From: Staphylococcus phage vB_SauM-UFV_DC4
Sequence record: MZ779063.1
Direction: 5' to 3' (one strand)
Length of the DNA stretch: 64,000 bases
The notes under the pieces are model-generated. The model did no database searches. It worked only from the letters and a program-made list of their open reading frames with translations, and was not told where the DNA came from. Below are positions 1-64,000 of the stretch, one piece after another (positions within the stretch are counted from its first letter, which is position 1; every line of letters starts with the position of its first letter). The translations under genes were made by a program, and so were the position numbers.

Positions 1-51
1 CGAAAGTCAATTCTATTATTAAGAGTAAATATTAAGAGAGGATGGTTAGAT

Positions 52-321
52 GTGAATTTATTTAATTTATTTAAAAAAGAAGATAAAAGATTAGCATTAA
101 TAAGAAATAAATTTGATGAAGAAAAAATTACTGCAGTAGTCAGACAAGAAGGTAAAAAAATTGAAGTGGAATATTTATTGTTTAATGATGAAAATTGCAT
201 GATGAGACCTTCTTATTATTCTGAAGAAGATCGTTTAGAAGTAGAAAACAAAATAAAAGCTGTTATGGCATATTATGGTTATTTAGATAATGACTTTATT
301 ATGTATGCAGATGTAATTTAA
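52..321 (+). CDS. hypothetical protein (GTG start)
   Basis: 89-aa ORF with GAGAGGA SD-like sequence ~10 nt upstream; no recognisable motifs. Confidence 0.35.
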   Translation: MNLFNLFKKEDKRLALIRNKFDEEKITAVVRQEGKKIEVEYLLFNDENCMMRPSYYSEEDRLEVENKIKAVMAYYGYLDNDFIMYADVI

Positions 322-440
322 TTATATTAAAAGAGGTGTTTAAGTAATGATAACGACATACATCATATTTTCAATTTTAGTACTAGTTTTAGTTAATATT
401 ATTTCATACAAAAAATCAAAAGCAAAATAAATTAAAAATT

Positions 441-494
441 GGAACTAACCTTTTTATATGAGAGGTTAGTTCCTCATATTTGATTTTTTTTTAT
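441..494 (+). terminator. rho-independent terminator
   Basis: inverted repeat ggaactaacct/aggttagttcc followed by a T-run. Confidence 0.5.
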
Positions 495-580
495 AAAAAA
501 TAGAGATTGATTATTTATTTTATAAGTGTATATTAATTTCATATACTTAGAAAAAACTTTTAATTTTTAAGGAAAATTTC

Positions 581-609
581 TAGCTTTTTTATAAAAAATT
601 TGTTATAAT
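581..609 (+). promoter_or_regulatory. sigma-A-like promoter with extended -10 (tagcttttttataaaaaatttgttataat)
   Basis: TGnTATAAT at 600-609; near-identical 29-nt element recurs at 17135-17163. Confidence 0.4.
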
Positions 610-654
610 AAATAACGTTATAGTATTAAATAATTTTTGGAGAGTGAATGTTAA

Positions 655-1956
655 ATGTCAAAATTAACTAGCAAAATTAATGATTTGATTAAATCAAATC
701 CATCAGTATACGGTAAAGAAGATAATTACACACCTATGTATGAATCAGGAATTGACTTATTAGATTATAGAAATGGTTTCTTAAACACTGTTACAGATGA
801 TGAACGCATTGGATTAATGGGTGGTAAAGTAACTACATTTATCGGTGGATCTGGTTCAGGTAAAACAACACTTGCTATTCAAGCAGCAGCAAGAATTGTT
901 GAAAAATATGAGAACTCAAGTGTTATTCATTATGACTTTGAAGATGCAACTACTGATGAACGTATTTATCAAGTAACAGGTTGGTCTAAAGAAATGAAAC
1001 AAGAAAAATACACTAAATTAAATAAAAAGATTAGTTTAGATTCAGTAGATCAATTAATTCGTGGTATCCGTGATACTAAATTAGAAAATGAAGAAGAATT
1101 CACTATCCATACAGATAAAATTGATCCAGAAACTGGTGAAAAAGTTTCATTCATGGCTCCAACAGTAGTTATCATTGACTCTGTTGCTACAATGGCTTCT
1201 AAAGAAATTGATGATAAAGACGGTGAAGGTGGACAAATGAATGCCACTAAACAAGCTAAAGATAATACAACATTCATTAAACGTATTATCGGTTCATCTA
1301 CATTAAATTCAGCGAATATTATGCTTATTTTAATTAATCATATTACAACTAAAATTGATATCAATCCATATGCAGCTACACCTAAAGAATTAAACTATCT
1401 TAAACAAGGTGAAGCATTACCAGGTGGTAAAGCAATCAACTATATGGCAAATAACATGTTTAAAATTAGTCCTTCACAAGCTTTAGATCCAGAAGGAAAT
1501 TCTAATCAAGCTAAATATGGAATTAAAGGTTTTATCAATACAGTTGAAGTTATTAAATCACGTTCAAATGCAGCTGGTGCTAAATTTGATTTAATCTTTG
1601 AACAAAAGAATGGTTTTAATAACGCTTTATCAAATCTATTGTTCTTACAAAGTGAAAAAATGCTTAAAGGTAATCCAAGAGCATATCGTATTGATGGCTA
1701 TGATGATGTTAGCTTTACACTTAAAACATTTATGGATAAATATGAGAGTAATAAAGATTTTAAAGAATACTTTGACAAATATGTTAAAGGTATTTATAAA
1801 GAAAAATTCTTAGCTAATATTGAACATGAATCTAGTTTGGATAATGAAGAATTAGAATTGGTTGAATTAGTTAATAAAGATGAAGATATTTGGTTAGGTT
1901 CAGATGGCAATTATTATGATTCTGATAAAAATGCTATAGAAGTATCTAAAGATTAA
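655..1956 (+). CDS. RecA/UvsX-family recombinase
   Basis: Walker A GGSGSGKTT; RecA core pattern VVIIDSVATMASKEIDDKDGEG ... ILINHI ... LPGGKAINY aligns with RecA IVVDSVAAL..EIEGE ... FINQIR ... GGNALKFY. Confidence 0.8.
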   Translation: MSKLTSKINDLIKSNPSVYGKEDNYTPMYESGIDLLDYRNGFLNTVTDDERIGLMGGKVTTFIGGSGSGKTTLAIQAAARIVEKYENSSVIHYDFEDATTDERIYQVTGWSKEMKQEKYTKLNKKISLDSVDQLIRGIRDTKLENEEEFTIHTDKIDPETGEKVSFMAPTVVIIDSVATMASKEIDDKDGEGGQMNATKQAKDNTTFIKRIIGSSTLNSANIMLILINHITTKIDINPYAATPKELNYLKQGEALPGGKAINYMANNMFKISPSQALDPEGNSNQAKYGIKGFINTVEVIKSRSNAAGAKFDLIFEQKNGFNNALSNLLFLQSEKMLKGNPRAYRIDGYDDVSFTLKTFMDKYESNKDFKEYFDKYVKGIYKEKFLANIEHESSLDNEELELVELVNKDEDIWLGSDGNYYDSDKNAIEVSKD

Positions 1957-2027
1957 TTTTTCAAAAGGGATAATTCCAATGAAGATAATATACTTCATTG
2001 GAACCCTTTAATTCAAATTTTGGTTCA

Positions 2028-2072
2028 AATATATATTATAAGATTGTAGAATATTAAGAGCATGATATTCTA
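2028..2072 (+). promoter_or_regulatory. phage promoter-like motif (aaatatatattataag) followed by hairpin tagaatat..atattcta
   Basis: one of >=12 copies of ATATATTATAA motif followed by stem-loop upstream of plus-strand genes. Confidence 0.45.
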
Positions 2073-2109
2073 TAAATATATTCATTATTATAGGAGAGTG
2101 TATTAAGAT

Positions 2110-4251
2110 ATGACAAAAGACAAAACACAAAGAATGGTAGAAATTGAAGATAAGCGAAGTCATGAGTTTTTATCAGAACCTCTATTAATGCCTAATGTTA
2201 ATAGAACTAATGGTAACAGATCTCAAATGTTTACATCTCACATTGGTCAATGTATTCAATTAACTGGAGCTGAACCACCTTTGATTCAAACTGGTTTTGA
2301 AAATCAAGTAGGTAAATATTCAACTGGATACAAAAAAGCTAATAGAGATTTTGAAGTTATTTATAAATTTGAAAAGAATAAGTACGTTAATTACTATTTA
2401 ATTAAGTACAAAGATAATGATGAATATGATGTAATTATTAGAGAAGAAGCTAATCATTTAGCTGAGAAGTTCGGAAATAAATATAATAATGATGAAATTG
2501 ATAAACTAAAAGTTGGAGATACAGTTAGTAAAGAAACTGTATTATTTAAGGATCAAAACTATGATGAAGATAATAATTTCCAATATGGTGCTAATGCAAC
2601 TTCTGTATTCTTACCATTCAAAGGCATGACGAATGAGGACGGAATTGTAGTATCAGAATCATTAGCAGAGAAAATGTCAAGTTATTTTGTAAATGTAATC
2701 AATATCACTATCAATACAAACGATATTCCTTTAAATTTATATGGAAATGAAGATGAGTATAAATCATTTCCAGATGTAGGTGAAGAAGTTCAAAATGGAG
2801 TATTGTGTGCAACTCGTAGATTGAATTACGATGAGATTATTCATAAATTTAAAAATGAAATGCTTACTAAAACATTAGAAGATGATAATGCTTATAAAGT
2901 TCACGGTAAAGTTATTGATATTGATGTACTTAATAATGAAGATATTGAAAAATTAGAAAATCAAAAATATTCAGAGCAATTTGTTAAGTATATTAAAGAA
3001 TTAAGACACTTTTATAAAACATTTGTAACTGTTACAGATGATATTGTACGTAAAAAGAAATTTAGTAATGATTTAATTAGAATTCATAATAAATTTAAAG
3101 GTTATATTGATAATAATGCTAAATTAGTTTATGATAATAATCAATTTGATAAAATCATCTTCAGAGTTAAAGTTTTAGAAAAGAAACCTTTAGTTCATGG
3201 ATCGAAAATCACCACACGCTATGGGGGTAAAGGAGTCGTAGCTGAAATTGTACCTGATGATCAAATGCCAATGATCACAGAGTTCGATGGAGAAGACTTC
3301 ACTAAAGATTCTACTAAAACACCAATTAGTAAACGAGTAGATTTAATCCATAATAATATGGGTATCATTAACCGTGGAAATCCATCAGCTTTAATTGAGT
3401 TAGAATTAAATCATGTATCAAATGTAATAAGACATCGTATAAGTAAATTAGATGATGTTAATCAACAGAAAGAATATCTATTAGGATATATTAAAGATGT
3501 AGATAAAATTTCATATGATAATTATGTTAAATTATTTAATCAATTAGATTTATCTGAAACTAAAGAAGCTATTAATGAAATTATTAAAGAAGGTATTGTA
3601 TTACATCAAGCACCATTCTTTGGTAATATTGATTCAGAACAATTAAGATACGTATTTAATAAATATAATATTAAGAAAAATAGATTAAACATAAGTAATA
3701 GAACGTTCATGGTTGGAGATTTATATCACTTAAAACTTAAACACGAACCCTCAGGGAAATTAAGTGCAAAATCTCTAGACTTTAACAATTACAGTGGAAT
3801 ACCTACTAGAACCCCTGATAGTAAAAAGTACTTGTCAAGAATTAATAATAATCCACTCAGAATTGGCGAGATGGAAACGTCTAATATGATGATCGGTGGA
3901 TCTATTAAAGCAATCAATCAATTAACGAATATGTATTCAAATAACCCAGATATGCGTAAACGTTTATTAGTTGAATTGTATACAGGTAATCCATTTAAGA
4001 TTAATACAGAGAGTATACAAAAACGAACTCAAAATAATAATACTAAAGTACTTAATGCTTACTTTAGTCCATTGAATGTTAGTATGACATTTGATGAACC
4101 TGAAGAAGATGAATTACTAAATATTATGGATTTAAATGAAGATCAATTAGAATTCTTAATGGAAAAATACGAAAATTTAGATGATATCAATGATTTAACA
4201 CCTCAAGAAATAAATGGTTTAGTTAAAGAAATTATTGAAGAAAGTAAATAA
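2110..4251 (+). CDS. multisubunit RNA polymerase beta-subunit, C-terminal segment (split rpoB-like)
   Basis: TRYGGKGVVAEIVPDDQMPM...DLIHNNMGIINRGN matches RpoB RHGNKGVISKINPIEDMPY...VDIVLNPLGVPSRMN; NPLRIGEMETSNMMIGG matches GGQRFGEMEVWALEAYG. Confidence 0.8.
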   Translation: MTKDKTQRMVEIEDKRSHEFLSEPLLMPNVNRTNGNRSQMFTSHIGQCIQLTGAEPPLIQTGFENQVGKYSTGYKKANRDFEVIYKFEKNKYVNYYLIKYKDNDEYDVIIREEANHLAEKFGNKYNNDEIDKLKVGDTVSKETVLFKDQNYDEDNNFQYGANATSVFLPFKGMTNEDGIVVSESLAEKMSSYFVNVINITINTNDIPLNLYGNEDEYKSFPDVGEEVQNGVLCATRRLNYDEIIHKFKNEMLTKTLEDDNAYKVHGKVIDIDVLNNEDIEKLENQKYSEQFVKYIKELRHFYKTFVTVTDDIVRKKKFSNDLIRIHNKFKGYIDNNAKLVYDNNQFDKIIFRVKVLEKKPLVHGSKITTRYGGKGVVAEIVPDDQMPMITEFDGEDFTKDSTKTPISKRVDLIHNNMGIINRGNPSALIELELNHVSNVIRHRISKLDDVNQQKEYLLGYIKDVDKISYDNYVKLFNQLDLSETKEAINEIIKEGIVLHQAPFFGNIDSEQLRYVFNKYNIKKNRLNISNRTFMVGDLYHLKLKHEPSGKLSAKSLDFNNYSGIPTRTPDSKKYLSRINNNPLRIGEMETSNMMIGGSIKAINQLTNMYSNNPDMRKRLLVELYTGNPFKINTESIQKRTQNNNTKVLNAYFSPLNVSMTFDEPEEDELLNIMDLNEDQLEFLMEKYENLDDINDLTPQEINGLVKEIIEESK

Positions 4252-4259
4252 AACAAATT

Positions 4260-4291
4260 GGAGTAATGATCATTATTTTGATCATTACTCC
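4260..4291 (+). terminator. stem-loop (ggagtaatgatca..tgatcattactcc), possible terminator/processing site
   Basis: 13-bp perfect inverted repeat after rpoB-like gene; weak T-tract. Confidence 0.35.
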
Positions 4292-4305
4292 TATATTTAA
4301 AGGAT

Positions 4306-4860
4306 GTGTTTAAAATTTATCCTGATTATGATGAATTTTTAAAGAAAGAGTTGGATCGCTTTGGAATTGATACAGATAACGTAGCTTATCATTCTAATAT
4401 TAATTATCGTTATTGTAAAGAGGAATTAGAATCACTTGAAAAGGAAGTTGAAGAAATGGAAATTAATTATTTGAATTTAGAAGATATATCTTTAAATAAA
4501 GAAGAGACAAGTGGAGTTATGACTATAAGAGAATTAGTAAATACTATTGATCACTTGATATATACAGAAAATGAAGTTACACCTTTATACTACTTCTTTA
4601 TGGATAAAATTGATTCACTTCCTATGATTAATATGATTACTTATAAAAAGGCAGCTAACACATTCTATGAAGAATATAAAAGATATAACACTGAAAATCA
4701 TTCAGCTTATATAAATATTAAAGGAGAATGGAAACAGTTATCATTTAATCAATTTAAAGAATCTTTAAAAGAAGTTTTATTATCTTCACATAAAGAAAGC
4801 AATGTTGATAAATTATTTAAAGAGTTAAATAATTTAGCTGTAAAAGATAATTTTTCATAA
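4306..4860 (+). CDS. hypothetical protein (start uncertain, GTG in track)
   Basis: 184-aa ORF, no in-frame ATG near start; no SD at proper spacing. Confidence 0.45.
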   Translation: MFKIYPDYDEFLKKELDRFGIDTDNVAYHSNINYRYCKEELESLEKEVEEMEINYLNLEDISLNKEETSGVMTIRELVNTIDHLIYTENEVTPLYYFFMDKIDSLPMINMITYKKAANTFYEEYKRYNTENHSAYINIKGEWKQLSFNQFKESLKEVLLSSHKESNVDKLFKELNNLAVKDNFS

Positions 4861-4887
4861 TTGCTCTTAGATCAAAATTAGTAATAA

Positions 4888-4937
4888 GCATATATTATAA
4901 ATATGAGACAATGTTCATTAACTTGATCATTGTCTCA
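4888..4937 (+). promoter_or_regulatory. promoter-like motif gcatatattataaatatg + hairpin tgagacaatg..cattgtctca
   Basis: motif copy; hairpin overlaps the ORF-track start of the next gene, arguing the true start is downstream. Confidence 0.45.
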
Positions 4938-4967
4938 TATATTGTTTTATTTTTTATAAATAAGGAG

Positions 4968-6857
4968 ATGAATTGGATAATGGAAAATAATACATTAAAT
5001 TCGTATATAAAGGAAGATTTTAAATATTTTAAAGATGATAAATTAGAAATTGATGAAATATTTAACTTTAAAGATGATAAGACTAAAGAAAAATTTGAAA
5101 CGTTTTTTAATGGAGTTATATACACATTGAAAAATTTGAATTATGTTGAATTATCTGAAATGTATAATGAATCAATTAAAGAGAAAGGTAATACTCAAGT
5201 TAAAGCTGAAAGTTATATAGATTATTTAAATAATGAATTGAAAAATAAAAGACTAAATAAAGAAACTAAAAAACTTTATAAAGATTTATTAATGACTTTA
5301 GAAGATGATTTGAAAAGATATAATGCTAATTTAGATGACAGCATTATAAATAAATTATTCAAAAATAAGTATATATCAATATCTTATTATAGTTTAATAG
5401 TACCGTATAATATTGCTAACGAAATTGAATTTAATAAAAACTATTATAGTTTTCTTGAATTAGAAGATTTTGTTAGATTCATAGTATTTCCGTATTATCA
5501 GCTTTTATATCTATCTAAAGATAATTTAAGAAATATTTATATAAAGAATACAGATATAAATCTTCATGATTATTTTATTGATATAATAAAGAGTTATATT
5601 AAAAATTTAATAGATAATAAAGATGTAGATACACTAAAGGATTTATTAGATGTGTTAACAAATGAGCACGAATATCTAAGATCCCCAAAATATACAGACT
5701 ATAGAAAAGGTAATGGTAGAAATTTATTTGAGTTGCTAATAGATATGAATTTCAATGAATTTAAAGACTTATTATATGAAATGATATATATTATAATGAA
5801 TAATAATCTAAAAAAAGAATTACAAGTAGAAATGAATTATGATATATACAAACACAATATATTTTTAATAAGTTTAATGAATGATGAAGTAGAAAGTCAT
5901 AGACAACCTAAATTTAATGATAAATTTTTAATAGAGAGTAATAATACAATTAGAGCTACTGCAAGTGCAGATTTATACAGTAAAAATAATTACTACCAAA
6001 ATAACTTATTAGGTCACTATATTAATGATCTATATGTAAATAAAAATAAAATAAATAAATTTAAAAGGGTTAATAAAGTTAGAAGTCTTAAATCTTTTAT
6101 TTATTTAACTAACCAAAGATGCATTATCGGTGGTGAGTCATATTATAAATATCTATATAAATATTTATTTGATCCAAGTAACTTAACTAGAGAAGAGTTT
6201 GAAGTATCTACATTATTAATTAAATTGATAACTTGTAAGTCTAGTAATCAATTAAAGAAAGTTATGGAGAATGCAAAAACCAACTCTATATTAAATAATC
6301 TTTTATTTGAAACAGAAATTAATGATATAATTAAAATTGGTATAGAAATGAATATTAATACTATATTCAATGAAAAGGGTTTAAGTAAAATTAATACAGT
6401 TGATTTAACTGTAGGAAATATTGTAAAACCTTTGTTATATAATAACGCAAATGATTATGAAGAACAAACAGAAATCATTAATTCAATATTTAAAAATTTT
6501 ACTTATGATATAGATATCAATTTTGATAAATATCATTATAAAGATTTAGATGAATATTTTGAAAGTAGATTAAATTTAGGTCTTTTAAAAGAATCAAATA
6601 TAGATATTAGTATTAATATTAATTATAGTAAAATTGCAAAAACTATTGTAAATAATATTAAAGATAAACTTAGAGGAAAATATGATTTTGAAAAGAATGA
6701 GTTTATTATTACTTATGATAAGATGAATATTACTCGTTTAACTTCTACAGAGTTTTGTAATGGGTTATGTGAATATTTAAGTAAATACTTCCCAGAAGAA
6801 GCTAAAAAGTTAAATAAGAGTTTTAGAGCTGAAATTGTAAATACAATGTTTAGATAG
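4968..6857 (+). CDS. hypothetical N/K/Y/I-rich protein (start ATG 4968 or 4979)
   Basis: long ORF; AAGGAG at 4962-4967; ORF-track start 4911 lies inside upstream hairpin. Confidence 0.5.
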   Translation: MNWIMENNTLNSYIKEDFKYFKDDKLEIDEIFNFKDDKTKEKFETFFNGVIYTLKNLNYVELSEMYNESIKEKGNTQVKAESYIDYLNNELKNKRLNKETKKLYKDLLMTLEDDLKRYNANLDDSIINKLFKNKYISISYYSLIVPYNIANEIEFNKNYYSFLELEDFVRFIVFPYYQLLYLSKDNLRNIYIKNTDINLHDYFIDIIKSYIKNLIDNKDVDTLKDLLDVLTNEHEYLRSPKYTDYRKGNGRNLFELLIDMNFNEFKDLLYEMIYIIMNNNLKKELQVEMNYDIYKHNIFLISLMNDEVESHRQPKFNDKFLIESNNTIRATASADLYSKNNYYQNNLLGHYINDLYVNKNKINKFKRVNKVRSLKSFIYLTNQRCIIGGESYYKYLYKYLFDPSNLTREEFEVSTLLIKLITCKSSNQLKKVMENAKTNSILNNLLFETEINDIIKIGIEMNINTIFNEKGLSKINTVDLTVGNIVKPLLYNNANDYEEQTEIINSIFKNFTYDIDINFDKYHYKDLDEYFESRLNLGLLKESNIDISININYSKIAKTIVNNIKDKLRGKYDFEKNEFIITYDKMNITRLTSTEFCNGLCEYLSKYFPEEAKKLNKSFRAEIVNTMFR

Positions 6858-6873
6858 AAAGGGGAAATTAAAG

Positions 6874-7428
6874 ATGGATGTTAAAAGAACGTTTAATGTA
6901 GATATTATGCAGACAGATAGAAGAATTTTCTATAACATTATTAACGTAGAAATGTCTATTAGTGATAAAAGAAAAATGTATAATAAAGTCAATGATGAAA
7001 ATGAGGTTTTAACATATGTATTTGATAGTTACACAGATTACGTATTGATGGAAAATGAAGGTATAATGACTATGGCAAAAGATTTAAATGATTTCATTAA
7101 ACATTCTATTTTCGATTACCATTTTTCCTCTTTAATAAAACAATTTTTACCTTCGACCAACTTCCGGAATTTTGGAGAGTTTGTCCGTATGTTAGAAAGA
7201 GAATTATTTGTACCTAATCAAGAAACTTTAAGTCAATTTTCTTCAAAAGAAGATATGATTTATGTGTATTATAATACTACTCTAAATAGAATAATCATTG
7301 TTGATCACATTATGTACTTAAAAGCACTAATGGAGTATGTTAAAGAAGAAAAAGAATTCTATGGAGATTTATCTATAGAATTTGAAAAAGAAGTTAAAAA
7401 ATATTTAGTTAAAAATAATCTTAAATAA
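6874..7428 (+). CDS. hypothetical protein
   Basis: 184-aa ORF with GGGGAAA SD. Confidence 0.5.
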   Translation: MDVKRTFNVDIMQTDRRIFYNIINVEMSISDKRKMYNKVNDENEVLTYVFDSYTDYVLMENEGIMTMAKDLNDFIKHSIFDYHFSSLIKQFLPSTNFRNFGEFVRMLERELFVPNQETLSQFSSKEDMIYVYYNTTLNRIIIVDHIMYLKALMEYVKEEKEFYGDLSIEFEKEVKKYLVKNNLK

Positions 7429-7445
7429 AGGAGAGATAATATTTA

Positions 7446-8180
7446 ATGAATGGATATGGCAAAATTAATAAAAAAGTTTTTAATATAGATCGTAGCAACT
7501 TTGAAGTAGTTTTAATGGACTACATGGATACTAAACAGATGAAAAATAATTACAATAGAGATATAACCGATCAAGAAAAAATTGATCGGTTAATACCTTT
7601 AATTAAACAACAAGAAAATGAACAAGATGAGGGCAAAATATTTGAAAATGCTAGAAGATATGAACTTCTTTTAGCTAAAACATTTGAATACTCTCTTAAT
7701 GGAAAATTAGAATTATACAAATTAAAAGAAGTATTAAATTATTACGAAGAAAAAAATCTTTTTAATATAGTATATCCAAATTTTAGATACACTTTTAATG
7801 TAGAATCTCCTAGTAAAGAGTATTCCTTATTATCTTTAAAAACTAAAATATTTTTAATTATAGAAACTATTATAGATTTTATTAAAAATGATTATGTAGA
7901 AGATAATCTTTCTATTAAGTTAATTTTAAATTCAGAAGAAATAATGATTGATACACTTGATTTAAACGAAAAATCTTTGTGTAATACCTTTAGTCTACAA
8001 TATACAAATGAATTGTTATCTTATAATGGAGCTTATTTATTCTCACATGATCAAGTAAAAAGTATAGAAAATATAAATAATATTTTATTTAAAGATATAT
8101 ATAAAGACAAAGATAAAGAAATCTTAGAATTTATATCTAAGAAAGTAAAAAATAAATATATTTCAAAATATTTTAAATAA
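7446..8180 (+). CDS. hypothetical protein
   Basis: 244-aa ORF, AGGAGAGA SD. Confidence 0.5.
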   Translation: MNGYGKINKKVFNIDRSNFEVVLMDYMDTKQMKNNYNRDITDQEKIDRLIPLIKQQENEQDEGKIFENARRYELLLAKTFEYSLNGKLELYKLKEVLNYYEEKNLFNIVYPNFRYTFNVESPSKEYSLLSLKTKIFLIIETIIDFIKNDYVEDNLSIKLILNSEEIMIDTLDLNEKSLCNTFSLQYTNELLSYNGAYLFSHDQVKSIENINNILFKDIYKDKDKEILEFISKKVKNKYISKYFK

Positions 8181-8197
8181 ATAGGAGTGAATAGGAT

Positions 8198-9367
8198 ATG
8201 TCAAATTTAACTATGCAAGAAAAAGACTTAATTATGATTGAAAATAAGTATAATAGATTTTTAGATAAAAAGGAAAAGATAATGAATAAAGAATCAGACT
8301 TTATTAAAATTGCATTTGAAGAATTAATGGACTTCGTTGTACATTTTGGACATAATAAATTCTTTAAATCAGACACAATATTTTATAGAGAATATGATGA
8401 GATGTTAGAGAATTATAAAATGGAATTAAATAAAATATCTAAAGTGGAAGATGATTTAGTACTAACGTATTTAAATAAAATTATTAATGATACTGATAAA
8501 GTTGAATTCTATAATAACATGAAGAAAATTTCAGAAAGTTATAGTAAAGAAAAATTAATCGTATCTATATCATATATAAAAGCTTTGGACTTCTATATAC
8601 ACATGATGCGAAATGAAGAATTAATGAGTGATATGGGATCTCTTACAGTTCATCCTTATGATTTTAATAAACGATTAATAAGTGAATATAAAAAAGATAA
8701 TATATTTTGGAGAAAACTAAGTGATGAAGAAAAGTCAAATGCAATTCAAATGTCTAATATATATTTTGAAGGTATTGAAAATAAAGAAATTGGTAGATTT
8801 ACCACTGAACATATAAACAGTGAAAAAGAAGGAACTGTATTTAATTTTAATATAAATACATTTCATAAATTTTTCGATCAATTTGTATCTTTGGATATAG
8901 CTTATACAGATGGTTTAATATTTAACTTAATGATGAACAGTAATATCAGTAAATATTATGAGAAATACTATAAAGAAATAGAACATGATATCTTCAATGC
9001 TAGTTATATTTCTGATAAATATGACTATGAAAACTTAGAAGAAGATAAATTTTTAAAAATCTTAAATCGTATAGATATGTTTTATAATGTGAATATACCT
9101 TTATATATTTATAATAGTGGAGAAACATCAAATAAAAAATACTATAATTATCTAACTGCTATGAAGTCTTTTGCTTTAAATGATCTTGTTAATCGTTATT
9201 ATGATTCTTATGAATATATAGAATATTTTAGCGAAGTTAGTGTCAATGATTCTTTCACGTTAGATATGTTAAGTGACGATGATGAAAGTGAATCAAATTA
9301 TTTTGGAGAATTGAATAAAAAAATAAAGAAAGAAAATGAAGAAAGACAATGGCTACAAGCTTTTTAA
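8198..9367 (+). CDS. hypothetical protein
   Basis: 389-aa ORF, TAGGAGTGA SD. Confidence 0.5.
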   Translation: MSNLTMQEKDLIMIENKYNRFLDKKEKIMNKESDFIKIAFEELMDFVVHFGHNKFFKSDTIFYREYDEMLENYKMELNKISKVEDDLVLTYLNKIINDTDKVEFYNNMKKISESYSKEKLIVSISYIKALDFYIHMMRNEELMSDMGSLTVHPYDFNKRLISEYKKDNIFWRKLSDEEKSNAIQMSNIYFEGIENKEIGRFTTEHINSEKEGTVFNFNINTFHKFFDQFVSLDIAYTDGLIFNLMMNSNISKYYEKYYKEIEHDIFNASYISDKYDYENLEEDKFLKILNRIDMFYNVNIPLYIYNSGETSNKKYYNYLTAMKSFALNDLVNRYYDSYEYIEYFSEVSVNDSFTLDMLSDDDESESNYFGELNKKIKKENEERQWLQAF

Positions 9368-9397
9368 AATTTATTTAAAGAGAAGAGGAGACAATTT

Positions 9398-9601
9398 ATG
9401 ATATTTTTAATTGGTATATTAATCATTATTTTAATTTGGTTGGAGATAATATCATTTTCTTTATTTATATCAAGTCTGATAAGTTTACCATTTTCAATAT
9501 TTGACACAGGAACAAGTGATTTTATTAAAGAAGATATAATAACAGCGTTTCTATCAGGTTTATCTACCGTCATAATCTTTTTCATATTATCATCGTTCTA
9601 A
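9398..9601 (+). CDS. small membrane protein (2 TM)
   Basis: 67 aa, two hydrophobic helices; AGAGGAG SD. Confidence 0.45.
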   Translation: MIFLIGILIIILIWLEIISFSLFISSLISLPFSIFDTGTSDFIKEDIITAFLSGLSTVIIFFILSSF

Positions 9602-9619
9602 TAAAAAGGAGAGAACATT

Positions 9620-9847
9620 ATGTTTGCTTTATTGGGAATATTAGCAATAATATTTTTATTATTAATATTTATAGGTTTACCTTTATTTGTCATGGGAGTG
9701 GCTTGCATATTTATGTCACTTTATGAAATCTTTGTGGAAAAAGAAAAAGATATTGACATGCTACTGACATCGACTTATATAACACTTGGGTCGTCACTTG
9801 CATTAGGTTTAGCTATCTTTATATCATTTTGTGTTGAAAATATGTAA
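9620..9847 (+). CDS. small membrane protein (2-3 TM)
   Basis: 75 aa hydrophobic; AAAGGAGAG SD. Confidence 0.5.
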   Translation: MFALLGILAIIFLLLIFIGLPLFVMGVACIFMSLYEIFVEKEKDIDMLLTSTYITLGSSLALGLAIFISFCVENM

Positions 9848-9874
9848 TCATTTAAAATAAAAAGGAGAAATATT

Positions 9875-11863
9875 ATGTTAAAATTTAATGAAATTAATGA
9901 AAGTAATTTAGATGAAGTACAAAAATATTTAGAAAACCAATCTTATGTATACTATAATACATCAGATCAGCCAGAATTAACTGACGAAGAGTTTGATAAG
10001 TTATTAAGAGAATATGAAAAGTTCCGTCCATTTAATGGCGGAGCTTTACCTTCTAAAGGTAAAAAATTAGTAGATGTTTCACATGAATATCCTGAATTAG
10101 TAGGAACAGTTTCTAAGGTTAATTCAGTTGAAGAATTAGCTGAATGGATTGAAGAAAAAGGATTAATTAATAGAGAATTATTAATTACTCAAAAATATGA
10201 TGGCAATTCAGTATTAGTTATTTTAACTACTAAAGGGGATTATTTAGTAACTAAATCAGCATTAACTAGAGGTAAAGATGGTAAAGGTGCTGACTTAACT
10301 GATTTCTTCAGTCATATTAAAATTAAAAAATCAGATGTAGATATTAATGCAGTTGATTTATCTGAAGATGATATTGATATTGCTATTAAGTGTGAAGCAG
10401 TAATGAGTTATAGTAACTTTAATAAGATTGATGAAGAGTATGCTAATCCTAGATCAATCGTTGCAGGATTATTAAACTCAGATGATGGATATAAGAAACG
10501 TAAGTTAATTAATTTATTACCTTTAAGAATTAATATTAGTAATAAAGAATTAACTCGACAAGAAGAATTAAATTTAATTTCAGCAATTACTAGTCATAGT
10601 ACTGTATTTGATCAACTTGATCCACAGTATAATTTTGTTATGGAAGATGAACACGATTATAAAGACTTTAATGAATTATATCATCAAATAGCTGATGAAA
10701 GAGAGTATTATGAATACATGATCGATGGATTAGTTATTGAAGCTCTTGATGAAGATGATAGAAATCGTTTAGGTAGATTAAATGACCGTAATAAGTTTGA
10801 TGTAGCATTGAAATTCCCATATATGACTAAAAAGACTAATGTAATTGATATTGAGTTTGACGTATCTGAAAATGGTACAGGCAGATATACTCCAGTAGTT
10901 AGATTTGAACCTGTTTACTTTAATGGAGCTAAATGTGAAAGAGTTTCAATTGCTAACTATAAAAGATTTAAAGAACTTCAATTAGTAAAAGGTCAAGAAG
11001 TTATTATTGAATATCGTAATGATGTTTTAAGTTATTTAACTCCATCTCCCACTAATGAAATTACTGGAGAACCTATACCTTTCATTAAAGAGTGTGTATA
11101 CTGTGGTGAAGAACTTGAAGTTAATGAAAATGAAACATTTGTATCATGTATTAACAACGATTGTGAATGCAGAGTATTAGGTATTATTAATAACTATGTA
11201 GATAAAATGGATATTAAAGGAATTGAATATTCTACTATTAATAAACTTTATAAAGGTAACAAACTACCTAACGGAATTAAAAGTTTATATGAAATTGATA
11301 AAAACGATATTATGCAAGTAGATACATTTAAAGAAAAATCAGCTCAGAATATTATTAATACAATTCATAAAAATAAAGAATATTATGACTATGATGTATT
11401 AGGTTCATTAGGATTAAACGGAGTTGGAAGAACTACATTTAAATTAGTTACTAAAGTCTATGATCCGCAAGAAATAGATTATGTAGATTTAAGTATTAAA
11501 GATTTAACTTCTATTAAAGGAATCGCTGATATTACTGCTGAGATTATTATTAATGGTTATAAACAGAATAAAGATTTAATTGAATTCTTATTTAATGAAT
11601 TAGATGTTAAATCACTTAAAAAAGAAATGGAAGCTAATAAAGATAATTCAGTTGAGCCAATGAATATTGTATTTAGTGGATTTAGAGATGCTGAATTTAA
11701 AGAACAGTTAGAACTTAAAGGTCATAAAGTAACTTCATCTGTTTCAGGTAAAACTGATTTATTAGTTACTCCGGATCCAAATTCAGGTTCATCTAAAATT
11801 AAGAAGGCTAAGGAAAAAGGTATTAGAATTATTAACATTGAAGACGCTAAGGAGGAATTATAA
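9875..11863 (+). CDS. ligA: NAD-dependent DNA ligase (LigA family)
   Basis: KYDG adenylation motif (KxDG), N-terminal Ia-like segment DEEFDKLLREYEKF, C4 zinc finger CVYCGEELEV..CINNDCEC, C-terminal BRCT-like VFSGFRD...SGKTDLLV. Confidence 0.85.
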   Translation: MLKFNEINESNLDEVQKYLENQSYVYYNTSDQPELTDEEFDKLLREYEKFRPFNGGALPSKGKKLVDVSHEYPELVGTVSKVNSVEELAEWIEEKGLINRELLITQKYDGNSVLVILTTKGDYLVTKSALTRGKDGKGADLTDFFSHIKIKKSDVDINAVDLSEDDIDIAIKCEAVMSYSNFNKIDEEYANPRSIVAGLLNSDDGYKKRKLINLLPLRINISNKELTRQEELNLISAITSHSTVFDQLDPQYNFVMEDEHDYKDFNELYHQIADEREYYEYMIDGLVIEALDEDDRNRLGRLNDRNKFDVALKFPYMTKKTNVIDIEFDVSENGTGRYTPVVRFEPVYFNGAKCERVSIANYKRFKELQLVKGQEVIIEYRNDVLSYLTPSPTNEITGEPIPFIKECVYCGEELEVNENETFVSCINNDCECRVLGIINNYVDKMDIKGIEYSTINKLYKGNKLPNGIKSLYEIDKNDIMQVDTFKEKSAQNIINTIHKNKEYYDYDVLGSLGLNGVGRTTFKLVTKVYDPQEIDYVDLSIKDLTSIKGIADITAEIIINGYKQNKDLIEFLFNELDVKSLKKEMEANKDNSVEPMNIVFSGFRDAEFKEQLELKGHKVTSSVSGKTDLLVTPDPNSGSSKIKKAKEKGIRIINIEDAKEEL

Positions 11864-11865
11864 TT

Positions 11866-12759
11866 ATGAAATATTATAAATTAAACCAGACAGGAATTGC
11901 TGAAGTATTAGGTATTAGCGGTGAAATGATTTATTGTTACAATCATGTATTTAGGGAAGATGAACTATATCTTAGTGAAGATGAGGAAATTAAACTATCA
12001 GAAATGATTACTAATTACAAAGCAATACCAAAGTATTCAATTGAAAGCATAAATGAAAAAAATATAATAATCACTGCTTATATGGAAGTTGATATGGATG
12101 AAATGGGTACTTTCAGAATAGCTTCTGAAAATTTTAAGTTTGATAAAAAATGTACAGTTGAGGATATCTATAAAATTGTATCTGAAAAAGTATTAAATAA
12201 ATATTTCTCATTTAGTGAAATGAAAGATAAATTGTATCCATTTCATTATGAGGAAGTGACTGAAGAAGAATATAAAAAATATAAAGGAGAATTAATTATG
12301 AATTATTACAAACTAACAGACGAAGGTATTGCAGAAATATTTGATATTAGTGGATTAGATTATGAATTTATGGATTTTACTGAAGATAATAATCAAATAT
12401 TCAGAAATGAAAGTCTTTATTTAAGAGAGGATGAAGTAATACCTCTCTTCAGTATTATTGGATATAGTGTTACTAAAGAATGTGTAATAACTAAAGAAGA
12501 CGATAAATTAGTTGCAAAGGGTGAAACTAAAATATCTGTAGAAGATGGATATGCTAATTTAAGTGTCATTGATTTAGATTTTGATGAAAATAATACAAGT
12601 TTAAAAGATCTATATAAACAATTAGATGAATATTGTAGAAATGAGAAATTTAATATTATTGATTATATAGAAAAAAGAAATTTAAAAGAAGGATATGATT
12701 ATAGATTAGTTACAGAAAAAGAATATAAATATAATAGAGATGAAGAAAATTTTAAGTAA
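11866..12759 (+). CDS. MKYYKL/KENFK-family protein, fused tandem duplicate (two units in one ORF)
   Basis: MKYYKLNQTGIAEVLGI...EEEYKKYKGELI joined directly to MNYYKLTDEGIAEIFDI...EKEYKYNRDEENFK. Confidence 0.6.
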   Translation: MKYYKLNQTGIAEVLGISGEMIYCYNHVFREDELYLSEDEEIKLSEMITNYKAIPKYSIESINEKNIIITAYMEVDMDEMGTFRIASENFKFDKKCTVEDIYKIVSEKVLNKYFSFSEMKDKLYPFHYEEVTEEEYKKYKGELIMNYYKLTDEGIAEIFDISGLDYEFMDFTEDNNQIFRNESLYLREDEVIPLFSIIGYSVTKECVITKEDDKLVAKGETKISVEDGYANLSVIDLDFDENNTSLKDLYKQLDEYCRNEKFNIIDYIEKRNLKEGYDYRLVTEKEYKYNRDEENFK

Positions 12760-12775
12760 AAGTAGGTATTAAATT

Positions 12776-13234
12776 ATGAAATATTATGAATTTAATAAAA
12801 AGGGAATTATTAAAATATTAGGATTGGACACAGCTTATTTAAAAGAAGATGAAGACATTTTTAGAGAAGGGAATCTTTATTTAAAAGAAAATGAATCAAT
12901 AAAGATAAAAGATATTATAACAAATAAAAAAGATATGGAGTTTAATTGCAGTATTTATGAAGGGTCTGAAGATAACTCATTAATGAAAGCTAATTTAAAT
13001 TTCAGACATGGGTCAGGACAACTTTTATTAAATATTGAATATATTGATTTAAAAGAAATAAAAGATCGCACTGTTGAAGAAGTTTACAGATACGCTAAAG
13101 ATTTAGTTTTAAATAAAACATTTTCTTTTAATAAAGCTGAAGAGCTTGGTATATGTTTATATGAAGGAAAAGAATATGAAGAAATTACTGAGGAAGAATA
13201 TAAAAAATACAAAGTAGAAAATACTTTTAAATAA
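12776..13234 (+). CDS. MKYYKL/KENFK-family protein
   Basis: MKYYEFNKKGIIKILGL ... EEEYKKYKVENTFK. Confidence 0.6.
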   Translation: MKYYEFNKKGIIKILGLDTAYLKEDEDIFREGNLYLKENESIKIKDIITNKKDMEFNCSIYEGSEDNSLMKANLNFRHGSGQLLLNIEYIDLKEIKDRTVEEVYRYAKDLVLNKTFSFNKAEELGICLYEGKEYEEITEEEYKKYKVENTFK

Positions 13235-13254
13235 TGAAATGAGGTGTTATTGTT

Positions 13255-13704
13255 ATGGACAAATATTATAAATTAACAGCGGAAGGTATATTTGATGTTT
13301 TCAAATTAGATAAAAAACACATTATATTCCCAGAAGATAAAAATACAATAATAGATTTCAGATCAAAGGAAGAACGTATAGAGAAAATTAATGAACTTAT
13401 ATACTTTAAAGATAATCAAGAAATAACAATAAACTCATTATCTAATTTAACAGACAATATTGTAATAGATAAATCAGGTTCTAAATATACATTTAACCAT
13501 TTAATAGAAATATCATTCACTACCTTTAGTCATAAAAAAAGATATAACAAAACAATCAATGTACCGAATGTATTTAACGGAACTGTAAGAGAAAATAGTA
13601 GTAGAAGTGACTTAGATATACCGATAGATATCAACAATATTGATAAAATAGAATTAACATTTAAAGAATATAGAGATCTAGTAATAAAAGAAACTTTTAA
13701 ATAG
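13255..13704 (+). CDS. MKYYKL/KENFK-family protein
   Basis: MDKYYKLTAEGIFDVF ... KEYRDLVIKETFK. Confidence 0.6.
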   Translation: MDKYYKLTAEGIFDVFKLDKKHIIFPEDKNTIIDFRSKEERIEKINELIYFKDNQEITINSLSNLTDNIVIDKSGSKYTFNHLIEISFTTFSHKKRYNKTINVPNVFNGTVRENSSRSDLDIPIDINNIDKIELTFKEYRDLVIKETFK

Positions 13705-13716
13705 GAGATATTATAA

Positions 13717-14166
13717 TTGAAATATTATAAATTAAATAAAGATGGTTATATTAAATTTTTAGGATTAGATGTTATGCCTGGACTTAAAACCCCAATTATT
13801 GAAAAAGAAATAAAAAATAAAAACTTCATTGTCAAATATTGTAATGGAGCAGATTTTTGTTTTACATTAGATGAAATTAATAAAATGAAAAACAAAGATA
13901 TTTACCCTAAACTTGGATTTGAAAGTTTAACTGAAAAAGTTAATCATGAAATAGAGAATAATCCAATAGTATTTGTTAATAGAAAATATGAAGATGCTAA
14001 ATCTTTAATGCATGTAGATTTAATTATCAATAATGAAGAAATTACAGTAATGACTATGGCAAGATTTAATATTAATTTTTTAAATGATAATTTGTATATG
14101 AAATACTTTGATGAAATAACAGAGAAACAGTATAAAAATATTATAGTAAAAGATTCATTTAAGTAA
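13717..14166 (+). CDS. MKYYKL/KENFK-family protein (TTG start)
   Basis: MKYYKLNKDGYIKFLGL ... EKQYKNIIVKDSFK; TAGGAGA SD 8 nt upstream of TTG. Confidence 0.55.
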   Translation: MKYYKLNKDGYIKFLGLDVMPGLKTPIIEKEIKNKNFIVKYCNGADFCFTLDEINKMKNKDIYPKLGFESLTEKVNHEIENNPIVFVNRKYEDAKSLMHVDLIINNEEITVMTMARFNINFLNDNLYMKYFDEITEKQYKNIIVKDSFK

Positions 14167-14177
14167 AACTCAATTTA

Positions 14178-14227
14178 AATATATATTATAAAATTGTGAA
14201 AGATGTATGATATTTATACATCTTTCT
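14178..14227 (+). promoter_or_regulatory. promoter-like motif aaatatatattataaaattg + hairpin gaaagatgtat..atacatctttc
   Basis: motif copy with downstream stem-loop. Confidence 0.45.
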
Positions 14228-14260
14228 AAAATATTTATTTAAAGAGAGGTGAAAAAGATA

Positions 14261-14677
14261 ATGGGTTCTAATTTTAATTATTATATATTGCAATCGAGTA
14301 TTTCAGAAGCTAGAAAAAGGATTAAGAATAATCTAGATGTAAATGGATATATGGTTATAAGACAAATATTTTTCAGTCATTTAGATTATAAAGATTATTA
14401 TAATATGTATCATAAAGTAAATAATGTAGAAGATTATTACAATGATATTATATTAGAAAGTATTAAGGATATTATATTTGATGAAGAAGGTAAACTTAAT
14501 GAAGAAGTAGCATTTAGTTTAATTAAAGGTTCTAATTCGAATATATGTGCTTTAATTAAAGATAATAAAGGTAATTACAAAATTTATAAAAAAGATAAAT
14601 ATGTAATTAAAGCTATAGAAGATTTATTATCTGAGAAAGATTATAAAAGAATATTGGTTAAAAATACTTTTAAATAA
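14261..14677 (+). CDS. KENFK-family protein (divergent N-terminus)
   Basis: ends EKDYKRILVKNTFK; ATG 14261 preferred over ORF-track GTG 14249 (GGTGA SD spacing). Confidence 0.5.
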   Translation: MGSNFNYYILQSSISEARKRIKNNLDVNGYMVIRQIFFSHLDYKDYYNMYHKVNNVEDYYNDIILESIKDIIFDEEGKLNEEVAFSLIKGSNSNICALIKDNKGNYKIYKKDKYVIKAIEDLLSEKDYKRILVKNTFK

Positions 14678-14722
14678 TTTGAAAGTGGATGCAACTTACT
14701 TTTATTATATTACAAGTGAGAG

Positions 14723-15388
14723 TTGGTGATTTTATTGATAAAAATGCATTTAATAAACTTTCAAAAAAGGTCTATGAATAGTTATAAGAAGAATTTAAAC
14801 ACAATTGTACTTTTCATAGATTATGATAAAAATATTTTCAACCAAATTAATAATCAATTAGATATAGATGTATTAGGTAATGATACTATAAGATTAAATA
14901 ATGCTAATTATTCATTAATGTTAGATGAGAAGATTTTTAGTTCTGAAAGGACAACAATTGATTTCTATAATAAAATAGTAAATAATGATATATTAAATAT
15001 TATTAAAGAAAATATATCTAATGTAGATAATTATTCTAAATTAAAAGAAATCAATAATATGACTGATAGTGAATTTAATGATATTATTAATAAAGATAAT
15101 TTATTTAAATGTCAAAATAAATACTTCAGTATGAATAAAATACCTTATATAGAAAAAGAAATATCTGAAAGTTTTTATCTAGATCATTTTAAAGAGATTA
15201 ATTTAGATTTTATATTTGAGAAGCTTTTTGAAGAGAATAGAGAAGATGAAGAAAAATTAAAGTACGTTTATACTTTAGCTGAATTATTTCTAACACTCAA
15301 ACAAGGTAAGAATATATTTTATAATTATAATAAAGAGGTAGATAAGAAATATTATAGATCTATATTTATAAATTCTTTATTTAATTAA
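14723..15388 (+). CDS. hypothetical protein (start uncertain)
   Basis: 221-aa ORF; internal ATGs at 14744/14774 are possible starts. Confidence 0.4.
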   Translation: MVILLIKMHLINFQKRSMNSYKKNLNTIVLFIDYDKNIFNQINNQLDIDVLGNDTIRLNNANYSLMLDEKIFSSERTTIDFYNKIVNNDILNIIKENISNVDNYSKLKEINNMTDSEFNDIINKDNLFKCQNKYFSMNKIPYIEKEISESFYLDHFKEINLDFIFEKLFEENREDEEKLKYVYTLAELFLTLKQGKNIFYNYNKEVDKKYYRSIFINSLFN

Positions 15389-15389
15389 T

Positions 15390-15707
15390 ATGATAAGAAA
15401 GGAGAGAAATAATATGAAGAAAATATACGGATTTAAAATAAAATATAATAAAAAAGTGGTAGATACTTTCACTTTTGAAAGTTTTGAAGAAGCTATGAAT
15501 AAACTAGAATTATCATTATTAGAAATTTATGACTCAGAAGATTTTACAACTATGCAATTAATTTTAAACACATATGACATTGAAGAAATTAATGAAGATA
15601 GTTTTAAAGATAAATTAAGACTAAATCATCTTAATCACATTAAGAATTTTAGTATTGAATTGTTTTCTAAATATATTAACACTGATAAGGAAGAAGGAAT
15701 TGCATAA
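15390..15707 (+). CDS. hypothetical protein
   Basis: 105 aa, AAGGAGAGA SD. Confidence 0.45.
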   Translation: MIRKERNNMKKIYGFKIKYNKKVVDTFTFESFEEAMNKLELSLLEIYDSEDFTTMQLILNTYDIEEINEDSFKDKLRLNHLNHIKNFSIELFSKYINTDKEEGIA

Positions 15708-15922
15708 TGTTTGAAGAAAGTAAAGTACCATTTTCATTTATTTATAAAGAAACTAAATATTTCCTACACAGAAGAAATATTAAGAATTTCCCTAATGGAG
15801 ATTCTGAATTCTTATTGTATGGAGATGAAAATGGGAAGTCATTCATAATAGAAGAAAGTAAATTAGAAAACTTAATTGAACAACATGAAGTTGAAGTATC
15901 TTACGAAGAAGATATTATTTAA
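15707..15922 (+). CDS. hypothetical protein
   Basis: 71 aa, TAATG overlap coupling with upstream gene. Confidence 0.4.
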   Translation: MFEESKVPFSFIYKETKYFLHRRNIKNFPNGDSEFLLYGDENGKSFIIEESKLENLIEQHEVEVSYEEDII

Positions 15923-15970
15923 ATATATATTATTAAATTGAGGTAATGACATATTATTTGTCATTACCTC
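15921..15970 (+). promoter_or_regulatory. promoter-like motif aaatatatattattaaattg + hairpin gaggtaatgaca..tgtcattacctc
   Basis: motif copy; 12-bp perfect stem. Confidence 0.45.
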
Positions 15971-16002
15971 TAATATATTAAAAATCAAAGGAGAAAACAA
16001 AC

Positions 16003-16386
16003 ATGAAGAAATTTTTAGTATTACCATTATTATTCGTTTTATTATTAACAGGGTGTTCTCAGGCTGATAAAGTTAGCCAAAATATGTCTGAAGAGTCAGA
16101 TAATTTTAATGTAGTTAGAAAAGTAACTGTTATAAATGCTATTAAAAATGATATTATTTTTCAAATGTCTGGACGTATGTCTATTAAAGCAGATAAAGAA
16201 GACAATCAATTAGAAATAGTTGTAGAAAATGAAGATGGTAAATATCAGAAACACATCATTGGTTTATCTGATAATGTTTCATATACTGTTGAGGATGTTA
16301 CAACTAAGAATGTAAGCAAATACCAATATGAAATTAATTATAATCCTAAAATGTGGATTCCTGCAAAACCAGATTATAAAGACTAA
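16003..16386 (+). CDS. lipoprotein (lipobox LLTGC)
   Basis: MKKFLVLPLLFVLLLTGCSQ signal peptide plus lipobox. Confidence 0.6.
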   Translation: MKKFLVLPLLFVLLLTGCSQADKVSQNMSEESDNFNVVRKVTVINAIKNDIIFQMSGRMSIKADKEDNQLEIVVENEDGKYQKHIIGLSDNVSYTVEDVTTKNVSKYQYEINYNPKMWIPAKPDYKD

Positions 16387-16415
16387 TTATTATAATAGAA
16401 TGGAGAGAATGACTT

Positions 16416-16724
16416 ATGTCTAAGAAAAAGAAATTAGAAAAAAGACTTAATGTAAGAATTAATCAAGAACAAAAGAAAGCTATTTTAAAACGTGAAGATA
16501 TCGATAGAATGGATTTTGAGTTCATTACATTAGATAAAGAGAAACATGATGAAGAAGAAAAATTTGATATCAAAGTAAAATCTAACGATAAGTTTTCTCT
16601 AATTATCATTATTAAATTCTTTTCTAAATTGTTGAATTTTAGTATTAAAAGAGATAAGAAAAAAGAAAAAGTTAAAGAAGATATAAAAGATGATAATGAA
16701 GTTTCTAATTTAGATAAGAAATAA
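16416..16724 (+). CDS. hypothetical K/E-rich protein
   Basis: 102 aa, low complexity. Confidence 0.35.
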   Translation: MSKKKKLEKRLNVRINQEQKKAILKREDIDRMDFEFITLDKEKHDEEEKFDIKVKSNDKFSLIIIIKFFSKLLNFSIKRDKKKEKVKEDIKDDNEVSNLDKK

Positions 16725-16726
16725 TA

Positions 16727-16768
16727 AAAATGCCATAATACACAATTTAAGTGTATTATGGCAAATTA
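16727..16768. terminator. bidirectional terminator (tgccataataca..tgtattatggca)
   Basis: 12-bp inverted repeat flanked by A-run upstream and T-run downstream, between convergent genes. Confidence 0.5.
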
Positions 16769-16769
16769 T

Positions 16770-17072
16770 TTATTTTTCAGGTTTAAAACGGTCTTTAAGT
16801 CTAGGATATAGACGTAGATGCGCTTTACGAGTAGGATCTGTAACAACAATTTGATTTGTTCTAGGATTTCTACGTTTACGCATATCTTCAGGTTTAACTT
16901 CAAGGACACCAATTTCAGGGATAATAGTTTTAGTTTGATCAGCATCATTTGCAGATTCAACAATTATTTCTATCATCTCATTATAAGCATCAACTAGTTC
17001 TCTTTGTGTTAATCCAGTACGTCTAGACCATTCTCTAAAGAAGTGTTTTTGATCTTGAATTTGATTTAGCAT
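16770..17072 (-). CDS. HU/IHF/TF1-family histone-like DNA-binding protein
   Basis: LTQRELVDAYNEMIEII N-terminal helices; beta-arm MRKRRNPRTNQIVVTDPTRKAHLR resembles HU ARKGRNPQTGEEIEIPA. Confidence 0.7.
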   Translation of the reverse strand: MLNQIQDQKHFFREWSRRTGLTQRELVDAYNEMIEIIVESANDADQTKTIIPEIGVLEVKPEDMRKRRNPRTNQIVVTDPTRKAHLRLYPRLKDRFKPEK

Positions 17073-17134
17073 TTTATTAGTTCCTTTCCATATAATATAT
17101 TTTTAATTTTTTTAGAAAATTGTTAATATTTTAC

Positions 17135-17163
17135 TAGCTTTTTTCTAAATTTTATGATATAAT
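17135..17163 (+). promoter_or_regulatory. sigma-A-like promoter with extended -10 (tagcttttttctaaattttatgatataat)
   Basis: near-identical to the 581-609 element; TGaTATAAT. Confidence 0.4.
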
Positions 17164-17263
17164 ATTGTTATGGAATTTCTTAGTTGTAAAAAAATAATTT
17201 TTTGCAATAACTTAAATTTTTATATGGTTTCGAATTTTTAATTATAAGGAGAGTCAGATATCG

Positions 17264-18886
17264 TTGGGTAATTATTTAAGAAAAATTACGAAGAATATAC
17301 AAGATGAGGTCAGTACAAAAGAGTCATTTAATGAGGATGTAATATACTTTAGGGAGAATGAAAACCTAGAAGATATTATATCTGATATTTACAAATCAGT
17401 AGAATTTATTAAAGGCGTAAAATTCATTGATTGTAAAGTTGTTCCTCCAAGTGAAGTTTATGAGTACAATCAAATGACAGACAAACAATTTAAAGCAAGA
17501 GATTTTAGAAAAATCAACGTAGAAGAATCAAAACTATTAGAAGTTCAAATTACTGTAGAATTTGAATCAGCTGAAGGGGAAAAAGAATTATACACACATA
17601 AATTAGATTTCCCTGAACTTATAGAAGGTCAGTATTATTATATTAATGATAATAAGTTCTTCCCTATCTTACAATTAGCTGATACTGAATTCTATAAACC
17701 TAAAGCAAGTACAGTAGTAATGAAAAACTTATTACAACCATTATCAGTAAATGGTTCTAAAAAAGATGAACTTATTGATGATGATAAGAAAATGCCTAAG
17801 AAGTTAAGAGGTAGAACATTATACTTAGAAGTATTTAATAAAAATAAACCTGTTCCAGCATTTTTATTCTTTATTGCTAAAATGGGTCTAGATGAAACAT
17901 TTGAATTCTTAGATATTAAAGAATATTGTGAATTAGTAGATACCAACGATGAAAAAGATGATAAACACTACTATTTTAGAATTAATAATAAAATAACTAT
18001 TCAAGTTGATAAAGAATGGTTAGATCAAGACGATAGATATAGAACTTCTATGGTCTTATGTATTAAAGATTTGTTTAAAGGTATGAGAGCAGGATTAGAT
18101 AAAGTATATGATAAAGAATTCTGGCTAAAAAATTTAGGATCTGTATTTAGTGGTTCTACTAACGTTGACACTAAAATTGAAAAAGCTAATTCTATGATTT
18201 TATCATTTGATAGAATTTTAGATAGTCGTACTAAAAATATTTCTAGATTAGATCCAGAAGATAAAGAATCAACTTATCATGTAGTTAAATACATGTTTAA
18301 AAACTTTGATAATCTTAATTTATTAGATAATACAGATTTAGCTAATAAACGTTTAAGAGTATTAGAATACTTAACTTATCCACTGAATAGAAAGAACTCT
18401 GATACATCTTATCGTATGATTAATTTCACAGATAAGAAACGTACAATTAAAAATCTTAAGGGATTATTCTCAGGTGTACCTCGTGATTTCTTATTAAAAA
18501 CTATAGGAACATCTGAAGGAATTAGATATTCCAATGCAGTTAATACAATTGACTTATTTACTAGAATTCTTAAAATGACTAAAGCAGGTCCACAAACTGC
18601 TGTTGATACTAGTAAACCATCTATTAGAACTATTAATATCAATAATACTTATTTCGGTAGAATTGATTTAATAGCAACATCTTCAAACAATCCAGGTATT
18701 ACACGTACATTAACACCATTCTGTGAGGTTAAAGATCCTGGTGAGAATGGTTCATTCTATTTTGAAAATAAACCTAACATCAGAGAAAATATTGACACAG
18801 ATAATTTAGATAAACTAGAGAAAGAATCTGAAGACAATGAAGTTGTATTAGATATTAAAGAAATTGTAGAAGAGGATGACGAATAA
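17264..18886 (+). CDS. putative RNA polymerase beta'-like subunit, N-terminal segment (TTG start)
   Basis: translationally coupled (TAATG) to downstream beta' segment; AAGGAGAG SD 10 nt before TTG; no strong conserved motif recognised. Confidence 0.45.
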   Translation: MGNYLRKITKNIQDEVSTKESFNEDVIYFRENENLEDIISDIYKSVEFIKGVKFIDCKVVPPSEVYEYNQMTDKQFKARDFRKINVEESKLLEVQITVEFESAEGEKELYTHKLDFPELIEGQYYYINDNKFFPILQLADTEFYKPKASTVVMKNLLQPLSVNGSKKDELIDDDKKMPKKLRGRTLYLEVFNKNKPVPAFLFFIAKMGLDETFEFLDIKEYCELVDTNDEKDDKHYYFRINNKITIQVDKEWLDQDDRYRTSMVLCIKDLFKGMRAGLDKVYDKEFWLKNLGSVFSGSTNVDTKIEKANSMILSFDRILDSRTKNISRLDPEDKESTYHVVKYMFKNFDNLNLLDNTDLANKRLRVLEYLTYPLNRKNSDTSYRMINFTDKKRTIKNLKGLFSGVPRDFLLKTIGTSEGIRYSNAVNTIDLFTRILKMTKAGPQTAVDTSKPSIRTININNTYFGRIDLIATSSNNPGITRTLTPFCEVKDPGENGSFYFENKPNIRENIDTDNLDKLEKESEDNEVVLDIKEIVEEDDE

Positions 18887-20196
18887 TGGCTAGATTTTTA
18901 CTTAAGAATAAAGACTTATCAAAATTACCAGTAGTAACAAATCATGAATCAATTGATAAGAAAGGTGATTTCACTGAAGACGGTATCTTCAGTGAGAAAA
19001 TCTTTGGACCTGATTCAGATGTAGATAATATTACAAATGAAGCTATAGTTTATTTAGGTAATAACTATATTATTACACCTTTAGGATATGACAGAATTAA
19101 AAAATTAATAGGTAGAAAAAGATTTGCTGAAATTATTAGTTCTGAAAAACCTATTGATGAAAATGGTAATGTAATTGAACCAGAAGATGACCATAATTCA
19201 TATATTGGTTTAGTTGAATTTAGAAAGAACTTCTTAAAGATTCTTAAAGAAGAAGTTAAACGTGATAAACGTAAAACTAAAGATTACAATAGAGTTGTTC
19301 AATGGTATTTAAATGGAACATTATTCCAAAATTATGTAACTGTATTTAGTCCTAAATTAAGACCGGCTACAGTTAATAAAGCAACTAAGACATTTAGACA
19401 TTCAGAAATTAATAAAGAATTTAATTTATTAATTGCTCATAGTAATAGTCTTAAAGAATTAGATGAACATTATACAGATGATTCAGTTGAACTACAAAAG
19501 TTAAACCTACTTAATAAAATTCAAGATGACAACATGAATATCTATGATCGTATTATCAATGAAAACATTAAAGGTAAAATGGGTACTATTCGTAAATTAA
19601 TTATGGGTAGTCGTGTAGGATATTCAGCTCGTTCAGTAATTGTTCCAGCTCCTGATTTAAAATTAAATGAAATTAGAATGAATTATACAATCTTCTTAGA
19701 AATATACAAACCACTATTAGCTAATTTAATGTATGTAACGGAAAATATTCCATTACCTAAAGCAGAAGAAATATTAGGTAGAGCTTTAGATAACTTTAAT
19801 CCTAAAGTATATAAATATATGAAAGAATTAGTTAACAAAACTGAAGGTGGAATGAGAGTAATTTTGAACCGAAATCCATCTATCTCAGAATCATCAGTTC
19901 AAATATTAAAAATTAAAGATATCATTAGTGATATTGACTCAGCTGTAGTAGGTATTAGTAATAATATACTTGCAGGTATGGGTGCTGACTATGATGGAGA
20001 CACATTGAATATTATAGCTCTCTTCTCAGAAGAGCAATATGATATGTTAAAAGTACAAGATCCAGTCAATCAATTAATATCATATAATGATGGTCTATTT
20101 AATAGAACTTATTCACTTAATAAAGACTCACAGATTGCAGTTTATTTATTAAATAATCCTAAATCAAAAGATGTAAGTATAAAAGCTAGTAAATAG
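18886..20196 (+). CDS. multisubunit RNA polymerase beta' segment carrying catalytic DYDGD motif
   Basis: [30 protein letters not shown] matches RpoC [53 protein letters not shown] matches [23 protein letters not shown]. Confidence 0.8.
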   Translation: [436 protein letters not shown]

Positions 20197-20204
20197 ATTT
20201 TTTA

Positions 20205-20237
20205 GAATAACGGTCTTATCAGATCGTTATTCTTATT
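20205..20237 (+). terminator. rho-independent terminator (aataacggtc..gatcgttatt)
   Basis: stem plus T-rich tail. Confidence 0.45.
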
Positions 20238-20258
20238 AAATAAATATGACTGGAGACA

Positions 20259-20897
20259 TTGACCATGAACAAAAGACAAAGAAAGAAATTAGAGAAGAAA
20301 AAATTAGAAGAACAAAGTAACGAAAAAATTATAGATTTGCCAAAATTAAAAGAAGAAAAGGATGAAGTTAAAATGAATAAAGAAGTTAAAAGAGAAGGAT
20401 CTTACAAGAAATTAACTAAGGAACAAGTACATTATATTGCAGAATTAATTGACAAAGGACACGGAAACACTTATATTTTAAAAGAACTTAAAGCTAAGTT
20501 TGGTATTGACCGTAAATCACATTCAATCACACATATTAGACGTGGTGAACATCCTACATTTAAAGCACTTACAGATGACAATTATCAATTTGCTGAAGTG
20601 GGATATCCTACATTTAATGAATACAAAAAGATTTTACGTGGAGAAGTTAAACCTAAAAGTAAAACACGTGTAAAAGCTGAAGAAAAGGTTAATAAAGTAA
20701 AAGAATCACCAGTAGTAGAAAAATTATCTAATGTTACAGAAGAAAAAGTAGAACAAGTAAAAGAAAAAATGAGTAATATTCAAAAAGATAAAGAAACTGG
20801 TAAAGAATATCGTGATAAAGAAAGTATTCATAAAGCAGGTAAACCTCAAGAAACTATCTTTGATAAGATTATCAAACGTGTTTTAAATATTTTATAA
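20259..20897 (+). CDS. basic K/E-rich protein with possible HTH (putative DNA-binding/regulator)
   Basis: LTKEQVHYIAELIDKGHGNTYILKELKAKFGIDRKSHSITHIRRGE helix-turn-helix-like segment. Confidence 0.4.
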   Translation: MTMNKRQRKKLEKKKLEEQSNEKIIDLPKLKEEKDEVKMNKEVKREGSYKKLTKEQVHYIAELIDKGHGNTYILKELKAKFGIDRKSHSITHIRRGEHPTFKALTDDNYQFAEVGYPTFNEYKKILRGEVKPKSKTRVKAEEKVNKVKESPVVEKLSNVTEEKVEQVKEKMSNIQKDKETGKEYRDKESIHKAGKPQETIFDKIIKRVLNIL

Positions 20898-20915
20898 TAG
20901 AAAAGATGATAAGAA

Positions 20916-21968
20916 ATGTCCAAATATGATTTAACTTTATATCATCATTTAAAACAAGAAGTAAAACCATGTAGATTAACAACTTCACAGGATGAGACAA
21001 TGATACGTTGTCCATTCTGTGGAGATTCTAAAAAATCTAAAAGTTCAACACATTTATATATACAAAATAGAACTCCATTTAAATATTTCTGTCAAAGATG
21101 TAATGCTTCCGGAGTTATGAGTAATAAAGTTTTAGCTATGTTAAATAGTGGTAATGTAGAAATAAATAGTTATATTAATAATCAATATAATGAATATATT
21201 TCTAATATGAATAAAAAGTATGGTAAATCTTTTATCAATAGAAATACAAAGGAATTAAAATACTACCCAAATAAATATACCGATTTAGAAATAAGCAAGA
21301 TTAATTATATTAATGAAAGATTGGGTATTAACATAGATGAGAAGGATATTGAATTATATAAGATTATTTTAAATATAGAAGATTTTTATAAGAATAATGA
21401 ATTTGATATAGATAATCAATATCAAATAAATAATCTTAATAATAATTATTTTAGTTATATGTTGAACGATAAGAACACTATTAATTGTAGATTAATGAAT
21501 AGTGACACATTTGGGGCTAATGGGAAGAAACATTTTAAACAAAAAATATTTAAGAATTTAGCTGATGAAAGTACTAGATTTTATTCAATTAAAAATGAAT
21601 TAAGATTGGATAGAAGAGTATATAATATTCATATAGCTGAAGGATTCTTTGATATATTGGGGATATTTAATCATGTGTATAATAAAGAAATAAATGACAA
21701 TGATATATTTATAGCTAATAACGGAAAAGGTTATAAATTTGTATTAAATTATCTAAATAGTTTAGGTATACTTAATATGAATATAAATATTTATTCCGAT
21801 AGAGATGTTAAAATTACTGATTATCGCAGTAAGAGAATGCTCGGTAATTCGCTACCAGTAATTTTAAATGATGCTAATATATATTATAATGAATTTGAAG
21901 ATGAGAAAGATTTTGGGGTAACAAAAGATAAAATAAAATTATCAGAACCAATTAAGTTTAATCAATAA
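20916..21968 (+). CDS. DnaG-type DNA primase (zinc ribbon + TOPRIM)
   Basis: CPFCGDS..17..CQRC zinc ribbon; TOPRIM HIAEGFFDILGIF (cf. DnaG VEGYMDV) and YSDRDV DxD motif. Confidence 0.6.
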   Translation: MSKYDLTLYHHLKQEVKPCRLTTSQDETMIRCPFCGDSKKSKSSTHLYIQNRTPFKYFCQRCNASGVMSNKVLAMLNSGNVEINSYINNQYNEYISNMNKKYGKSFINRNTKELKYYPNKYTDLEISKINYINERLGINIDEKDIELYKIILNIEDFYKNNEFDIDNQYQINNLNNNYFSYMLNDKNTINCRLMNSDTFGANGKKHFKQKIFKNLADESTRFYSIKNELRLDRRVYNIHIAEGFFDILGIFNHVYNKEINDNDIFIANNGKGYKFVLNYLNSLGILNMNINIYSDRDVKITDYRSKRMLGNSLPVILNDANIYYNEFEDEKDFGVTKDKIKLSEPIKFNQ

Positions 21969-21970
21969 AT

Positions 21971-22018
21971 AAATTTATATTATAAAAGTGAGGTAATGGA
22001 TATTATATTCATTACCTC
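21971..22018 (+). promoter_or_regulatory. promoter-like motif aaatttatattataaaagtg + hairpin gaggtaatgga..ttcattacctc
   Basis: motif copy; same stem family as 15940-15970 with compensatory change. Confidence 0.45.
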
Positions 22019-22045
22019 TAATATTATTTACACTAGGAGAGTGAA

Positions 22046-22552
22046 TTGGATATGGCAAAAGAAATTTTTAGTTCAGAAGATATTTTTAAGGATTTAACAG
22101 ATTTTCACACAGAAAGTAGATTAGAGGAATTTAGTCACAAGAATATTTTAACATCTTTATTAGAAAATGCAGATAGTAAAAATAATTTAGAAAAAATAAT
22201 ATTGATTCTATCTATAAATATTAATTCATCTTTAAAAAATTTAAATTCTATTGAAGATGAAATGATAGATGTTTTTAGTAAAGAAATAGATATTAAGAAA
22301 GATAAAGATAATATTGATTTGCTATTAAAAAATCTTAGAAATGTTAAAGATAATTCAAGTATGGAAGACATTAAAGAATATTTAGTATTAGAAGTATCTT
22401 TAGATGAGATTATTGATAAAATTAATAAAGATGATTTTTATAATGAAGAAGTAAAAGATTTATATCTTAAATTCTATAATAATCTTTCTATTTTAATTAT
22501 ATCTTTTAAATTGTTAACATTCTATAATGGTTTTAATAATGTAGTATCTTAA
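22046..22552 (+). CDS. hypothetical protein
   Basis: 168 aa, AGGAGAG SD. Confidence 0.5.
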   Translation: MDMAKEIFSSEDIFKDLTDFHTESRLEEFSHKNILTSLLENADSKNNLEKIILILSININSSLKNLNSIEDEMIDVFSKEIDIKKDKDNIDLLLKNLRNVKDNSSMEDIKEYLVLEVSLDEIIDKINKDDFYNEEVKDLYLKFYNNLSILIISFKLLTFYNGFNNVVS

Positions 22553-22572
22553 TTAAATTTAATATAAGGAGA

Positions 22573-23202
22573 ATGATTAGAATGAGAGATAAATTTTTAT
22601 TATTTGAAAATGATGATAATAGCATGTATATGCTATTATCAAATTTTAAATTCAATAAAGAAATTAAAATAGATTATACACATGATATAAAAAATATCGA
22701 TGATGTTCCTAAGTATTTTAATAAAGGAATAAAGAGATTTAAAATGAGATATGACTTTCATTCAGGTCATATTATTAGACAAGATGAATTTTACAACTAC
22801 ATGGATAATTTAGATGCTGATTTTAAAAATTCAAATGCTAAAGCTTTAGAGAAAATAACTTTCTCTAATCTTATTAGTGATGATAAAATCAATATAGTAT
22901 ATACAGGTAAGAAAGATGATAATAATAAAATTGTAAAAACTAATATTTACTTTATTGTCCCTGTTAGTATTGCTTCTGAAGAAATAAATTCAAATCTAAT
23001 ATCTTTAGATATTACAGCTATGAATAAAAGATTAAATGATGTTTATAAATCTGAAACAACTAATCAGAAACTATTAGGAATAAAACCTAGTGTTACAAAT
23101 ATCAATATTATTGATAGACAAAATAAAATTATTAATGAATACTTTAGAGATATAGGAGTAGATTATAACTTTATTAATGATTTTAGTAAATCAGAAGAAT
23201 AA
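22573..23202 (+). CDS. hypothetical protein
   Basis: 209 aa, AAGGAGAA SD. Confidence 0.5.
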   Translation: MIRMRDKFLLFENDDNSMYMLLSNFKFNKEIKIDYTHDIKNIDDVPKYFNKGIKRFKMRYDFHSGHIIRQDEFYNYMDNLDADFKNSNAKALEKITFSNLISDDKINIVYTGKKDDNNKIVKTNIYFIVPVSIASEEINSNLISLDITAMNKRLNDVYKSETTNQKLLGIKPSVTNINIIDRQNKIINEYFRDIGVDYNFINDFSKSEE

Positions 23203-23216
23203 AGGAGGATATATTT

Positions 23217-23948
23217 ATGATTGAAGAAGCTTTTAAATTGAATTTCATAAGTCTAATATTAAATATACCTTACTTTTTAATATCAATTTACTTATTTTAT
23301 TATTTTTATACTTACAAGAAAATTAAAAATAATAAAGATGATATATACGATGTAGCACCAGTAGCTTTTACAAGTTATTTGAGTATAATAATTATAATTA
23401 TACTCAAATTATCTACTAATAGTTTATCTCAATATGGTAATTTGATATATCATCCTTTTAAAATATTTACTTTAATTATAGTAGGTTTGATGATGTATGT
23501 TGTACTGGATGCTTCATTATTTATATTTGATAAGATGAAAAGCTCATTAAAGATATTCATTGTATTGAATATCTTTTTAATTGCATTATTAATATCTGAT
23601 TCATTATTGTTTAATATGATTATTATGATAGTTATATCAATTCTATTAATTTTGACTTCATTATACTTTACAGTTGATCATTTAGATAGTAAAGATAAAT
23701 ATGTAAAAATAACTTTTTGCACATTCTTTACTTTATTCCCTCTATTTTTATCACTGTTAGTTATAAATATGGATGTAATTAAATTTAACTTAATAGATGT
23801 TAATACTAATAATAAAATTGATAATATGCATTTAGTTATAATTGTGCAAATAATTTTACTAATATGGAACTTAGCAGTAATGATATTCAAAATATTTAAT
23901 ATCAATATATACACCGTTATATCAGAAGTATTTAAAAGAAATAAATGA
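23217..23948 (+). CDS. polytopic membrane protein (~7 TM)
   Basis: 243 aa, repeated hydrophobic helices; AAGGAGGA SD. Confidence 0.55.
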   Translation: MIEEAFKLNFISLILNIPYFLISIYLFYYFYTYKKIKNNKDDIYDVAPVAFTSYLSIIIIIILKLSTNSLSQYGNLIYHPFKIFTLIIVGLMMYVVLDASLFIFDKMKSSLKIFIVLNIFLIALLISDSLLFNMIIMIVISILLILTSLYFTVDHLDSKDKYVKITFCTFFTLFPLFLSLLVINMDVIKFNLIDVNTNNKIDNMHLVIIVQIILLIWNLAVMIFKIFNINIYTVISEVFKRNK

Positions 23949-23950
23949 AT

Positions 23951-24010
23951 ATTAGGATAATGATCAAATTAATGGTCATTATCCTAATATTATTTTCTTT
24001 TTTTTGTAAC
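23951..24010 (+). terminator. rho-independent terminator (aggataatgatca..tggtcattatcct + T9)
   Basis: 13-bp stem followed by tttctttttttt. Confidence 0.6.
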
Positions 24011-24059
24011 TACTATTATTTTAGATATATATTATAATTATGAAGGGAGGAATATAATA

Positions 24060-24305
24060 ATGATATTTAATATTCTAATAGCAATTGCATATGAGATGCT
24101 TGTTTCTTTAGGTTTAGGTGTTTCAGCTTTTTATATATCTTTATTTTTATTAAGATATATAAAAAATAATATTATCAAGAAAGAAATTAAAAATGAAAAT
24201 AGAAAGTTATTTTATTTTTCATTATTAATAGTTATAATATTTATGTCAATAAAATCATACGTTGATATAAAATTAAGTATTATAGAACAAATATTGAAAA
24301 TGTAA
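24060..24305 (+). CDS. small membrane protein (2 TM)
   Basis: 81 aa; preceded by motif agatatatattataattatgaag and GGGAGG SD. Confidence 0.45.
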   Translation: MIFNILIAIAYEMLVSLGLGVSAFYISLFLLRYIKNNIIKKEIKNENRKLFYFSLLIVIIFMSIKSYVDIKLSIIEQILKM

Positions 24306-24400
24306 AAAGCGTAACATAAGATATTTTAATTATATATTATAATTATGAAGATATAATAATATTAATTATATCTTTAATAAAAATAAAGGAGAAATTAAAA
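24304..24400 (+). repeat. copy 1 of ~95-bp cassette (aaagcgtaac..atatattataattatgaag + hairpin + SD)
   Basis: highly similar to 25337-25420 and 26034-26133 by direct comparison. Confidence 0.6.
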
Positions 24401-24678
24401 TGACAGAATTTGAAAATGAAATTAAAGTATCAAAAGAGGAGAAGAAGATTAAAAGATTTATTGATCAAGGTATTGATAATTTATCTGATACTGTAGGAGA
24501 GAATATTGAAGGTATTCCATTATCTTTAACTGATTATTTTCCTAAAATAAAGAAATTAATTATTAAATTAATTGATCGAGAAGAAAGTGATGAAATTAAA
24601 ATGACAAATGAATTAGGTGAAGTATTTAAATTTAATAGAACTTCACACGATATTTATTTAACATCAACTAAATTTTAA
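24400..24678 (+). CDS. hypothetical protein
   Basis: 92 aa, AAAGGAGAA SD. Confidence 0.45.
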   Translation: MTEFENEIKVSKEEKKIKRFIDQGIDNLSDTVGENIEGIPLSLTDYFPKIKKLIIKLIDREESDEIKMTNELGEVFKFNRTSHDIYLTSTKF

Positions 24679-24715
24679 TGAAAACTTTCTATGATCCAAC
24701 AATAAAATTAAAGGT

Positions 24716-25348
24716 GTGGTATGTATGATTAAAGTCAATGAGCTATTAACAGAAGTTAAGGAAATAAAAACAAATGACAGTTATACGAAATTAATAAATG
24801 AGTATAGAGATATTATTAATGAAGAATATATATCTTATAAACCGTTAAAAGATTATTACAATTTTATTATATATTATCTAGAGAAATCTAGAAATCAAGC
24901 ATTGGAATCTAACAACTTTAATGAATCCAATTTAAATATCAAATTATTAATAGAAGATCTAATGATATTAAAAGATATTGTTAAATCTAATATTTTTGAT
25001 ACTAAAGAAGTAATCAGATCTACTGGGTTTAAATTAACAAATGGTAGTACATTTGATAGAGTTATCAAATACATTAAAGATAAACTAGATGAATTAATTA
25101 TAGAAATAAATTCAAATAATTATAAATATCAAAATATCTATTTCTATCTACCTGAACTAAATAATCTATTGCATAATACAATTCATATAGAACGTGTTTT
25201 AGATAAATATAAGAATAATGTAGATATTATTAATATAAATAAATATAATTTATTTGAAATGATGCCTTGTAATGATATTATGGATAAAGATGAATTTTAT
25301 ATAATGGTTAATCATTTATATGATTTAGGTGTTTTAGAAAAAGCGTAA
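24716..25348 (+). CDS. hypothetical protein
   Basis: 210 aa; preceded by ttctatgatccaa element. Confidence 0.5.
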   Translation: MVCMIKVNELLTEVKEIKTNDSYTKLINEYRDIINEEYISYKPLKDYYNFIIYYLEKSRNQALESNNFNESNLNIKLLIEDLMILKDIVKSNIFDTKEVIRSTGFKLTNGSTFDRVIKYIKDKLDELIIEINSNNYKYQNIYFYLPELNNLLHNTIHIERVLDKYKNNVDIININKYNLFEMMPCNDIMDKDEFYIMVNHLYDLGVLEKA

Positions 25349-25420
25349 CATGTAATAAAATAAGTATATATTATAATTATGAAGAAAGATAAAGTATTAA
25401 TATCTTTCTAAATAAATCAA
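25337..25420 (+). repeat. copy 2 of promoter/hairpin cassette
   Basis: gaaaaagcgtaacatgtaa..aagtatatattataattatgaagaaagata..tatctttc..ggaggaatttaaa. Confidence 0.6.
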
Positions 25421-25606
25421 ATGGAGGAATTTAAAATGAAAAAGAATTTATTATTAAAATCAGCAGTGGGATTTGGGTTAGGTATTGTATTAGGTGTAGT
25501 AAGTAATAAAATTGATGAAATGGTTATGCAGAAGGAAATGGAAAAGCAAATCTTTAAAAGAGCTTCAGAAATAACTTTTGAACATCCATTCAATAATCTA
25601 AAATAA
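25421..25606 (+). CDS. small membrane peptide (MEEFKMKK..GFGLGIVLGVV..NLK)
   Basis: 61 aa, single TM; paralog of 26134-26238 and 26850-27059. Confidence 0.45.
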   Translation: MEEFKMKKNLLLKSAVGFGLGIVLGVVSNKIDEMVMQKEMEKQIFKRASEITFEHPFNNLK

Positions 25607-25687
25607 AGGAGGAAAGAGGATAATTGTTTTAAAGACCTAATGGACAAGGATCAAGTTCATTAGGTCTATAATTTTCTATGATCCAAA
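25600..25687 (+). repeat. copy 1 of ~88-bp terminator module (aggaggaaagaggataattg..agacctaatg..cattaggtct..ttttctatgatccaaa)
   Basis: highly similar to 26234-26322; contains 13-bp stem. Confidence 0.55.
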
Positions 25688-25709
25688 AAATAAAAAGGAG
25701 CTAAAATCA

Positions 25710-26024
25710 ATGAATAACAAAACTAAATTAGCAGAATTAAGAAAAGAATTAAAAATCGTATATTCGGATATACAATTGAGCAAAACAAGTACTATAGAAG
25801 AAAGACTTCACAAGAAAAAGGAAAGACTAATTAAAGAAATTAATGAACTATTAGAAAAAGATCAAAATGTTTTCGATAGAGAAAAACATATAGCAAAAGT
25901 TAAAGATCAGAATAACGATAACATTCACAAGGGATCAGATGAATTTTCTAAGGCAGGTAGACTCCATAGAAAATATCAGAAGCAAGATAAACACAACATT
26001 TTCAATAATCCAGTACAAGATTAA
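25710..26024 (+). CDS. basic coiled-coil protein with C-terminal SKAGRLH motif
   Basis: 104 aa; paralog of 26536-26841 (shared K[GS]xDx[FY][SA]KAGRLHx). Confidence 0.5.
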   Translation: MNNKTKLAELRKELKIVYSDIQLSKTSTIEERLHKKKERLIKEINELLEKDQNVFDREKHIAKVKDQNNDNIHKGSDEFSKAGRLHRKYQKQDKHNIFNNPVQD

Positions 26025-26033
26025 AAAGTTGAA

Positions 26034-26133
26034 TTTGAAAAAGCGTAACGTAAGATATTTTAATTATATATTATAATAATGAAGAAAGAGATTATCATTA
26101 ACTCTTTCTAATAAATTAAAAGGAGAAATTATT
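26034..26133 (+). repeat. copy 3 of promoter/hairpin cassette
   Basis: gaaaaagcgtaacgtaagatattttaattatatattataataatgaagaaagag..ctctttc. Confidence 0.6.
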
Positions 26134-26238
26134 ATGAAAAACTTAGTATTGAAATTAGTAGCAGGATTTGGATTAGGAATTGTGATGGCAGTTGTTTTAG
26201 ACAAGATTGAAGAAATGACGTTCTCTAATTTAAAATAA
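26134..26238 (+). CDS. small membrane peptide (MKNLVLKLVAGFGLGIVMAVV..SNLK)
   Basis: 34 aa, not in ORF track; SD AAAGGAGAA; paralog of 25421-25606. Confidence 0.4.
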   Translation: MKNLVLKLVAGFGLGIVMAVVLDKIEEMTFSNLK

Positions 26239-26322
26239 AGGAGGAAAGAGGATAATTGATTTAAAGACCTAATGAACATAATGGATCAAGTTCATTAGGT
26301 CTATAATTTTCTATGATCCAAA
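26234..26322 (+). repeat. copy 2 of terminator module
   Basis: near-identical to 25600-25687 with perfect stem agacctaatgaac/gttcattaggtct. Confidence 0.55.
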
Positions 26323-26352
26323 CTAAAACTAAAAATAAAAAGGAGAAATTAA

Positions 26353-26529
26353 AATGTTAGAATTAAATGGAATTGAATTTGTAAATGAAAAGGAAATTAA
26401 AGAAGAGGAATTATTATTTAATTATTCAGATGAAGCAAGATATCCATCTGAACAGGCTTATAGAGAAGTAGATTTAATCATTGAGAGCTTCGACAATACA
26501 GCTTTCGGATTAAGAAAATGGGGAGTGTA
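26353..26529 (+). CDS. hypothetical small acidic protein
   Basis: 58 aa ORF with AAAAGGAGAA SD; not in ORF track. Confidence 0.3.
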
Positions 26530-26535
26530 ATTAAA

Positions 26536-26841
26536 ATGGTCAGAGAAGAAAAAATCAAACAAATGAAACAAGAATTACAAGCAATTTTAGACAAAGAAAT
26601 TAGGTTTAATGGTAAACCAATTTCAAATAAACAATTTGAGAGAAAATTAGAACTAATGAAACAAATAGAAAAGTTAAAATTTGACATTAGATCAGAAAGA
26701 TATCTGAGAAATGTCAAAAAGAATAAAATCACTGAGTTTAAGGGTAAAAGTGATTATGCGAAAGCAGGAAGACTACATCAATCTTTCCAAAGTAAAGAAG
26801 AGCATAAAATATGGAAAGACGATTTATTAGTAATTCAATAA
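26536..26841 (+). CDS. basic coiled-coil protein with C-terminal AKAGRLH motif (start ATG 26536)
   Basis: paralog of 25710-26024; ORF track extends to GTG/ATG 26518. Confidence 0.5.
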   Translation: MVREEKIKQMKQELQAILDKEIRFNGKPISNKQFERKLELMKQIEKLKFDIRSERYLRNVKKNKITEFKGKSDYAKAGRLHQSFQSKEEHKIWKDDLLVIQ

Positions 26842-26849
26842 TATATTAA

Positions 26850-27059
26850 ATGGAGGAATTTAAAATGAAAAAGATTATTAAATTAAAAACTGAGTATGCA
26901 TTAATTTTAGGAATGTTAGTTGGACTATTATTAGGATTATTAACTATGAATTTCTTTTTAGCGTTAGATATTATGTTCATGACAACTTTAGCATTTGTAG
27001 GTATGAATCATTATATCGGTGAAAAAAGAATGAATAATAGAAAAGGGGAAGTAAATTAA
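26850..27059 (+). CDS. small membrane protein (MEEFKMKK.. 2 TM)
   Basis: 69 aa; GGAGGAATTTAAA SD identical to 25421 gene. Confidence 0.45.
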   Translation: MEEFKMKKIIKLKTEYALILGMLVGLLLGLLTMNFFLALDIMFMTTLAFVGMNHYIGEKRMNNRKGEVN

Positions 27060-27060
27060 T

Positions 27061-27255
27061 ATGCAGAATAAAATTAAGATAAAACCATGGATAGTATTTT
27101 GGACCGTATTTATTATTGGATTTATAGTTGGAGAAATTCTAGGTTATGTAGAAGGTAAATCATTGTTTGTAGGTATCGTATCAGCATTTATTTGTTTAGG
27201 AATTAATTATATGGTTGGAGAAATTAGAAGAGATATTATTAGAAATAGAAAATAA
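27061..27255 (+). CDS. small membrane protein (2 TM)
   Basis: 64 aa hydrophobic. Confidence 0.4.
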   Translation: MQNKIKIKPWIVFWTVFIIGFIVGEILGYVEGKSLFVGIVSAFICLGINYMVGEIRRDIIRNRK

Positions 27256-27474
27256 AAATTAATTAAATTATAAGGAGTTGAATTGGATATGTTATTAGAA
27301 AACTTCATTACAATTATCGTGTTACTTGGCTTAATGAAATTTACAGGTTGTTTCAAATTTATGAAAGAAATCTGGTCTAACAAAGGTAACAAATAGCAAT
27401 AAAAGAGTGGATTATTTTCTATGATCCACTCTACATATTTAAATTAAAAAAAAAAACGAAAAGAGGAAATTAAA

Positions 27475-27981
27475 ATGAAAAAATTATTAATGACATTAGC
27501 ATCAATCGCTTTAATCGCAGTTATCGGAGCAGCAGGGATATTTGGTTATAGTAGTTTTAAAAGCTTAACAGTCAATAAAGAAGATAGTAAGACTGAAGAA
27601 GTATCTAAAAAGAAAGAAGACAAAAAAGAAAAGAAAGAACAAGAAGAATCAGATAATGTAGAAGTAAATCAACAACAAGATCAAACTCAAGAAGTAAATA
27701 ATAATGAACGACAAAATCAAACTACAGAAGATAATAATACAAATGTACAACAAAATCAACAACAAGAACCAGTAGTTGAAGAGAAAACTCAAGTAACAGA
27801 TAATGAAGGTAATAATATAGATGATATGGATTCAGAAGAATTTATTTCTAAATATACGGAAGGAATGGATGAAGAAGAAGCTCAAACAGTAAAAGACATG
27901 GCTGAAGAAGATTCAGGATATGAAGATTTCTTACGTGGACAAGTAGAAGCTAGACAAAATGGTCAAGGCGGAAATTACTAA
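27475..27981 (+). CDS. membrane-anchored Q/N/E-rich protein, paralog 1
   Basis: MKKLLMTLASIALIAVIGAAGIFGYSSFK N-terminal anchor then low-complexity acidic region. Confidence 0.55.
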   Translation: MKKLLMTLASIALIAVIGAAGIFGYSSFKSLTVNKEDSKTEEVSKKKEDKKEKKEQEESDNVEVNQQQDQTQEVNNNERQNQTTEDNNTNVQQNQQQEPVVEEKTQVTDNEGNNIDDMDSEEFISKYTEGMDEEEAQTVKDMAEEDSGYEDFLRGQVEARQNGQGGNY

Positions 27982-28004
27982 TAAGAAGAAAAGAGTGAAA
28001 TGAA

Positions 28005-28472
28005 ATGAAAAAAATCTTAAGTATTTTAACAGCGATAGCTTTAATCACAGTTATCGGAGCAGCAGGAGTATTCGGATATAGTAGTTTTAAAGAATTAAAT
28101 AATAGTAAAGATAGTCATAAAGTTGAAACAAGTAAAAAACAAAAAGAATTAGATGATAAAAATAACACTCAACAACAAGAACAAAATACATCAAAAGAAA
28201 ACAACAATATCCAACAACAATCAAATGAAGATAGCCTAACAGAAAATATGGATGAAGAATATAAAAAACAACAGGAAATGTATGAAAGGCAATCAAAAGA
28301 TGAAGCTCCAGAACCGGATTCTATAATTGGCAACCCACCAAAAAATTATGAAACTCCAGAAAAAGATAAAATAACTATAAGTGAGTTAAGAGAAGTTTTA
28401 GGCGATGATATTGATGAAAGTAAAATTGATGAAGCAAAAGCGTCTGGCGAATATATTAATGATGAAGAATAA
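28005..28472 (+). CDS. membrane-anchored Q/N/E-rich protein, paralog 2
   Basis: MKKILSILTAIALITVIGAAGVFGYSSFK. Confidence 0.55.
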   Translation: MKKILSILTAIALITVIGAAGVFGYSSFKELNNSKDSHKVETSKKQKELDDKNNTQQQEQNTSKENNNIQQQSNEDSLTENMDEEYKKQQEMYERQSKDEAPEPDSIIGNPPKNYETPEKDKITISELREVLGDDIDESKIDEAKASGEYINDEE

Positions 28473-28503
28473 AAAATAAATAAAAAGAATAGAGGAAAAT
28501 AAA

Positions 28504-28980
28504 ATGAAAAAATTATTAGTATCATTATCAATCTTAGCAGTAATTGTAGTATTAGTAGCGGCAGGTGTGTTTGGATATTCAAAATATAAAGAAGTAGAAA
28601 TGAAACAACAGAATTTAGAAACACAATTAGAAGAAAAAAATTCCAATGAGCAAACTAATGAAAACGATCAACAACAAGAACAAGCAAATACAAATGAATC
28701 TCAAAATCAAGAAAATAGTTCAACAAAAAACAATAACGACAATAAACAAAAAGTATCTAGAGACAATGTATTTGACTATGCTTTAGCTGCAGTAAATGAA
28801 GTAGGTGACGCTGATTTAATGAAATTCCAAGAACCTTCTTACAGTGATGGTGTATGGACAATTGACACTAATAATAAATCTGGTTCAGGATCTAATACTA
28901 TAAAAGTATACGATGATGGCTGGGTACAGATATATGATGGATCTGGTGAAATAGCTCATGAAACAAAAATAGAACTATAA
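28504..28980 (+). CDS. membrane-anchored protein, paralog 3 (globular C-terminal domain)
   Basis: MKKLLVSLSILAVIVVLVAAGVFGYSKYK; C-terminal part less low-complexity. Confidence 0.55.
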   Translation: MKKLLVSLSILAVIVVLVAAGVFGYSKYKEVEMKQQNLETQLEEKNSNEQTNENDQQQEQANTNESQNQENSSTKNNNDNKQKVSRDNVFDYALAAVNEVGDADLMKFQEPSYSDGVWTIDTNNKSGSGSNTIKVYDDGWVQIYDGSGEIAHETKIEL

Positions 28981-29000
28981 TTATTAAGGAGTGTTGATGA

Positions 29001-29246
29001 ATGATTAAAACAGAAACAAAAAATGAACATTTATTTTTCAAATTTATTTCAGAATTAGGACTAACTAACGTGTATGATAACTTTATTGTAAGTGTTCCTT
29101 CAGGTCCTAAATTCATTAGATTAAATGAATTTGATGAAATAGAAGTATATGAAAAATGTAATGAAAATTTACTGAAAGTAGTCAATATAGATCCTAAATT
29201 TGATGATGTATTTTCGTTATTTTTCAAAATAACGAAAGGAATTTAA
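29001..29246 (+). CDS. hypothetical protein
   Basis: 81 aa; AAGGAGTG SD. Confidence 0.45.
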   Translation: MIKTETKNEHLFFKFISELGLTNVYDNFIVSVPSGPKFIRLNEFDEIEVYEKCNENLLKVVNIDPKFDDVFSLFFKITKGI

Positions 29247-29252
29247 AATATT

Positions 29253-29304
29253 ATAGTCATGAATCTATTTATGTAGATTCATGACTATTAATTATATATT
29301 TTTT
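29253..29304 (+). terminator. rho-independent terminator (atagtcatgaatctat..atgtagattcatgactat)
   Basis: long stem, downstream T-run. Confidence 0.5.
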
Positions 29305-29324
29305 TATAAATATAAGAAAGAGAG

Positions 29325-30026
29325 ATGACATTAATTGTGTATGAAATTTCAATAGCTTTAATGTTTTTAATTGTAATATATTTTTCATTCAATACAATAT
29401 ATAAAACATTAGTAAGTGCGTATAACGAAAAATTAAAAGGAAAGTTCTTTTCCACAACGTTTTTTACATTTAGTTTATTATTTCCAATAATGATTATTGT
29501 ATTTTACAATATAGATGGAATAAATATTAAAATAGAATATGTTTTATTTTATTTCCTGTTGTTAATAATTAACTTTGCATTAAATAAATTTCTTAAAGTT
29601 CATGATATTATAGTATATACGTCATTATTCTATTCTTTATTTATAATGAATTACCATTATGAAATAGCTAATGACTTATATTTTGCTATATTTATTGTAA
29701 TAATCAATTTGATAATTCCATTAATTAAAATTGAATTTCAATTAATTGAAATGGCAATTCAAACTGATGGAGAATATAAAGATATAGATGTAAAAAAGAA
29801 TATAGTAAGACAGAATTTAAAAATAGTTAATTTAAATGATAATAATACACAATTCTCATTAGATGATTTTCTTGAAAGTAAATTTAATAATGATGAAGAA
29901 TCAATAAGTGTCTTCTTAGATGAAATGATTGAAAGAATATATTCTGAAAGAATAAATATAAAATTGTATTGTTATCATATATTAATGGGATTATTAACTA
30001 TATACTTTTTATTATCTCAAATTTAA
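29325..30026 (+). CDS. membrane protein (~5 TM) with soluble C-terminal domain
   Basis: 233 aa, hydrophobic N-terminal two-thirds. Confidence 0.5.
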   Translation: MTLIVYEISIALMFLIVIYFSFNTIYKTLVSAYNEKLKGKFFSTTFFTFSLLFPIMIIVFYNIDGINIKIEYVLFYFLLLIINFALNKFLKVHDIIVYTSLFYSLFIMNYHYEIANDLYFAIFIVIINLIIPLIKIEFQLIEMAIQTDGEYKDIDVKKNIVRQNLKIVNLNDNNTQFSLDDFLESKFNNDEESISVFLDEMIERIYSERINIKLYCYHILMGLLTIYFLLSQI

Positions 30027-30067
30027 ATATATATTATAAAAATGAGTAATATTAATTAATATTACTC
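30025..30067 (+). promoter_or_regulatory. promoter-like motif aaatatatattataaaaatg + hairpin gagtaatattaa..ttaatattactc
   Basis: motif copy. Confidence 0.45.
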
Positions 30068-30091
30068 AAAAAAAATAAAGGAGTTTTTATC

Positions 30092-30622
30092 ATGGAAAAT
30101 AATTATTATGCAGTTGCACAGTTCCAAAATCAAAGAGAGTTTAAAGGAAAAGAGTATATTTATAAAGTGCCAGAATATTTATTAACGAAAGAAAATTCTT
30201 ATTTCCACAAATACGCATTAGTTTCTAATTTAAATTTAAATGAAGTTAATTTAAATGATGATGGAGTTCATAAAGATGATTTAGAAAAATTTGCAAGTTC
30301 AGTTAAAGTTGTTAAAGTATTAAAAATTATGAATGAAGAAGAATTTATACAATCAGAATATGTAAACTCTGCAGAGGATTTAAATCAAAGAATTAATCGA
30401 GAAGGAGAATCTTTTGAATATAAAAATATCGTATCATTCTTCGATAATGAATTAAAAACACATATTGATTATATTTCTGAAAGTAACAGAAAAGAAAAAT
30501 TAGAAAAATTAATGAAAATCAGAATGGAAAAATTAAATAAAGAAAAGGACTTAAAAGAAAGAGTAAGTGAATATAACGATAAAGAATTAGATAAATTATT
30601 TATCGAATATAAAAAATTATAA
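30092..30622 (+). CDS. hypothetical protein
   Basis: 176 aa, AAAGGAG SD. Confidence 0.5.
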   Translation: MENNYYAVAQFQNQREFKGKEYIYKVPEYLLTKENSYFHKYALVSNLNLNEVNLNDDGVHKDDLEKFASSVKVVKVLKIMNEEEFIQSEYVNSAEDLNQRINREGESFEYKNIVSFFDNELKTHIDYISESNRKEKLEKLMKIRMEKLNKEKDLKERVSEYNDKELDKLFIEYKKL

Positions 30623-30630
30623 ATACATTA

Positions 30631-30666
30631 TCCCAATGAGATGAATTATTCTCATTGGGATTATTT
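30631..30666 (+). terminator. rho-independent terminator (tcccaatgaga..tctcattggga)
   Basis: 11-bp stem plus T-rich tail. Confidence 0.5.
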
Positions 30667-30694
30667 AATTACTTAATTAGGAGATGAAAAGGAT

Positions 30695-31525
30695 ATGTAT
30701 AACAATAAAAATTTTATGTCAAGTTTAAATTTAAGTGAAACGAAATTGAGTGAATTTATAAATAAAGAAGATATAAATTCTGATGTGTCTAAGAAAGTGT
30801 ATTATGAGAAAGTTATTGATTTATATATGGATCAAATATTTAATGTAGATAATGAATTCTTAAAAAGTCTAATTGACTTTGATGATTTAAAATATACTAA
30901 AGATGAATTAGATTATATAATATATGAAGAAATGGGAGTAAATAGAAATAATAAAAAAGACTTATCTTTAATTCTTAATAGAGTATATGAATCTTATAAA
31001 GAATCTAAATCAGATAAAAATTATTATTTAATGAAATATTTATTACCGTTTACTCTATATAATGATAGAATTTTTAATAAAAACTTTTATTTACATTTTG
31101 GAGCTAATAGATTTTTTAAAAATGAATTTATAGATGCAATTACTGATACTTTTATGTATATTAGAGATAATAATATAGAATGTGAAGTTATAGAATTATT
31201 ATTTAACGATATACTCACTAAATTATATGTGCACAGTAATGAAGTAGTATCTAGAATTTTAGTTAGAATAGCTAAAAAGGATTCTAGTTTATTATTTACC
31301 AATGATACTATATTTAATATACTATATTCTTTATATTCGCATCAAACTATTAAGAAAATAAAAAGAAATATAAGTATAGAAAGTATCGAAAAAATTATTA
31401 AAATGAATAGATATACTTATATTGAAAGAATTGAAAAAGCTATAGGAAGACAATTATCTTTTTATGATAATCCAAACGGTAAAGAAATAAAGAATATGAT
31501 AAAAGAATTTAAAAATAATAAATAG
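30695..31525 (+). CDS. hypothetical protein
   Basis: 276 aa. Confidence 0.5.
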   Translation: MYNNKNFMSSLNLSETKLSEFINKEDINSDVSKKVYYEKVIDLYMDQIFNVDNEFLKSLIDFDDLKYTKDELDYIIYEEMGVNRNNKKDLSLILNRVYESYKESKSDKNYYLMKYLLPFTLYNDRIFNKNFYLHFGANRFFKNEFIDAITDTFMYIRDNNIECEVIELLFNDILTKLYVHSNEVVSRILVRIAKKDSSLLFTNDTIFNILYSLYSHQTIKKIKRNISIESIEKIIKMNRYTYIERIEKAIGRQLSFYDNPNGKEIKNMIKEFKNNK

Positions 31526-31540
31526 GGAGTTGAAACGGAT

Positions 31541-32038
31541 ATGTTAAAAAATAAAAATATTGAAATTAACCAAGATATTATTAATAATGAATTAATGAAA
31601 ACAAAATATATGGAAGAGGCGATGTTAAAAGTGTTAAATCAAGACCTAGTAATCAATTTAAGATTTTTAAAAGATAATCTACTATCTGGATGGGAATTTG
31701 AAAATAATGTAGCTGAATTTAAAGAAATAGAAAAATTCTATGATCCGTCATTAAAAATAAGACTAATTTTTAAAGTTAATGAAAAAGAAATCAAGTATAC
31801 ACTTAATGAAGATATTCAAGATATGTTAGAGAATTTCATGATTAAGAAAGCTGATGATGAAAGAGCATGTGAGATTATTAAATCTGTTATTGAGTATGAA
31901 TTCTTTAAGAAAGAAAATAAAAAAGATCATGAACTTGATATGAATACAATAGATTTATTAATGGGTAAAGTTAATGAATTAAAAATTAAATACAATATCA
32001 GTAATAAACAAGCTAAGAAATTATATATAGCATTTTAA
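31541..32038 (+). CDS. hypothetical protein
   Basis: 165 aa. Confidence 0.5.
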   Translation: MLKNKNIEINQDIINNELMKTKYMEEAMLKVLNQDLVINLRFLKDNLLSGWEFENNVAEFKEIEKFYDPSLKIRLIFKVNEKEIKYTLNEDIQDMLENFMIKKADDERACEIIKSVIEYEFFKKENKKDHELDMNTIDLLMGKVNELKIKYNISNKQAKKLYIAF

Positions 32039-32063
32039 AATATAACTAAAGAGAGGTAATTTC

Positions 32064-32690
32064 ATGAGAAACACAGTGAATATATTTGATTGGTATATCT
32101 ATAAAAATGGAGAATATACAATGATTCCTTTCTTCTTCAGATTAGCTTCAGGATTATTAATATTAATTGTATTCTCATCTTTAATTGCAATTAATATTAA
32201 ATTATCTTTTATATCATTAATGATAACAATTCCAACATTTTTAATAATTAATCTATTAATTTATTTATATTTTAATAAAAATTGTCTTAGAGAATATGGA
32301 GAAATAAATAAATCTTTTAAAGTGAAAGATAAATATTATTCTTTTTGGTATATTGAATTAAATGAAGATAATGAGGTTTTTAAAGAAGCTTTTAATAATT
32401 TTAAAAATGAACACGAATGGATTATAGAAGAAGAAAATATAAAAAATCTATCAGAAATACTGTCACAAAAATTTTTTATAAAAGACACTAAAATAGTAGA
32501 GACTGTAGCGAGAGAAAAAAGAAAACATTGGAAGAACAATATTGACACTAATAGACTGATAACTTATAGAGAGTTTCTTAAATATAGAAAGAATAAAAAG
32601 AAATTTGAAGAGTCTAAGAAGTTAGAAAAGGAAATAAAAGAGTTTCAAGATTATTACAATTTAAACACTAAAGGAGAAATTAAAAAATGA
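32064..32690 (+). CDS. membrane-anchored protein (2 N-terminal TM)
   Basis: 208 aa; ATGA overlap with next gene. Confidence 0.5.
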   Translation: MRNTVNIFDWYIYKNGEYTMIPFFFRLASGLLILIVFSSLIAINIKLSFISLMITIPTFLIINLLIYLYFNKNCLREYGEINKSFKVKDKYYSFWYIELNEDNEVFKEAFNNFKNEHEWIIEEENIKNLSEILSQKFFIKDTKIVETVAREKRKHWKNNIDTNRLITYREFLKYRKNKKKFEESKKLEKEIKEFQDYYNLNTKGEIKK

Positions 32691-33151
32691 ATACTAAAAT
32701 AATCGCAGCATTTCCGGGTACAGGTAAATCTTACATCAAAAATAATATCTCATTCTTAAAAACATCTGATTCAGATTCAACTAGTTTTTCATGGATAATT
32801 AAAGATGGAGAAAAAGTTAGAAATCCTAAATTTCCAACGAATTATATTAGTTATATTAAGGATCTCTATTATAAAAATGTAATGGATTATATTTTCGTAT
32901 CAACTCATAAAGAAGTTATCCAAGAGTTGATTGATAATAATTTAGAATTTGTAGTAGCTTATCCAAAACGTTCAGATAAAGAATTATATTTAAAGAGATA
33001 CAAAGAAAGAGGTTCAGATAGTAAATTTATTGAGCTTCTTGATAATATGTTTGATAGTTTTATAGATGATATAGAGAATAGAGTTCCTGAAGAAAACAGA
33101 ATTGAACTTAATCATAATGAATATTTAGCTAACGTATTAGATAAAATTTAA
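32687..33151 (+). CDS. small P-loop NTPase / nucleotide-kinase-like protein
   Basis: Walker A AAFPGTGKSY near N-terminus; 154 aa. Confidence 0.5.
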   Translation: MNTKIIAAFPGTGKSYIKNNISFLKTSDSDSTSFSWIIKDGEKVRNPKFPTNYISYIKDLYYKNVMDYIFVSTHKEVIQELIDNNLEFVVAYPKRSDKELYLKRYKERGSDSKFIELLDNMFDSFIDDIENRVPEENRIELNHNEYLANVLDKI

Positions 33152-33168
33152 ATAAGGAGAAATTAAAA

Positions 33169-33627
33169 ATGAGATACTTTAAAGGTATAGTAGCAGGAAA
33201 AGACTTTTTCTTAAAAGCAGATAATGAAGAAAATGCCATTAAGGAATTAGCATCAAAAGAAATTAATTCTATAGGATCTTTTACAATGTTAAGTAATGAA
33301 AAACAGAAATACCTAATAATTTTCTTTAATGAAGATGAAGATAAATTTGTTGTTGGAAATGGATTAGAATCATATATATCATTAGACAGTCTTAAATCTG
33401 AATTAGAATCTAAAGATTTAGAATGTTATTATTTAGATTTAGGTAATACAGATAATATCGAGATAAACGGTATTATAAAAAATCAAGAATACACATTAAC
33501 AGAAATAATAATGGAAAGTATTAAATTAACTATGAATGATTTTTATCAACAAGTTATAAATTCTGTATTAACTGAATTAACTGAAAAAGAATACAAAAAT
33601 TCAATAGTTGTTAAAAATTTTAAATAA
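33169..33627 (+). CDS. KENFK-family protein
   Basis: ends TEKEYKNSIVVKNFK. Confidence 0.55.
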   Translation: MRYFKGIVAGKDFFLKADNEENAIKELASKEINSIGSFTMLSNEKQKYLIIFFNEDEDKFVVGNGLESYISLDSLKSELESKDLECYYLDLGNTDNIEINGIIKNQEYTLTEIIMESIKLTMNDFYQQVINSVLTELTEKEYKNSIVVKNFK

Positions 33628-33646
33628 CTAGGAAGGAATAGAAATA

Positions 33647-34117
33647 ATGAGAAATAAAAAAAGAAGCATAGATAGTTTGATAAATAATAATCTAGAATTA
33701 CCAATTGAGATTACTGAAAATTATATAAATAATTTTATATACAAATCATTAACTGCTATAAATAAGAAAAAAGAAATAAAACCAAATCAAACTTATATAA
33801 TTAATCATAAGAATGAATTATTTAATAAAGCAGATAATTTCATAAATTGTATTTTAGAATTATTAAAAGGTGATGTGGGTACTTTAATAGATAAAAAAGA
33901 TTTAAAGTTAAAAAGAAATGTAAAGAAAGACAATATAAGTAATTGTCTTACAATATATACTATTGTAGAAACTTTAACTTACAATAATTCTATAACAATG
34001 ATGATGGTAAAAAATGTAAATAATACCAATAAGGAAGTAACTGGTGAACTAATATTTGATATTAATATAAGTGATAAATTAGGTAAAGATAATTACAATG
34101 AAAATATTTATATTTAA
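33647..34117 (+). CDS. hypothetical protein
   Basis: 156 aa. Confidence 0.45.
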   Translation: MRNKKRSIDSLINNNLELPIEITENYINNFIYKSLTAINKKKEIKPNQTYIINHKNELFNKADNFINCILELLKGDVGTLIDKKDLKLKRNVKKDNISNCLTIYTIVETLTYNNSITMMMVKNVNNTNKEVTGELIFDINISDKLGKDNYNENIYI

Positions 34118-34127
34118 TTACTATTTA

Positions 34128-34150
34128 AATATATATTATATAAATGAAGT
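34128..34150 (+). promoter_or_regulatory. promoter-like motif aaatatatattatataaatgaag
   Basis: motif copy (no obvious hairpin). Confidence 0.4.
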
Positions 34151-34172
34151 TAATTAAAATACAGGAGATGAA

Positions 34173-34520
34173 TTGGATATGTTAAACGATACTAAAAAAG
34201 TTTTAGACAGAATATATGACAAAATAAATGGTGATTTAATTGTTATTTCAGAGTGTAAAGATCTATTTGATAAGGAATTAAATTACACTTTAACTGAAGG
34301 TAATGAAGAAACAACAAATCTTGATTATTTGGCAGATTCTTTAATTGTAGTTTCTTCAGATATATTTACTTTAAATGAAGTACTTAATATTGATGAAGAA
34401 ACTATTAATAATGAACTATTAGCAGAATTTAAACTAAGCTATAGAATGATACAGAATTTTCATATGAAATTAGAATTAAAAAAATATAAATTAAAAAAGA
34501 TTAAAACCTCGGTTGAATAA
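34173..34520 (+). CDS. hypothetical protein
   Basis: 115 aa. Confidence 0.45.
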   Translation: MDMLNDTKKVLDRIYDKINGDLIVISECKDLFDKELNYTLTEGNEETTNLDYLADSLIVVSSDIFTLNEVLNIDEETINNELLAEFKLSYRMIQNFHMKLELKKYKLKKIKTSVE

Positions 34521-34539
34521 ATATAGGAGATGATTAGGA

Positions 34540-35025
34540 ATGAATTATTTAAAGAATGAAAAAGGGGAGGTCTTTCCAGTCAATGAAGAAGGAATGGAGA
34601 ATATCATATTCTTTCTTCTAGACTACTCACAGAAAAATGATTATAACACAATGAATTTGATTAAAGAGATAAATGATCACGTGATGAAAGGCGAAAATAT
34701 AAGTAATGAATTTATTAATGAAAAAACAAAAGAAACGATATTAACTTTAGGTAAAGTAAAAGGTAATTTAACTAATGAATTAGCTAGAAGTGGTTATATA
34801 GTTAATTTCTCTAGAAATAAAATATCACTATCGATATATGTAAAAAATAATAGTTTTAAATTAGTAAGAATTTCAGATCATAATATTAATAAAAAAATAA
34901 ATAAAAAAGGTGTAATCAGTAATAGATTTGACGGACAATTAGTATGTAAAAATAATCTAGTTAAATCTTCTGATTTGAAAAAGCATGGAATTGATATTAA
35001 TGAAGGAATATATTATTTAGAATAG
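34540..35025 (+). CDS. hypothetical protein
   Basis: 161 aa. Confidence 0.45.
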   Translation: MNYLKNEKGEVFPVNEEGMENIIFFLLDYSQKNDYNTMNLIKEINDHVMKGENISNEFINEKTKETILTLGKVKGNLTNELARSGYIVNFSRNKISLSIYVKNNSFKLVRISDHNINKKINKKGVISNRFDGQLVCKNNLVKSSDLKKHGIDINEGIYYLE

Positions 35026-35026
35026 G

Positions 35027-35320
35027 ATGAAACTATATATGAAAAAGATAATAATGTTTTTAGGTATTTTGTTACTAACAACGGTATTGGTCGGTTGTGG
35101 AGAAAGTGTTGATTCAAAAGATAAAAAAGATTCAATCAAAACAGTAACTATTTATAGTAAAGGCGGTAAAGTATTACATCAATATGAAGGAAAAGTTAGT
35201 GCTGAGAGAGTAACGGATAACAAATTTACTAAAATTGATATAGACGGTAAGAAATTAAGAGTTGTAAATGCAGATGTAGTTATTGAAGAAAAAGGTATTG
35301 AGAAATTTGAAACAAAATAA
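35027..35320 (+). CDS. lipoprotein (lipobox LVGC)
   Basis: MKKIIMFLGILLLTTVLVGCGES. Confidence 0.55.
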   Translation: MKLYMKKIIMFLGILLLTTVLVGCGESVDSKDKKDSIKTVTIYSKGGKVLHQYEGKVSAERVTDNKFTKIDIDGKKLRVVNADVVIEEKGIEKFETK

Positions 35321-35325
35321 AGATT

Positions 35326-35371
35326 AAGTATATATTATAATTATGAAGAAAGATATTATCATATATCTTTC
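35326..35371 (+). promoter_or_regulatory. promoter-like motif aagtatatattataattatgaag + hairpin gaaagatat..atatctttc
   Basis: fourth copy of the cassette seen at 24.3-26.1 kb. Confidence 0.45.
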
Positions 35372-35382
35372 TAATAAAATTA

Positions 35383-35694
35383 ATGGAGGAATTTGTTATG
35401 GCAAAATTAAATGAAGAAGTATTAAGAGACTTTCAAGTAAAAACTGAAATTGATGGAGAATTTGAAGTAATGGAATCTGATGAGCTTGGTGTTGATGAAG
35501 CTTATGAAATTGAATTAATTAAAGAATTGGGATTAGATGTCGATTCAAGTGTATTCTCTTATGCAATATCAGAAAAAGATGATGAAGAAAATACGTATAC
35601 TTTAGAATATAGTCATGAAGGCGTTCTATTAACTATTCATGATATCGATTTTGAAAATGGTATTCATGATACTATTTATAAAAATGTAATTTAA
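35383..35694 (+). CDS. hypothetical acidic protein (MEEFVM.. N-terminus)
   Basis: 103 aa; same SD/leader as small-peptide genes. Confidence 0.45.
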   Translation: MEEFVMAKLNEEVLRDFQVKTEIDGEFEVMESDELGVDEAYEIELIKELGLDVDSSVFSYAISEKDDEENTYTLEYSHEGVLLTIHDIDFENGIHDTIYKNVI

Positions 35695-35704
35695 TGATTT
35701 AAGT

Positions 35705-35753
35705 ATAGCTGATATCTTTAACGGATATCAGCTATATTATTTTTATTTTTTTA
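35705..35753 (+). terminator. rho-independent terminator (atagctgatatc..gatatcagctat + T-run)
   Basis: 12-bp stem followed by ttatttttattttttt. Confidence 0.6.
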
Positions 35754-35777
35754 CTTAAAGGAGATGAAAAGGATAAT

Positions 35778-36389
35778 ATGAATTATTTTGAATTGGAATA
35801 TACAGGTTTAATTAATAATAATAAATTAGATAATCTAGTTCTACACAAACAAGAAAATGAAGAAATTGAATCGGGTGTTTTAAATATGGTTTTATTTAAA
35901 TTGTATCTAAAAGAATTCTATAATGATAATATGGATGATAATGATTTATGTAAGAAACTAAAAATGGAAATAAGAAGTATTCATAGTTATAATAATTCAG
36001 AAATTTATATTAATGAAGACTTTGCTGAAATATATGATGGTATTAATCCGAATAATAATATTAAATCAGGAAAAATAAATAAAGATTATGAATATTTATT
36101 TAAATTTATTAAAGATAATATAAATGAAAAAGATTTAAATAATATACATGTGATTAAATTTACAACATTTGAAATAGAGAAATATAAACCTGTTGTGATT
36201 TTTATAAACTCAGATAAACTTAGAATTAAGACCAATAAATCAATTAGTAGATATACATCAACAAATGAATTTGTATTCTATAATATTTCAAGCGAAAGTT
36301 TATATACATTAATGAAAAATACAAATAGAATAAGAAATATAACGGAAAAAGAATATAAAAAAGAATTAGTTAAAAGGAGTTTTTTATAA
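35778..36389 (+). CDS. KENFK-family protein
   Basis: MNYFELEYTG.. ends TEKEYKKELVKRSFL. Confidence 0.55.
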   Translation: MNYFELEYTGLINNNKLDNLVLHKQENEEIESGVLNMVLFKLYLKEFYNDNMDDNDLCKKLKMEIRSIHSYNNSEIYINEDFAEIYDGINPNNNIKSGKINKDYEYLFKFIKDNINEKDLNNIHVIKFTTFEIEKYKPVVIFINSDKLRIKTNKSISRYTSTNEFVFYNISSESLYTLMKNTNRIRNITEKEYKKELVKRSFL

Positions 36390-36937
36390 TGTATGAAGTT
36401 AATAAAAAATTTAAATATGCTAAAAGAGATAAAGAATTCACATTATTCCACCATAAATCAAAAGAAAAAATAACTGATTCATTTATAATTAATAATTATA
36501 TTTCATATGTATTATATCAATGCTACGAAAGAACACCAGGAAATGCAGAAGTTTGGTTGGAAATTAATGATATAAATAATATAAAAGGTGATTTCTTATT
36601 TAAATTTATGTTTGACAACAGACCTTCTTTTGGTTCTAATTATTTTCCTAAGTGTAAATTAAATATACAAGATAACAGTGATAATAATATTGTAACTATT
36701 GAATTTAGTGATAAATATAAAAGACATAATTTTATTCTAGAAGAAATATCTAAATTTAATAATGTTCATATTAATTTTTATGAAGAAGTATTATTTACTA
36801 ATGAAGATGAAGAATTCAAGTTATTAAAGAATGTATTTAAAACTGATAACATTAAATATTACCAAAATAAAGATTTAATTAGTTATATTTCAGACAAAGA
36901 AGCTAGAAAAATTTTAGTAAAAGAAAACTTTAAATAG
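36389..36937 (+). CDS. KENFK-family protein
   Basis: ends DKEARKILVKENFK; TAATG coupling. Confidence 0.55.
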   Translation: MYEVNKKFKYAKRDKEFTLFHHKSKEKITDSFIINNYISYVLYQCYERTPGNAEVWLEINDINNIKGDFLFKFMFDNRPSFGSNYFPKCKLNIQDNSDNNIVTIEFSDKYKRHNFILEEISKFNNVHINFYEEVLFTNEDEEFKLLKNVFKTDNIKYYQNKDLISYISDKEARKILVKENFK

Positions 36938-36953
36938 AATAGGGGCAAATAAA

Positions 36954-37487
36954 TTGAATAAATATTTTAAATTTAAATTAAATAATAAAAGTGATTACGA
37001 TGTATTTAAATTTTCAGGAAATGAAGAAGAAATAAGCGATTCTAAAATTATAGAGTCTTATTTTGATTATATGTTTAATTATTATATAAATGAAGCAATA
37101 CCTGACTCCAGTATGATTAATATTGCTGTATTTACTGAAGGTAAAAGAAAAAGATTATTGAGATTTACTATAGATAAACCACCAATTTATATAAAAGAGC
37201 CAGTTAGTACTTTATTTATGAATGAAAATGATGAAGATAAACAAATTAATTTTAAAGAATTTAACGAAATTAAAAAATTTATACACGAAAAGATTATGGA
37301 ATTGAATAAAGGTGAATTTTATATTTATATTGATTATAATTTTGATTATTCTTATAGAATAGATTACGATGATGTATTTGATAAAATATTATTTAATAAA
37401 AATAATCTAAATCTTTATTCATCATTTATTAAAGAAACAGATGAAAATGAATATAAAAATTATCTAGTAAGAGAGAATTTTAAATAA
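36954..37487 (+). CDS. KENFK-family protein (TTG start)
   Basis: MNKYFKFKL.. ends ENEYKNYLVRENFK. Confidence 0.55.
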   Translation: MNKYFKFKLNNKSDYDVFKFSGNEEEISDSKIIESYFDYMFNYYINEAIPDSSMINIAVFTEGKRKRLLRFTIDKPPIYIKEPVSTLFMNENDEDKQINFKEFNEIKKFIHEKIMELNKGEFYIYIDYNFDYSYRIDYDDVFDKILFNKNNLNLYSSFIKETDENEYKNYLVRENFK

Positions 37488-37504
37488 GGAAGTGAGACAG
37501 ATAA

Positions 37505-38281
37505 ATGGAATATGTTATGATAAATAAATTATTAACAAAAAATGATTCATCTGAATTAAAAATAAACATGGTTAAACTATATAAAGAGGAAGAAGACTTT
37601 TTCAATTTCTTTTTAAACTTTATTATAGAATATAATTCATATTATATAGGAAATTATAAATACTTTTATAGTATAGATTCATTATCAGATTATAATTCAG
37701 ATTATCAAATAAATGGAAATCCTTATGTGCCATTTGAGGAAGGGATAAAGGTAAATGAAGTCATTCATATTTATAAAAATAAATTATTTAGGAATATAAG
37801 TAAAGATATTGAAAATAGAATAACCGTACTTTATGTAGAAGACAAAGAAGACGATATTTTCTATTATATATTAATATCTAATTACTTTAATAAAAAATTT
37901 AAAAAAGAATATAAAGAAGAACTTCCCGATAAAGAAAAATTGTTAGCTAGACTTATAGTAAGATCCTTTCTAAATGAAAAAATTTTATTAGATTCACATT
38001 CAGAATTTTTAGTTATTAAAGATAAAGAAAAATTGAATAATTTAATTAATAATTTAATGAAAAATCAAAAATACAAAATTTTAAACTTTGATTTCTTAAG
38101 TAATAGGGAATTAAAATATAATGGAGTAATATTTAATACAAATTTATATGATAATAAACTAATCCTGAAGTATTTAAAAGGAATAGACTACAAAGATATT
38201 ATTAATAAAGATAAAGAAAAAATTACGTTTATAAATGAAAAAGGATATAAAAAACTAGCAGTGAAAGAATCATTTAAATAA
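37505..38281 (+). CDS. KENFK-family protein
   Basis: ends KGYKKLAVKESFK. Confidence 0.55.
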   Translation: MEYVMINKLLTKNDSSELKINMVKLYKEEEDFFNFFLNFIIEYNSYYIGNYKYFYSIDSLSDYNSDYQINGNPYVPFEEGIKVNEVIHIYKNKLFRNISKDIENRITVLYVEDKEDDIFYYILISNYFNKKFKKEYKEELPDKEKLLARLIVRSFLNEKILLDSHSEFLVIKDKEKLNNLINNLMKNQKYKILNFDFLSNRELKYNGVIFNTNLYDNKLILKYLKGIDYKDIINKDKEKITFINEKGYKKLAVKESFK

Positions 38282-38359
38282 ATAATAAATATTCTCATCC
38301 ATTCATTATATAATAACTTTTAATTATATAATAATTTTTAGAATGGATGAGATGCTTTT

Positions 38360-39019
38360 ATGAGTAATTATTTATATCGTTTTAACAAAGAGAATGTAAA
38401 TATCTTCTATCATAAAAGGACTAATAATGGTCATAAAATGTTATTTAATAATAGTAATGATAAAGATAGATCTATATACTTAATAAATACTGATGAAGAA
38501 ATCAATAATATGGAACTAGTATCTAAATATATTGCTGGAAAAGTATTTGAAATACTAAACCAAGAAAATATGAAAATAGTACATATGGATTTCTTTAATA
38601 GTAAATTAGAATTCTTTATAAGTAGATCATCCAAGAATAAATATATAATGAATATGTATTTTAGTTTAAAAAGTTATAATGATCTAATAGAAAATGAAAA
38701 AGAATTTATAGATAGTGTTAATGAGCTTAATTTAGACTTTTTAAAATCAGTTTCTTTAGATCAAGACAATAATCATGTATTAGATATGACATTAATATTT
38801 TTAATAGATAAAAATAAAATAGATGAATTTATTAAAAATCTATTTTACATTAATTATGTAAAGATAATAGAATTTATAATAGATACTATATCAGTATATG
38901 CAGATGATTACAAGAAATTTAATGAAGAAATAAATATTCTTTTGGATCATAGAAATTTTGTAGAGGAAATAACATATAAAGAATATAAAAAGATAATGAC
39001 AAAAGAGATGTTTATTTAA
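38360..39019 (+). CDS. KENFK-family protein
   Basis: ends TYKEYKKIMTKEMFI; preceded by long stem tctcatccattc..gaatggatgaga. Confidence 0.5.
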   Translation: MSNYLYRFNKENVNIFYHKRTNNGHKMLFNNSNDKDRSIYLINTDEEINNMELVSKYIAGKVFEILNQENMKIVHMDFFNSKLEFFISRSSKNKYIMNMYFSLKSYNDLIENEKEFIDSVNELNLDFLKSVSLDQDNNHVLDMTLIFLIDKNKIDEFIKNLFYINYVKIIEFIIDTISVYADDYKKFNEEINILLDHRNFVEEITYKEYKKIMTKEMFI

Positions 39020-39032
39020 GGAGTAATTAACT

Positions 39033-39743
39033 ATGAAGATTTCAGCCAATAAAGAATTATTAGGAAAGAAAGTTATACCTTTAGGTTTTAAACAACTTAA
39101 TAACTTATATAAAGATCATGATTATGTATATTTAAGAATTCCTGAAATATTTAATGTATTTGATAAGTATCAATTTAAAGATGATAAATTTGTATATCTT
39201 AAAACAGAAATAAAACCCAGTACTATTGTAGATTTAATAGATTCTTTATCAAGTGGTTTTAATTGGTTAATAAATGAATATATTTCTAATGATATACTAA
39301 ATATACATTATATAAAGAAAAATTTATTAGACATTTCCAATAGTGAATATAAAACTCTAGAAGAAACAAGATCTCAGTTAGATTTAGAATTAGAATTCAT
39401 AAGTAGTAATGAAAAACAAAGAAAGCAATCTAATATTTTAATAAAGGATATTCATAAAGAAATAAATTATATAAGGAATGAATACACAAAAGTATTCACT
39501 CTTAAGAAAAGTAAAACCAGAAATAATAAACCAATAAAAATAAAAATTAGAAATTTATATGATGAAGATCCAATATCTATATTAAAAATAATATTAGACT
39601 TAGGAGAAGAATATTGTATGAATAGTACTATATTTAACGCATTTACTTATTCATTAATGTTAACAAATAATTTAGATTTCATAGACGAAAAAGAATTTCA
39701 GGATATAGTTAAGAAAGAGAAAGTGAAAAATACTTTCATTTAA
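39033..39743 (+). CDS. KENFK-family protein (most divergent)
   Basis: ends KEFQDIVKKEKVKNTFI. Confidence 0.45.
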   Translation: MKISANKELLGKKVIPLGFKQLNNLYKDHDYVYLRIPEIFNVFDKYQFKDDKFVYLKTEIKPSTIVDLIDSLSSGFNWLINEYISNDILNIHYIKKNLLDISNSEYKTLEETRSQLDLELEFISSNEKQRKQSNILIKDIHKEINYIRNEYTKVFTLKKSKTRNNKPIKIKIRNLYDEDPISILKIILDLGEEYCMNSTIFNAFTYSLMLTNNLDFIDEKEFQDIVKKEKVKNTFI

Positions 39744-39753
39744 AACATTATTC

Positions 39754-39812
39754 ATATAGTTTGAGGAAATTTTCCTTAAGCTATATGAATTATTTTATTT
39801 TTTTTCTAAAAA
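39754..39812 (+). terminator. rho-independent terminator (catatagtttgaggaaa..tttccttaagctatatg + T-run)
   Basis: 17-bp stem with two G-U pairs then ttattttattttttttc. Confidence 0.55.
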
Positions 39813-39939
39813 TATAAACTAATTTATATTAATAATTTTTATAATGTATCATTCACTTAGTCGCAAATATTTATTTATTTTAAGAACATAAATTTTATAT
39901 CAAATAATATAGAATTTTTAAAAAGGAGAATTTAATTTT

Positions 39940-40503
39940 ATGGAAAAATATGATAAATTAACTGAAGAATTAGAAGCTTTATATGAGCAATCTCAAGAAG
40001 AAGCTCTAGAAGAACAGTTCGAAAGCATTATCGAATCAACTGATGAAGATAAAGCAGAAGAAGTTGAAGATAAAGATTCTAAAGAAGATTCAGACGAAGA
40101 AGAAACATCTGTTGAAGAACAATTTAACAGTATCTTAGAATCAGAAGATGAAGAATCTGATGAGGAAGAAGATGACGAAGATTCAGAAGAAGAACCGGTT
40201 GAAGAATCTGATGAGGAAGATTCAGAAGACGATTCAGAAGATGATGAAGATTCTTTAGAAGAAGAATTAAATCGTTTATTTGAAGAAAATGAAGACCCAG
40301 AAATGGATGTCGAAAAGCAAACTACAAAAGCTAATGACATGAACTCAAAAAAATCATCTGACTCTACTGAACATCCTGAAGAAGATGTGAAAAAAATCAC
40401 TTCAGAAGATGAAGACGAAGAAGAAGATGCTGAAGATGACGAAGAAGAATCTACTAATGAAGATGAATCATTAGAAGAATCATTAGATCGTATCTTTGGT
40501 TAA
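39940..40503 (+). CDS. extremely acidic D/E/S-rich repeat protein
   Basis: 187 aa, mostly E/D/S; repeated EEQF.SI.ES.DE segments; AAAGGAGAA SD. Confidence 0.55.
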   Translation: MEKYDKLTEELEALYEQSQEEALEEQFESIIESTDEDKAEEVEDKDSKEDSDEEETSVEEQFNSILESEDEESDEEEDDEDSEEEPVEESDEEDSEDDSEDDEDSLEEELNRLFEENEDPEMDVEKQTTKANDMNSKKSSDSTEHPEEDVKKITSEDEDEEEDAEDDEEESTNEDESLEESLDRIFG

Positions 40504-40524
40504 TTATTAATTAATCTTTAAAAT

Positions 40525-40558
40525 ATCCCCTAACCTTATTAATTTAAGGTTAGGGGAT
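40525..40558. terminator. bidirectional terminator at convergent early/late boundary (atcccctaacctta..taaggttaggggat)
   Basis: 14-bp GC-containing stem flanked by A/T runs on both sides. Confidence 0.6.
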
Positions 40559-40572
40559 TAATATTGTATTTT

Positions 40573-41031
40573 TTATCTGAAATAATTAGTATTATCAGTC
40601 ATTTTTCTTCCAAAAGCATCTAGTCCATCTAATGGATTAACTTTATCTCCAGTTGTTTTAAAATCATCTCCACCATAAGTGCCGCTAAAATTTGTATCTA
40701 CGCCTTTAGATAATTCTTCACTCATTTTATTTAAGTGTCTTACTCTTTCAACTTTTCTCTGATAATAGTCTTCTGCTTCTTGTTGAGATTTTAATCTATT
40801 TTCATCAATAGTTTCGTTATCTTTTAATTTAGTTACTGGAGTAAAACCATCCATAACTACATAAAATTTATCAATTTGATCCTGATAAATAAAAGGTATT
40901 TTAGTTTTTAAATGTAAAGTAGTTGGTTCATCTTCATACTGTAATGTCTCATATTCAAGTATATTACCTTCTTTATCGACAGTGACAGATATATCCATCA
41001 TAATTTCTTCTTTTTTCTTTTCTTCTGACAA
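40573..41031 (-). CDS. hypothetical structural-module protein
   Basis: 152 aa, last gene of minus-strand operon. Confidence 0.5.
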   Translation of the reverse strand: MSEEKKKEEIMMDISVTVDKEGNILEYETLQYEDEPTTLHLKTKIPFIYQDQIDKFYVVMDGFTPVTKLKDNETIDENRLKSQQEAEDYYQRKVERVRHLNKMSEELSKGVDTNFSGTYGGDDFKTTGDKVNPLDGLDAFGRKMTDNTNYFR

Positions 41032-41055
41032 GTCTTTTCATCTCTCTTTCATATT

Positions 41056-44052
41056 TTAGTTTCTTCCATAAATATAAGAGTTTAGGAACCAAGCATTTCC
41101 TTTTTGACCTGGTTTAACACGAGCTCGTATAGCTACTGAAGCTATAGATTGTTGTGGTATTCCTAAATCAACAATAATCTCTTTAAATTTAGTTTTAGTA
41201 ACACTAGTAGAAGTGTCTTTAGGTATTGATACAGTTTTATCAAAAATTACACCATTCTGTTCGTTAAAAGAGTCTACTTTAATATCTATACCACATTGTG
41301 GAGTAGCATACCATATACCAATGTGTAACCATCTAGTTTCATGTTGACCGTATAATGTCATAGCACGTCTAAAGTAGCTACCTGTAGTCTTATCACTAAA
41401 CATAAATGCATTACCGACATTTTTAAATCTAGGAGTACCATTAGACATTAAATCTTGCACACCAGGTTCTGAACGTACATAAGCTGTAGTGAATCGTGGC
41501 ATACCATTGTATACTAAATAACCACCATCAGGGCGTTTGATAGTGATACCGCCTTTAACTTCTCCCATAGCATCTAACATAGTTTGAACAACTATATTTT
41601 TAGACATTAAATTAGTAATAGCAGCTTCTTTAATAGTAGCTCTACCATTAGAAATTATTACATCACCATCATTAATATCAACCATCTTAGATTTTAATTT
41701 AATACTATTAGGATCAATATCAAAAGAAGATAATTTATCATTAGATGAAGATGACATAGTAATACCATCAGCTAATAGAGATAATGCAGAACCCATTTTT
41801 TCTATTTTAGTTTTATCAGCATTGTAAGTTTCTTTAGTAACACTTAGAGCGATATTATTTTCTGTTTGACTAATTCTACTTTCCATATTAGTAATTCTAG
41901 CATTACTATCTTTAATAGACGGTTGCCAAGCAGTAGATTTATTACCTTCTTCAACTTTTAATCCTTCAATATCAACAGACATTGGGAAAGTTCCATTTTT
42001 ATTAATAATCATATTAATTAATGTGTCAGTTGTAAATGAATCATTAGGAATAAATACTACTTCTATTAATGTTAAAGCAGAAGTATCATCAAACGTAATA
42101 TTACGTGAATCTTGACCTTTAGCAACACCATTAACAAAAGTATTAGTTATAGTTGAATTAGGTATACTAATATCAACATTAGTTAATGTACCAGTTTTCT
42201 TTTCTAAGTTAAAGCTTAATATGTGTTCACGTCTATTTCTAACTTTATCTAATTTAAATTTAATACCTTGACCGTTAGCAGTTAAAGCTGTATTAAGTTC
42301 TCCGTATTCTAAATAATTAGTTTTAGTTAAAGTTACAGAACCAATTGGTGTAATATTAGCAATGCTAATTAAGTTCATACCGCCAACTGTAATTTTACCG
42401 GCTTCTGTAACAGCATAACCATTAGAAATACTGTCAATAGATTTTTGAATAGCATCTTTAATATTCGATTGAGCTTCATTATATCTCAAGTAGTTAGTAT
42501 TAAATTGAGCTATTTCTTCTTGAGTGGCTACACCGTCAATAATAGTATTAGTGATATCTTGTATTAGTATATTATATTTCTCATTAAATAAATCATATTT
42601 ATTTTTTAAATCTGTTTTTACTGAATTAGCCATCATTTTATTAGGATAAAGTGTATTAAAGATTTTATCTATTTCAGCTTTATCTTTATCAATAACATTT
42701 TTCTGTTTATCAATAGCAATTCTTTCAGCATTAGATATAATACCATCTTTGAAAGCTTCAGTAACTGTATCACCTAAACCTACAGCATTCTTTTCGATAT
42801 TAGTTATTTTACCATTAATAGTTTTATTATAGTTTTCTAACATATTATCATAATCTTCAGGTGCAGCTGTCCAGTCAGAAGACACACTACCTCGTTCAAC
42901 TTTAACTCTAGCAATATCAAATGTACCACTTAATCCATTAAGGTCAGTATCTACTCCAAGAAGCAATTTAGTATTATTTCTTCCAGTTAGTGTTTGTTTA
43001 TATACAAATGAATATCTATGCCATTCTTCATCAATATCTAAATACTTTTCAGCGATTGGTGTAGAATAATTACCAGAAGGATCAATGAAGTAACAATAAT
43101 CAAGTCTATTAAATGTATCTGATCTAAAATCAAATGAAATAGTATAAGTCTCATTATATTCTAGTTTAAAACCATTATAACTTTGAGCTCCTACTTGTCC
43201 TTCAATACCTTCAGTATTAATTGTAAAATAACTTTTACCGTTACTGTCTTGTCCAAAAGTTAAAGCATTTGGGTTTGATGAATTTAAAGCATCCGGTTTT
43301 AACAACCAATTACCTGAAACAGCTAAAGAATTTTCTAATAAGTTTTTACCACCAATAACAATACCGTCAATTTCAGATTTAGAAACTGTTTGTTCTATTA
43401 AGTCTGCAAATTGAGATATCTGACTTTCAAATTCAGTTACTTTATTATTAACCGTATCTATATCAGCTCTAGTAACTGTATCTTGTAGAACTCTAGCTGT
43501 TTGTTCTCTAAATGATTCTAATTTAGTAATACTATCATTAATTTCATTAAGAGTGTAATCAGTAGCTATACTCTTAATGGACTCTGCAGTTTGTTCTACT
43601 TTAGTACTTAAATATTGTATAGATGATTCATATTTATTAACTTTAGACATTGCTATTGATAGGGACTCTTCATTAGATGAAACTCTTCCATTTAAAGAAT
43701 CTAGATTACCTTTAATATCAGAATCCCATCCACCTTCAGCAACGCTATCAATATAGTCAATACTTAGTTTTTGGTATTTTCTTAATTCAGTTTTTAATGT
43801 ATCAAGTGTAACATAGTTAGATAAATCTAAATCAATATCGTGACTACCATCTAAATTTCTTAATTTTTCTATTAAATTATCATTTTCTTTATCTAAAGAA
43901 TCAATACTTGTATTTAAGACATTAATTCTATTTTTATTATCTTCTGACAGATTTTTAATGCTATCTTGTTCTTGTAATAAAGAATTGAATTTCGATTTAA
44001 TAGAATTTATTTCTTCATTTATTTGAAGAAGATTTTTTTCTTTATCTTCCAT
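41056..44052 (-). CDS. tail fibre / receptor-binding-like structural protein
   Basis: N-terminal coiled coil, then beta-rich modules ending in V(E/K)(R/E)G..S.DW.(A/P).(E/K)D motifs shared with the 2662-aa protein. Confidence 0.55.
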   Translation of the reverse strand: MEDKEKNLLQINEEINSIKSKFNSLLQEQDSIKNLSEDNKNRINVLNTSIDSLDKENDNLIEKLRNLDGSHDIDLDLSNYVTLDTLKTELRKYQKLSIDYIDSVAEGGWDSDIKGNLDSLNGRVSSNEESLSIAMSKVNKYESSIQYLSTKVEQTAESIKSIATDYTLNEINDSITKLESFREQTARVLQDTVTRADIDTVNNKVTEFESQISQFADLIEQTVSKSEIDGIVIGGKNLLENSLAVSGNWLLKPDALNSSNPNALTFGQDSNGKSYFTINTEGIEGQVGAQSYNGFKLEYNETYTISFDFRSDTFNRLDYCYFIDPSGNYSTPIAEKYLDIDEEWHRYSFVYKQTLTGRNNTKLLLGVDTDLNGLSGTFDIARVKVERGSVSSDWTAAPEDYDNMLENYNKTINGKITNIEKNAVGLGDTVTEAFKDGIISNAERIAIDKQKNVIDKDKAEIDKIFNTLYPNKMMANSVKTDLKNKYDLFNEKYNILIQDITNTIIDGVATQEEIAQFNTNYLRYNEAQSNIKDAIQKSIDSISNGYAVTEAGKITVGGMNLISIANITPIGSVTLTKTNYLEYGELNTALTANGQGIKFKLDKVRNRREHILSFNLEKKTGTLTNVDISIPNSTITNTFVNGVAKGQDSRNITFDDTSALTLIEVVFIPNDSFTTDTLINMIINKNGTFPMSVDIEGLKVEEGNKSTAWQPSIKDSNARITNMESRISQTENNIALSVTKETYNADKTKIEKMGSALSLLADGITMSSSSNDKLSSFDIDPNSIKLKSKMVDINDGDVIISNGRATIKEAAITNLMSKNIVVQTMLDAMGEVKGGITIKRPDGGYLVYNGMPRFTTAYVRSEPGVQDLMSNGTPRFKNVGNAFMFSDKTTGSYFRRAMTLYGQHETRWLHIGIWYATPQCGIDIKVDSFNEQNGVIFDKTVSIPKDTSTSVTKTKFKEIIVDLGIPQQSIASVAIRARVKPGQKGNAWFLNSYIYGRN

Positions 44053-44084
44053 TATTAAATTTCACCAAACTTTCATTTTTATTT

Positions 44085-44104
44085 AAATAATAAGTTGATG
44101 TTTT
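44085..44104 (-). promoter_or_regulatory. late-promoter-like element AACA-N6-TATTAT (minus strand)
   Basis: aaAACAtcaactTATTATtt ~47 nt upstream of ATG at 44052. Confidence 0.35.
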
Positions 44105-44114
44105 ATGATTTTAA

Positions 44115-44621
44115 TTAAACGAATAATGAAAGATTGATTGCATTTGTATAAGGATCTGATAATTTATATACATAAATATTAGTAATCATTAAATCTTTCA
44201 TTTCAATTTCATTATTTTTCATCAATTCATCTAACTCTGTATCTTCTTTAATAGAATCAAAAATAGCTGGACCGATATACTTTAATACTTCTTTGTCTAA
44301 TTTGTCAGCTACATCTTCTTCATATTCTCTTAAGTAAGCTTCATACTCATCATTATTTCCCTGAAAACTTTGTTTATTTTTAGCATGCAAATCTTCATCA
44401 TCTAATTTAATAACAAATGTTGGTTTTTTAACATCAATATGTTTTTCTGCCGCTTCAGATCTAAATTTAAAGTTTTCAGATTTATTAATAGTATCACGAA
44501 TAATATCAACTGTATTCTCTAAATCGATATAGTTCATAATGTTATTTCTAATTCTCATTATTAACTGCAAATCTCTAATATCTTTTTCTTCATTAACTAA
44601 TACATCTTTATTATTTCTCAT
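44115..44621 (-). CDS. hypothetical protein
   Basis: 168 aa. Confidence 0.5.
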   Translation of the reverse strand: MRNNKDVLVNEEKDIRDLQLIMRIRNNIMNYIDLENTVDIIRDTINKSENFKFRSEAAEKHIDVKKPTFVIKLDDEDLHAKNKQSFQGNNDEYEAYLREYEEDVADKLDKEVLKYIGPAIFDSIKEDTELDELMKNNEIEMKDLMITNIYVYKLSDPYTNAINLSLFV

Positions 44622-44623
44622 TT

Positions 44624-45274
44624 TTATTTATTCTCCATTCTTTTCTCTTTTATTTTTTCTATTAATGTTTTATACTTGTCTAATAATACTTTATCCATTC
44701 TACCTTTAGATTCTTCTAGATCATCTTTTACATATTTAATATGTATGAATGTTTTATCTTTAAAATCACTAGAATACTTCTTAAGAGAAGTTACTTTAAA
44801 TATCTGAGCATCATCTTTCCAAAACATTTCATTCATAACATCAAATGTAGTTTTTTGGAAATTATCAACATCAGGAGTATTTGTTCTCTTAATTAAACCT
44901 AAAAGTTTAAATAATATAAGTTTTATTGAATCAGTATTATTACAAGGATTTCTTTCTGTAATTAATTCAAATTCAATAGGTTTTTCAAAATTATTTTTAA
45001 TGATATCTTTTATAAAATCTTCTTTTAATTCTTCTTTCATTCTTTTCTTTAGTTCTTTTTTATATGTGTGTAAAGGATCATAAGTTCTCATTCCGCTTTT
45101 TCTATGTCTAAGATATTGATAAACTTCATGATCATCTATAGAAATAATAATTTCATTATCATTTACACTTTTATATTCAATATTACAATTTTTAACTTCT
45201 TCAATTTTATCTAATATCTTTTTAGGTACTTCTTTTTTCTTTTTAGGCATTTTTTCATTCAATTCCTTTAGCAA
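44624..45274 (-). CDS. hypothetical basic protein (start may be ATG at 45250)
   Basis: 216 aa from TTG; AAGGAA SD fits the internal ATG better. Confidence 0.5.
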   Translation of the reverse strand: MLKELNEKMPKKKKEVPKKILDKIEEVKNCNIEYKSVNDNEIIISIDDHEVYQYLRHRKSGMRTYDPLHTYKKELKKRMKEELKEDFIKDIIKNNFEKPIEFELITERNPCNNTDSIKLILFKLLGLIKRTNTPDVDNFQKTTFDVMNEMFWKDDAQIFKVTSLKKYSSDFKDKTFIHIKYVKDDLEESKGRMDKVLLDKYKTLIEKIKEKRMENK

Positions 45275-45328
45275 AGTGTATATTTATAATAATAACGTTA
45301 TATGTATATTAAAATTTTTTATAAAATA

Positions 45329-45362
45329 AACGGTAACATTCAATTTAATGAATGTTACCGTA
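45329..45362 (-). terminator. rho-independent terminator, minus strand (aacggtaacattc..gaatgttaccgt)
   Basis: stem with A-run on plus strand upstream (= U-run on minus transcript). Confidence 0.5.
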
Positions 45363-45369
45363 GAATATA

Positions 45370-45909
45370 TTAATTTGATTGATCTTCAGCAGATCCTCCA
45401 CCTAAGATTTCAGGATTGTAATTAGCATCAGCTCTAACATCTGATTCTATTAATTCTTCATCATCTTCAGTAGAAACTTGTTGTTCTAAACCTTCACTCT
45501 CAGGGATTTCTGGATCCTTTGACAAGTTTGTAGTTTCTTGGTTGCTCTCTTGCTCCAAAAAAGGTTTCACTGGAGGAAGAACCGTACCGTCATAGTCCAT
45601 TGCTTGAAGAGATTTTTCATTATTTGTAGTAGGTCTACTTTTAGCTAAGTTACGTTCAGAGTCAGCTATTCCTTCAGTAGTACTATCTACAAAACGACCA
45701 ACTAAACTAGATATAACCCCTGCTAAAACTTGAACAATACTTAAAACATTAGTTTCAGTGTCACCAGAAACTTCTCCGCCAAAAGCACGAATTAAGAAAA
45801 TAACTACGTTGACTAATTGAACTAATAGGGCTGCTGTCCATGCTTTATTTTTAAATCTAACTAATACGTTAATCTGTTTATCTTTACCAATTTTTAAATT
45901 TTTTCCCAA
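45370..45909 (-). CDS. membrane protein (2 TM) with acidic C-terminal tail
   Basis: 179 aa, TTG start with AAGGAGAA SD. Confidence 0.5.
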   Translation of the reverse strand: MGKNLKIGKDKQINVLVRFKNKAWTAALLVQLVNVVIFLIRAFGGEVSGDTETNVLSIVQVLAGVISSLVGRFVDSTTEGIADSERNLAKSRPTTNNEKSLQAMDYDGTVLPPVKPFLEQESNQETTNLSKDPEIPESEGLEQQVSTEDDEELIESDVRADANYNPEILGGGSAEDQSN

Positions 45910-45949
45910 TTTAATATTTCTCCTTTTTTATTAAAATAAATATTTAAAA

Positions 45950-46507
45950 CTATCCTCCAAATATTCTTCTAAGTATATCTAAGATTACTGAAGGAGCTAA
46001 TATCAAAGACACTATATTGACAAATAAATTTCTTTTAAAAGTTTTATTTTCTTTTTCATCATTAGAACCGTCTTCAATCTTCTTAAACTCAATTTCAAAG
46101 TCTTCTATATTAAGTTTACTATCTAAACCCAATCTTAAATCTTGTATATCACTAGTTATTTTTCTTTCAACTTGTTCAACATTTTGATTTAATTCTTGTT
46201 TAACAGATTGTATTTGTGATTCTAATTCATAATGTCTTCTTTTTCTTTCTTCTTCTTCAATTTTTCTATTTTCTCTATCTTCTTTCATTTCTTTTCTAAT
46301 TTCTTCAGTATTTTTACCCATGCTTTCAAGTAATACTTCTACACGTACTAAAGTGTTACTTGTTTTTTGACTCTCGGATTTAACTTCATCTATTTTCTTA
46401 TCAAACTTCTCTTCAATTTCTTCTTTAAGTGAATTATTTGACTTTAGTAATTCTAATTCAGTTATAGATTTACTATTTTCATACAATCTTCTTTTATCTT
46501 CTTCCAT
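45950..46507 (-). CDS. coiled-coil protein with C-terminal TM anchor
   Basis: 185 aa, heptad-rich, ends NLFVNIVSLILAPSVILDILRRIFGG. Confidence 0.5.
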   Translation of the reverse strand: MEEDKRRLYENSKSITELELLKSNNSLKEEIEEKFDKKIDEVKSESQKTSNTLVRVEVLLESMGKNTEEIRKEMKEDRENRKIEEEERKRRHYELESQIQSVKQELNQNVEQVERKITSDIQDLRLGLDSKLNIEDFEIEFKKIEDGSNDEKENKTFKRNLFVNIVSLILAPSVILDILRRIFGG

Positions 46508-46988
46508 TTATAATAGATTCCATTCTCATTTCAAGAATTGTAAATACTGCAAAGAAGAGATTTAGGAAAGAGATGATGATTTTTAATATTATAGTAGATT
46601 GCATACCAGCACTATCTAAAGATAGAATAGCGTATATTAAAAATAGAGCGAAGTTAATAAATGCACCTATAGTCATTAAAGGTTTTGTCATGAAATTATC
46701 CAAGAATAGGGAAGCGGCTAAAGCCAATCCTCCAATAATTAAAAATACTCCATATGTTTTTAAATCCATAAAATGAGAAATAGCCACATAAATATCTGAT
46801 GTTCTATAAGCTTCTCTTGTTCTAAAAACAAATTGAAAACCATAAATTAAAGAATAAACAGCTAAGAAAATAGGAGTTATATAATATTTAAATTGCTTAA
46901 GAAAATAATATAATTTGATGACTAAACTATTTGCTTCTTCAACACTTAGATTATCTTCTCTATCATTATTTTTATTATCGTCCGTCAT
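46494..46988 (-). CDS. 4-TM membrane protein
   Basis: 164 aa; four hydrophobic helices; overlaps downstream gene start (coupling). Confidence 0.5.
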   Translation of the reverse strand: MTDDNKNNDREDNLSVEEANSLVIKLYYFLKQFKYYITPIFLAVYSLIYGFQFVFRTREAYRTSDIYVAISHFMDLKTYGVFLIIGGLALAASLFLDNFMTKPLMTIGAFINFALFLIYAILSLDSAGMQSTIILKIIISFLNLFFAVFTILEMRMESIINGRR

Positions 46989-47023
46989 AGTTATTTTTCA
47001 CATCCTATTCTTTTATTATAAAT

Positions 47024-47044
47024 CTTTATTATAAACCTTTGTTC
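47024..47044 (-). promoter_or_regulatory. late-promoter-like element AACA-N6-TATAAT (minus strand)
   Basis: gAACAaaggttTATAATaaag ~50 nt upstream of ATG 46988; tandem TTTATAATAAA x2. Confidence 0.35.
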
Positions 47045-47077
47045 CTTTAATAGTCTTGATGAGTCCTATAAATTTTC

Positions 47078-47112
47078 GAGCAAAATAAAGTCCCTAACAC
47101 TCAAATAAGAAT
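47078..47112 (-). terminator. terminator hairpin (agtccctaacac..gtgttagggact), minus strand
   Basis: 12-bp stem after end of 47262-47678 gene. Confidence 0.45.
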
Positions 47113-47261
47113 GTTAGGGACTGTTTGAAGACTTTGCCAAAATTAAAAGAAAAAAGAATAAAGATAGACAAGAACAAAGAAATTGTATGAAAGATATTTA
47201 TGTAAATAACTTTCATATAAATATGTTCTATTTTTCTTTATTCAATTGATGCTGATAAGAA

Positions 47262-47678
47262 TTACTGGTTAGGTAAAGATCCACCTTGAGCTGTTGAAGG
47301 GTTTTCAGGATCTTCTTCTTGAGGTTCTACTTCTGTAGCTCGACCAACACCTTGAACTTCAGAATCTTCAACTGAATCCTCAACCATATGTTCTTCATCA
47401 ATAGGATCGATTTCTTCAACTAATTCTTCACTACTATTGTGGGTTCCGCTTGTATACCATGTTTGAGATCCTCTAAAATCATTAGCTGGATCATATGATG
47501 GATCCGTCACCCAATCACCATTATTAGAATTTTCTTCATTGAAAGCAATTTCATTTAAAATTTCTTCAACTAATGCTTTTAACCCATTGCCTTCAGAAAC
47601 TTCTTCTAATTCCAATACTCCTTTAGCAACTAAGGTTGCATGAAAAGTTACAATAAAAGATTTTTTACTAAATTCCAT
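47262..47678 (-). CDS. hypothetical acidic protein
   Basis: 138 aa. Confidence 0.5.
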   Translation of the reverse strand: MEFSKKSFIVTFHATLVAKGVLELEEVSEGNGLKALVEEILNEIAFNEENSNNGDWVTDPSYDPANDFRGSQTWYTSGTHNSSEELVEEIDPIDEEHMVEDSVEDSEVQGVGRATEVEPQEEDPENPSTAQGGSLPNQ

Positions 47679-47693
47679 AATATAAAATTCCTC

Positions 47694-48062
47694 CTATTTT
47701 CTATTAGCCATTAAAGCAGCTAATCTCTCTTGAAGCTCACGAATTTCTTTTTCTTCAGGAGTTTCTTCTGGTTCTTCTTTCTTATTAAAAGTTTCACCTG
47801 GTTTTTCAGCTAATCTAGGAGTAGCATTTTCATATTCTATTTTTAATTTTTCCATCTGTTCACGAATATTATGGTCTACAATAAATATTACAGATTCTTT
47901 AGTTGAATCATTCATATTTCCTATAGAATAACCATAGAAATATCCTTCTTCATCTATATCTTGCATATTTATGATTAGCCAGAATCGACCATCAATTCTT
48001 TTTCCTCTTTCATCATACATATTTTTATGTGTTTCTACAAATGCCAATAAGAAAACCTCCAC
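47694..48062 (-). CDS. hypothetical protein (start uncertain: GTG/TTG/ATG)
   Basis: 122 aa; GGAGG SD upstream of an in-frame TTG. Confidence 0.45.
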   Translation of the reverse strand: MEVFLLAFVETHKNMYDERGKRIDGRFWLIINMQDIDEEGYFYGYSIGNMNDSTKESVIFIVDHNIREQMEKLKIEYENATPRLAEKPGETFNKKEEPEETPEEKEIRELQERLAALMANRK

Positions 48063-48108
48063 TATATTATTTTAATTTATAAATAATAGTTTAAAATAAT
48101 ATAGTTAG

Positions 48109-51100
48109 TTATCTCACATCACTTTCAAAATTACTTAATGACATACGCACTATAGATATTTGACCTAATTGTGCACTTCCTGTAGAACCTGTTATAGAAA
48201 GCTGTATCAGTAAATATTTATTAAAATTATCAGGAACTCCTAAATCTATAGTTGCTATTCTTGTTGAAGTATCAACTTTAGAACTTCCTGTTACCCCTAT
48301 TTCTTTATGCATTTTTATATCACTATTTGTTTTCCAACCCATACCATCACTAAATGTAATATAAAGATTATTGCCTTCAGTTACTGTTGCCCTGTAAACA
48401 AATTTTAGATATCTTCTATTATGATGATAACTAAATACATTTAGTGTCGCTTTGTCTTTACCTGATGATTCATCTAATTGTGCATTATCGTAACCATATT
48501 TATAAATATCTCTATAAATATTATATGTTCCAGCTCTAGTATCGTCTAATACTATAGGTCTAAAGTTTTTTTCATTGGTAGCATGAGCAGATCCACTAAC
48601 CCAGTTCCAAGTTCTAACTCCAGGCATAGTAGGCATAAAGTTAGTTTCAGATAAGAACATACCTTCAACCATTTGGTCAACACCGTTTTTTCTTATATTT
48701 AATCCAGTTGAATTTATTTCCACAAAATTATCAGTATCTAGAGCACTTTTTGATATTCTCAATACATCATTTGTAAATGAAAGATTGCCTTTATTATTAT
48801 ATATTTTAACTTTATCCGTATTTAGATCTATACTACTAGATATCATTTTAATTGATTCCGAGTTCATAGTTATCTTACTTGATAAAGAACTAGTGCTATA
48901 TTTATCTAATGCCGAAGGTGTCCATGGTTTTAATTGATTACCTTTTTCTAATTTTGGAAGAGCGTAATAAAATACAGTTCCATCATTATAAGCATCAGTT
49001 TTATCATAGTTGTTATAACGTAATAGAAATCTTAGATAATTGGTTCTTCCATTACTAGAGTTTCTAGGTATTTTAGCTGTAAAACTATATCTAACCCATT
49101 TATCAAATATAAATTCACTAGCAGGTATCTCAACTACACCAAATTTAGGATTGGTAGTTTGTTGTATATTCTCATAAGTTGCCACCTCAAAATATATCTT
49201 ATAAGTAAGGAATTTTCTAGCTGTTGCAGGAATGTATATATAAACAGAGCCTGTTACTTCATCTCCAATACTAAATTGACCTTCTTGACCTACAGGTAAA
49301 TAGCTTGACATTACTGCAGGCCATGTTGTTCCAAAGTTATTATGTTTATATTTGAAGACATCTTTTACTTTATTAATATCAAAACTAGTATCGTCATTAG
49401 AATCTTTCGACTCAATTACAGTTATATTTTCAAAAGAGGCAGTTATATCAGCATTATCTGTAGTTCCTGCTTTTGCAGCATAAAATAACAACTGATTAAT
49501 TTTATCCTCATTAGGAGTAGTAATTTCTATTACGTTTCTTTTAGTTGTGCTAACAGGATAATCTATTCTATTAACTGAACTAATTTCAGGTAATGTATCC
49601 AAATCAGTTGAATACCCTGAACCTTTATAAGGATATCTATATGGGTACAATGAAATTAAACCTTCACTATTTTTCCCAGATTGTATATTATAATCAAATG
49701 CTACTTTATATTTAGTATTCTTTTTTAGATATCCATTTAATGGAAGAGTCATTCTTTTATAAGTTCCTCTGGATACATTGTTTACACGATAAACTGAACC
49801 TAAAGCTAGATTGTTATCGGTATTAAAAGTCATATCATCTTCAGAAGCTATTGAAAATCTAGGATTTTTAGGATAATTTCCTTCATCCAGTCTTATATTT
49901 TTAAAGTAAAACTTACCATCTGAATATGGTGAAACGGAGGCTATTATTAATCTTAATTGAGTCATTCCGCTTAAATCTGAGCTAGTTAGATTGAACGTAG
50001 TTTGGAAAGTACTCCAATCATCATTGATATCATTTTCAGCAGATATTGTATAACTTAAAGGATTGATTGAACTTGATGATTTGTTCACACGTAAACTTAC
50101 AGTAATAGACCCTTTAGTAGTTTCTAAAGATTTTCTAACATCAAAACTAAAAGTATAAGTACCTGGCTTAATTTTAGATAATTTTAAACTTCCATCTGCA
50201 TCTTTATAATCAATATTAGATGTTTGCCATTGTTTCCATCCTTCATTAGAATTTGAAATTATAGAAAGATAATCTCTATAATTTGTAGTTGTATCTGTTG
50301 GATTTGATTCAGTTGATCCACTAAATGTGTATGTCCAGTAAGGTGAGTCAATCTTATCCGCAAAGTTTAAATTGTTTGATGTATCATCATCATTAGTTTT
50401 CCAACCTTCCCATCCATTTCTAAGATCAGAGTTAATAAGTGCGTTATCTGCATTAAGATAATTATTTATTTTATTAACAGATAACTCAATAGAATCTGCC
50501 TTTTGATCTATTTTAGAAGAAACAGTCGATATTGAAGTCTCAATATCTTCGGGAGCTGGTGTCCAATCAGTAGATTTATTACCTTTTTCAAGTTTAATCC
50601 ATTCTATAGTTGATAGATAATTTCCATCTTTAGGCATATCGTATATTGTTAATAACTTACTTAAATTTCTTGAAGATTGTTTGGCAACCCCAGTACCTAT
50701 CCATAAACCCTTTTTAGAATCATATGTTAAATTACATAAGTTTGTATAACCGTCATCAATATAAGCACTAAAATAGTGGTCTTTATTATTTGTATTACCT
50801 TTTATTGTAACTGTATAAGTCTCATCCACTATCCAATCTAATGACAAATTATATGGTTTCCCATATAATGTATGATTTACATATTTATTATTTTTACTAT
50901 CTAAAACTAAATTTCTTCCACCAATTCGAATATCATTAATTTGAGAGTTTACATCTTCGGGAGCTGGAGACCAGTCAGTTGCTTTATTACCCTTTTCAAT
51001 TTTAATATTTTCAATAGAGAATTTATCTCCATTGTTATTGTTATAAGCATATATAGCCCATCTAGTGTTAGTTCCAGAAGTCTTAGTTATTTTAGAAGTG

Positions 51101-54100
51101 TATTTATATCTAAATTTTTTATTACCAACATTAGTTATTGTATCGCTACCAATAGACATACCTGGATCTACTACACTATCATATATTCTGAAAACATCTC
51201 CACGTTCCATTTGTAAGTCAAATGATATAGAAATTTCATCTCCGACTTTTACTTTATTCAATAACTCATCAATATAAATTCTCCATAAATATTGATAAGA
51301 TCCATTTGAATTATCTTCAAAGCCTTTATTCCAAGATAAACTGTTTTCTAATAAGTTTCTTGCACCAATCTGTATATTATTAATATTTTCATTAACTCTA
51401 TTTTCTACTGCAGTAACTTGTGATGTAATTTGATTTGGTAATTGTTGGATACTAGAAGTATTAGCAGCAATTTTACCATCCATCTCATCTTGTTTACTAA
51501 CAATACTAGTAATCTTATCAGTTTCTACTTTTAATTCACTGTATTGATTTGTAGTTTTAGTATCTAATGTCGTAATAGAAGAAGCGTTAAGTGTAATATC
51601 TTTCTCAGTTTGAGTTATACGAGTTTCATTTTTAGCAAATCTACTTCTATAATCTTCTGGCGATACGTCCCAAGAAGAAGCCACATTACCTTCTTCTAAT
51701 TGAATATGACCTACATAAGTATCCTTAGTTGTATTATCAGCAGTAAACTGAATTTTAAGGAAATTATTAGTTTTAGAATTGAATCTCAACTCATAACGAG
51801 TAGGAGTTGTTGTCAATGTCTTAGCAGATTCAGTCATAGTAATAAGATAATCTTTAGGAGAAACTTCAGTAGTTAAACTTGAAGCTTTCGTAATAGGTGT
51901 TTTAATTACTGGAGACGCAGCTGCTGAATAAGCATCATAGCTTAATACATAATTCGTATTAGGTTTAACTGCAACTATTTGAGACACTTCAGATAAATTT
52001 GTTCTAGTATTAGCATAAGTTATACTATTATTAACTTTTTTAGTAATGCTAGCTAAGAAAGGTAAATCAAATTTTTCAGTTCCAGCAAGCATGTTCTTAG
52101 TACCAATTTTAACTTTTCCCGATATAGCTTCAGTACTAGTCTCAGTTGTTACTCTTTGATCTATTCTACCAATTTCAGCAGTAATATTTGTATTTAAATT
52201 TGATACAGTTTCATTAACGCTAGTTTTAGTGGCATAATCTTTAGAAATATCTTGTTTAATAGAATCAGCTGTAGTAGTAATGCTAGCCTGTAAAGTTTGT
52301 TTAGTGTCATTAATAGCAGATTGTCTATCTGTAACTTCTTGAGTTATTTTATCATTAGCTACTTTTAATTCACCAGTTAAATCACTGATATTGCCTTCAT
52401 TTTTAGTAACTTTATCAGCAGTAATAGTATAGCTATCATTAAGTTGGGTTACTTTAGTTGACAAATCAGAATAATTTTCATCACTTCTATCTATTCTAGA
52501 AACTAATGATGTGATATTATCAGTGGCTACTTTTAAACTACCTTCTAAATTAGTGACATTTTCTTGAGTGACTTTTTGTTCTTCAGAAATAGCTTTAATT
52601 TCTCCAGCAACTGTTTCTAATCTAGATGATATATCTCTGACAACTTTATCATCTAAATCTTCTATTTTCTTAGATACTTCTTGACGAATCATATCTACTG
52701 TTTGACTGACTTCAGAGAAACCTTCGACTACCTGTTTACGATAATCATCCATTTCTTTTTTAGTCATCATAGTGGCTACTAATTCATTAGTGTCAATTAC
52801 AGTTTTCTTAACAGATTCTAATCCAGTGACATCGTACATTTCTAAATTAGTAACCCAGAATTTAGGTTCATCAGAACCATCTTCAAATTCTGTTACATCT
52901 GAATCTTCAGATTGGTTTACCTTAAAGTATAATGTCATATAGAAAGCACCGTATAAGAAACCATTAGTACCTCTAACATTTTCTTTAGTAATTAAACCTT
53001 GACGGTGATACCAACCATTAAATTCTTCAGGATCGTCATCTTCTTCTGTATTAGGAATATCTTCATCTTTAATTAAAGACCATTCAACATTACTATCAGT
53101 GAATGTTCCTGAAACTTTAGTTCCGGCAGGGAAACCTCCATCTTCAGAATCGTAATTAATTAAATCAAAAGGTCTATTTAAATAGATACAATTGTTTTCT
53201 CTATCAATAGCTCCAAAATCCCAACCGTTCATGAATACATTTCTAGAATAAGTTGATTCTCCATAATTATAACCATCATTACTCTTGAAATTCCAAATAA
53301 CTAATGAATGATTATCATTATAATCTACTAAATTAGGATTAATATTTTTATTAACTATTCCTGCATTTGATACATTATAATTATTAGTCATATTCTTAAT
53401 AGCTTCTTCTTCATCTACCGGAGTTGAATTAGTTTCAACTGGTTCTTCAGATTCAGACATAGGGAGATCAGGTTCTGTAGTTTTATCTTCTTCAGGAGTA
53501 TCATCTGCATATATTACACTATCTTCTTCTTCATCAGGTAATGCATTAGGATCATCTATAGAAAGAATATCATCTGCATCACTAGGTAATATAACTGATC
53601 CATCTCTATCGTAATCATAAACAGGAGTATCATCTTCTTCATCTAACGGTGCAGATTGGAATCTATAAGTGTCATCAAGACCATCAAGACTCTTGAAATA
53701 AATAACTTTATCCCCTTGTCTTAATTCTTGAGCTAATTCAATTACAGGTTTCTCACTACCCATTACATGTTGTGATTCTATTAATTGTCCGTCTTTATCA
53801 TAACTTAAATGACCTATAGAAGAAGGAAGAGAATTATTATTCTTCATAAACATAGAAAGTTTGTATGTTTTCTCTGGATTAATTGGTATTAATCTTTCAG
53901 AAGAAACAGTATTGTTAAATCCTTCCATTCTAAATGAAGCTGCAGATTGGAAAGCGTCTGAATTATCGTAATACATTCCAGGAAAGTTTGATTCATCTCC
54001 TTGATCTGCATTACCATTAAAAATTAAGTTATCTCCACGAGAATCCATATAGTAATTAAATTCTTGTTGTGATACTTCTAATTCTTGACCTAAATCTTCT

Positions 54101-56097
54101 CTAACACTATTAGCTTCAGCCATAGCTTTATCTATATCTTTAGATTTTTGATCTAATTCTTCTTGTTGTTTTTCTAACTCTGTTTTAGTATTCTCTAAGT
54201 TAACTTTAGATTCAGCAATTTCATCTTTAGTTTTTTGAATCTGTTCTTGGATAAGATCAAACATATCTTGTTTATCTATAGTACCATCTATTAAACCAGA
54301 TTCAGAGTTAAGAGGTAAACCTAATACGCTTGATAGATTTTCTTTTAATTGATTTAAATTTTCTTTTAATCCTCTATCGGAATCATTAAGGTCATTTTCA
54401 ATTCTGTTAACTTTAACTCTCATTAATTCTAAAGAAGTTTTTACTTCATTGATATCTTCAGTTACGTTGATATTTCCTGTCAATTTTTGAGTTTTACTGT
54501 CATAAGATAAACCTAAAACTCTTCCAATTTCAGAAAATACAGTATCTTTAATACCATGAGAATATTCATTTTGAAGTTTATTCATTTCTAAGTTAATAGC
54601 TTCATTAGATAATTCAATAATACGTTTAGTGCTATTGATTACAGAATAAAATCCTACAAAAGATTTATTAATATCTTTCATTAATGATTCATTCTGATCA
54701 GCTCTATTAAGCTTATTAACTTCAGATTTTATTTTATCGAAATTAGTATCAATTTCTTTAATTTTGTCTCTAACCTGAATCTTAATTGCATCTTCTTTAA
54801 GATAAGCAGAATCAAATATAGATTTCAATTGATTATTAACTTGATCTTTTTGAGATTTAATTAAATTAAAATCAGAAATAATGGCATCAAAGTTAAGTTC
54901 TTTATTTGATTGTAATACACTTAGACCATCTGTACCACTACCGTTATTAGTGCTAATATCATTAATATAATTTTTAAATGATTCTAATTGTTTATTAACT
55001 AAAGATTCAACCAATTTAACATTATTACTTTCAGAAGATGTATTATCTTTAATAAAGATGTTATCATTAGCGTATTTAGTATAATTCTCTAACATTTCAG
55101 GTTTATAAACTTCATTAGAATTTTTATACTTAGCAAAGAAGTTAAATTTCTCAATATTATAATCAAATAAACTTCTCTCTAATTTATATATTTGAAACCC
55201 TGCTGTTAATTCAGGTTTTATATTTTTATAATTGATGAATATTTGACTTGATATAAATTTATTATAATGACAATTAGTCCAATTTCTTAGAACTAAACCA
55301 GTCATTTTTAAATCTATAGCATTCAAAGAACTGTCATTAAGGTATTTAGAAGCAATCTCTTCCATTTCATCTCTAGTTTTTCCTTTAACTTCCATAGTGT
55401 CAAATATATAATTTTCATCTTTAATAAATCTAGCTTGGTTTAATGAATCTTTAACAGTAATAGATTCATTATTATCATTATACATAATTAAGCCAGTTTT
55501 AATATTTGATTTATCTACATTAAATTCAAAACCAGGAATTCTACCAGAAACTTCTTTAGGATTAGATTTTCTTAAATCTTTACCTTTATTAATTATTAAA
55601 GTTCTTTCATTTGTATTAATATCATACTTATGTCTAATAGATAAATCTTTTTCAAATAAAATATCTAATAATTTTTCAAATACAGATTTATTATTTTTAG
55701 ATAAAGTAATTTCTTCATCAACAACCAAATCATTATATTCAATATTATACCCTGTATTCAATAATAGAGTGCTTAATACTGATTTTAATTGTCCTTTTAA
55801 TTCTTCATTAGAATTCACAAAAGTATTATTTAAATCTTTTACATAAGAAGGAATTAATGAAGATTTTAAACCATCTTCTTCAATACAAACAAATTCAGAA
55901 TCATTCTTACTTTCATCTTTAATAATTATATGTGTATTTTCTGAAATGTAGTTTTTACTTTTGAATTCAATATTAATAATTTCAGTTTTCTTACTAAAAT
56001 CATATACTAATTTCTCACTAGAAATTACATTTTCAAAAGTTTCTGCAACTAATTTACCTTCAATTCTTTTACGTTCTTTATCTAGAATACTAATCAA
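48109..56097 (-). CDS. giant (2662 aa) structural protein, tail fibre/adhesin-like, with repeated beta-sandwich modules
   Basis: TTG start with AGGATGGTGA SD; central coiled coil (TKTELEKQQEELDQKSKD); >=5 modules ending (I/L)(K/Q)LE(E/K)GN.A(T/S).W..(A/S)PED. Confidence 0.6.
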   Translation of the reverse strand: MISILDKERKRIEGKLVAETFENVISSEKLVYDFSKKTEIINIEFKSKNYISENTHIIIKDESKNDSEFVCIEEDGLKSSLIPSYVKDLNNTFVNSNEELKGQLKSVLSTLLLNTGYNIEYNDLVVDEEITLSKNNKSVFEKLLDILFEKDLSIRHKYDINTNERTLIINKGKDLRKSNPKEVSGRIPGFEFNVDKSNIKTGLIMYNDNNESITVKDSLNQARFIKDENYIFDTMEVKGKTRDEMEEIASKYLNDSSLNAIDLKMTGLVLRNWTNCHYNKFISSQIFINYKNIKPELTAGFQIYKLERSLFDYNIEKFNFFAKYKNSNEVYKPEMLENYTKYANDNIFIKDNTSSESNNVKLVESLVNKQLESFKNYINDISTNNGSGTDGLSVLQSNKELNFDAIISDFNLIKSQKDQVNNQLKSIFDSAYLKEDAIKIQVRDKIKEIDTNFDKIKSEVNKLNRADQNESLMKDINKSFVGFYSVINSTKRIIELSNEAINLEMNKLQNEYSHGIKDTVFSEIGRVLGLSYDSKTQKLTGNINVTEDINEVKTSLELMRVKVNRIENDLNDSDRGLKENLNQLKENLSSVLGLPLNSESGLIDGTIDKQDMFDLIQEQIQKTKDEIAESKVNLENTKTELEKQQEELDQKSKDIDKAMAEANSVREDLGQELEVSQQEFNYYMDSRGDNLIFNGNADQGDESNFPGMYYDNSDAFQSAASFRMEGFNNTVSSERLIPINPEKTYKLSMFMKNNNSLPSSIGHLSYDKDGQLIESQHVMGSEKPVIELAQELRQGDKVIYFKSLDGLDDTYRFQSAPLDEEDDTPVYDYDRDGSVILPSDADDILSIDDPNALPDEEEDSVIYADDTPEEDKTTEPDLPMSESEEPVETNSTPVDEEEAIKNMTNNYNVSNAGIVNKNINPNLVDYNDNHSLVIWNFKSNDGYNYGESTYSRNVFMNGWDFGAIDRENNCIYLNRPFDLINYDSEDGGFPAGTKVSGTFTDSNVEWSLIKDEDIPNTEEDDDPEEFNGWYHRQGLITKENVRGTNGFLYGAFYMTLYFKVNQSEDSDVTEFEDGSDEPKFWVTNLEMYDVTGLESVKKTVIDTNELVATMMTKKEMDDYRKQVVEGFSEVSQTVDMIRQEVSKKIEDLDDKVVRDISSRLETVAGEIKAISEEQKVTQENVTNLEGSLKVATDNITSLVSRIDRSDENYSDLSTKVTQLNDSYTITADKVTKNEGNISDLTGELKVANDKITQEVTDRQSAINDTKQTLQASITTTADSIKQDISKDYATKTSVNETVSNLNTNITAEIGRIDQRVTTETSTEAISGKVKIGTKNMLAGTEKFDLPFLASITKKVNNSITYANTRTNLSEVSQIVAVKPNTNYVLSYDAYSAAASPVIKTPITKASSLTTEVSPKDYLITMTESAKTLTTTPTRYELRFNSKTNNFLKIQFTADNTTKDTYVGHIQLEEGNVASSWDVSPEDYRSRFAKNETRITQTEKDITLNASSITTLDTKTTNQYSELKVETDKITSIVSKQDEMDGKIAANTSSIQQLPNQITSQVTAVENRVNENINNIQIGARNLLENSLSWNKGFEDNSNGSYQYLWRIYIDELLNKVKVGDEISISFDLQMERGDVFRIYDSVVDPGMSIGSDTITNVGNKKFRYKYTSKITKTSGTNTRWAIYAYNNNNGDKFSIENIKIEKGNKATDWSPAPEDVNSQINDIRIGGRNLVLDSKNNKYVNHTLYGKPYNLSLDWIVDETYTVTIKGNTNNKDHYFSAYIDDGYTNLCNLTYDSKKGLWIGTGVAKQSSRNLSKLLTIYDMPKDGNYLSTIEWIKLEKGNKSTDWTPAPEDIETSISTVSSKIDQKADSIELSVNKINNYLNADNALINSDLRNGWEGWKTNDDDTSNNLNFADKIDSPYWTYTFSGSTESNPTDTTTNYRDYLSIISNSNEGWKQWQTSNIDYKDADGSLKLSKIKPGTYTFSFDVRKSLETTKGSITVSLRVNKSSSSINPLSYTISAENDINDDWSTFQTTFNLTSSDLSGMTQLRLIIASVSPYSDGKFYFKNIRLDEGNYPKNPRFSIASEDDMTFNTDNNLALGSVYRVNNVSRGTYKRMTLPLNGYLKKNTKYKVAFDYNIQSGKNSEGLISLYPYRYPYKGSGYSTDLDTLPEISSVNRIDYPVSTTKRNVIEITTPNEDKINQLLFYAAKAGTTDNADITASFENITVIESKDSNDDTSFDINKVKDVFKYKHNNFGTTWPAVMSSYLPVGQEGQFSIGDEVTGSVYIYIPATARKFLTYKIYFEVATYENIQQTTNPKFGVVEIPASEFIFDKWVRYSFTAKIPRNSSNGRTNYLRFLLRYNNYDKTDAYNDGTVFYYALPKLEKGNQLKPWTPSALDKYSTSSLSSKITMNSESIKMISSSIDLNTDKVKIYNNKGNLSFTNDVLRISKSALDTDNFVEINSTGLNIRKNGVDQMVEGMFLSETNFMPTMPGVRTWNWVSGSAHATNEKNFRPIVLDDTRAGTYNIYRDIYKYGYDNAQLDESSGKDKATLNVFSYHHNRRYLKFVYRATVTEGNNLYITFSDGMGWKTNSDIKMHKEIGVTGSSKVDTSTRIATIDLGVPDNFNKYLLIQLSITGSTGSAQLGQISIVRMSLSNFESDVR

Positions 56098-56125
56098 ATT
56101 TAATTCACCATCCTTTCATTTAATT

Positions 56126-56145
56126 GATATTAATGTGTTCCATGT
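56126..56145 (-). promoter_or_regulatory. late-promoter-like element AACA-N6-TAT (minus strand)
   Basis: gAACAcattaaTATCAAT ~40 nt upstream of giant-gene TTG start. Confidence 0.3.
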
Positions 56146-56151
56146 CAATAA

Positions 56152-56574
56152 TTAATAGTCTTCTAATTGTTCAGCTAGCGTATCAATAATAGCAGCTTTT
56201 TTCCCTGATAGTTGAGTTTCCATATTATCAATAATATTTAATAAAATAGATTTATCTCTAACAGTAATAACTGCTTTTTCTTCATCAATAGCTAATATAT
56301 CTTCTTTAGCATTTGGGAATTCACTTACATTAAGAATAATACTTTCTGGATCTTTAGGGTCTTTAACAATATTACCATTTTCATCTTTTTTAGAAAATTC
56401 GTCAACCATATCTTTTCTATCTTTAGCATATTCTTCATAAGATTCTTTAAGTTGATTAATGAATTTAGTTCTATGTCTAGATTTATTACCATTAAGTGGA
56501 ATATTGAATAACACATCATATACAGTTTGTAAATCTTCATTTTTAATTGTAACTTGTTCAATTGTTTCTACCAT
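56152..56574 (-). CDS. hypothetical protein
   Basis: 140 aa; upstream (minus) tttatattataaatat motif and AAAGGAG SD. Confidence 0.5.
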   Translation of the reverse strand: MVETIEQVTIKNEDLQTVYDVLFNIPLNGNKSRHRTKFINQLKESYEEYAKDRKDMVDEFSKKDENGNIVKDPKDPESIILNVSEFPNAKEDILAIDEEKAVITVRDKSILLNIIDNMETQLSGKKAAIIDTLAEQLEDY

Positions 56575-56646
56575 TTTTAGAAAACTCCTTTTAAATTGAT
56601 ATTTATAATATAAATTAAGTTATTATGGCATTTTAAAAAATTACTC

Positions 56647-56663
56647 AACATTTTATTTATTAT
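56647..56663 (+). promoter_or_regulatory. late-promoter-like element AACA-N6-TTATTAT
   Basis: ctcAACAttttatTTATTATg ~42 nt upstream of ATG 56692. Confidence 0.35.
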
Positions 56664-56691
56664 GAAACTAATAGAAAGTGGGTAGAAATAT

Positions 56692-57954
56692 ATGCCTCAT
56701 TTAGGAAAAGAAAATGGTTATTCCATGTGTACTGCATCACCTTCATTATCTAGTGTTATATCAGGTGTACAATCATTCATGTGGACATATTTTAAATCAA
56801 TGTTCCCTAGTAATTTTTTTGCTTCAACTTATGTAAATACTTCTCTTAATTCAAATTCACTAAAAGATATGAAGGAACGTAAAAAAGGTTTTCCTCATTT
56901 ATCAATGAATACACAATTTGAATTGGGTGATGGTTTTATGTCAGGTTTACCTATGTGGCATAAGACTGATAGATTTGTAATGAAAAATCTTAAAAGAAAT
57001 TATAGATTGATATTTGAAGACGATACAAGAGGAATTAGAATATATACAGTTCCTCAAAGATATAAGATAGTATTTAATTACGGTATACTATTACAAACAG
57101 AAATGGGAGCTTGGAACGTTCTTAATCACATTAATCAAACGTTTGAAAATGGTGGATATAATTATGCTAATGAAATAAGAATACCAACAAAATTACCAGA
57201 AATATTTATTGTTAATATATGTAGAAAACTAGGTTTAGATATTAATAACAATAAAGATAGAATGCAATTAAATGATTATATGATGACAAATGGTTTAGGT
57301 CCAATTACTAATAAAAAAGATTTGTCTACTGGTAAAGAAAAGTATACTTATGATTATACTACTAATATATTATTAAATTATCCTGATTTAACTAATTATG
57401 AAAAAGAAGTAACTAATCTAATAAATAAATCAGCTTCAGTTAGATATGCGATATCTGCTGAATTATGGGTACCTGGTAGTTATATATTAGAAATTGAAGA
57501 TGATTTCAATATTCAAAGAGAAATTGATTCACTTTCAGATGATGTTTTACAATTCGACATTGCTATTTTACAAGATATGATTCCTAAGGAAAATGAAAGA
57601 GGAATGAAATTATTATTAGAAAGAAACTTTAATACTGAAATGAATGTTAAATTTGATTCAACTCAGATTGAAGAAATATTAGATAAAGATGTTATAAATT
57701 CAATTAAAGAACTTAATAAGATTAATGGGGACATTCAAAAAATCGTAGAATTCAAATTGTTTAAAAATAATAAACCTATGAGTAAAGATGAATATTTCGT
57801 TGATTATGATACATTTGAATTAATTGTAAAAGAACCTGAAGATAATAAGGTTCACACACTTGTAATGTATGCGGATACACGTAAGATTAATATGATAAAT
57901 GAATTAATAAATCAAGGAAGAAAAAAAGATTTATACAAAATGGACATATTTTAG
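56692..57954 (+). CDS. hypothetical (likely virion/structural) protein
   Basis: 420 aa, solitary plus-strand gene between terminators. Confidence 0.5.
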   Translation: MPHLGKENGYSMCTASPSLSSVISGVQSFMWTYFKSMFPSNFFASTYVNTSLNSNSLKDMKERKKGFPHLSMNTQFELGDGFMSGLPMWHKTDRFVMKNLKRNYRLIFEDDTRGIRIYTVPQRYKIVFNYGILLQTEMGAWNVLNHINQTFENGGYNYANEIRIPTKLPEIFIVNICRKLGLDINNNKDRMQLNDYMMTNGLGPITNKKDLSTGKEKYTYDYTTNILLNYPDLTNYEKEVTNLINKSASVRYAISAELWVPGSYILEIEDDFNIQREIDSLSDDVLQFDIAILQDMIPKENERGMKLLLERNFNTEMNVKFDSTQIEEILDKDVINSIKELNKINGDIQKIVEFKLFKNNKPMSKDEYFVDYDTFELIVKEPEDNKVHTLVMYADTRKINMINELINQGRKKDLYKMDIF

Positions 57955-57974
57955 AAAAAAAAATCAAAATATTA

Positions 57975-58006
57975 GAGGTAACTATCAAATTAATGATAGT
58001 TACCTC
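57975..58006. terminator. bidirectional terminator (gaggtaactatca..tgatagttacctc)
   Basis: 13-bp stem, A-run before and T-rich after. Confidence 0.55.
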
Positions 58007-58013
58007 AATTTTA

Positions 58014-58820
58014 TTATTTTACATTAGTTCTGTATTCAAGAATAGTTTTTACTAAAAGCATATTAGCATTTAATTCTTTAGAAGTTCCTTCAGCTTCTTC
58101 AGCTTTAAGTTTACCTACTTGTTCTAAAGACATCATTTCCATTGGATTAATATTTTTAGGAATTTTACCTGAATTAAGTTTAATAACTTCGCTAGCTTGC
58201 ATAGCTTTAATAGATTCATTTAAAAATTCATTAATGACTGAATCTGAAAAGCTTTTAATAACTTTGTTATCTTCTTTTTTAGTGATATCATTACCTTTAA
58301 TTAAGTCTGCTCTGTTATAATATACAAATAAATCAATATAAGTTACTAAGATTATATTGTATATTTCTTGGAAGTTTAAATTAGTGCCCATATTTTCATC
58401 AGTGTAATTCAACATTAATGCAAATACTCTTTCACTAATATTACTTTGTCCTTCTGGAAGAAATTCATCAAAACCTACACTTCTAGACATTGATAAGAAG
58501 TCCATAATATTTCTTGCAAAGTTTTCTTCACTGTTTAATTCATTTTCATCAGTAAAGAATTTAACAAAATCAGAATATGATAGACCAGTAATATCATCTG
58601 ATTTTCTTCTAATCATTTTCATACTATAAAAATCTCTAAATGTTTTACTATCTCCAGTTGAACCTAATTTATCTTCTAAGATTTCTAATTCTTTTCTGTT
58701 GGATTCTTCTTTCATTTCTTTCATTAATACATTTGAAACATCCTCGTTAATTCTTTCTAAATCATTGTTAAATAATTCAATTGCTTGGTTTAATTCTTCC
58801 ATTATCCATTTCATCTCCAT
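58014..58820 (-). CDS. hypothetical protein
   Basis: 268 aa; upstream (minus) aaatatatattatataaatgag motif. Confidence 0.5.
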   Translation of the reverse strand: MEMKWIMEELNQAIELFNNDLERINEDVSNVLMKEMKEESNRKELEILEDKLGSTGDSKTFRDFYSMKMIRRKSDDITGLSYSDFVKFFTDENELNSEENFARNIMDFLSMSRSVGFDEFLPEGQSNISERVFALMLNYTDENMGTNLNFQEIYNIILVTYIDLFVYYNRADLIKGNDITKKEDNKVIKSFSDSVINEFLNESIKAMQASEVIKLNSGKIPKNINPMEMMSLEQVGKLKAEEAEGTSKELNANMLLVKTILEYRTNVK

Positions 58821-58901
58821 TTATAAAAATTATTTAAGATTATTTAATTACCATTAATCTCATTTATATAATATATATTTAAATAATGTTTATAATTTTA
58901 T

Positions 58902-59546
58902 TTATATATCTGAAGCTTCTAATAATTCATTATACTGTTCTATTTGATGATCTAACATGTAATCTTTATAATACGAAACAAATTCATTTACTTTACCAAA
59001 TATTGAAGATAATGGAATGATAATTTTACCTGCATGAGCTAATTGATGATTTGTTTTGGATAGTAATACTAAACCTACTTTATTATCGAAATGTAATTTC
59101 ATAACTCTTTCTGCTATATCTATTGATGTGAATTGTTCATCTTCCATTATAGCTCTATTAACTACTATTTCTACAATCTCATATAATGTAAAAGGAAAGT
59201 GATGATATTCCATTGTAACCATGTCTTCTGTTAAATTTGACATTGTTATATCATTTTTTAGATTGTATTCTTCTTTTAATATTGATAAATACTTTTTATA
59301 TTCATTTGATCTTCTTACTAATCCTTCTACATTCTTAATAAATTTCTTTAAACTATTTTCTGATTCTATTTCAAAGTATAAACTTGATATTTGAAATTTA
59401 CTTTTTTTATTTACTAATGTTGTATTATTATTTGAATCTTTCTTGATTAGTATATTATTAATTCTATTATTTTTATTTAATTTAACTTTACTACTTGAAA
59501 ATTTCTTATTATTAAATTTTATATCTACATTTTTATTACTACTCAT
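58902..59546 (-). CDS. hypothetical protein (ATG 59546 preferred over TTG 59555)
   Basis: AAGGAA SD 9 nt upstream of ATG. Confidence 0.5.
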   Translation of the reverse strand: MSSNKNVDIKFNNKKFSSSKVKLNKNNRINNILIKKDSNNNTTLVNKKSKFQISSLYFEIESENSLKKFIKNVEGLVRRSNEYKKYLSILKEEYNLKNDITMSNLTEDMVTMEYHHFPFTLYEIVEIVVNRAIMEDEQFTSIDIAERVMKLHFDNKVGLVLLSKTNHQLAHAGKIIIPLSSIFGKVNEFVSYYKDYMLDHQIEQYNELLEASDI

Positions 59547-59555
59547 TTTATTCAA

Positions 59556-59724
59556 TTCCTTTTTATTAATTAAAAATTAATTAATTTATTATATTTATAT
59601 TCCTTATTTATTAAAAATTCTTTAATTAAAAATATATTTATTAAAAATTTATTAATAATATTTATATTAATTAAAATTTAATAATTAAAAATAAATAAAC
59701 TACCCCCTAAATCCCCCTTCTTGT
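59556..59724. repeat. iteron-like AT-rich repeats ((T/A)ATTAAAAAT x ~6) ending in a C-rich island ctaccccctaaatccccc
   Basis: direct reading of divergent intergenic region. Confidence 0.5.
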
Positions 59725-59963
59725 AAAACAAATTCCAAACTATATATTAAATTATTAGCTCAGAAAATTAAAAATTTTTACTAAATAATATATCTGTTAC
59801 AAAATGTATTAATCTAATACAGATATATTAATTCTTTTTTATAAGTATAATTATATAATTATTTCAATCATTGGTATGTTTATTTTTGAATTGAATAGAG
59901 AACATATTAAGTTAATATAGATTTTTAAATTAAAAATATTATAGAAAATATACAGAGATATAT

Positions 59964-59980
59964 AACAACCTTTTATTAAA
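59964..59980 (+). promoter_or_regulatory. late-promoter-like element AACA-N6-TATTAAA
   Basis: atAACAaccttttATTAAAtat ~47 nt upstream of ATG 60014. Confidence 0.3.
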
Positions 59981-60013
59981 TATACAAAGAGAGCGAGGAT
60001 TAAATGAGATATA

Positions 60014-62557
60014 ATGGCTATAGAATTTAATGATTTTAATAGATTCAGTAAAGATGATTTAAGAAAATACAATCCTCTCTATTTTTATAAAGCATTTACT
60101 GAAGAAGATATAGAAAATTTAGATGATGTTATTAAATATTGTCAAGGTCTAATTATTAAAGATCAGTCAATGGCAGATAAATTAGAATCAAATGACTCAA
60201 TGATGGAATCTGATTTATATATAAGAGCTAAAGATGATACGCTCGATGATTACTATTCAGTTTTCGATAGAGATAGTATATTAAGAACGTATAAAGAAAA
60301 AAATCCATACTATGGTAAATTAAGAAATTTATATGATATTGATCCATACGATTCAAGAACGACTAGCGATTTTCAAATAATAAAAGCACTTAATAAAACT
60401 TTAGATAATAAAGAAGAATCTATATTATTGGAAAGTTATACAGAATCAGTTGAATATTTTAAAAAAGTAACTCATACTAGAGCGTTTAATAATCAAATAT
60501 ATTACAGAGAAATGTTTTATATGTATCTAATTAATGCAACTCTACATAGATATATTAATAAAACTATGTATAGAATATTCGATGTTGATAGATATACAAG
60601 GAGAGATCTTAAAAATGCATTTATATCTAATGGTTTGGATTACTTTGATGAGTTCCCACTTGAATATCAAAGAAGAACTTACAAAAGATTAAATGATTTA
60701 ATTAGAAATAAAGGCACTAATGAAATATTTCCTATAATTGAAGAAATATTCTCTATTAATTCTATTGATATTAATAAATATTATCTAGCTAAGCATCCGA
60801 ATGATTTGAAATTTTATAAAACTAATGTAAATGATAATTTCAATCCTTATAAAAATAACCAATATAGCTACAATGAAATTGTCGATCTTGATCCATATTG
60901 GAGAAATACTAAAGAAGAAGTTATGGATAAAGCATTTAACGTTATACAAACTAAATATTTGTCTACTGATGCTGTTATAGATATAATTAATAACAGTAAA
61001 TCTTTATCATTCTTATACAGTTTAATTAACTTAATGAAAGAAGATAAAAATATTATCGAAGATGACAGTTTCAATATGACTAATACAAGAATTAGTTCTA
61101 GAAAATTTAATGTCTTTGACGGAATTGTTACACTTAATACACTTGTCATAAATTATATTAAATGGAATGATAACATTAAGAATGATAAAAATATGAATAT
61201 ATATGCGTATAATTTTAATTCAGATATAAAAGATACTGTAGATGATATTCGTAATTATATTTATTCTAGACAATTTGATAAATCAGACTATACTGATTTT
61301 GCTAGAGAATTAAATTTCCTTAATATTAAGAAATTTAAAAATAGAAATACATTAAGCTATGAAGATATCATAAATGAATATGAATCATCTGACTTAGCTC
61401 AAAGACAATTTAAATTCATCTCTGAAATGTTAACTGGTGAAAATGGATCAACTCAATTAGAATATTATATTGAAAATGATTTAATTATTGATGGTATGCG
61501 TTATTTATGGACTCAGATATCAAAACCAGAAAGAAACTTCTTATTCAAAAATATTTCTTATTATGAAAACTTTATGAAGATATATAAGAAATTCTTAAAT
61601 GTAATGGTAAGAGATGGAAGAATTGATAGAGAAGACGTATATAAAATAATGATTGAAGACGAATCAATTGATAAAGAATTAAAAGATTTTGTTAAAGTTA
61701 TGAATGTTAGATTTTTAAATGAATCTTACGATAGATATAAAGACAATAAGAATGCTGAAAATATTGAAAATATAGTTACTGCAGTCAGAAAATCTATAGA
61801 CTATTCAATTAAGAATAATCAATATACTTCTAAAAAACAAATATCTAGATATCCTGCATTAAAATCATATATTTCAGATATATTAGTTTATGATGATTCT
61901 GATAAAGATTTAATAAATATTTATGATATTATTAATATGTATAAGCATAATGAAAAATTCCGTAAAGAACTAGAAGAATTAATATATAATGCGAATGATC
62001 CTCATTTAAGAGAAAAATTTATTACATTGCATAAACAACTATTTATCAATAATTCTAGTAATGATGTATTTAATGGATTTAAGACCTATTCAGATTATCT
62101 TAAATTTAAAGAACCTGATTTGTATTATTATACTATTGTAGAATCAGAAATATATGATGAAGATACATTTGATAGAGAAACTATCTTTAGAGAAAGAATT
62201 TTTGAATTAGTTAGTAGTATTGATAATCATTTAAATTTAAAAGAACAGTATTTCACTAATAGTAATTTTGTAGGTATAGTTAATTTTATCAGAGATTATA
62301 TTACTATTTTAATTACATTATTTAAATCTTATTCAACTGATTTAATTTATACTAGTCTATTATTTAAATTAGATGATAAATTTGAAAATAGTATACATTT
62401 AATAGACGAAGCCAATGTTAAATATAGTGGAACTTCTAAAAAAGTAGATAAAATCAATACACTTGACAATAAAAATATCATTGATAAAATTAATAGAAAA
62501 GAAAGTATTGAGACTAAAGATGAATTAAAAATCTCAATAATTAAGAAGGGAGATTAA
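60014..62557 (+). CDS. large hypothetical (possibly virion) protein
   Basis: 847 aa. Confidence 0.55.
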   Translation: MAIEFNDFNRFSKDDLRKYNPLYFYKAFTEEDIENLDDVIKYCQGLIIKDQSMADKLESNDSMMESDLYIRAKDDTLDDYYSVFDRDSILRTYKEKNPYYGKLRNLYDIDPYDSRTTSDFQIIKALNKTLDNKEESILLESYTESVEYFKKVTHTRAFNNQIYYREMFYMYLINATLHRYINKTMYRIFDVDRYTRRDLKNAFISNGLDYFDEFPLEYQRRTYKRLNDLIRNKGTNEIFPIIEEIFSINSIDINKYYLAKHPNDLKFYKTNVNDNFNPYKNNQYSYNEIVDLDPYWRNTKEEVMDKAFNVIQTKYLSTDAVIDIINNSKSLSFLYSLINLMKEDKNIIEDDSFNMTNTRISSRKFNVFDGIVTLNTLVINYIKWNDNIKNDKNMNIYAYNFNSDIKDTVDDIRNYIYSRQFDKSDYTDFARELNFLNIKKFKNRNTLSYEDIINEYESSDLAQRQFKFISEMLTGENGSTQLEYYIENDLIIDGMRYLWTQISKPERNFLFKNISYYENFMKIYKKFLNVMVRDGRIDREDVYKIMIEDESIDKELKDFVKVMNVRFLNESYDRYKDNKNAENIENIVTAVRKSIDYSIKNNQYTSKKQISRYPALKSYISDILVYDDSDKDLINIYDIINMYKHNEKFRKELEELIYNANDPHLREKFITLHKQLFINNSSNDVFNGFKTYSDYLKFKEPDLYYYTIVESEIYDEDTFDRETIFRERIFELVSSIDNHLNLKEQYFTNSNFVGIVNFIRDYITILITLFKSYSTDLIYTSLLFKLDDKFENSIHLIDEANVKYSGTSKKVDKINTLDNKNIIDKINRKESIETKDELKISIIKKGD

Positions 62558-62562
62558 AAAGC

Positions 62563-63399
62563 TTGTTTAATTTTGATAGATTTTCAAGAAGACTTGTTGA
62601 AAGTAACGCTATGGAACAAGAAAAAATAGATGAGATAAGCTCAAGAGTGGAAACAAGAGACTCTAACGCTATTAATATCAAATCAGATTTTAAAGAAGAT
62701 ATAGGAAATTACATTAAAGGTATTGTTAAATTTTCTAATCCTAGAACAGGTGAACTAATACATCAAGAAGAAAATTTAGTTTTAATGAGAACTCGTGTTT
62801 GGTTATTAGAAAAATTATTTGGTAAAGGTATACCTTCAAACTATAATGCAGATAGTACCCCTGATCGTACAATTTGTTTATTCTCGATTGGGTCAGGTGG
62901 AGCAGATGTTAACAATGCAGCTTTTTCTCCTTATACAGTTAAGTATTCGGATCAAAAATTAAATAGACCAATTCCATTTGTAGTAGAAAATCCAGATAAA
63001 GAAAATTCTGATTTAACTGCAAATAATCCTAGTATGATTGAAGAATTATCTGATGAACAGAGAAGAAAATATTATCTTCCTGAAGATAAACAAGATGGAA
63101 CTACTAGTTTCTATGGTAAACGTTTTACTAATGCGACTAAAGAAAATCCTCTTGGAGATTCAAAAGGATGGATTATTGATAATGAAGATGGTTCAGTAGC
63201 ATTTTCATTAAAAATGTCAGTAGAACCAGATGAAGCTAGAGGTTCTATCGTAAATGAATTAGGTTTATGGTTAGCTAAATATAATGAAACTGAAAATAAA
63301 TTTGATGGTACTGAATTAGCTACAAGACTTACATTTGATAGTCGTTCTTTAAAGAACTTATCAGATGGATTAGATATAGAATATATTATTTATATTTAA
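62563..63399 (+). CDS. hypothetical protein (TTG start)
   Basis: 278 aa; GGGAGA SD 9 nt before TTG. Confidence 0.5.
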   Translation: MFNFDRFSRRLVESNAMEQEKIDEISSRVETRDSNAINIKSDFKEDIGNYIKGIVKFSNPRTGELIHQEENLVLMRTRVWLLEKLFGKGIPSNYNADSTPDRTICLFSIGSGGADVNNAAFSPYTVKYSDQKLNRPIPFVVENPDKENSDLTANNPSMIEELSDEQRRKYYLPEDKQDGTTSFYGKRFTNATKENPLGDSKGWIIDNEDGSVAFSLKMSVEPDEARGSIVNELGLWLAKYNETENKFDGTELATRLTFDSRSLKNLSDGLDIEYIIYI

Positions 63400-63406
63400 T
63401 AAAATA

Positions 63407-63448
63407 ACCACAACGATAAATTAATATCGTTGTGGTATATTTATTTTT
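63407..63448. terminator. bidirectional terminator (accacaacgata..tatcgttgtggt + T-run)
   Basis: 12-bp stem, tatttatttttt after. Confidence 0.55.
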
Positions 63449-63659
63449 TATCTTGTTCTTTTATCTCTTCTAATAGGATTTCATTAAAAGTAGATAACTT
63501 ATCTATTACTTTTCTTTGATTTCTATTTTCTTTTTCTATCATATTAATTCTTATAGATATATCTTCCAAATTCTTAAGGATTAATTTAGTTCTTACAATT
63601 AATGGTAGACTTATCAATAAGAAATATATTAAGAGGCAAAGGATAACAAGCTGTATCAA
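63441..63659 (-). CDS. small membrane protein (N-terminal TM + coiled coil), TTG start
   Basis: 72 aa; GGAGG SD 9 nt before TTG. Confidence 0.45.
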   Translation of the reverse strand: MIQLVILCLLIYFLLISLPLIVRTKLILKNLEDISIRINMIEKENRNQRKVIDKLSTFNEILLEEIKEQDKK

Positions 63660-63729
63660 TAGCGGTTTCCTCCAGTACTTACATTATAGAAAAAATTTTA
63701 TAGAAAAGGGAGCGTTGATGAAAATACTA

Positions 63730-64000
63730 TGAATTATAAAGAATCGTTTAAAGAATTTGACTTCAGCAGAGACTTTGAAGCTGTAGTCATAGATAACTCA
63801 GATTTTGATACAAAATATGAAGTTAAGCTATTTGTTTTTGAACTAATAATGACCACCTTGCAAGATTCCCCAAGAAATATCAAAAGAAATCTATATGCAT
63901 CAAATATTATTAATATAGAAGATTTAGATATATCTGAGAATATTGATATTGGAAATTATTTAGTCTGTCAACCGTTGATGAATAATGATCTTGATAAACC
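63730..64000 (+). CDS. hypothetical protein, 5' part (runs off window)
   Basis: ATG at 63730 with open frame to window end; AAAGGGAG SD. Confidence 0.4.

Follow-up and report, generated by a model that had tools for sequence, protein, structure and literature searches.

An AR9-like early promoter of Staphylococcus jumbo phages is frequently coupled to a stem-loop at the predicted mRNA 5' end

Most copies of an early-type promoter motif in a Staphylococcus jumbo phage are followed at once by a hairpin of variable sequence. In the window, by which we mean the whole 64,000-nt stretch of Staphylococcus phage vB_SauM-UFV_DC4 (MZ779063.1) that was analysed, the motif and where it lies, the hairpin and the register in which it starts, the conservation of the structure and its strand can be observed directly. 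Judging by the start site known from Bacillus phage AR9, early mRNAs from about three quarters of these promoters would start directly with a stem-loop. We consider it somewhat probable that the 5'-terminal stem-loop shields early mRNAs from 5'-end-dependent decay by RppH and RNase J1/J2. The promoter has been described before, but its regular association with a hairpin appears not to have been reported; neither the AR9 paper (PMC5312081) nor the MarsHill preprint (bioRxiv 10.1101/2020.12.14.422802) mentions a hairpin or stem-loop.

Results

The window comes from a phage that is 97–98% identical to S6 and PALS_2, both related to AR9. Its motif is (T)TAAATATATATTAT-N6-G, with the conserved unit TTAAATATATATTAT-N6-G and the core TATATTAT. 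The consensus of 34 S6 sites, tTTTAAATATATATTATAAaAAT-G, carries no information at –35 and matches the AR9 virion-RNA-polymerase early promoter AAATATATATTAT-(6N)-G(+1), which was mapped by dRNA-seq and primer extension and is early and independent of protein synthesis (PMC5312081). For the sister phage MarsHill, MEME predicted the same TATATTAT motif 5' of 29 genes, and MarsHill-like phages encode both vRNAP and nvRNAP (bioRxiv 10.1101/2020.12.14.422802). The sequence-only reading had proposed an AR9-like early promoter lacking a –35 element, and this agrees with our data: the core AAATATATATTAT and the 6-nt spacing to G are the same in the AR9/PBS2 early promoters (Lavysh et al. 2017, PMC5312081) and in the window. 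In both phages, which belong to the same family, the –35 element is absent and the genes that follow the copies are co-oriented and of early type, an nvRNAP subunit gene among them. Judged by its sequence, the motif is the already known AR9-like jumbo-phage early promoter and is not novel in itself; start site, timing and polymerase of the window promoters are predicted from their identity to the mapped AR9 promoters.

Across the whole window TATATTAT-N6-G matches 15 times, versus 4.7 ± 2.1 in shuffles, and WTATATATTAT-N6-G matches 9 times, versus 0.53 expected. The pattern as first described, ending in TGAAG, gives 32 matches with up to three mismatches (15.3 ± 4.1 in shuffles), 5 of them exact. 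The bare 10-mer ATATATTATA with at most one mismatch is not enriched in the window (104 versus 104), so the signal resides in the full-length motif. The pattern first described is real as a full-length element, but TGAAG, made up of position –1 and transcribed bases +1 to +4, holds for a subset of copies only, and the unit is better given as TTAAATATATATTAT-N6-G. Of the 15 TATATTAT-N6-G matches, 13 fall in non-coding DNA, which makes up 7.4% of the window, just 5' of co-oriented genes. There are 13 full copies, 12 on the plus strand (at least 12 had been claimed) and 1 on the minus strand, and all lie 18–75 nt 5' of a start codon in the same orientation. Early genes form long co-directional arrays with many internal promoters.

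Four plus-strand loci had been described as motif plus hairpin, and all four are present as described. The first (2024–2073; core 2032–2039, predicted +1 G at 2046) has a hairpin at 2046–2073 (11 bp, 6-nt loop; z = –3.2) with covariation, and lies directly 5' of the nvRNAP beta subunit gene 2110–4251 (Pfam RNA_pol_Rpb2_6; ∼39% identity to the AR9 counterpart). The second (4883–4936; core 4891–4898, +1 at 4905, hairpin 4905–4936; z = –4.0) precedes a gene starting at 4980. The third (14174–14226; core 14182–14189, +1 at 14196) has its hairpin at 14198–14226 (13 bp, 3-nt loop; z = –3.9) and has orthologues, and the fourth (15918–15970; core 15926–15933, +1 at 15940) at 15940–15970 (12 bp, 7-nt loop; z = –5.9). 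This fourth promoter overlaps the stop codon of the preceding gene.

Six more plus-strand copies carry a hairpin. They are found at 21968–22018 (core 21976–21983, +1 at 21990, hairpin 21990–22018 of 13 bp with a 3-nt loop; z = –4.5), 24325–24375 (core 24333–24340, +1 at 24347, hairpin 24347–24375, 11 bp, 7-nt loop; z = –2.9), 25359–25409 (core 25367–25374, +1 at 25381, hairpin 25383–25409, 9 bp, 9-nt loop; z = –1.3), 26059–26109 (core 26067–26074, +1 at 26081, hairpin 26083–26109; z = –2.1), 30022–30067 (core 30030–30037, +1 at 30044, hairpin 30044–30067, 10 bp, 4-nt loop; z = –4.6) and 35323–35372 (core 35331–35338, +1 at 35345, hairpin 35347–35372, 10 bp, 6-nt loop; z = –4.1). The copy at 25359–25409 lies 5' of a small ORF (25436–25606), and the copy at 26059–26109 precedes a very small ORF whose start is at 26134. 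A mosaic junction is seen at +3/+4 of the promoter starting at 30044. Two plus-strand promoters have no hairpin: 24020–24062 (core 24028–24035, +1 at 24042), with the Shine-Dalgarno sequence GGGAGG from +4, and 34124–34170 (core 34132–34139, +1 at 34146), with a Shine-Dalgarno at +18, whose orthologues in PB50, AH12 and SA1 have a 6-bp hairpin at +1.

Minus-strand copies had been reported upstream of HU and of genes ending at 56574 and 58820. The last of these is a full match (58836–58883; core 58875–58868, +1 at 58861, 5' of gene 58820–58014), but it has a weak stem only (58861–58836, 7 bp, 12-nt loop; z = –0.4). The other two are unconvincing, as the HU copy has A instead of G at +1 and is not conserved in LY01, PB50, AH12 and SA1, and the copy 5' of 56574 has C at +1.

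The hairpin is thus commoner than first listed: counting perfect stems of 8 bp or longer that start within +1 to +3, 10 of the 13 window copies have one (8–13 bp, beginning at +1 or +3), against a background of 3.4% (binomial P = 4.6e–13), and leader-fold z-scores of the hairpin copies span –1.3 to –5.9. Genome-wide in S6, the hairpin accompanies 25 of 34 promoters (P about 1e–29) and is missing from 7 of 34, some hairpin-less promoters being conserved across phages. A set of 56 unique promoter sequences drawn from nine phages includes 46 with a stem of 8 bp or more. The register is tight: stems of 7 bp or more occur in 48 sequences, and 38 of them begin at +1, 2 at +2 and 8 at +3. Stems range from 7 to 14 bp and loops from 3 to 14 nt.

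Where a promoter follows a stop codon, the hairpin is the first structure 3' of the upstream gene, which might give it a second role as a 3'-end or processing element. One alternative is a promoter-coupled terminator or insulator, which would end or 3'-stabilise upstream transcripts, leave each early gene driven by its own promoter and perhaps attenuate its own transcripts. Most promoters do abut the stop codon of the preceding gene, with no other hairpin in between; evident terminator hairpins are common between genes of the phage genome, at a similar distance to the next Shine-Dalgarno; the hairpin 21990–22018, alone among the +1 hairpins in 14–31 kb, is also picked up by a simple terminator scan on the sense strand; and the phage RNAPs may have termination requirements of their own. 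However, the stems are not followed by a T-tract (mean 3.5 T in the next 10 nt versus 6–8 T at 6 of 9 annotated terminators of MarsHill and Machias), and a terminator needs no register of exactly +1 to +3 and would, 30 nt past its own promoter, abort its own transcripts. Separate classic hairpin-plus-T-run terminators are present, e.g. at 23948–24008, 5' of the promoter 24020–24062, and the promoter starting at 2046 has an upstream terminator-like hairpin as well as the +1 hairpin. In divergent intergenic regions, which receive no upstream co-directional transcription, the hairpin is kept at 4 of 6 S6 early promoters. We regard this role as unlikely.

Selection on structure, already suspected from the sequence-only reading, holds up, and it appears to act on sense RNA. 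A single S6 genome contains 20 distinct stem sequences. Pairing in the orthologue group of the promoter at 2046 is 98.5%, with two pairs altered on both sides, and the hairpin 15940–15970 shows a compensatory C-G to U-A change in the PB50 orthologue. Variable columns make up 52% of loops versus 17% of stems (∼3-fold), and two diverged gene alleles at the promoter starting at 30044 each have their own different hairpin at the same position. Among the stem positions that are not Watson-Crick pairs there are 26 G·T and 0 A·C, although orthologous copies and the invariant G at +1 inflate the G·T figure; presence of the one and absence of the other points to pairing in the sense RNA. In 47 of 48 cases the sense strand also folds more stably than the antisense strand.

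The same data bear on a possible role of the inverted repeats in DNA, either as operators through which a dimeric regulator would turn early promoters off or as cruciform/hairpin promoter elements like those of the N4 virion RNAP. Perfect palindromic arms do adjoin the promoter and stem sub-families recur (e.g. GAGGTAATGA and GAAGAAAGA), but no half-site common to the 20 stems was found, loops differ in length (3 to 14 nt), tolerance of G·T and never of A·C indicates pairing on the sense strand only, and the hairpin, unlike N4 promoters, is variable and lies 3' of +1. Such a role is highly improbable.

Discussion

We propose that each copy is an AR9/PBS2-type early promoter, TTAAATATATATTAT-N6-G, that would be read by the phage multisubunit virion RNA polymerase injected along with the DNA, transcription beginning at the conserved G. 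RNase J1/J2 5'-exonuclease is present in S. aureus (PMC3937233), and RppH (RNA pyrophosphohydrolase) and RNase J1/J2 require a single-stranded 5' end (PMC3997798). A base-paired 5' terminus would be a poor substrate for RppH and for the host 5'-to-3' exonuclease, and the hairpin would for this reason lengthen the lifetime of early phage mRNA while leaving ribosome binding unblocked. The leader layout fits: the Shine-Dalgarno lies 10–23 nt 3' of the stems and never within a hairpin, and the 10–23 nt in between are A-rich and unstructured. In most hairpin-less promoters the Shine-Dalgarno is found at +1 to +23, in several at +1 to +5, a pattern that is partly trivial since loss of a 28-nt hairpin shortens the leader. 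Among the roles suggested earlier, the 5'-UTR stabiliser fits best, an RNase site is possible as a complement, and the terminator is disfavoured.

In AR9 the hairpin is found at 0 of 23 annotated early promoters; transcripts start with GAUA/GUAA and run straight to the Shine-Dalgarno (median ∼+17) with no 5' structure. In contrast, ∼75% of early promoters in the Staphylococcus clade have a hairpin at +1 to +3. Protection of the 5' end is thus not an obvious necessity, since the AR9 host B. subtilis has the same RNase J1/RppH machinery.

The nascent hairpin might instead act on transcription, by aiding promoter clearance of the virion RNAP or release of RNA from the AT-rich (dU-containing) hybrid, or by making the elongation complex resistant to terminators, as put RNAs of HK022 do. 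The fixed +1 register links structure to initiation, the hairpin is confined to one promoter class and is clade-specific, and long co-directional early arrays contain many terminator-like hairpins. Yet AR9 promoters of identical sequence function without it, it is missing from the hairpin-less S6 promoters noted above, and non-conservation of stem and loop sequences argues against a specific RNAP contact. We find this explanation improbable.

Quite improbable too, though it would complement 5' protection, is a role as a processing guide, in which an endonuclease (for example S. aureus RNase Y) would cut read-through polycistronic RNA a few nucleotides upstream and release downstream cistrons that are again hairpin-protected. 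Early genes do lie in long arrays with internal promoters, and in S. aureus saePQRS a double-stranded element directs an RNase Y cut 6 nt upstream, setting the fate of RNA just upstream and stabilising the downstream fragment (PMC5449607). That element is a 24-bp duplex inside the operon, away from the transcription start, whereas the promoter-linked stems are 7–14 bp long and begin at +1; such short stems are also poor RNase III substrates. A processing guide leaves the tie to +1 and the presence at divergent promoters unexplained.

Stabilisation by a 5'-terminal stem-loop has precedents in E. coli ompA and papA, the B. subtilis aprE leader and ermC-type 5' stabilisers (reviewed in PMC3997798). 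As in the window, the stem-loop lies a few nucleotides from the 5' end and the Shine-Dalgarno is free downstream. Those precedents concern single cellular genes whose half-life effects have been measured, whereas here we see a trait that a single class of phage promoter shows genome-wide, with stems of many unrelated sequences and a presumed stabilising effect. The phage T7 gene 10 leader differs in its single-subunit RNAP, late (class III) promoter, GC-rich stem and Gram-negative host with RNase E-based decay. Its 5' stem-loop is stabilising, and its layout is shared with the window: the phage-RNAP promoter phi10, a hairpin from +1 (GGGAGACC...GGUUUCCC, +1 to +21), a spacer that is AU-rich and unstructured, and a strong Shine-Dalgarno.

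Probable early promoters of the AR9 type

As far as identity is concerned, the motif repeated in the window is very probably an early promoter of the AR9/PBS2 type, read by the virion RNA polymerase (vRNAP). AR9 early promoters, mapped by dRNA-seq and primer extension, fire without protein synthesis and have the consensus AAATATATATTAT-(6N)-G(+1) (PMC5312081). The window copies combined with 34 copies from the complete genome of phage S6 yield tTTTAAATATATATTAT, which matches the AR9 core centred near –10, and the logo of the 34 S6 sites reads tTTTAAATATATATTATAAaAAT-G-A. All 13 window copies and all 34 S6 copies have a G, the predicted +1, at the AR9 spacing of six nucleotides after the core. 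The likeness to AR9 promoters suggested by the sequence-only reading holds for both sequence and spacing; the boundary of the hairpin discussed below falls at this G. The 'TGAAG' that had been taken for a part of the motif corresponds to position –1 and the four bases predicted to be transcribed first. The motif itself was already known, because a TATATTAT motif upstream of 29 MarsHill genes has been equated with the AR9 early promoter (bioRxiv 10.1101/2020.12.14.422802). The missing –35 element is borne out by an information content of about zero from –50 to –24 at the 34 S6 sites. A host sigma-A promoter was rejected, since this upstream information is lacking and a sigma-70-type scan found no excess of matches (162 versus 157 expected).

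The window (24% GC) is 97–98% identical across tens of kilobases to the Staphylococcus jumbo phages S6 and PALS_2; MarsHill, Madawaska, LY01, SA1, PB50, AH12 and Machias are progressively remoter relatives, and together these phages belong with the Bacillus phages AR9 and PBS1. In AR9-like phages, early genes are served by a multisubunit RNA polymerase packaged in the virion, and late genes by a second enzyme that the phage produces (PMC7598289). The gene at 2110–4251 encodes the beta subunit of the non-virion enzyme (nvRNAP), with a Pfam RNA_pol_Rpb2_6 match and 39% identity to the AR9 subunit; vRNAP genes, reported in MarsHill-like phages (bioRxiv 10.1101/2020.12.14.422802), fall outside the window.

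In AT-rich DNA the core says little. With up to one mismatch the bare 10-mer ATATATTATA is not enriched in the window at all (104 matches versus 104), while TATATTAT-N6-G occurs 15 times versus 4.7 ± 2.1 in shuffles and WTATATATTAT-N6-G nine times versus 0.53, so the signal is the full-length unit including the G. The pattern as originally proposed, allowing up to three mismatches, gave 32 matches versus 15.3 ± 4.1 in dinucleotide shuffles of the window, five of them exact. Thirteen of the 15 TATATTAT-N6-G matches fall in the non-coding 7.4% of the window, and all 13 have a co-oriented start codon 18–75 nt downstream, a few start codons having been corrected by S6 annotation before distances were taken. 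Twelve are on the plus strand between 2 and 36 kb (predicted +1 at 2046, 4905, 14196, 15940, 21990, 24042, 24347, 25381, 26081, 30044, 34146 and 35345), which agrees with the earlier estimate of at least 12 copies, and one is on the minus strand at 58.9 kb (58861). No early promoter was found by the window scan in the 40–56 kb block of large minus-strand genes, annotated in relatives as putative tail fibre and viral capsid protein. Three minus-strand copies had been proposed and only that of the gene starting at 58820 stands. In the copy that precedes the gene starting at 56574 the +1 position is C. The copy that precedes HU (17072–16770) has A there and is absent from LY01, PB50, AH12 and SA1; the HU leader does contain TATATTAT (17092–17099, minus strand), but the conserved element there is instead ATTTT(T)CTAAA.

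A hairpin at the predicted 5' end of early transcripts

The 40–45 nt that follow the predicted starts were folded. At ten of the 13 promoters in the window a perfect stem of 8–13 bp begins at +1 or +3, compared with a background of 3.4% at random window positions (binomial P = 4.6e–13), and the four loci originally cited as motif plus hairpin (2028–2072, 4888–4937, 14178–14227 and 15921–15970) are as described. In whole-leader folds the 10 hairpin promoters score z-values from –1.3 to –5.9, and the weak minus-strand copy scores –0.4. In complete S6, stems of 8 bp or more are present at 25 of 34 promoters (background 3.5%, P about 1e–29), and the 27 promoters with stems of at least 7 bp have 20 distinct stem sequences. 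Syntenic regions of nine phages supply 56 distinct promoter-downstream sequences, of which 46 form stems of 8 bp or longer.

The hairpin keeps a fixed register. Counted relative to the predicted +1, 38 of the 48 unique hairpins of 7 bp or more begin at +1, two at +2 and eight at +3, leaving zero, one or two unpaired 5' nucleotides respectively, within the limit of about four expected of a 5' stabiliser. In the nine-phage set stems are 7–14 bp and loops 3–13 nt long. A Shine-Dalgarno (SD) sequence can be recognised in 47 hairpin leaders; in 46 of these it follows the stem at 10–23 nt (the one outlier is at 4 nt), and it is unpaired in most full-leader folds, that is, the ribosome-binding site is free as in known stabilisers. 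Most promoters lacking a hairpin have the SD at +1 to +23, several of them at +1 to +5.

We found no description of the hairpin in the AR9 paper, the MarsHill preprint, the DC4 paper, an RNA polymerase review or full-text searches of the open-access literature, where absence is not proof; the same literature yielded nothing relevant on hairpins of Staphylococcus jumbo phages or on protection of early phage mRNAs against RNase J. The promoter motif is known, and what is apparently undescribed is a putative 5' stabiliser stem-loop built into this phage promoter class.

Selection on structure of the sense RNA

That stems vary in sequence with pairing preserved, as had been noticed by eye, is confirmed by the diversity of S6 stems and by comparison of orthologues. 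For the orthologous stems that precede the nvRNAP beta gene, 98.5% of cells are paired, and two of 11 pairs are altered on both sides (G-C to A-U; U-A, A-U, G-C); when the partner is shifted by 1–3 columns, pairing falls to 27–58%. The PB50 orthologue of the stem at 15940 carries a double change, C-G to U-A. Across orthologue groups, loops have 52% variable columns, stems 17% and the promoter 8%; only these figures were taken from the ungapped comparison and its 'broken pair' counts were set aside, since several orthologues differ by indels.

At the promoter at 30044, four phages (this one, S6, PALS_2 and MarsHill) are near-identical across the promoter as far as +3 (30044–30200 compared). The sequences then part at a mosaic junction placed exactly at +3/+4, with two alleles beyond it that differ in hairpin, leader and gene, yet both retain a +1 hairpin, GAGTAATATTAATTAATATTACTC and GAGATTAATAATTTATTATTAATCTC. 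The conserved promoter may act here as a recombination joint for the exchange of gene cassettes.

Among the non-Watson-Crick stem positions there are 26 G·T but not one A·C (orthologous copies are counted in, and many of the positions involve the fixed +1 G), and the sense fold is better than the antisense one in 47 of 48 hairpins, orthologous copies included. Because G·T is tolerated without A·C and the sense strand folds better, the direction is clear: pairing is in the sense RNA and neither in an antisense transcript nor in a DNA cruciform. Structure is kept over sequence and on the transcribed strand, as in a 5' stabiliser. A DNA-hairpin promoter of the N4 type, with a hairpin of conserved sequence upstream of +1, does not fit: here the hairpin follows +1, its stems come in 20 different sequences with loops of 3–14 nt, and only the sense strand can pair.

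Termination and RNA processing

The sequence-only reading had also offered a non-canonical terminator coupled to a promoter, which fares less well. Ordinary terminators, a hairpin followed by a T-run, are present in the window (for example 23948–24008, 29253–29300, 30630–30675 and 35704–35750); equivalent ones are annotated in MarsHill and Machias, and none of these annotated ones coincides with a promoter hairpin. The 10 nt 3' of promoter hairpins contain on average 3.5 T, equal to the genomic average, versus 6–8 T for six of nine annotated terminators of MarsHill and Machias. In a simple terminator scan of the sense strand from 14 to 31 kb the only +1 hairpin to pass is that at 21990. An intrinsic (Rho-independent) terminator is disfavoured by the missing U-tract. 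In S6, six early promoters have a divergent gene upstream and therefore no co-directional transcription to stop; a hairpin is kept at four of them (start sites 50556, 44403, 141592 and 118596), the other two being 133608 (SD at +4) and 150665. Most promoters abut the stop codon of the upstream gene, so a partial or dual terminator role is possible.

An RNase III site like those of the T7 early region, with a duplex of roughly 20 bp or more, does not fit stems of 7–14 bp, and a search of the whole window against Rfam 15 at the gathering threshold returned no match to curated RNA families. The promoter hairpins could still have a complementary processing role. In the sae operon of S. aureus a double-stranded element directs RNase Y to cleave 6 nt ahead of it and makes the fragment downstream more stable (PMC5449607), and promoter hairpins in read-through RNA could by analogy guide RNase Y in the same way; they are, however, far shorter than the 24-bp sae duplex.

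Strong perfect hairpins are also seen between convergent genes (16731–16763, 40525–40558, 57975–58005 and 63407–63436) and look like bidirectional terminators. Many intergenic hairpins, terminators and +1 hairpins among them (4260–4291, 57975–58005, 23952–23990 and 15940–15970), have loosely similar arms, (G)GAGTAATGATCA, AGAGGTAACTATCA, TAGGATAATGATCA and GAGGTAATGACA; these may be a family of related modules or reflect convergent composition.

Distribution and proposed function

The hairpin is not common to all phages with this promoter. None of the 23 annotated early promoters of AR9 (150 kb) has a stem of 8 bp or more in the +1 to +3 register; mean folding energy is at background, and the SD has a median position of about +17. 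Listeria phage LPJP1 shows 5' pairing in two of six candidate promoters. A strict-pattern scan of IMG/VR returned mostly single chance hits in AT-rich contigs; only three uncultured contigs (L015, L021 and L026) look related, and in these pairing sets in at +1 or +4 behind the promoter. The hairpin is thus an elaboration found mainly in the Staphylococcus clade and not something that the promoter class requires; this, together with seven S6 promoters that lack it, argues against an obligatory role in initiation.

The T7 g10 5' stem-loop is a known stabiliser, and a fold of the T7 sequence shows the same layout at phi10: promoter, hairpin at +1 to +21, AU-rich spacer and SD. Judging by its anatomy, we somewhat favour, overall, the view that the hairpin is a 5' stabiliser of early mRNA. 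The stem would leave 0–2 unpaired nucleotides at the triphosphorylated 5' end, with the ribosome-binding site free downstream. B. subtilis RppH needs at least two unpaired 5' nucleotides and prefers three or more, and after its action RNase J degrades the 5'-monophosphate RNA exonucleolytically (PMC3997798); S. aureus has RNases J1/J2 (PMC3937233). At hairpin-less promoters the 5'-proximal SD might be an alternative form of 5' protection, an association that is partly trivial because leader length differs.

It is harder to argue for a clade-specific cis device, which we regard as improbable. In one version the hairpin would be a self-mark by which early phage mRNAs escape a phage-induced or host 5'-end-dependent clearance that would remove host mRNAs; in another, the vRNAP of the Staphylococcus clade would need it to free the transcript from an AU-rich hybrid with uracil-containing DNA. 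Either would make the hairpin more than a generic stabiliser.

Two related phage clades with the same promoter have different leaders, short with a 5'-proximal SD in AR9 and with a 5' hairpin in Staphylococcus phages, a natural experiment that sets S. aureus against B. subtilis in 5'-end-dependent decay. Start-site predictions are precise and testable (13 in the window, 34 in S6). Jumbo phages of this clade are therapy candidates, and the promoter-plus-hairpin module of about 50 nt, if its stabilising effect is confirmed, could become an expression part for S. aureus or for the engineering of these phages.

Other promoter-like elements

The S6 promoter at 150665 (LC680885.1, minus strand) has the full early consensus and is followed by AACCCCTAACCC, with no hairpin and neither an SD nor a start codon within 100 nt; the annotated gene begins 158 nt downstream, and the product may be a long leader or a non-coding RNA.

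A second promoter-like motif, CTAGCTTTTTT-N11-TG-N-TATAAT with an extended –10, is found at 566–609 and 17120–17163 (plus strand), upstream of a UvsX-like gene (655) and the nvRNAP beta/beta' operon (17264), and at 129700–129741 of S6. The block TAGC(A/T)TTTTTCTAA(A/G)TTTTATGATATAATA(T/A)TGTTATG is invariant in six phages with variable flanks. The motif may represent a host sigma-A promoter or another class of phage promoter.

Finally, the 11-mer AAAAGCGTAAC is repeated exactly three times on the plus strand (24305–24315, 25339–25349 and 26039–26049) in a run of small-gene cassettes, each time with the core of an early promoter some 17 nt further downstream; with up to one mismatch it has four matches versus 0.64 expected. 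The AAC(A/G)-N5-TA inside it loosely resembles the AR9 late-promoter consensus AACA-N6-TA/G.

Follow-up and report, generated by a model that had tools for sequence, protein, structure and literature searches.

The 64,000 nt of DNA analysed here (the window) come from Staphylococcus phage vB_SauM-UFV_DC4 (MZ779063.1) and carry three open reading frames related to the large subunits of multisubunit RNA polymerases. Two of them overlap by a single base. Which subunits do they encode, and does the overlap mark an additional break within one subunit? The initial annotation proposed a multisubunit RNAP which the phage encodes in split form, as in AR9 and phiKZ, with its parts in separate genes, and matches to three chains of the AR9 non-virion RNA polymerase (nvRNAP) bear this out. 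It read the first ORF as the C-terminal half of beta and the other two as pieces of the N-terminal region of beta'. The three ORFs are present at 2110-4251, 17264-18886 and 18886-20196, and all are homologous to AR9 nvRNAP subunits. The window is 99.8% identical in nucleotide sequence to phage S6 and 99.5% identical to PALS_2. It very probably contains three of the five nvRNAP genes (beta-C, beta-N and beta'-N) of an AR9/PBS1-like uracil-DNA Staphylococcus jumbo phage (S6/PALS_2). As judged from sequence comparison, the E-values of the subunit matches are far beyond chance, and no evidence contradicts the assignment. The features are the following:

2027..2039, plus strand: motif AAATATATATTAT of AR9-type early (virion-RNAP) promoters, 71 nt ahead of the start codon of beta-C
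2110..4251, plus strand: nvRNAP beta C-terminal subunit (beta-C), 713 aa, ATG start, uninterrupted (PDB, Pfam and PHROG matches)
17135..17163, plus strand: candidate promoter of the beta-N/beta'-N pair, TAGCTT-N17-TATAAT with TG at -15/-14, resembling an extended -10 promoter of host sigmaA
17246..17253, plus strand: Shine-Dalgarno-like AAGGAGAG ahead of the beta-N TTG, read from the sequence
17264..18886, plus strand: nvRNAP beta N-terminal subunit (beta-N), 540 aa, TTG start (PDB, PHROG and fold search)
18872..18888, plus strand: putative coupling junction, Shine-Dalgarno-like GAGGA at 18872-18876 and overlap of TAA (18884-18886) with ATG (18886-18888), read from the sequence
18886..20196, plus strand: nvRNAP beta' N-terminal subunit (beta'-N), 436 aa, ATG start, complete and uninterrupted (PDB, Pfam and PHROG matches)

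The assignment of the first ORF to the C-terminal half of beta stands. Its product aligns with AR9 gp089 (chain 7S00_C; E 8.4e-143) over residues 13-669 versus 10-656 of 665, and matches Pfam PF00562 (E 1.9e-9) and phrog_3295 (E 2e-104). Similarity extends to phiKZ gp71 (PHIKZ071; E 6e-21) and to bacterial beta (E about 5e-12). The active-site motif RYGGKGV (aa 370-376, nt 3217-3237) is aligned to RYGNKGV of AR9. The motif upstream of this gene is an exact match to the consensus of 26 annotated AR9 promoter features, all but one of which are noted as early. With at most one mismatch it occurs 17 times in the window versus 7.5 +/- 2.9 in shuffled sequences, a number which none of 100 shuffles attains. 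The copy at 2027-2039 may function as an early promoter, by analogy with AR9 (PMC5312081).

The 436-aa ORF covers AR9 beta'-N nearly entirely by itself. It aligns with gp270 (7S00_d; E 4.2e-69) over residues 21-424 versus 46-448 of 448, reaching the last residue of gp270 and, at the N-terminal end, coming within about 20 residues. It matches PF00623 (E 3.2e-10) and phrog_2987 (E 8e-50), bacterial beta' (E about 1e-13) and cyanobacterial gamma chains (E about 2e-12). The catalytic motif DYDGD (aa 368-372, nt 19987-20001), first flagged as a departure from DFDGD, is correctly read but is no oddity. It is published for AR9, where the motif of gp270 is 370-DYDGD-374 (PMC9209446), and is the majority form in the family, with 20 DYDGD, 12 DFDGD and 1 DLDGD among the homologues. 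In several relatives, beta'-N or beta-C contains insertions of about 160-180 nt, or 1.7 kb, and the beta'-N annotations of several end at an intron immediately ahead of the catalytic motif. No such insertions occur in the window copies. No Rfam family matches the window or its relatives at gathering threshold, and therefore no annotated intron or RNA is present; the insertion of AH12 gives group I matches, at sub-threshold level only.

Was the N-terminal region of beta' itself divided, into subunits of 540 and 436 aa with an extra boundary within beta', as the initial annotation had it? The points in favour of this reading are the adjacency of the two ORFs, their one-base overlap and the behaviour of the 540-aa ORF in profile searches: RpoB and RpoC domain models detect the other two ORFs (PF00562 and PF00623, above), while the 540-aa ORF has no Pfam match, so that its identity is not obvious from sequence alone. 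However, it matches AR9 gp105, which is beta-N, end to end (7S00_c; E 2.9e-73; residues 18-518 versus 13-493 of 496), as well as phrog_2943 (E 2.6e-41). Its predicted fold points the same way. In an AlphaFold model (pLDDT 77), computed from an alignment without the AR9 and LPJP1 rows, the best structural match is 7S00_c (TM 0.77/0.86) and the second is chain E of the phiKZ nvRNAP (TM 0.57). The other 47 listed matches are either bacterial RNAP beta chains (C or I) or, in eukaryotic and viral (ASFV) polymerases, chain B. All of the 50 best matches are beta/Rpb2-type or split-phage beta-N and none is a beta' chain. With the 436-aa ORF spanning AR9 beta'-N, a further split of beta' is hardly credible. 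Both sequence and model identify the 540-aa ORF as the N-terminal half of beta rather than a piece of beta', and only the downstream ORF retains its original beta' assignment.

In AR9 beta-N, residues R363, K375 and N382 contact the -10 uracil of the promoter, and R363 stacks on it (PMC9209446). The equivalent of R363 is R384 in the window protein, a position that hardly varies among 21 sequences. The other two are not conserved: in a gapped stretch of the alignment, K375 corresponds to N397 and N382 to G404. The position of gp226 V206 lies outside the window. Because only R363 of the three uracil-contact residues is conserved, uracil-specific promoter reading by this enzyme is putative.

The coordinates of the two ORFs and their TAATG overlap were confirmed. 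In the junction sequence, GAATAATGG, the last A of the TAA stop codon is the first base of the ATG start codon, and GAGGA lies within the acidic tail of beta-N. Relative to the reading frame of beta-N, that of beta'-N is -1, and the ORFs overlap, features which could fit a single gene disrupted through a sequencing error, or a programmed -1 frameshift yielding a beta-N/beta'-N fusion; both had been raised initially, as had a single continuous beta' ORF after indel correction. Yet the positions of stop and start are the same in the seven genomes compared, which were sequenced independently (S6/PALS_2, MarsHill, SA1, LY01, Machias, AH12 and PB50). TAATG is also found in MarsHill, SA1 and LY01, while Machias, AH12 and PB50 carry TAAGTTATG, in which stop and start do not overlap but have a spacer of 3 nt between them. 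The two genes of Listeria LPJP1 flank a 95-aa ORF, and those of AR9, PBS1, BpSp and phiR1-37 are separated by tens of kb. Both termini match separate AR9 chains. There is no X XXY YYZ slippery heptamer in the last 190 nt before the junction and no fused homologue among 66 database clusters; all 20 database matches of the beta-N query are 458-611 aa long and no beta'-N match has the fused size (about 976 aa). A frameshift or an error is thus extremely improbable. TAATG simply marks where one subunit ends and a different one begins, and both gene ends and their conservation are directly observed. Translation of the two genes is probably coupled, from one mRNA, because of the one-base overlap and the Shine-Dalgarno sequence inside the 3' end of beta-N. 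Neighbouring beta-N and beta'-N genes are confined to the Staphylococcus/Listeria clade, which constitutes a minor lead.

Might the three genes belong to the virion-packaged RNAP (vRNAP) instead? The two enzymes are alike in being split homologues of beta/beta', and their gene sets are distantly similar: the virion beta'-N of LPJP1 is 29.7% identical to the window protein over aa 14-256. The non-virion beta'-N of the same phage is 45.9% identical, though, and the best, full-length matches of the window proteins are AR9 non-virion chains. Among AR9 queries, gp089 and gp105 (tblastn) and the g270 region with its intron (tblastx) match the window, whereas the virion genes g264 (tblastn, cut-off E 1e-3) and g078, g145 and g189 (tblastx, cut-off E 1e-5) give no match. 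The AR9 synteny g086-g089-g095-g103-g105 is kept and the MarsHill orthologues are annotated as non-virion. Membership in the vRNAP is accordingly very unlikely, and the genes are best regarded as those of the non-virion enzyme. These searches with AR9 genes (tblastn/tblastx) detected no virion-RNAP gene, beta'-C or gp226-like subunit in the window.

The initial annotation also placed the remaining halves elsewhere in the genome. This is correct for beta'-C and incorrect for beta-N, which lies inside the window. The S6 record contains an AR9 gp154-like beta'-C gene at 86613-88361 (E 3e-68) and a gp226-like gene for the sigma-like fifth subunit at 130989-132287 (E 3e-36); PALS_2 has one of each. 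In the S6/PALS_2 records, these two genes and those of the window are parts of one genome, about 95-140 kb apart. At genome level, the five-subunit make-up of AR9 nvRNAP is thus matched. According to Korn et al. (bioRxiv 10.1101/2020.12.14.422802), five non-virion and five virion RNAP subunits are all present, while the PALS2 paper gives four RNAP genes, with beta-N absent from its list (PMC7982418). Two further ORFs of the window were considered as hidden subunits and rejected. The large, unannotated ORF at 4911-6857 has no PDB, Pfam or PHROG match, and a 212-aa ORF at 20259-20897, considered as a shrunken gp226, shows no similarity to it (best E 1.0). The position of this latter ORF relative to the primase gene is that of gp226 in AR9.

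The bacterial-type large subunits beta and beta' are each encoded as two halves, and by analogy with AR9 the four halves together with the sigma-like fifth subunit would assemble into the nvRNAP. Beta'-N contributes the Mg-binding DYDGD loop and beta-C the active-site segment containing RYGGKGV. Beta-N forms the lobe/protrusion pincer, and in AR9 it also forms part of the -10 uracil pocket. The AR9 nvRNAP recognises its promoters on the template strand, which contains uracil, and transcribes late genes from them; its absence from virions, its rifampicin resistance and its use of template-strand uracil promoters for late genes are known for AR9 only (PMC5312081, PMC9209446), and the timing of expression and promoter specificity of the window enzyme may be similar.

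The AR9 enzyme consists of gp105 (beta-N), gp089 (beta-C), gp270 (beta'-N), gp154 (beta'-C) and the sigma-like gp226 (PDB 7S00, 7S01, 7UM0 and 7UM1; PMC9209446). The window proteins share its split points, with aligned termini, and carry DYDGD likewise near the C-terminal end of beta'-N. Both phages have the early-promoter 13-mer ahead of beta-C and the gene order UvsX, beta-C, ligase, HU (opposite strand), beta-N. However, identity to the AR9 proteins is only 33-39%. The AR9 genes for beta-N (at 83 kb) and beta'-N (at 226 kb, on the opposite strand) are widely separated instead of adjacent; in AR9, gp270 is interrupted just after DYDGD by an intron with an HNH gene, lacking in the window copy; and a Ugi gene and an early promoter lie between HU and beta-N, both missing here. 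The Staphylococcus jumbo phages MarsHill/Madawaska/Machias, PALS2, SA1, LY01, AH12 and PB50 carry orthologues 84-99% identical, with the same order and junction.

What, then, drives expression of the beta-N/beta'-N pair? No AR9-type early motif occurs on the plus strand between 17073 and 17263, and the only match close to beta-N (17092-17104) lies on the minus strand and points towards the HU gene. The early promoter is thus absent before this pair; it is present before beta-C in the window and before the beta'-C and gp226-like genes of MarsHill. Upstream of beta-N lies the sigmaA-like box listed above. The block TTTTATGATATAATATTGTTATG is kept in SA1, LY01, AH12 and PB50 despite diverged flanks. 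In its looser form (TWGCTT-N17-TATAAT) the pattern occurs twice in the window versus 0.24 expected. The second box, at 581-609, is associated with uvsX, and the box recurs before MarsHill gene 180 and AR9 g087. These data raise the idea that, in the Staphylococcus jumbo phages, beta-N/beta'-N and uvsX are driven by a host-sigmaA-type extended -10 promoter (TAGCTT-N17-TG-n-TATAAT) rather than by a virion-RNAP early promoter. We consider this unlikely on balance, but worth retaining because the box is conserved in diverged relatives, enriched over chance and recurrent elsewhere. Lavysh et al. noted that host RNAP transcription of a few AR9 genes cannot be excluded (PMC5312081). If the idea were correct, the host polymerase would contribute to production of the 'host-independent' polymerase of the phage, and the one-base overlap would keep the two pincers of that enzyme in equal amounts for assembly, possibly during translation. 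The 18-nt beta-N box was also tried as a recurrent promoter class and rejected, its 5 matches (at most 3 mismatches) not differing significantly from the 2.7 expected. Closer to the gene, MarsHill, SA1, LY01, Machias, AH12 and PB50 share the TTG start and the purine-rich box, and the MarsHill annotation places a ribosome binding site at the same position as AAGGAGAG.

The split nvRNAP gene set is ordinary and already known. It carries little weight as a discovery: the family is structurally solved in AR9, DYDGD is published and the gene pair was annotated in MarsHill by Korn et al., with gp001 as 'non-viral RNA polymerase beta subunit' and gp002 as nvRNAP beta'. Research on jumbo-phage transcription may find small leads in the clade-specific adjacency and in the unusual box ahead of beta-N. 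The identification has a corrective value for the records, where beta-N is a 'hypothetical protein' in S6, PALS_2, LY01 and AH12 and 'beta-prime' in PB50; the 540-aa ORF should be named nvRNAP beta N-terminal subunit.

The same general architecture occurs in phiKZ, whose nvRNAP (PDB 7OGP, 8QUE and 9RJS) also has beta and beta' each in two halves and a fifth, phage-specific subunit, and lacks alpha and omega. It is far more distant than AR9 (about 14% identity in structural alignment) and its DNA contains thymine. In cyanobacteria and plastids, a large subunit is likewise made as two polypeptides, gamma and beta' (rpoC1/rpoC2), with DxDGD in the N-terminal piece. The split sites are different, alpha and omega are kept and ordinary sigma factors are used. 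Moreover, in cells the halves of one subunit adjoin, whereas in the window the N-terminal halves of two different subunits lie side by side.

The three open reading frames (ORFs) proposed in the initial annotation are present exactly where it placed them:

2110-4251, + strand: beta-C ORF, 713 aa, ATG start
17264-18886, + strand: beta-N ORF, 540 aa, TTG start
18886-20196, + strand: beta'-N ORF, 436 aa, ATG start

The last two had been read as a beta' N-terminal region divided in two. Parts of this observation are real, but its central interpretation is wrong: the 540-aa ORF encodes beta-N, the 436-aa ORF alone encodes a complete beta'-N, and the supposed extra split is the beta-N/beta'-N boundary in a family of enzymes already known and characterised structurally. 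In a search against all PDB sequences, the 713-aa protein matched, over nearly its full length, chain C of the non-virion RNA polymerase (nvRNAP) of Bacillus phage AR9 (gp089, beta-C; E 8.4e-143), followed by phiKZ gp71 and bacterial beta. The 436-aa protein matched AR9 chain d (gp270, beta'-N; E 4.2e-69; residues 21-424 against 46-448 of 448), then bacterial beta' and cyanobacterial gamma. The 540-aa protein matched AR9 chain c (gp105, the beta N-terminal subunit; E 2.9e-73; residues 18-518 against 13-493 of 496), and no beta' chain occurs among its PDB sequence matches. PHROGs recognised all three proteins. Pfam assigned beta-C to PF00562 and beta'-N to PF00623 and gave no match for the 540-aa protein, which is probably why the latter had been taken for beta'. 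As an independent test, its structure was predicted from an alignment of 19 homologues (pLDDT 77, pTM 0.78). Foldseek against the PDB ranked AR9 beta-N first (E 1e-34, TM 0.77/0.86) and phiKZ nvRNAP chain E second, followed by bacterial RNAP beta chains and chain B of eukaryotic and viral (ASFV) polymerases. Sequence and fold matches therefore identify this ORF as beta-N, and beta' is not split further.

The junction between the two genes reads GAATAATGG, the TAA stop (18884-18886) and the ATG (18886-18888) having one base in common. A programmed frameshift or a sequencing error had also been considered here. Stop and start occupy the same position in 7 genomes, as TAATG in S6/PALS_2, MarsHill, SA1 and LY01 and as TAAGTTATG in Machias, AH12 and PB50; the comparison also shows conservation of the beta-N TTG start and of the AAGGAGAG box ahead of it. 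All 20 matches to a beta-N query are 458-611 aa long, no database match to beta'-N reaches the fused size (~976 aa), no X XXY YYZ heptamer occurs within the final 190 nt of the beta-N gene, and the two subunits are separate chains in the AR9 crystal structure. Both alternatives were set aside on these grounds. A GAGGA box (18872-18876) lies 10 nt ahead of the beta'-N ATG, within the acidic tail of beta-N, and the MarsHill record carries an annotated RBS at this position. Ordinary translational coupling between two distinct subunits is thus the most likely meaning of the one-base overlap.

The DYDGD motif is confirmed, at aa 368-372 of beta'-N (nt 19987-20001). The catalytic motif of AR9 gp270 is also 370-DYDGD-374, in the conformation seen in other RNAPs (PMC9209446), and among 46 clusters of database relatives of the window beta'-N, 20 have DYDGD, 12 DFDGD and one DLDGD. 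In this family, then, Tyr rather than Phe is the norm.

In relatives, RNAP genes are interrupted at or next to the codons of catalytic motifs by related insertions of ~160-180 nt (mutually 75-85% identical), of which the window contains none. In coordinates of the relatives' loci, they are:

AH12, 5980-6348
Machias, 2799-3167
LY01, 3488-3646
MarsHill, 6200-6560 and 7199-7373
PB50, about 7590-7720

In AH12 and Machias beta'-N, two tandem copies lie inside the DYDGD codons, apparently leaving an 8-nt micro-exon, GCCGATTA. In MarsHill beta-C, RYGGKGV is split by a 361-nt insertion with two copies. Rfam gave only sub-threshold group I intron matches (36.9 and 24.8 bits; gathering score, 50); should the insertions be group I introns, they would be unusually small ones.

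When the window was searched with AR9 proteins and gene regions, only gp089, gp105, the g270 region and primase matched; beta'-C gp154, gp226 and the virion-RNAP genes g078, g145, g189 and g264 did not. The missing halves had been expected elsewhere in the genome. This holds for beta'-C, while beta-N lies within the window at 17264-18886. Homologues of gp154 and gp226 occur in every Staphylococcus jumbo phage of the collection searched, and the S6 record places them as follows:

86613-88361: beta'-C (gp154 homologue)
130989-132287: gp226-like gene

Five non-virion and five virion subunits have all been reported in this clade (Korn et al., 10.1101/2020.12.14.422802). Because the AR9 virion genes are unmatched and the window beta'-N is closer to the non-virion beta'-N of Listeria phage LPJP1 (45.9% identical) than to its virion beta'-N (29.7%), the window genes are assigned to the non-virion set.

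The order UvsX, beta-C, NAD ligase, HU (opposite strand) and beta-N is that of AR9 g086, g089, g095, g103 and g105. Beta'-N directly follows beta-N in 9/9 Staphylococcus phage records, and in LPJP1 it follows after a 95-aa ORF, which is hydrophobic. In AR9, PBS1, Goe21, Internexus and BpSp, by contrast, beta'-N is on the opposite strand at a distance of tens of kb, and in Yersinia phiR1-37 it is ~60 kb away. Adjacency of the two genes thus characterises the Staphylococcus/Listeria branch; it is evident in published annotations, and no explicit discussion was found in the literature searched. The LPJP1 virion beta'-N gene (annotated 'rpoC1 gamma') lies just 1.3 kb downstream, so both sets of polymerase genes are clustered in that phage (2075-8049 of its locus). 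Primase is 3' of beta'-N in the window but 3' of gp226 in AR9. Between HU and beta-N, AR9 carries a uracil-DNA-glycosylase inhibitor (Ugi) gene (g104) and an early promoter (32502-33355 of its locus), whereas a 190-nt spacer (17073-17263) is all that the window has at this point; if the phage encodes a Ugi, its gene must be somewhere else. The convergent genes 16416-16724 (+) and HU-like 16770-17072 (-) are separated by a perfect 13-bp hairpin flanked by T runs (16731-16763), which resembles a bidirectional terminator.

Annotation of the AR9 loci includes 26 promoter features, 25 of them marked early, and their consensus is AAATATATATTAT. This 13-mer has six exact copies in the window, each 34-71 nt upstream of a same-strand ORF:

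2027 (2027-2039), + strand: precedes beta-C
14177, + strand
15921, + strand
30025, + strand
34127, + strand
58868-58880, - strand

With one mismatch allowed, 17 matches were found against 7.5 expected, and the MarsHill beta'-C and gp226-like genes bear the motif too. The exact copies suggest that the early promoter of the virion-packaged polymerase is unchanged between Bacillus and Staphylococcus phages. The motif is absent from the coding strand of the spacer before beta-N, which contains a block conserved in four diverged relatives (SA1, LY01, AH12 and PB50). This block (17135-17163, +), TAGCTT-N17-TATAAT with TG at -15/-14, is a candidate extended -10 promoter of host-sigmaA-like type. This architecture, generalised as T(A/T)GCTT-N17-TATAAT with TG at -15/-14, recurs before uvsX (581-609, +); these are the window's only two same-strand intergenic TGNTATAAT sites (2 against 0.24 expected for the pattern). 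It also precedes MarsHill gene 180 (725 in its locus) and AR9 g087 (22130). Lavysh et al. (PMC5312081) state that AR9 grows without host transcription, and they do not rule out host RNAP transcription of a few of its genes.

AT content is very high in the window (GC 0.19-0.31). The 17000-20500 region is 99.8% identical to Staphylococcus phage S6 (LC680885), 99.5% to PALS_2 and 84-97% to seven other Staphylococcus jumbo phages, a clade that adjoins Bacillus phages AR9 and BpSp, with uracil-substituted DNA presumed (Korn et al., 10.1101/2020.12.14.422802). The nvRNAP genes are already known, having been annotated earlier in this clade. The remaining value lies in corrected annotation of the S6, PALS_2, LY01, AH12 and PB50 records and in two small leads, the clade-specific beta-N/beta'-N coupling and the sigmaA-like box. 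The PB50 record labels beta-N 'beta-prime', and those of S6, PALS_2, LY01 and AH12 label it 'hypothetical protein'; beta'-N is 'bifunctional beta-beta'' in AH12, and beta'-C is 'delta subunit' in PALS_2. The beta'-N CDSs of Machias, AH12 and PB50 end at the insertion, which leaves them without the catalytic DYDGD.

Elsewhere in the window, tandem paralogous small ORFs occupy 11866-14677 and 27475-28980. In the first array, 11866-12759 and 12776-13234 are similar (E < 1e-5), and the three ORFs that follow share, by eye, an MKYYKLN... start and a ...TFK/SFK end; 27475-27981, 28005-28472 and 28504-28980 form the second family. Two very large ORFs, 41056-44052 (-; 998 aa) and 48109-56097 (-; 2662 aa), are mutual paralogues, and the former matches tail-protein PHROGs. 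A 127-aa ORF (16003-16386) begins, by eye, with a lipoprotein-type signal (…LLLTGCSQ) and is thus a candidate phage lipoprotein.

Follow-up and report, generated by a model that had tools for sequence, protein, structure and literature searches.

A lineage-specific, tandemly expanded protein family with conserved termini and diverging cores in Staphylococcus jumbo phages

Lineage-specific expansions of viral genes include the multigene families of giant viruses and poxviruses. The poxvirus ankyrin/PRANC (F-box-like) proteins combine a variable target-binding body with a short constant C-terminal element, and the C-terminal peptide by which SspB binds ClpX is LRVVK-COOH. Early takeover islands are represented by the pre-early genes of T4 and T5 and by the host-takeover module of SPO1. 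Early genes of the AR9/PBS1 type, located between the ligase and nvRNAP beta, include Ugi. A further expansion is found in Bacillus phage G, which carries a zinc-ribbon family of ~35 copies (Iyer et al. 2021, PMC7824862). Among the jumbo phages of Staphylococcus, S6, PALS_2, MarsHill, DC4 and SA1 are studied for therapy and biocontrol, and ~80% of their genes lack a functional assignment.

In a 64,000-nt stretch of Staphylococcus phage vB_SauM-UFV_DC4 (hereafter the window of DC4), we identified 14 members of a family of small proteins that share a short N-terminal strand and a 17-residue C-terminal helix (Table 1). The original prediction had placed 13 units in 12 ORFs, and its coordinates are all correct, on the + strand; the 13 units are real, but the family is larger, since it comprises a fourteenth member in the window and, in the sister genome S6, 36 ORFs that carry the tail. 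These 36 ORFs all lie on the same strand and make up about 13% (~1/8) of the ~273 genes of S6, where a third family region of ~20 genes corresponds to sequence outside the DC4 window. The fourteenth DC4 member matches the tail HMM at its exact C-terminus (E = 8e-4), is found by both of the cross-validated HMMs described below and has an S6 ortholog (213524-214078) that matches the tail HMM at 1.8e-6. The family proteins are soluble and hydrophilic, with pI values of 4.3-8.9, and no transmembrane segment or signal peptide was detected in them. Translation of u06 probably begins at the ATG at 14261 (MGSNFNYYILQ).

Table 1 Family members and flanking elements in the DC4 window (window positions)
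Feature	Position	Strand	Remarks
14th member, not in the original prediction	6874..7428	+	184 aa; tail EFEKEVKKYLVKNNLK; without N-terminal YY motif
u01, subfamily A	11866..12297	+	tail truncated (…EVTEEEYKKYKGELI); in-frame fusion to u02
u02, subfamily A	12298..12759	+	tail LVTEKEYKYNRDEENFK; own RBS and ATG kept inside fused ORF
u03, subfamily A	12776..13234	+	AlphaFold-modelled member
u04, subfamily A (diverged)	13255..13704	+	
u05, TTG start	13717..14166	+	identical to UFVDC4_00170
Early-promoter motif TAAATATATATTATAAAATTGTG, then hairpin, upstream of u06	14176..14226	+	repeat family D9
u06	14249..14677	+	core without relation to others by profile comparison
u07, isolated member	33169..33627	+	tail HMM
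Intrinsic-terminator-like hairpin, strong, directly upstream of array 2	35702..35748	+	16 pairs + T run
u08	35778..36389	+	tail HMM
u09, subfamily B	36389..36937	+	identical to UFVDC4_00213; hhalign 92% with u10, tails removed
u10, subfamily B	36954..37487	+	identical to UFVDC4_00214
u11	37505..38281	+	tail HMM
u12	38360..39019	+	tail HMM
u13	39033..39743	+	tail with 4-residue insertion (…IDEKEFQDIVKKEKVKNTFI)
Intrinsic-terminator-like hairpin, strong, closing array 2	39750..39800	+	19 pairs + T run

The tail has the S6 consensus h-[TS]-(D)-E-K-E-[YI]-K-x-h-h-[VI]-[KR]-x-[NTGS]-F-[KR]-COOH and lies at the exact C-terminus in 34 of the 36 HMM matches; a census of C-terminal segments revealed zero tails with an extension beyond them. 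The tail had been described as closing every protein except the last, u13. This holds with two corrections: the tail of u01 is truncated, and u13 does carry one (IDEKEFQDIVKKEKVKNTFI), into which four residues are inserted. When the tail HMM was run on the window, 12 family ORFs scored E-values of 2e-10 to 3.5e-7, compared to 0.019 for the best of the other 336 six-frame ORFs, and reversed and 5x shuffled S6 proteomes yielded 0 matches. An HMM built from the array-1 tails alone retrieved all six array-2 tails as its next matches (E = 1e-5 to 6e-4), and one built from the array-2 tails alone recovered u04, u05 and u06 and missed u02 and u03. This cross-validation between the arrays removes the circularity of the tail HMM. 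Mean pairwise identity was 45% over the last 17 residues, 19% in the cores and 7% among the C-termini of non-family genes. The residue at -2 is F in 34/35 tails and that at -10 is K/R in 34/35, with lysines near-invariant at -13, -10 and -5. The information in the tail is concentrated at codon positions 1 and 2 and not at position 3, showing that selection acts on the protein rather than on a DNA motif.

A YY/YF pair near the N-terminus occurs in 9/14 family members vs 3/54 other genes in the window (p = 7e-6) and is enriched in S6 as well (p = 2e-9); the N-terminal strand co-occurs with the tail. The complete MKYYKL..G motif is found in u01-u05 only, consistent with the prediction that it is strongest in the first array.

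Once the tails were removed, hhalign found a relationship for 10 of the 91 family pairs and for none of the 224 family-control pairs, and clusters were also computed with phmmer. The related cores were those of u01-u05, which group together, and those of u09 and u10; the remaining cores, for which alignments were shallow, had no relationship detectable by this method. The view that the cores are unrelated or highly diverged is thus valid for most members, but not for these two groups. Within ortholog pairs, the tail is conserved just modestly better than the core.

Structure prediction gave an AlphaFold model of u03 with a pLDDT of 86.7 and a pTM of 0.77, whose predicted elements begin with E3-6 and H8-14 and end with E134-137 and H139-150. 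The tail is modelled as a strand and a capped helix (pLDDT 86-96) packed into an alpha/beta domain. Both terminal segments belong to the model as integral, high-confidence parts: a strand and a helix at the N-terminus, and the strand with the capped helix at the C-terminus. On inspection of the sequence, the short tail helix has strong capping signals: a hydrophobic staple is combined with a T/S-x-x-E capping box at its start, and a Schellman-type N/G-F closes it before the chain stops at F-K-COOH. Two other members, with 22-26% identity, have BFVD models of the same fold (TM 0.72-0.74), and the u05 model, poor overall, is confident at its N- and C-terminal segments only. A search for structural relatives of the u03 alpha/beta domain returned none that was convincing. 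In the subfamily A alignment (A2), M1, Y3, Y4 and G10 are invariant and E141, Y142 and F151 nearly invariant, all of them in the termini, and the core strands contain no conserved acidic residues. An RNase H-like nuclease was considered and rejected, as the same alignment lacks the DEDD-type acidic residues that such enzymes carry on strands 1 and 4 and helix 1.

The family was previously undescribed and is not matched to any known domain. Searches of Pfam-A, PHROGs v4 and NCBIfam r20 gave no match at threshold for the 13 units and 23 other S6 tail proteins (10 of the 13 units were scanned, and the other 3 were covered within set A3 along with the 23 S6 proteins); the best Pfam E-values, 8e-4 to 0.02, were far under gathering scores. 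PDB and IMG/VR contained no match outside Staphylococcus jumbo phages. The original statement that the family is unrecognised is correct. Among 1.84 billion representative proteins there were 22 matches; those with a named source come from Staphylococcus jumbo phages, and the others are similar to these. In tblastn against phages, Staphylococcus jumbo phages alone were matched, and no tail occurs in the 42 kb that surround the ligase gene in AR9 or LPJP1. The family is restricted to the Staphylococcus uracil-DNA jumbo phages DC4, S6, PALS_2, MarsHill, Madawaska, SA1 and relatives.

The position of array 1 points to expression early in infection. Its first unit begins 2 nt past the stop of the co-oriented ligase, which is an early gene according to SA1 RNA-seq (PMC9414953). 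The motif TATATTAT has been described as an early-promoter motif (bioRxiv 2020.12.14.422802); 13/18 copies are intergenic (p = 1.3e-8), one of them before u06 at 14182, and the extended form TATATTATAA also occurs at four sites inside the third array of S6. Judged by this sequence context, array 1 is part of an early transcription unit. It occupies the ligase-to-nvRNAP-beta slot and is thereby syntenic to the Ugi-containing island of AR9. Array 2 lies between the two strong terminator-like hairpins, and no recognisable promoter was found for it.

DC4 and S6 are 96-99.7% identical over the window DNA and, next to a ligase that is 98% identical, the slots of u01 and u02 hold different paralogs in S6 (50% and 32% identity). 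Array 1 comprises 7 genes in S6 vs 6 units in DC4. The fusion of u01 and u02, whose counterparts in PALS_2 are two separate genes, corresponds to a 27-nt in-frame deletion relative to that phage, which removes the VKENFK stop region. With adjacent same-strand paralogs and a copy number that varies between DC4 and S6, the family has the hallmarks of a tandem lineage-specific multigene family. Median identity to the best match in SA1 was 37% for family and 57% for non-family proteins, a non-significant difference (p = 0.13) in which non-family genes beyond the compared 99 kb of SA1 were wrongly included and scored zero. Other small genes in the region are likewise highly diverged between DC4 and SA1.

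Together, these results are best explained, with a probability of roughly 55%, by a lineage-specific, tandemly expanded set of early accessory proteins, in which a conserved terminal clasp surrounds fast-diverging cores and which putatively serves interaction with the host. The proteins would be small, soluble and cytoplasmic. At the N-terminus, an aromatic beta-strand, (K)YY(K)h, would join the strand and capped helix of the tail in closing around a core domain that may have diverged past recognition between paralogs. Such a clasp could give all members the same surface for structure and docking, to which the lysines at -13, -10 and -5 would belong, and the variable cores could give differing specificities, so that clasp and cores would form a diversified host-interaction set for takeover or anti-defence, made early in infection. 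We infer the pairing of the N- and C-termini, the docking role of the tail and the host-interaction function. The first of these corresponds to the shared-fold clasp, the best supported of the three options originally offered: the terminal elements are integral or confident in the u03 and u05 models, and the two motifs co-occur. A docking role for the tail is possible, in view of its exact C-terminal position and its conserved, presumably exposed lysines. The putative host-takeover or anti-defence toolkit agrees with the early context of array 1, with how rapidly the family diverges and with the AR9 Ugi-island synteny.

A different reading, which we consider possible but clearly less probable, is that the constant part is a signal rather than an element of the fold, the tail acting as an autonomous C-terminal docking motif or degron that would bring many early proteins, otherwise unrelated, to a common hub, e.g., a host Clp protease/unfoldase, the chaperonin or an AAA ATPase of the phage, the ribosome or nucleic acid. 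Since most cores are unrelated by HH comparison, albeit from shallow alignments, the tail could sit on unrelated proteins, and these range from 75 to ~300 aa. By eye, the short S6 proteins at 47703 and 80764 and the long one at 179439 have no N-terminal motif. The strict C-terminal placement without extensions points the same way, as do near-invariant lysines in excess of what a buried structural helix needs and a helix whose own capping signals suggest an independently stable unit. However, AlphaFold predicts a well-packed strand and helix instead of a flexible peptide, and the N-terminal motif co-varies with the tail, as would be expected of one domain architecture. Searches of host proteins and of other phage proteins revealed nothing similar, within the limit that so short a motif is not searchable in large databases.

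It is also conceivable, but rather doubtful, that tail and N-terminal strand together form a universal docking module by which ~36 early proteins plug into one hub, with the cores delivering or blocking different host targets. By analogy with PRANC/F-box proteins, and with similarly modest odds, the hub might be a Clp or AAA+ machine of the host or else a chaperonin/ATPase encoded by the phage, and the family a phage-encoded adaptor library. An Ung inhibitor might be among the members of such a library; uracil-DNA Staphylococcus phages appear to have none (PMC10303552), and no family member resembles Ugi or another known inhibitor.

A role of the tail as a virion-packaging or prohead-protease signal, with members entering the capsid and being cut at (I/L)-x-E like T4 internal or phiKZ inner-body proteins, appears very unlikely. 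The cleavage motif of T4 gp21-type prohead proteases is L/I-x-E, and the I/L-T/S-E of the tails in arrays 1 and 2 would fit it. A prohead protease resembling gp21 is encoded in phages of the present group (annotated in AR9; UFVDC4_00239), and the structural module adjoins array 2 on the opposite strand. Against this, the tails of the third array in S6 read I-T-D-E-K and do not keep the site, array 1 lies next to the early ligase with an early promoter ahead of u06, and the tail is packed into the fold of the u03 model. LC-MS of DC4 virions detected 15 proteins, none of which is a family member (PMC10638138); because coverage was shallow, this absence is weak evidence. The virion form of the proposed sorting, packaging or processing tag is therefore not supported.

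The conserved ends are just as improbable as DNA-level recombination handles for shuffling core cassettes. The different paralogs in the first two slots, the unequal copy number and the deletion at the u01-u02 junction would agree with such exchange. However, the DNA copies of the tail are just 70-76% identical over 46-53 nt, without long exact repeats, and third codon positions vary freely where amino acids are kept, which places the constraint on the protein; the suggestion of cassette recombination between the ends is thus not borne out. Finally, a merely compositional similarity of K/E/Y/N-rich proteins in a 22% G+C genome, named at the outset as one outcome that would refute the family, can be dismissed, as the genome is indeed very AT-rich and the tail rich in K, E, N and Y but the reversed and shuffled proteomes, the low identity of non-family C-termini, the positional conservation (e.g., F at -2) and the retrieval of each array by the other's HMM all refute it.

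Read as a clasp family, dozens of "hypothetical proteins" collapse into one tractable problem of constant termini and hypervariable cores, and the clasp's binding partner, if found, would provide a handle on all members together. A diversified host-interaction or anti-defence set would, if true, be a new case of phage counter-defence based on paralogs. A tail that proved to be a shared docking signal would be new as a targeting principle and would provide S. aureus biology with a portable tag.

Like the expansions in phage G and giant viruses, the family consists of dozens of fast-diverging paralogs, largely in same-strand tandem and confined to one viral clade. In contrast to the phage G family, it contains no zinc ribbon or other known domain and is conserved at the N- and C-termini instead of centrally. 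Its architecture follows the same logic as PRANC proteins and the SspB tail, a variable body with a constant C-terminal element, by analogy only: the Staphylococcus family has no ankyrin, F-box or other Pfam match, and its tail, by prediction, packs against the domain and is not a free peptide. As in the islands of AR9/PBS1, T4, T5 and SPO1, the members are small, fast-evolving ORFans, and array 1 is early and sits in the same ligase-to-nvRNAP-beta slot as in AR9. Whereas those islands are made up of unrelated single genes, the Staphylococcus jumbo phages carry a single expanded family whose members share a terminal signature.

The sequence of the window belongs to a Staphylococcus jumbo phage with uracil-DNA. 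Unit u05 encodes a protein with 100% identity to UFVDC4_00170 of vB_SauM-UFV_DC4 (DC4), and UFVDC4_00213 and 00214 match u09 and u10. DNA of the closely related phage S6 is 96% and 99.7% identical to the two array regions; PALS_2, Madawaska, MarsHill and LY01 also match at the DNA level, and Machias, PB50, AH12 and SA1 are more distant. The G+C content is ~20-27% across the region of interest. We recovered all twelve ORFs proposed for the thirteen units u01 to u13 (u01 and u02 share a fused ORF) on the plus strand, distributed over array 1 (u01-u06, 11866-14677), the isolated u07 (33169-33627) and array 2 (u08-u13, 35778-39743), with plausible ribosome-binding sites (RBS) for most. The original prediction of a thirteen-member family was right about the units but too low for the family, as the tail profile matched a fourteenth member. 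It had also described the last unit (39033-39743) as lacking the C-terminal tail; the tail is present there with a four-residue insertion.

Features of the tail-bearing family and its surroundings (window coordinates unless S6 is named)
Feature	Coordinates	Remarks
14th family member, absent from the original list	6874-7428	tail profile match
u01/u02 junction	12271-12297	27-nt in-frame deletion relative to PALS_2
Extended-consensus early-promoter motif with downstream hairpin, before u06	14176-14226	
Early-promoter motif (TATATATTATAA…TGA), then conserved inverted repeat GAAGAAAGAT…ATCTTTC, then RBS	14176-14226, 24313-24411, 25347-25445, 26047-26145, 35311-35409	repeat families D1/D6/D9
Strong intrinsic-terminator-like hairpin upstream of array 2	35702-35748	16 pairs + T run
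Strong intrinsic-terminator-like hairpin downstream of array 2	39750-39800	19 pairs + T run
S6 (LC680885.1) third region	58,333-81,054	~20 tail-bearing genes, 160-290 aa, few other genes interspersed
S6 scattered tail-bearing singletons	47,703-47,954 and 179,439-180,347	outside window

A C-terminal peptide profile was run against the 348 six-frame ORFs found in the window; it picked out exactly the twelve ORFs (E 2e-10 to 3.5e-7), the next-best ORF scoring 0.019. To guard against circularity, a separate profile was made from the tails of each array. The next matches of the array-1 profile were all six array-2 tails (E 1e-5 to 6e-4), and the array-2 profile recovered u04, u05 and u06 and missed u02 and u03. 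Mean pairwise identity was 45% in the last 17 residues, compared with 19% in the cores and 7% for non-family C-termini. The census was extended to the whole S6 genome, assembled from fetched pieces, by iterating the tail profile on C-terminal segments. This yielded 36 tail-bearing ORFs, all on the plus strand and corresponding to ~13% of the 273 annotated S6 features. In a full-length scan of S6, 34 of the 36 tail matches lay at the exact C-terminus, and neither the reversed proteome nor five shuffled proteomes gave a single match. Together, the cross-validated profiles and the reversed and shuffled proteomes refute a purely compositional similarity of the tails and demonstrate position-specific conservation.

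The consensus of the tail is h-[TS]-(D)-E-K-E-[YIV]-K-x-h-h-[VI]-[KR]-x-[NTGS]-F-[KR]-COOH, and the tails of the S6 third region read …EITDEKEIKKYLVKNNFK. Across 35 tails, F(-2) and K/R(-10) are each present in 34, K(-13) in 28 and K/R(-5) in 29. In a codon analysis of these tails, positions 1 and 2 carried the information and position 3 varied freely; downstream, only an RBS was conserved. The constraint therefore acts on the protein and not on a DNA signal, which rules out a regulatory DNA motif in the gene 3' ends.

The N-terminal motif of the original prediction is likewise real. A YY or YF pair occurs within the first 16 residues of 9 of the 14 window members, compared with 3 of 54 other genes (p = 7e-6), and the full MKYYKL..G is restricted to u01-u05. 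In S6, the N-terminal aromatic pair was found in 24/36 members versus 34/209 other ORFs (p = 2e-9). Several third-region and singleton members of S6 carry a hairpin-like N-terminal motif, e.g., MIYYKNKVNGEIYEV. One protein without a tail, encoded at window 34540-35025, starts with MNYLKNEKGEVFPV, resembling the family N-terminus; judged by this likeness, it may be a degenerate member.

Between the conserved termini, relatedness is patchy. BLASTP linked u01, u02 and u03 strongly and u02 with u04, and gave weak links between u03 and u05 and between u09 and u10. When the last 18 residues were cut from all S6 members and database matches, phmmer grouped the array-1 genes into one cluster and u09/u10 into another, together with a few small groups and 18 singletons. 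In a profile-profile comparison of tail-less ortholog alignments, 10 of 91 family pairs were related at >=50% probability, against 0/224 family-control and 1/120 control-control pairs. By these comparisons, most of the cores are unrelated, or else they have diverged past the reach of shallow profiles.

AlphaFold modelled u05 poorly with the 13 paralogs as alignment (pLDDT 53), being confident only in the N-terminal 20 and C-terminal 20-25 residues. The model of u03, computed with a 15-sequence alignment of subfamily A (which includes u01-u04), reached a pLDDT of 86.7 and a pTM of 0.77. Its predicted elements (E, strand; H, helix) comprise E3-6, H8-14, two short strands, a three-stranded meander (54-91), H100-112, E115-117, E134-137 and H139-150. 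The last two elements make the tail, as a strand and a helix, an integral part of the modelled fold; the N-terminal strand may pair with the C-terminal strand. A BFVD structure search returned nothing beyond the family itself, in which two members with 22-26% identity to u03 (TM 0.72-0.74) represent independent models of the same fold. In agreement with the models, the tail sequence has the appearance of a short helix with strong capping. At its start, a hydrophobic staple is apparent together with an S/T-x-x-E capping box, and its end, with N/G followed by a hydrophobic residue, is presumably of Schellman type, a beta-strand preceding the helix. No catalytic-type acidic residues are conserved in the subfamily-A alignment. 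The members are hydrophilic (pI 4.3-8.9), and no transmembrane or signal segments were found in them.

The best-supported reading is that a group of early accessory proteins sharing a conserved terminal clasp has expanded in this lineage. In the clasp, the N-terminal strand and the C-terminal strand with its capped helix would surround cores that have diversified, presumably so as to bind different targets. That the lysines are near-invariant and that the proteins end strictly in F-K-COOH suggests that the clasp is also a shared interaction surface. A serious rival is that the tail is purely a tag. The exact-terminus rule and the unrelated cores speak for such a tag, but the packed helix of the model and the co-variation of the N-terminal motif with the tail speak against it.

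The family turns over rapidly between close relatives. Beyond the third region, S6 has seven members in array 1, one u07 ortholog, six in array 2, and single copies at 47.7, 179.4 and 213.5 kb; the copy at 213.5 kb is orthologous to the fourteenth window member. Identity between DC4 and S6 is 98% for the ligase and 92-100% for most family genes; slots 1 and 2 of array 1 hold different paralogs in the two phages, with best matches of only 50% and 32%. Array 1 consists of six units in DC4 and of seven separate genes in S6. The deletion at the u01/u02 junction takes the last codons and the stop of u01, which truncates its tail and generates a 297-aa fused ORF, inside which the RBS and ATG of u02 are intact. 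Against SA1, best matches of the family genes had a median identity of 37%, and many neighbouring small genes were also highly diverged; faster divergence of family than of non-family genes was not significant (p = 0.13) in a crude test, in which genes beyond the fetched SA1 part had mistakenly been kept in the non-family set with a score of zero. Diversification of cassettes by recombination between the conserved ends is unlikely, as tail DNA copies share only 70-76% identity across ~50 nt, which argues against their use as recombination handles.

The genomic context points to early expression of at least part of the family. The start of u01 lies two bases past the stop of the NAD-dependent ligase gene, and RNA-seq of SA1 placed the ligase (ORF63) in the early class (PMC9414953). 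The AR9-type early-promoter core TATATTAT has been predicted upstream of 29 MarsHill genes (bioRxiv 2020.12.14.422802). Its overall count in the window showed no over-representation; on the plus strand, 13 of 18 copies fall in the 13% of the window that is intergenic (p = 1.3e-8). The extended motif TATATTATAA occurs at four sites inside the third array of S6. The inverted repeat following the early-promoter motif is a candidate for a conserved 5'-UTR stem-loop of early transcripts. Both hairpins flanking array 2 are unusually long, and between the first of them and u08 neither an early nor an AACA(N6)TW late promoter was found; the TATATTAT copy at 35733 was rejected as array-2 promoter because it is part of the first hairpin's 3' arm and does not have the extended consensus. 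Virion packaging or protease processing of the proteins appears unlikely, with 0 family members among the 15 proteins of a shallow DC4 virion LC-MS data set (PMC10638138).

Further repeats and small gene families accompany the arrays. An inverted repeat, CTCATCCATTC…GAATGGATGAG, surrounds an AT-rich loop in the u11-u12 gap (38281-38360). The 187-aa product of 39940-40503, immediately past array 2 where the minus-strand structural module takes over, is D/E/S-rich and extremely acidic. Three tandem paralogs (27475-27981, 28005-28472 and 28504-28980) form a small family unrelated to the tail family; their DNA repeat D2 is 67-77% identical across 132 nt, and hhalign related the first and third over the N-terminal 34 residues (98% probability). 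Three short paralogous plus-strand ORFs at ~25437, ~26135 and ~26866 (repeat D5) start with MKKN/I… followed by a G/L/I/V-rich stretch and are likely small membrane proteins; the first two lie just downstream of an early-promoter/hairpin unit.

Pfam, PHROGs and NCBIfam gave no match for any member, nor did PDB sequences. Among 1.84 billion representative proteins, the family profile found 22, of which the named ones all come from Staphylococcus jumbo phages and the others are similar to these, and tblastn against 50,697 phage records matched Staphylococcus jumbo phages only. In large databases, a heterogeneous family alignment retrieved only two S6-type proteins, one being the S6 protein itself, and an alignment of 42-residue C-terminal segments retrieved nothing. 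Of two back-translated tail patterns searched in IMG/VR, the first had 0 matches and the second 29 single matches, 0 of them at an in-frame ORF end. The family goes unmentioned in the papers describing the DC4, PALS2, SA1 and MarsHill-group genomes and in a review comparing jumbo phages. Viral multigene families made up of fast-evolving ORFans are a known phenomenon; the databases and papers searched contain no description of this family, of its genome-relative size or of its bipartite terminal signature.

From genomic and evolutionary context only, we propose a host-takeover or anti-defence role for the family. The idea draws on the early units, the rapid turnover, synteny with the Ugi-bearing island of Bacillus phage AR9, and the report that uracil-DNA Staphylococcus phages are without any known Ung inhibitor (PMC10303552). 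Array 1 fills the interval between the ligase and nvRNAP-beta genes (window 9875-18886; cf. AR9 19962-27817). In the 42 kb surrounding the ligase gene, neither AR9 nor Listeria phage LPJP1 has any tails. In LPJP1 the corresponding interval is nearly empty, whereas in AR9 this slot holds early-promoter-driven small genes, including those for Ku, HU and the Ung inhibitor Ugi.
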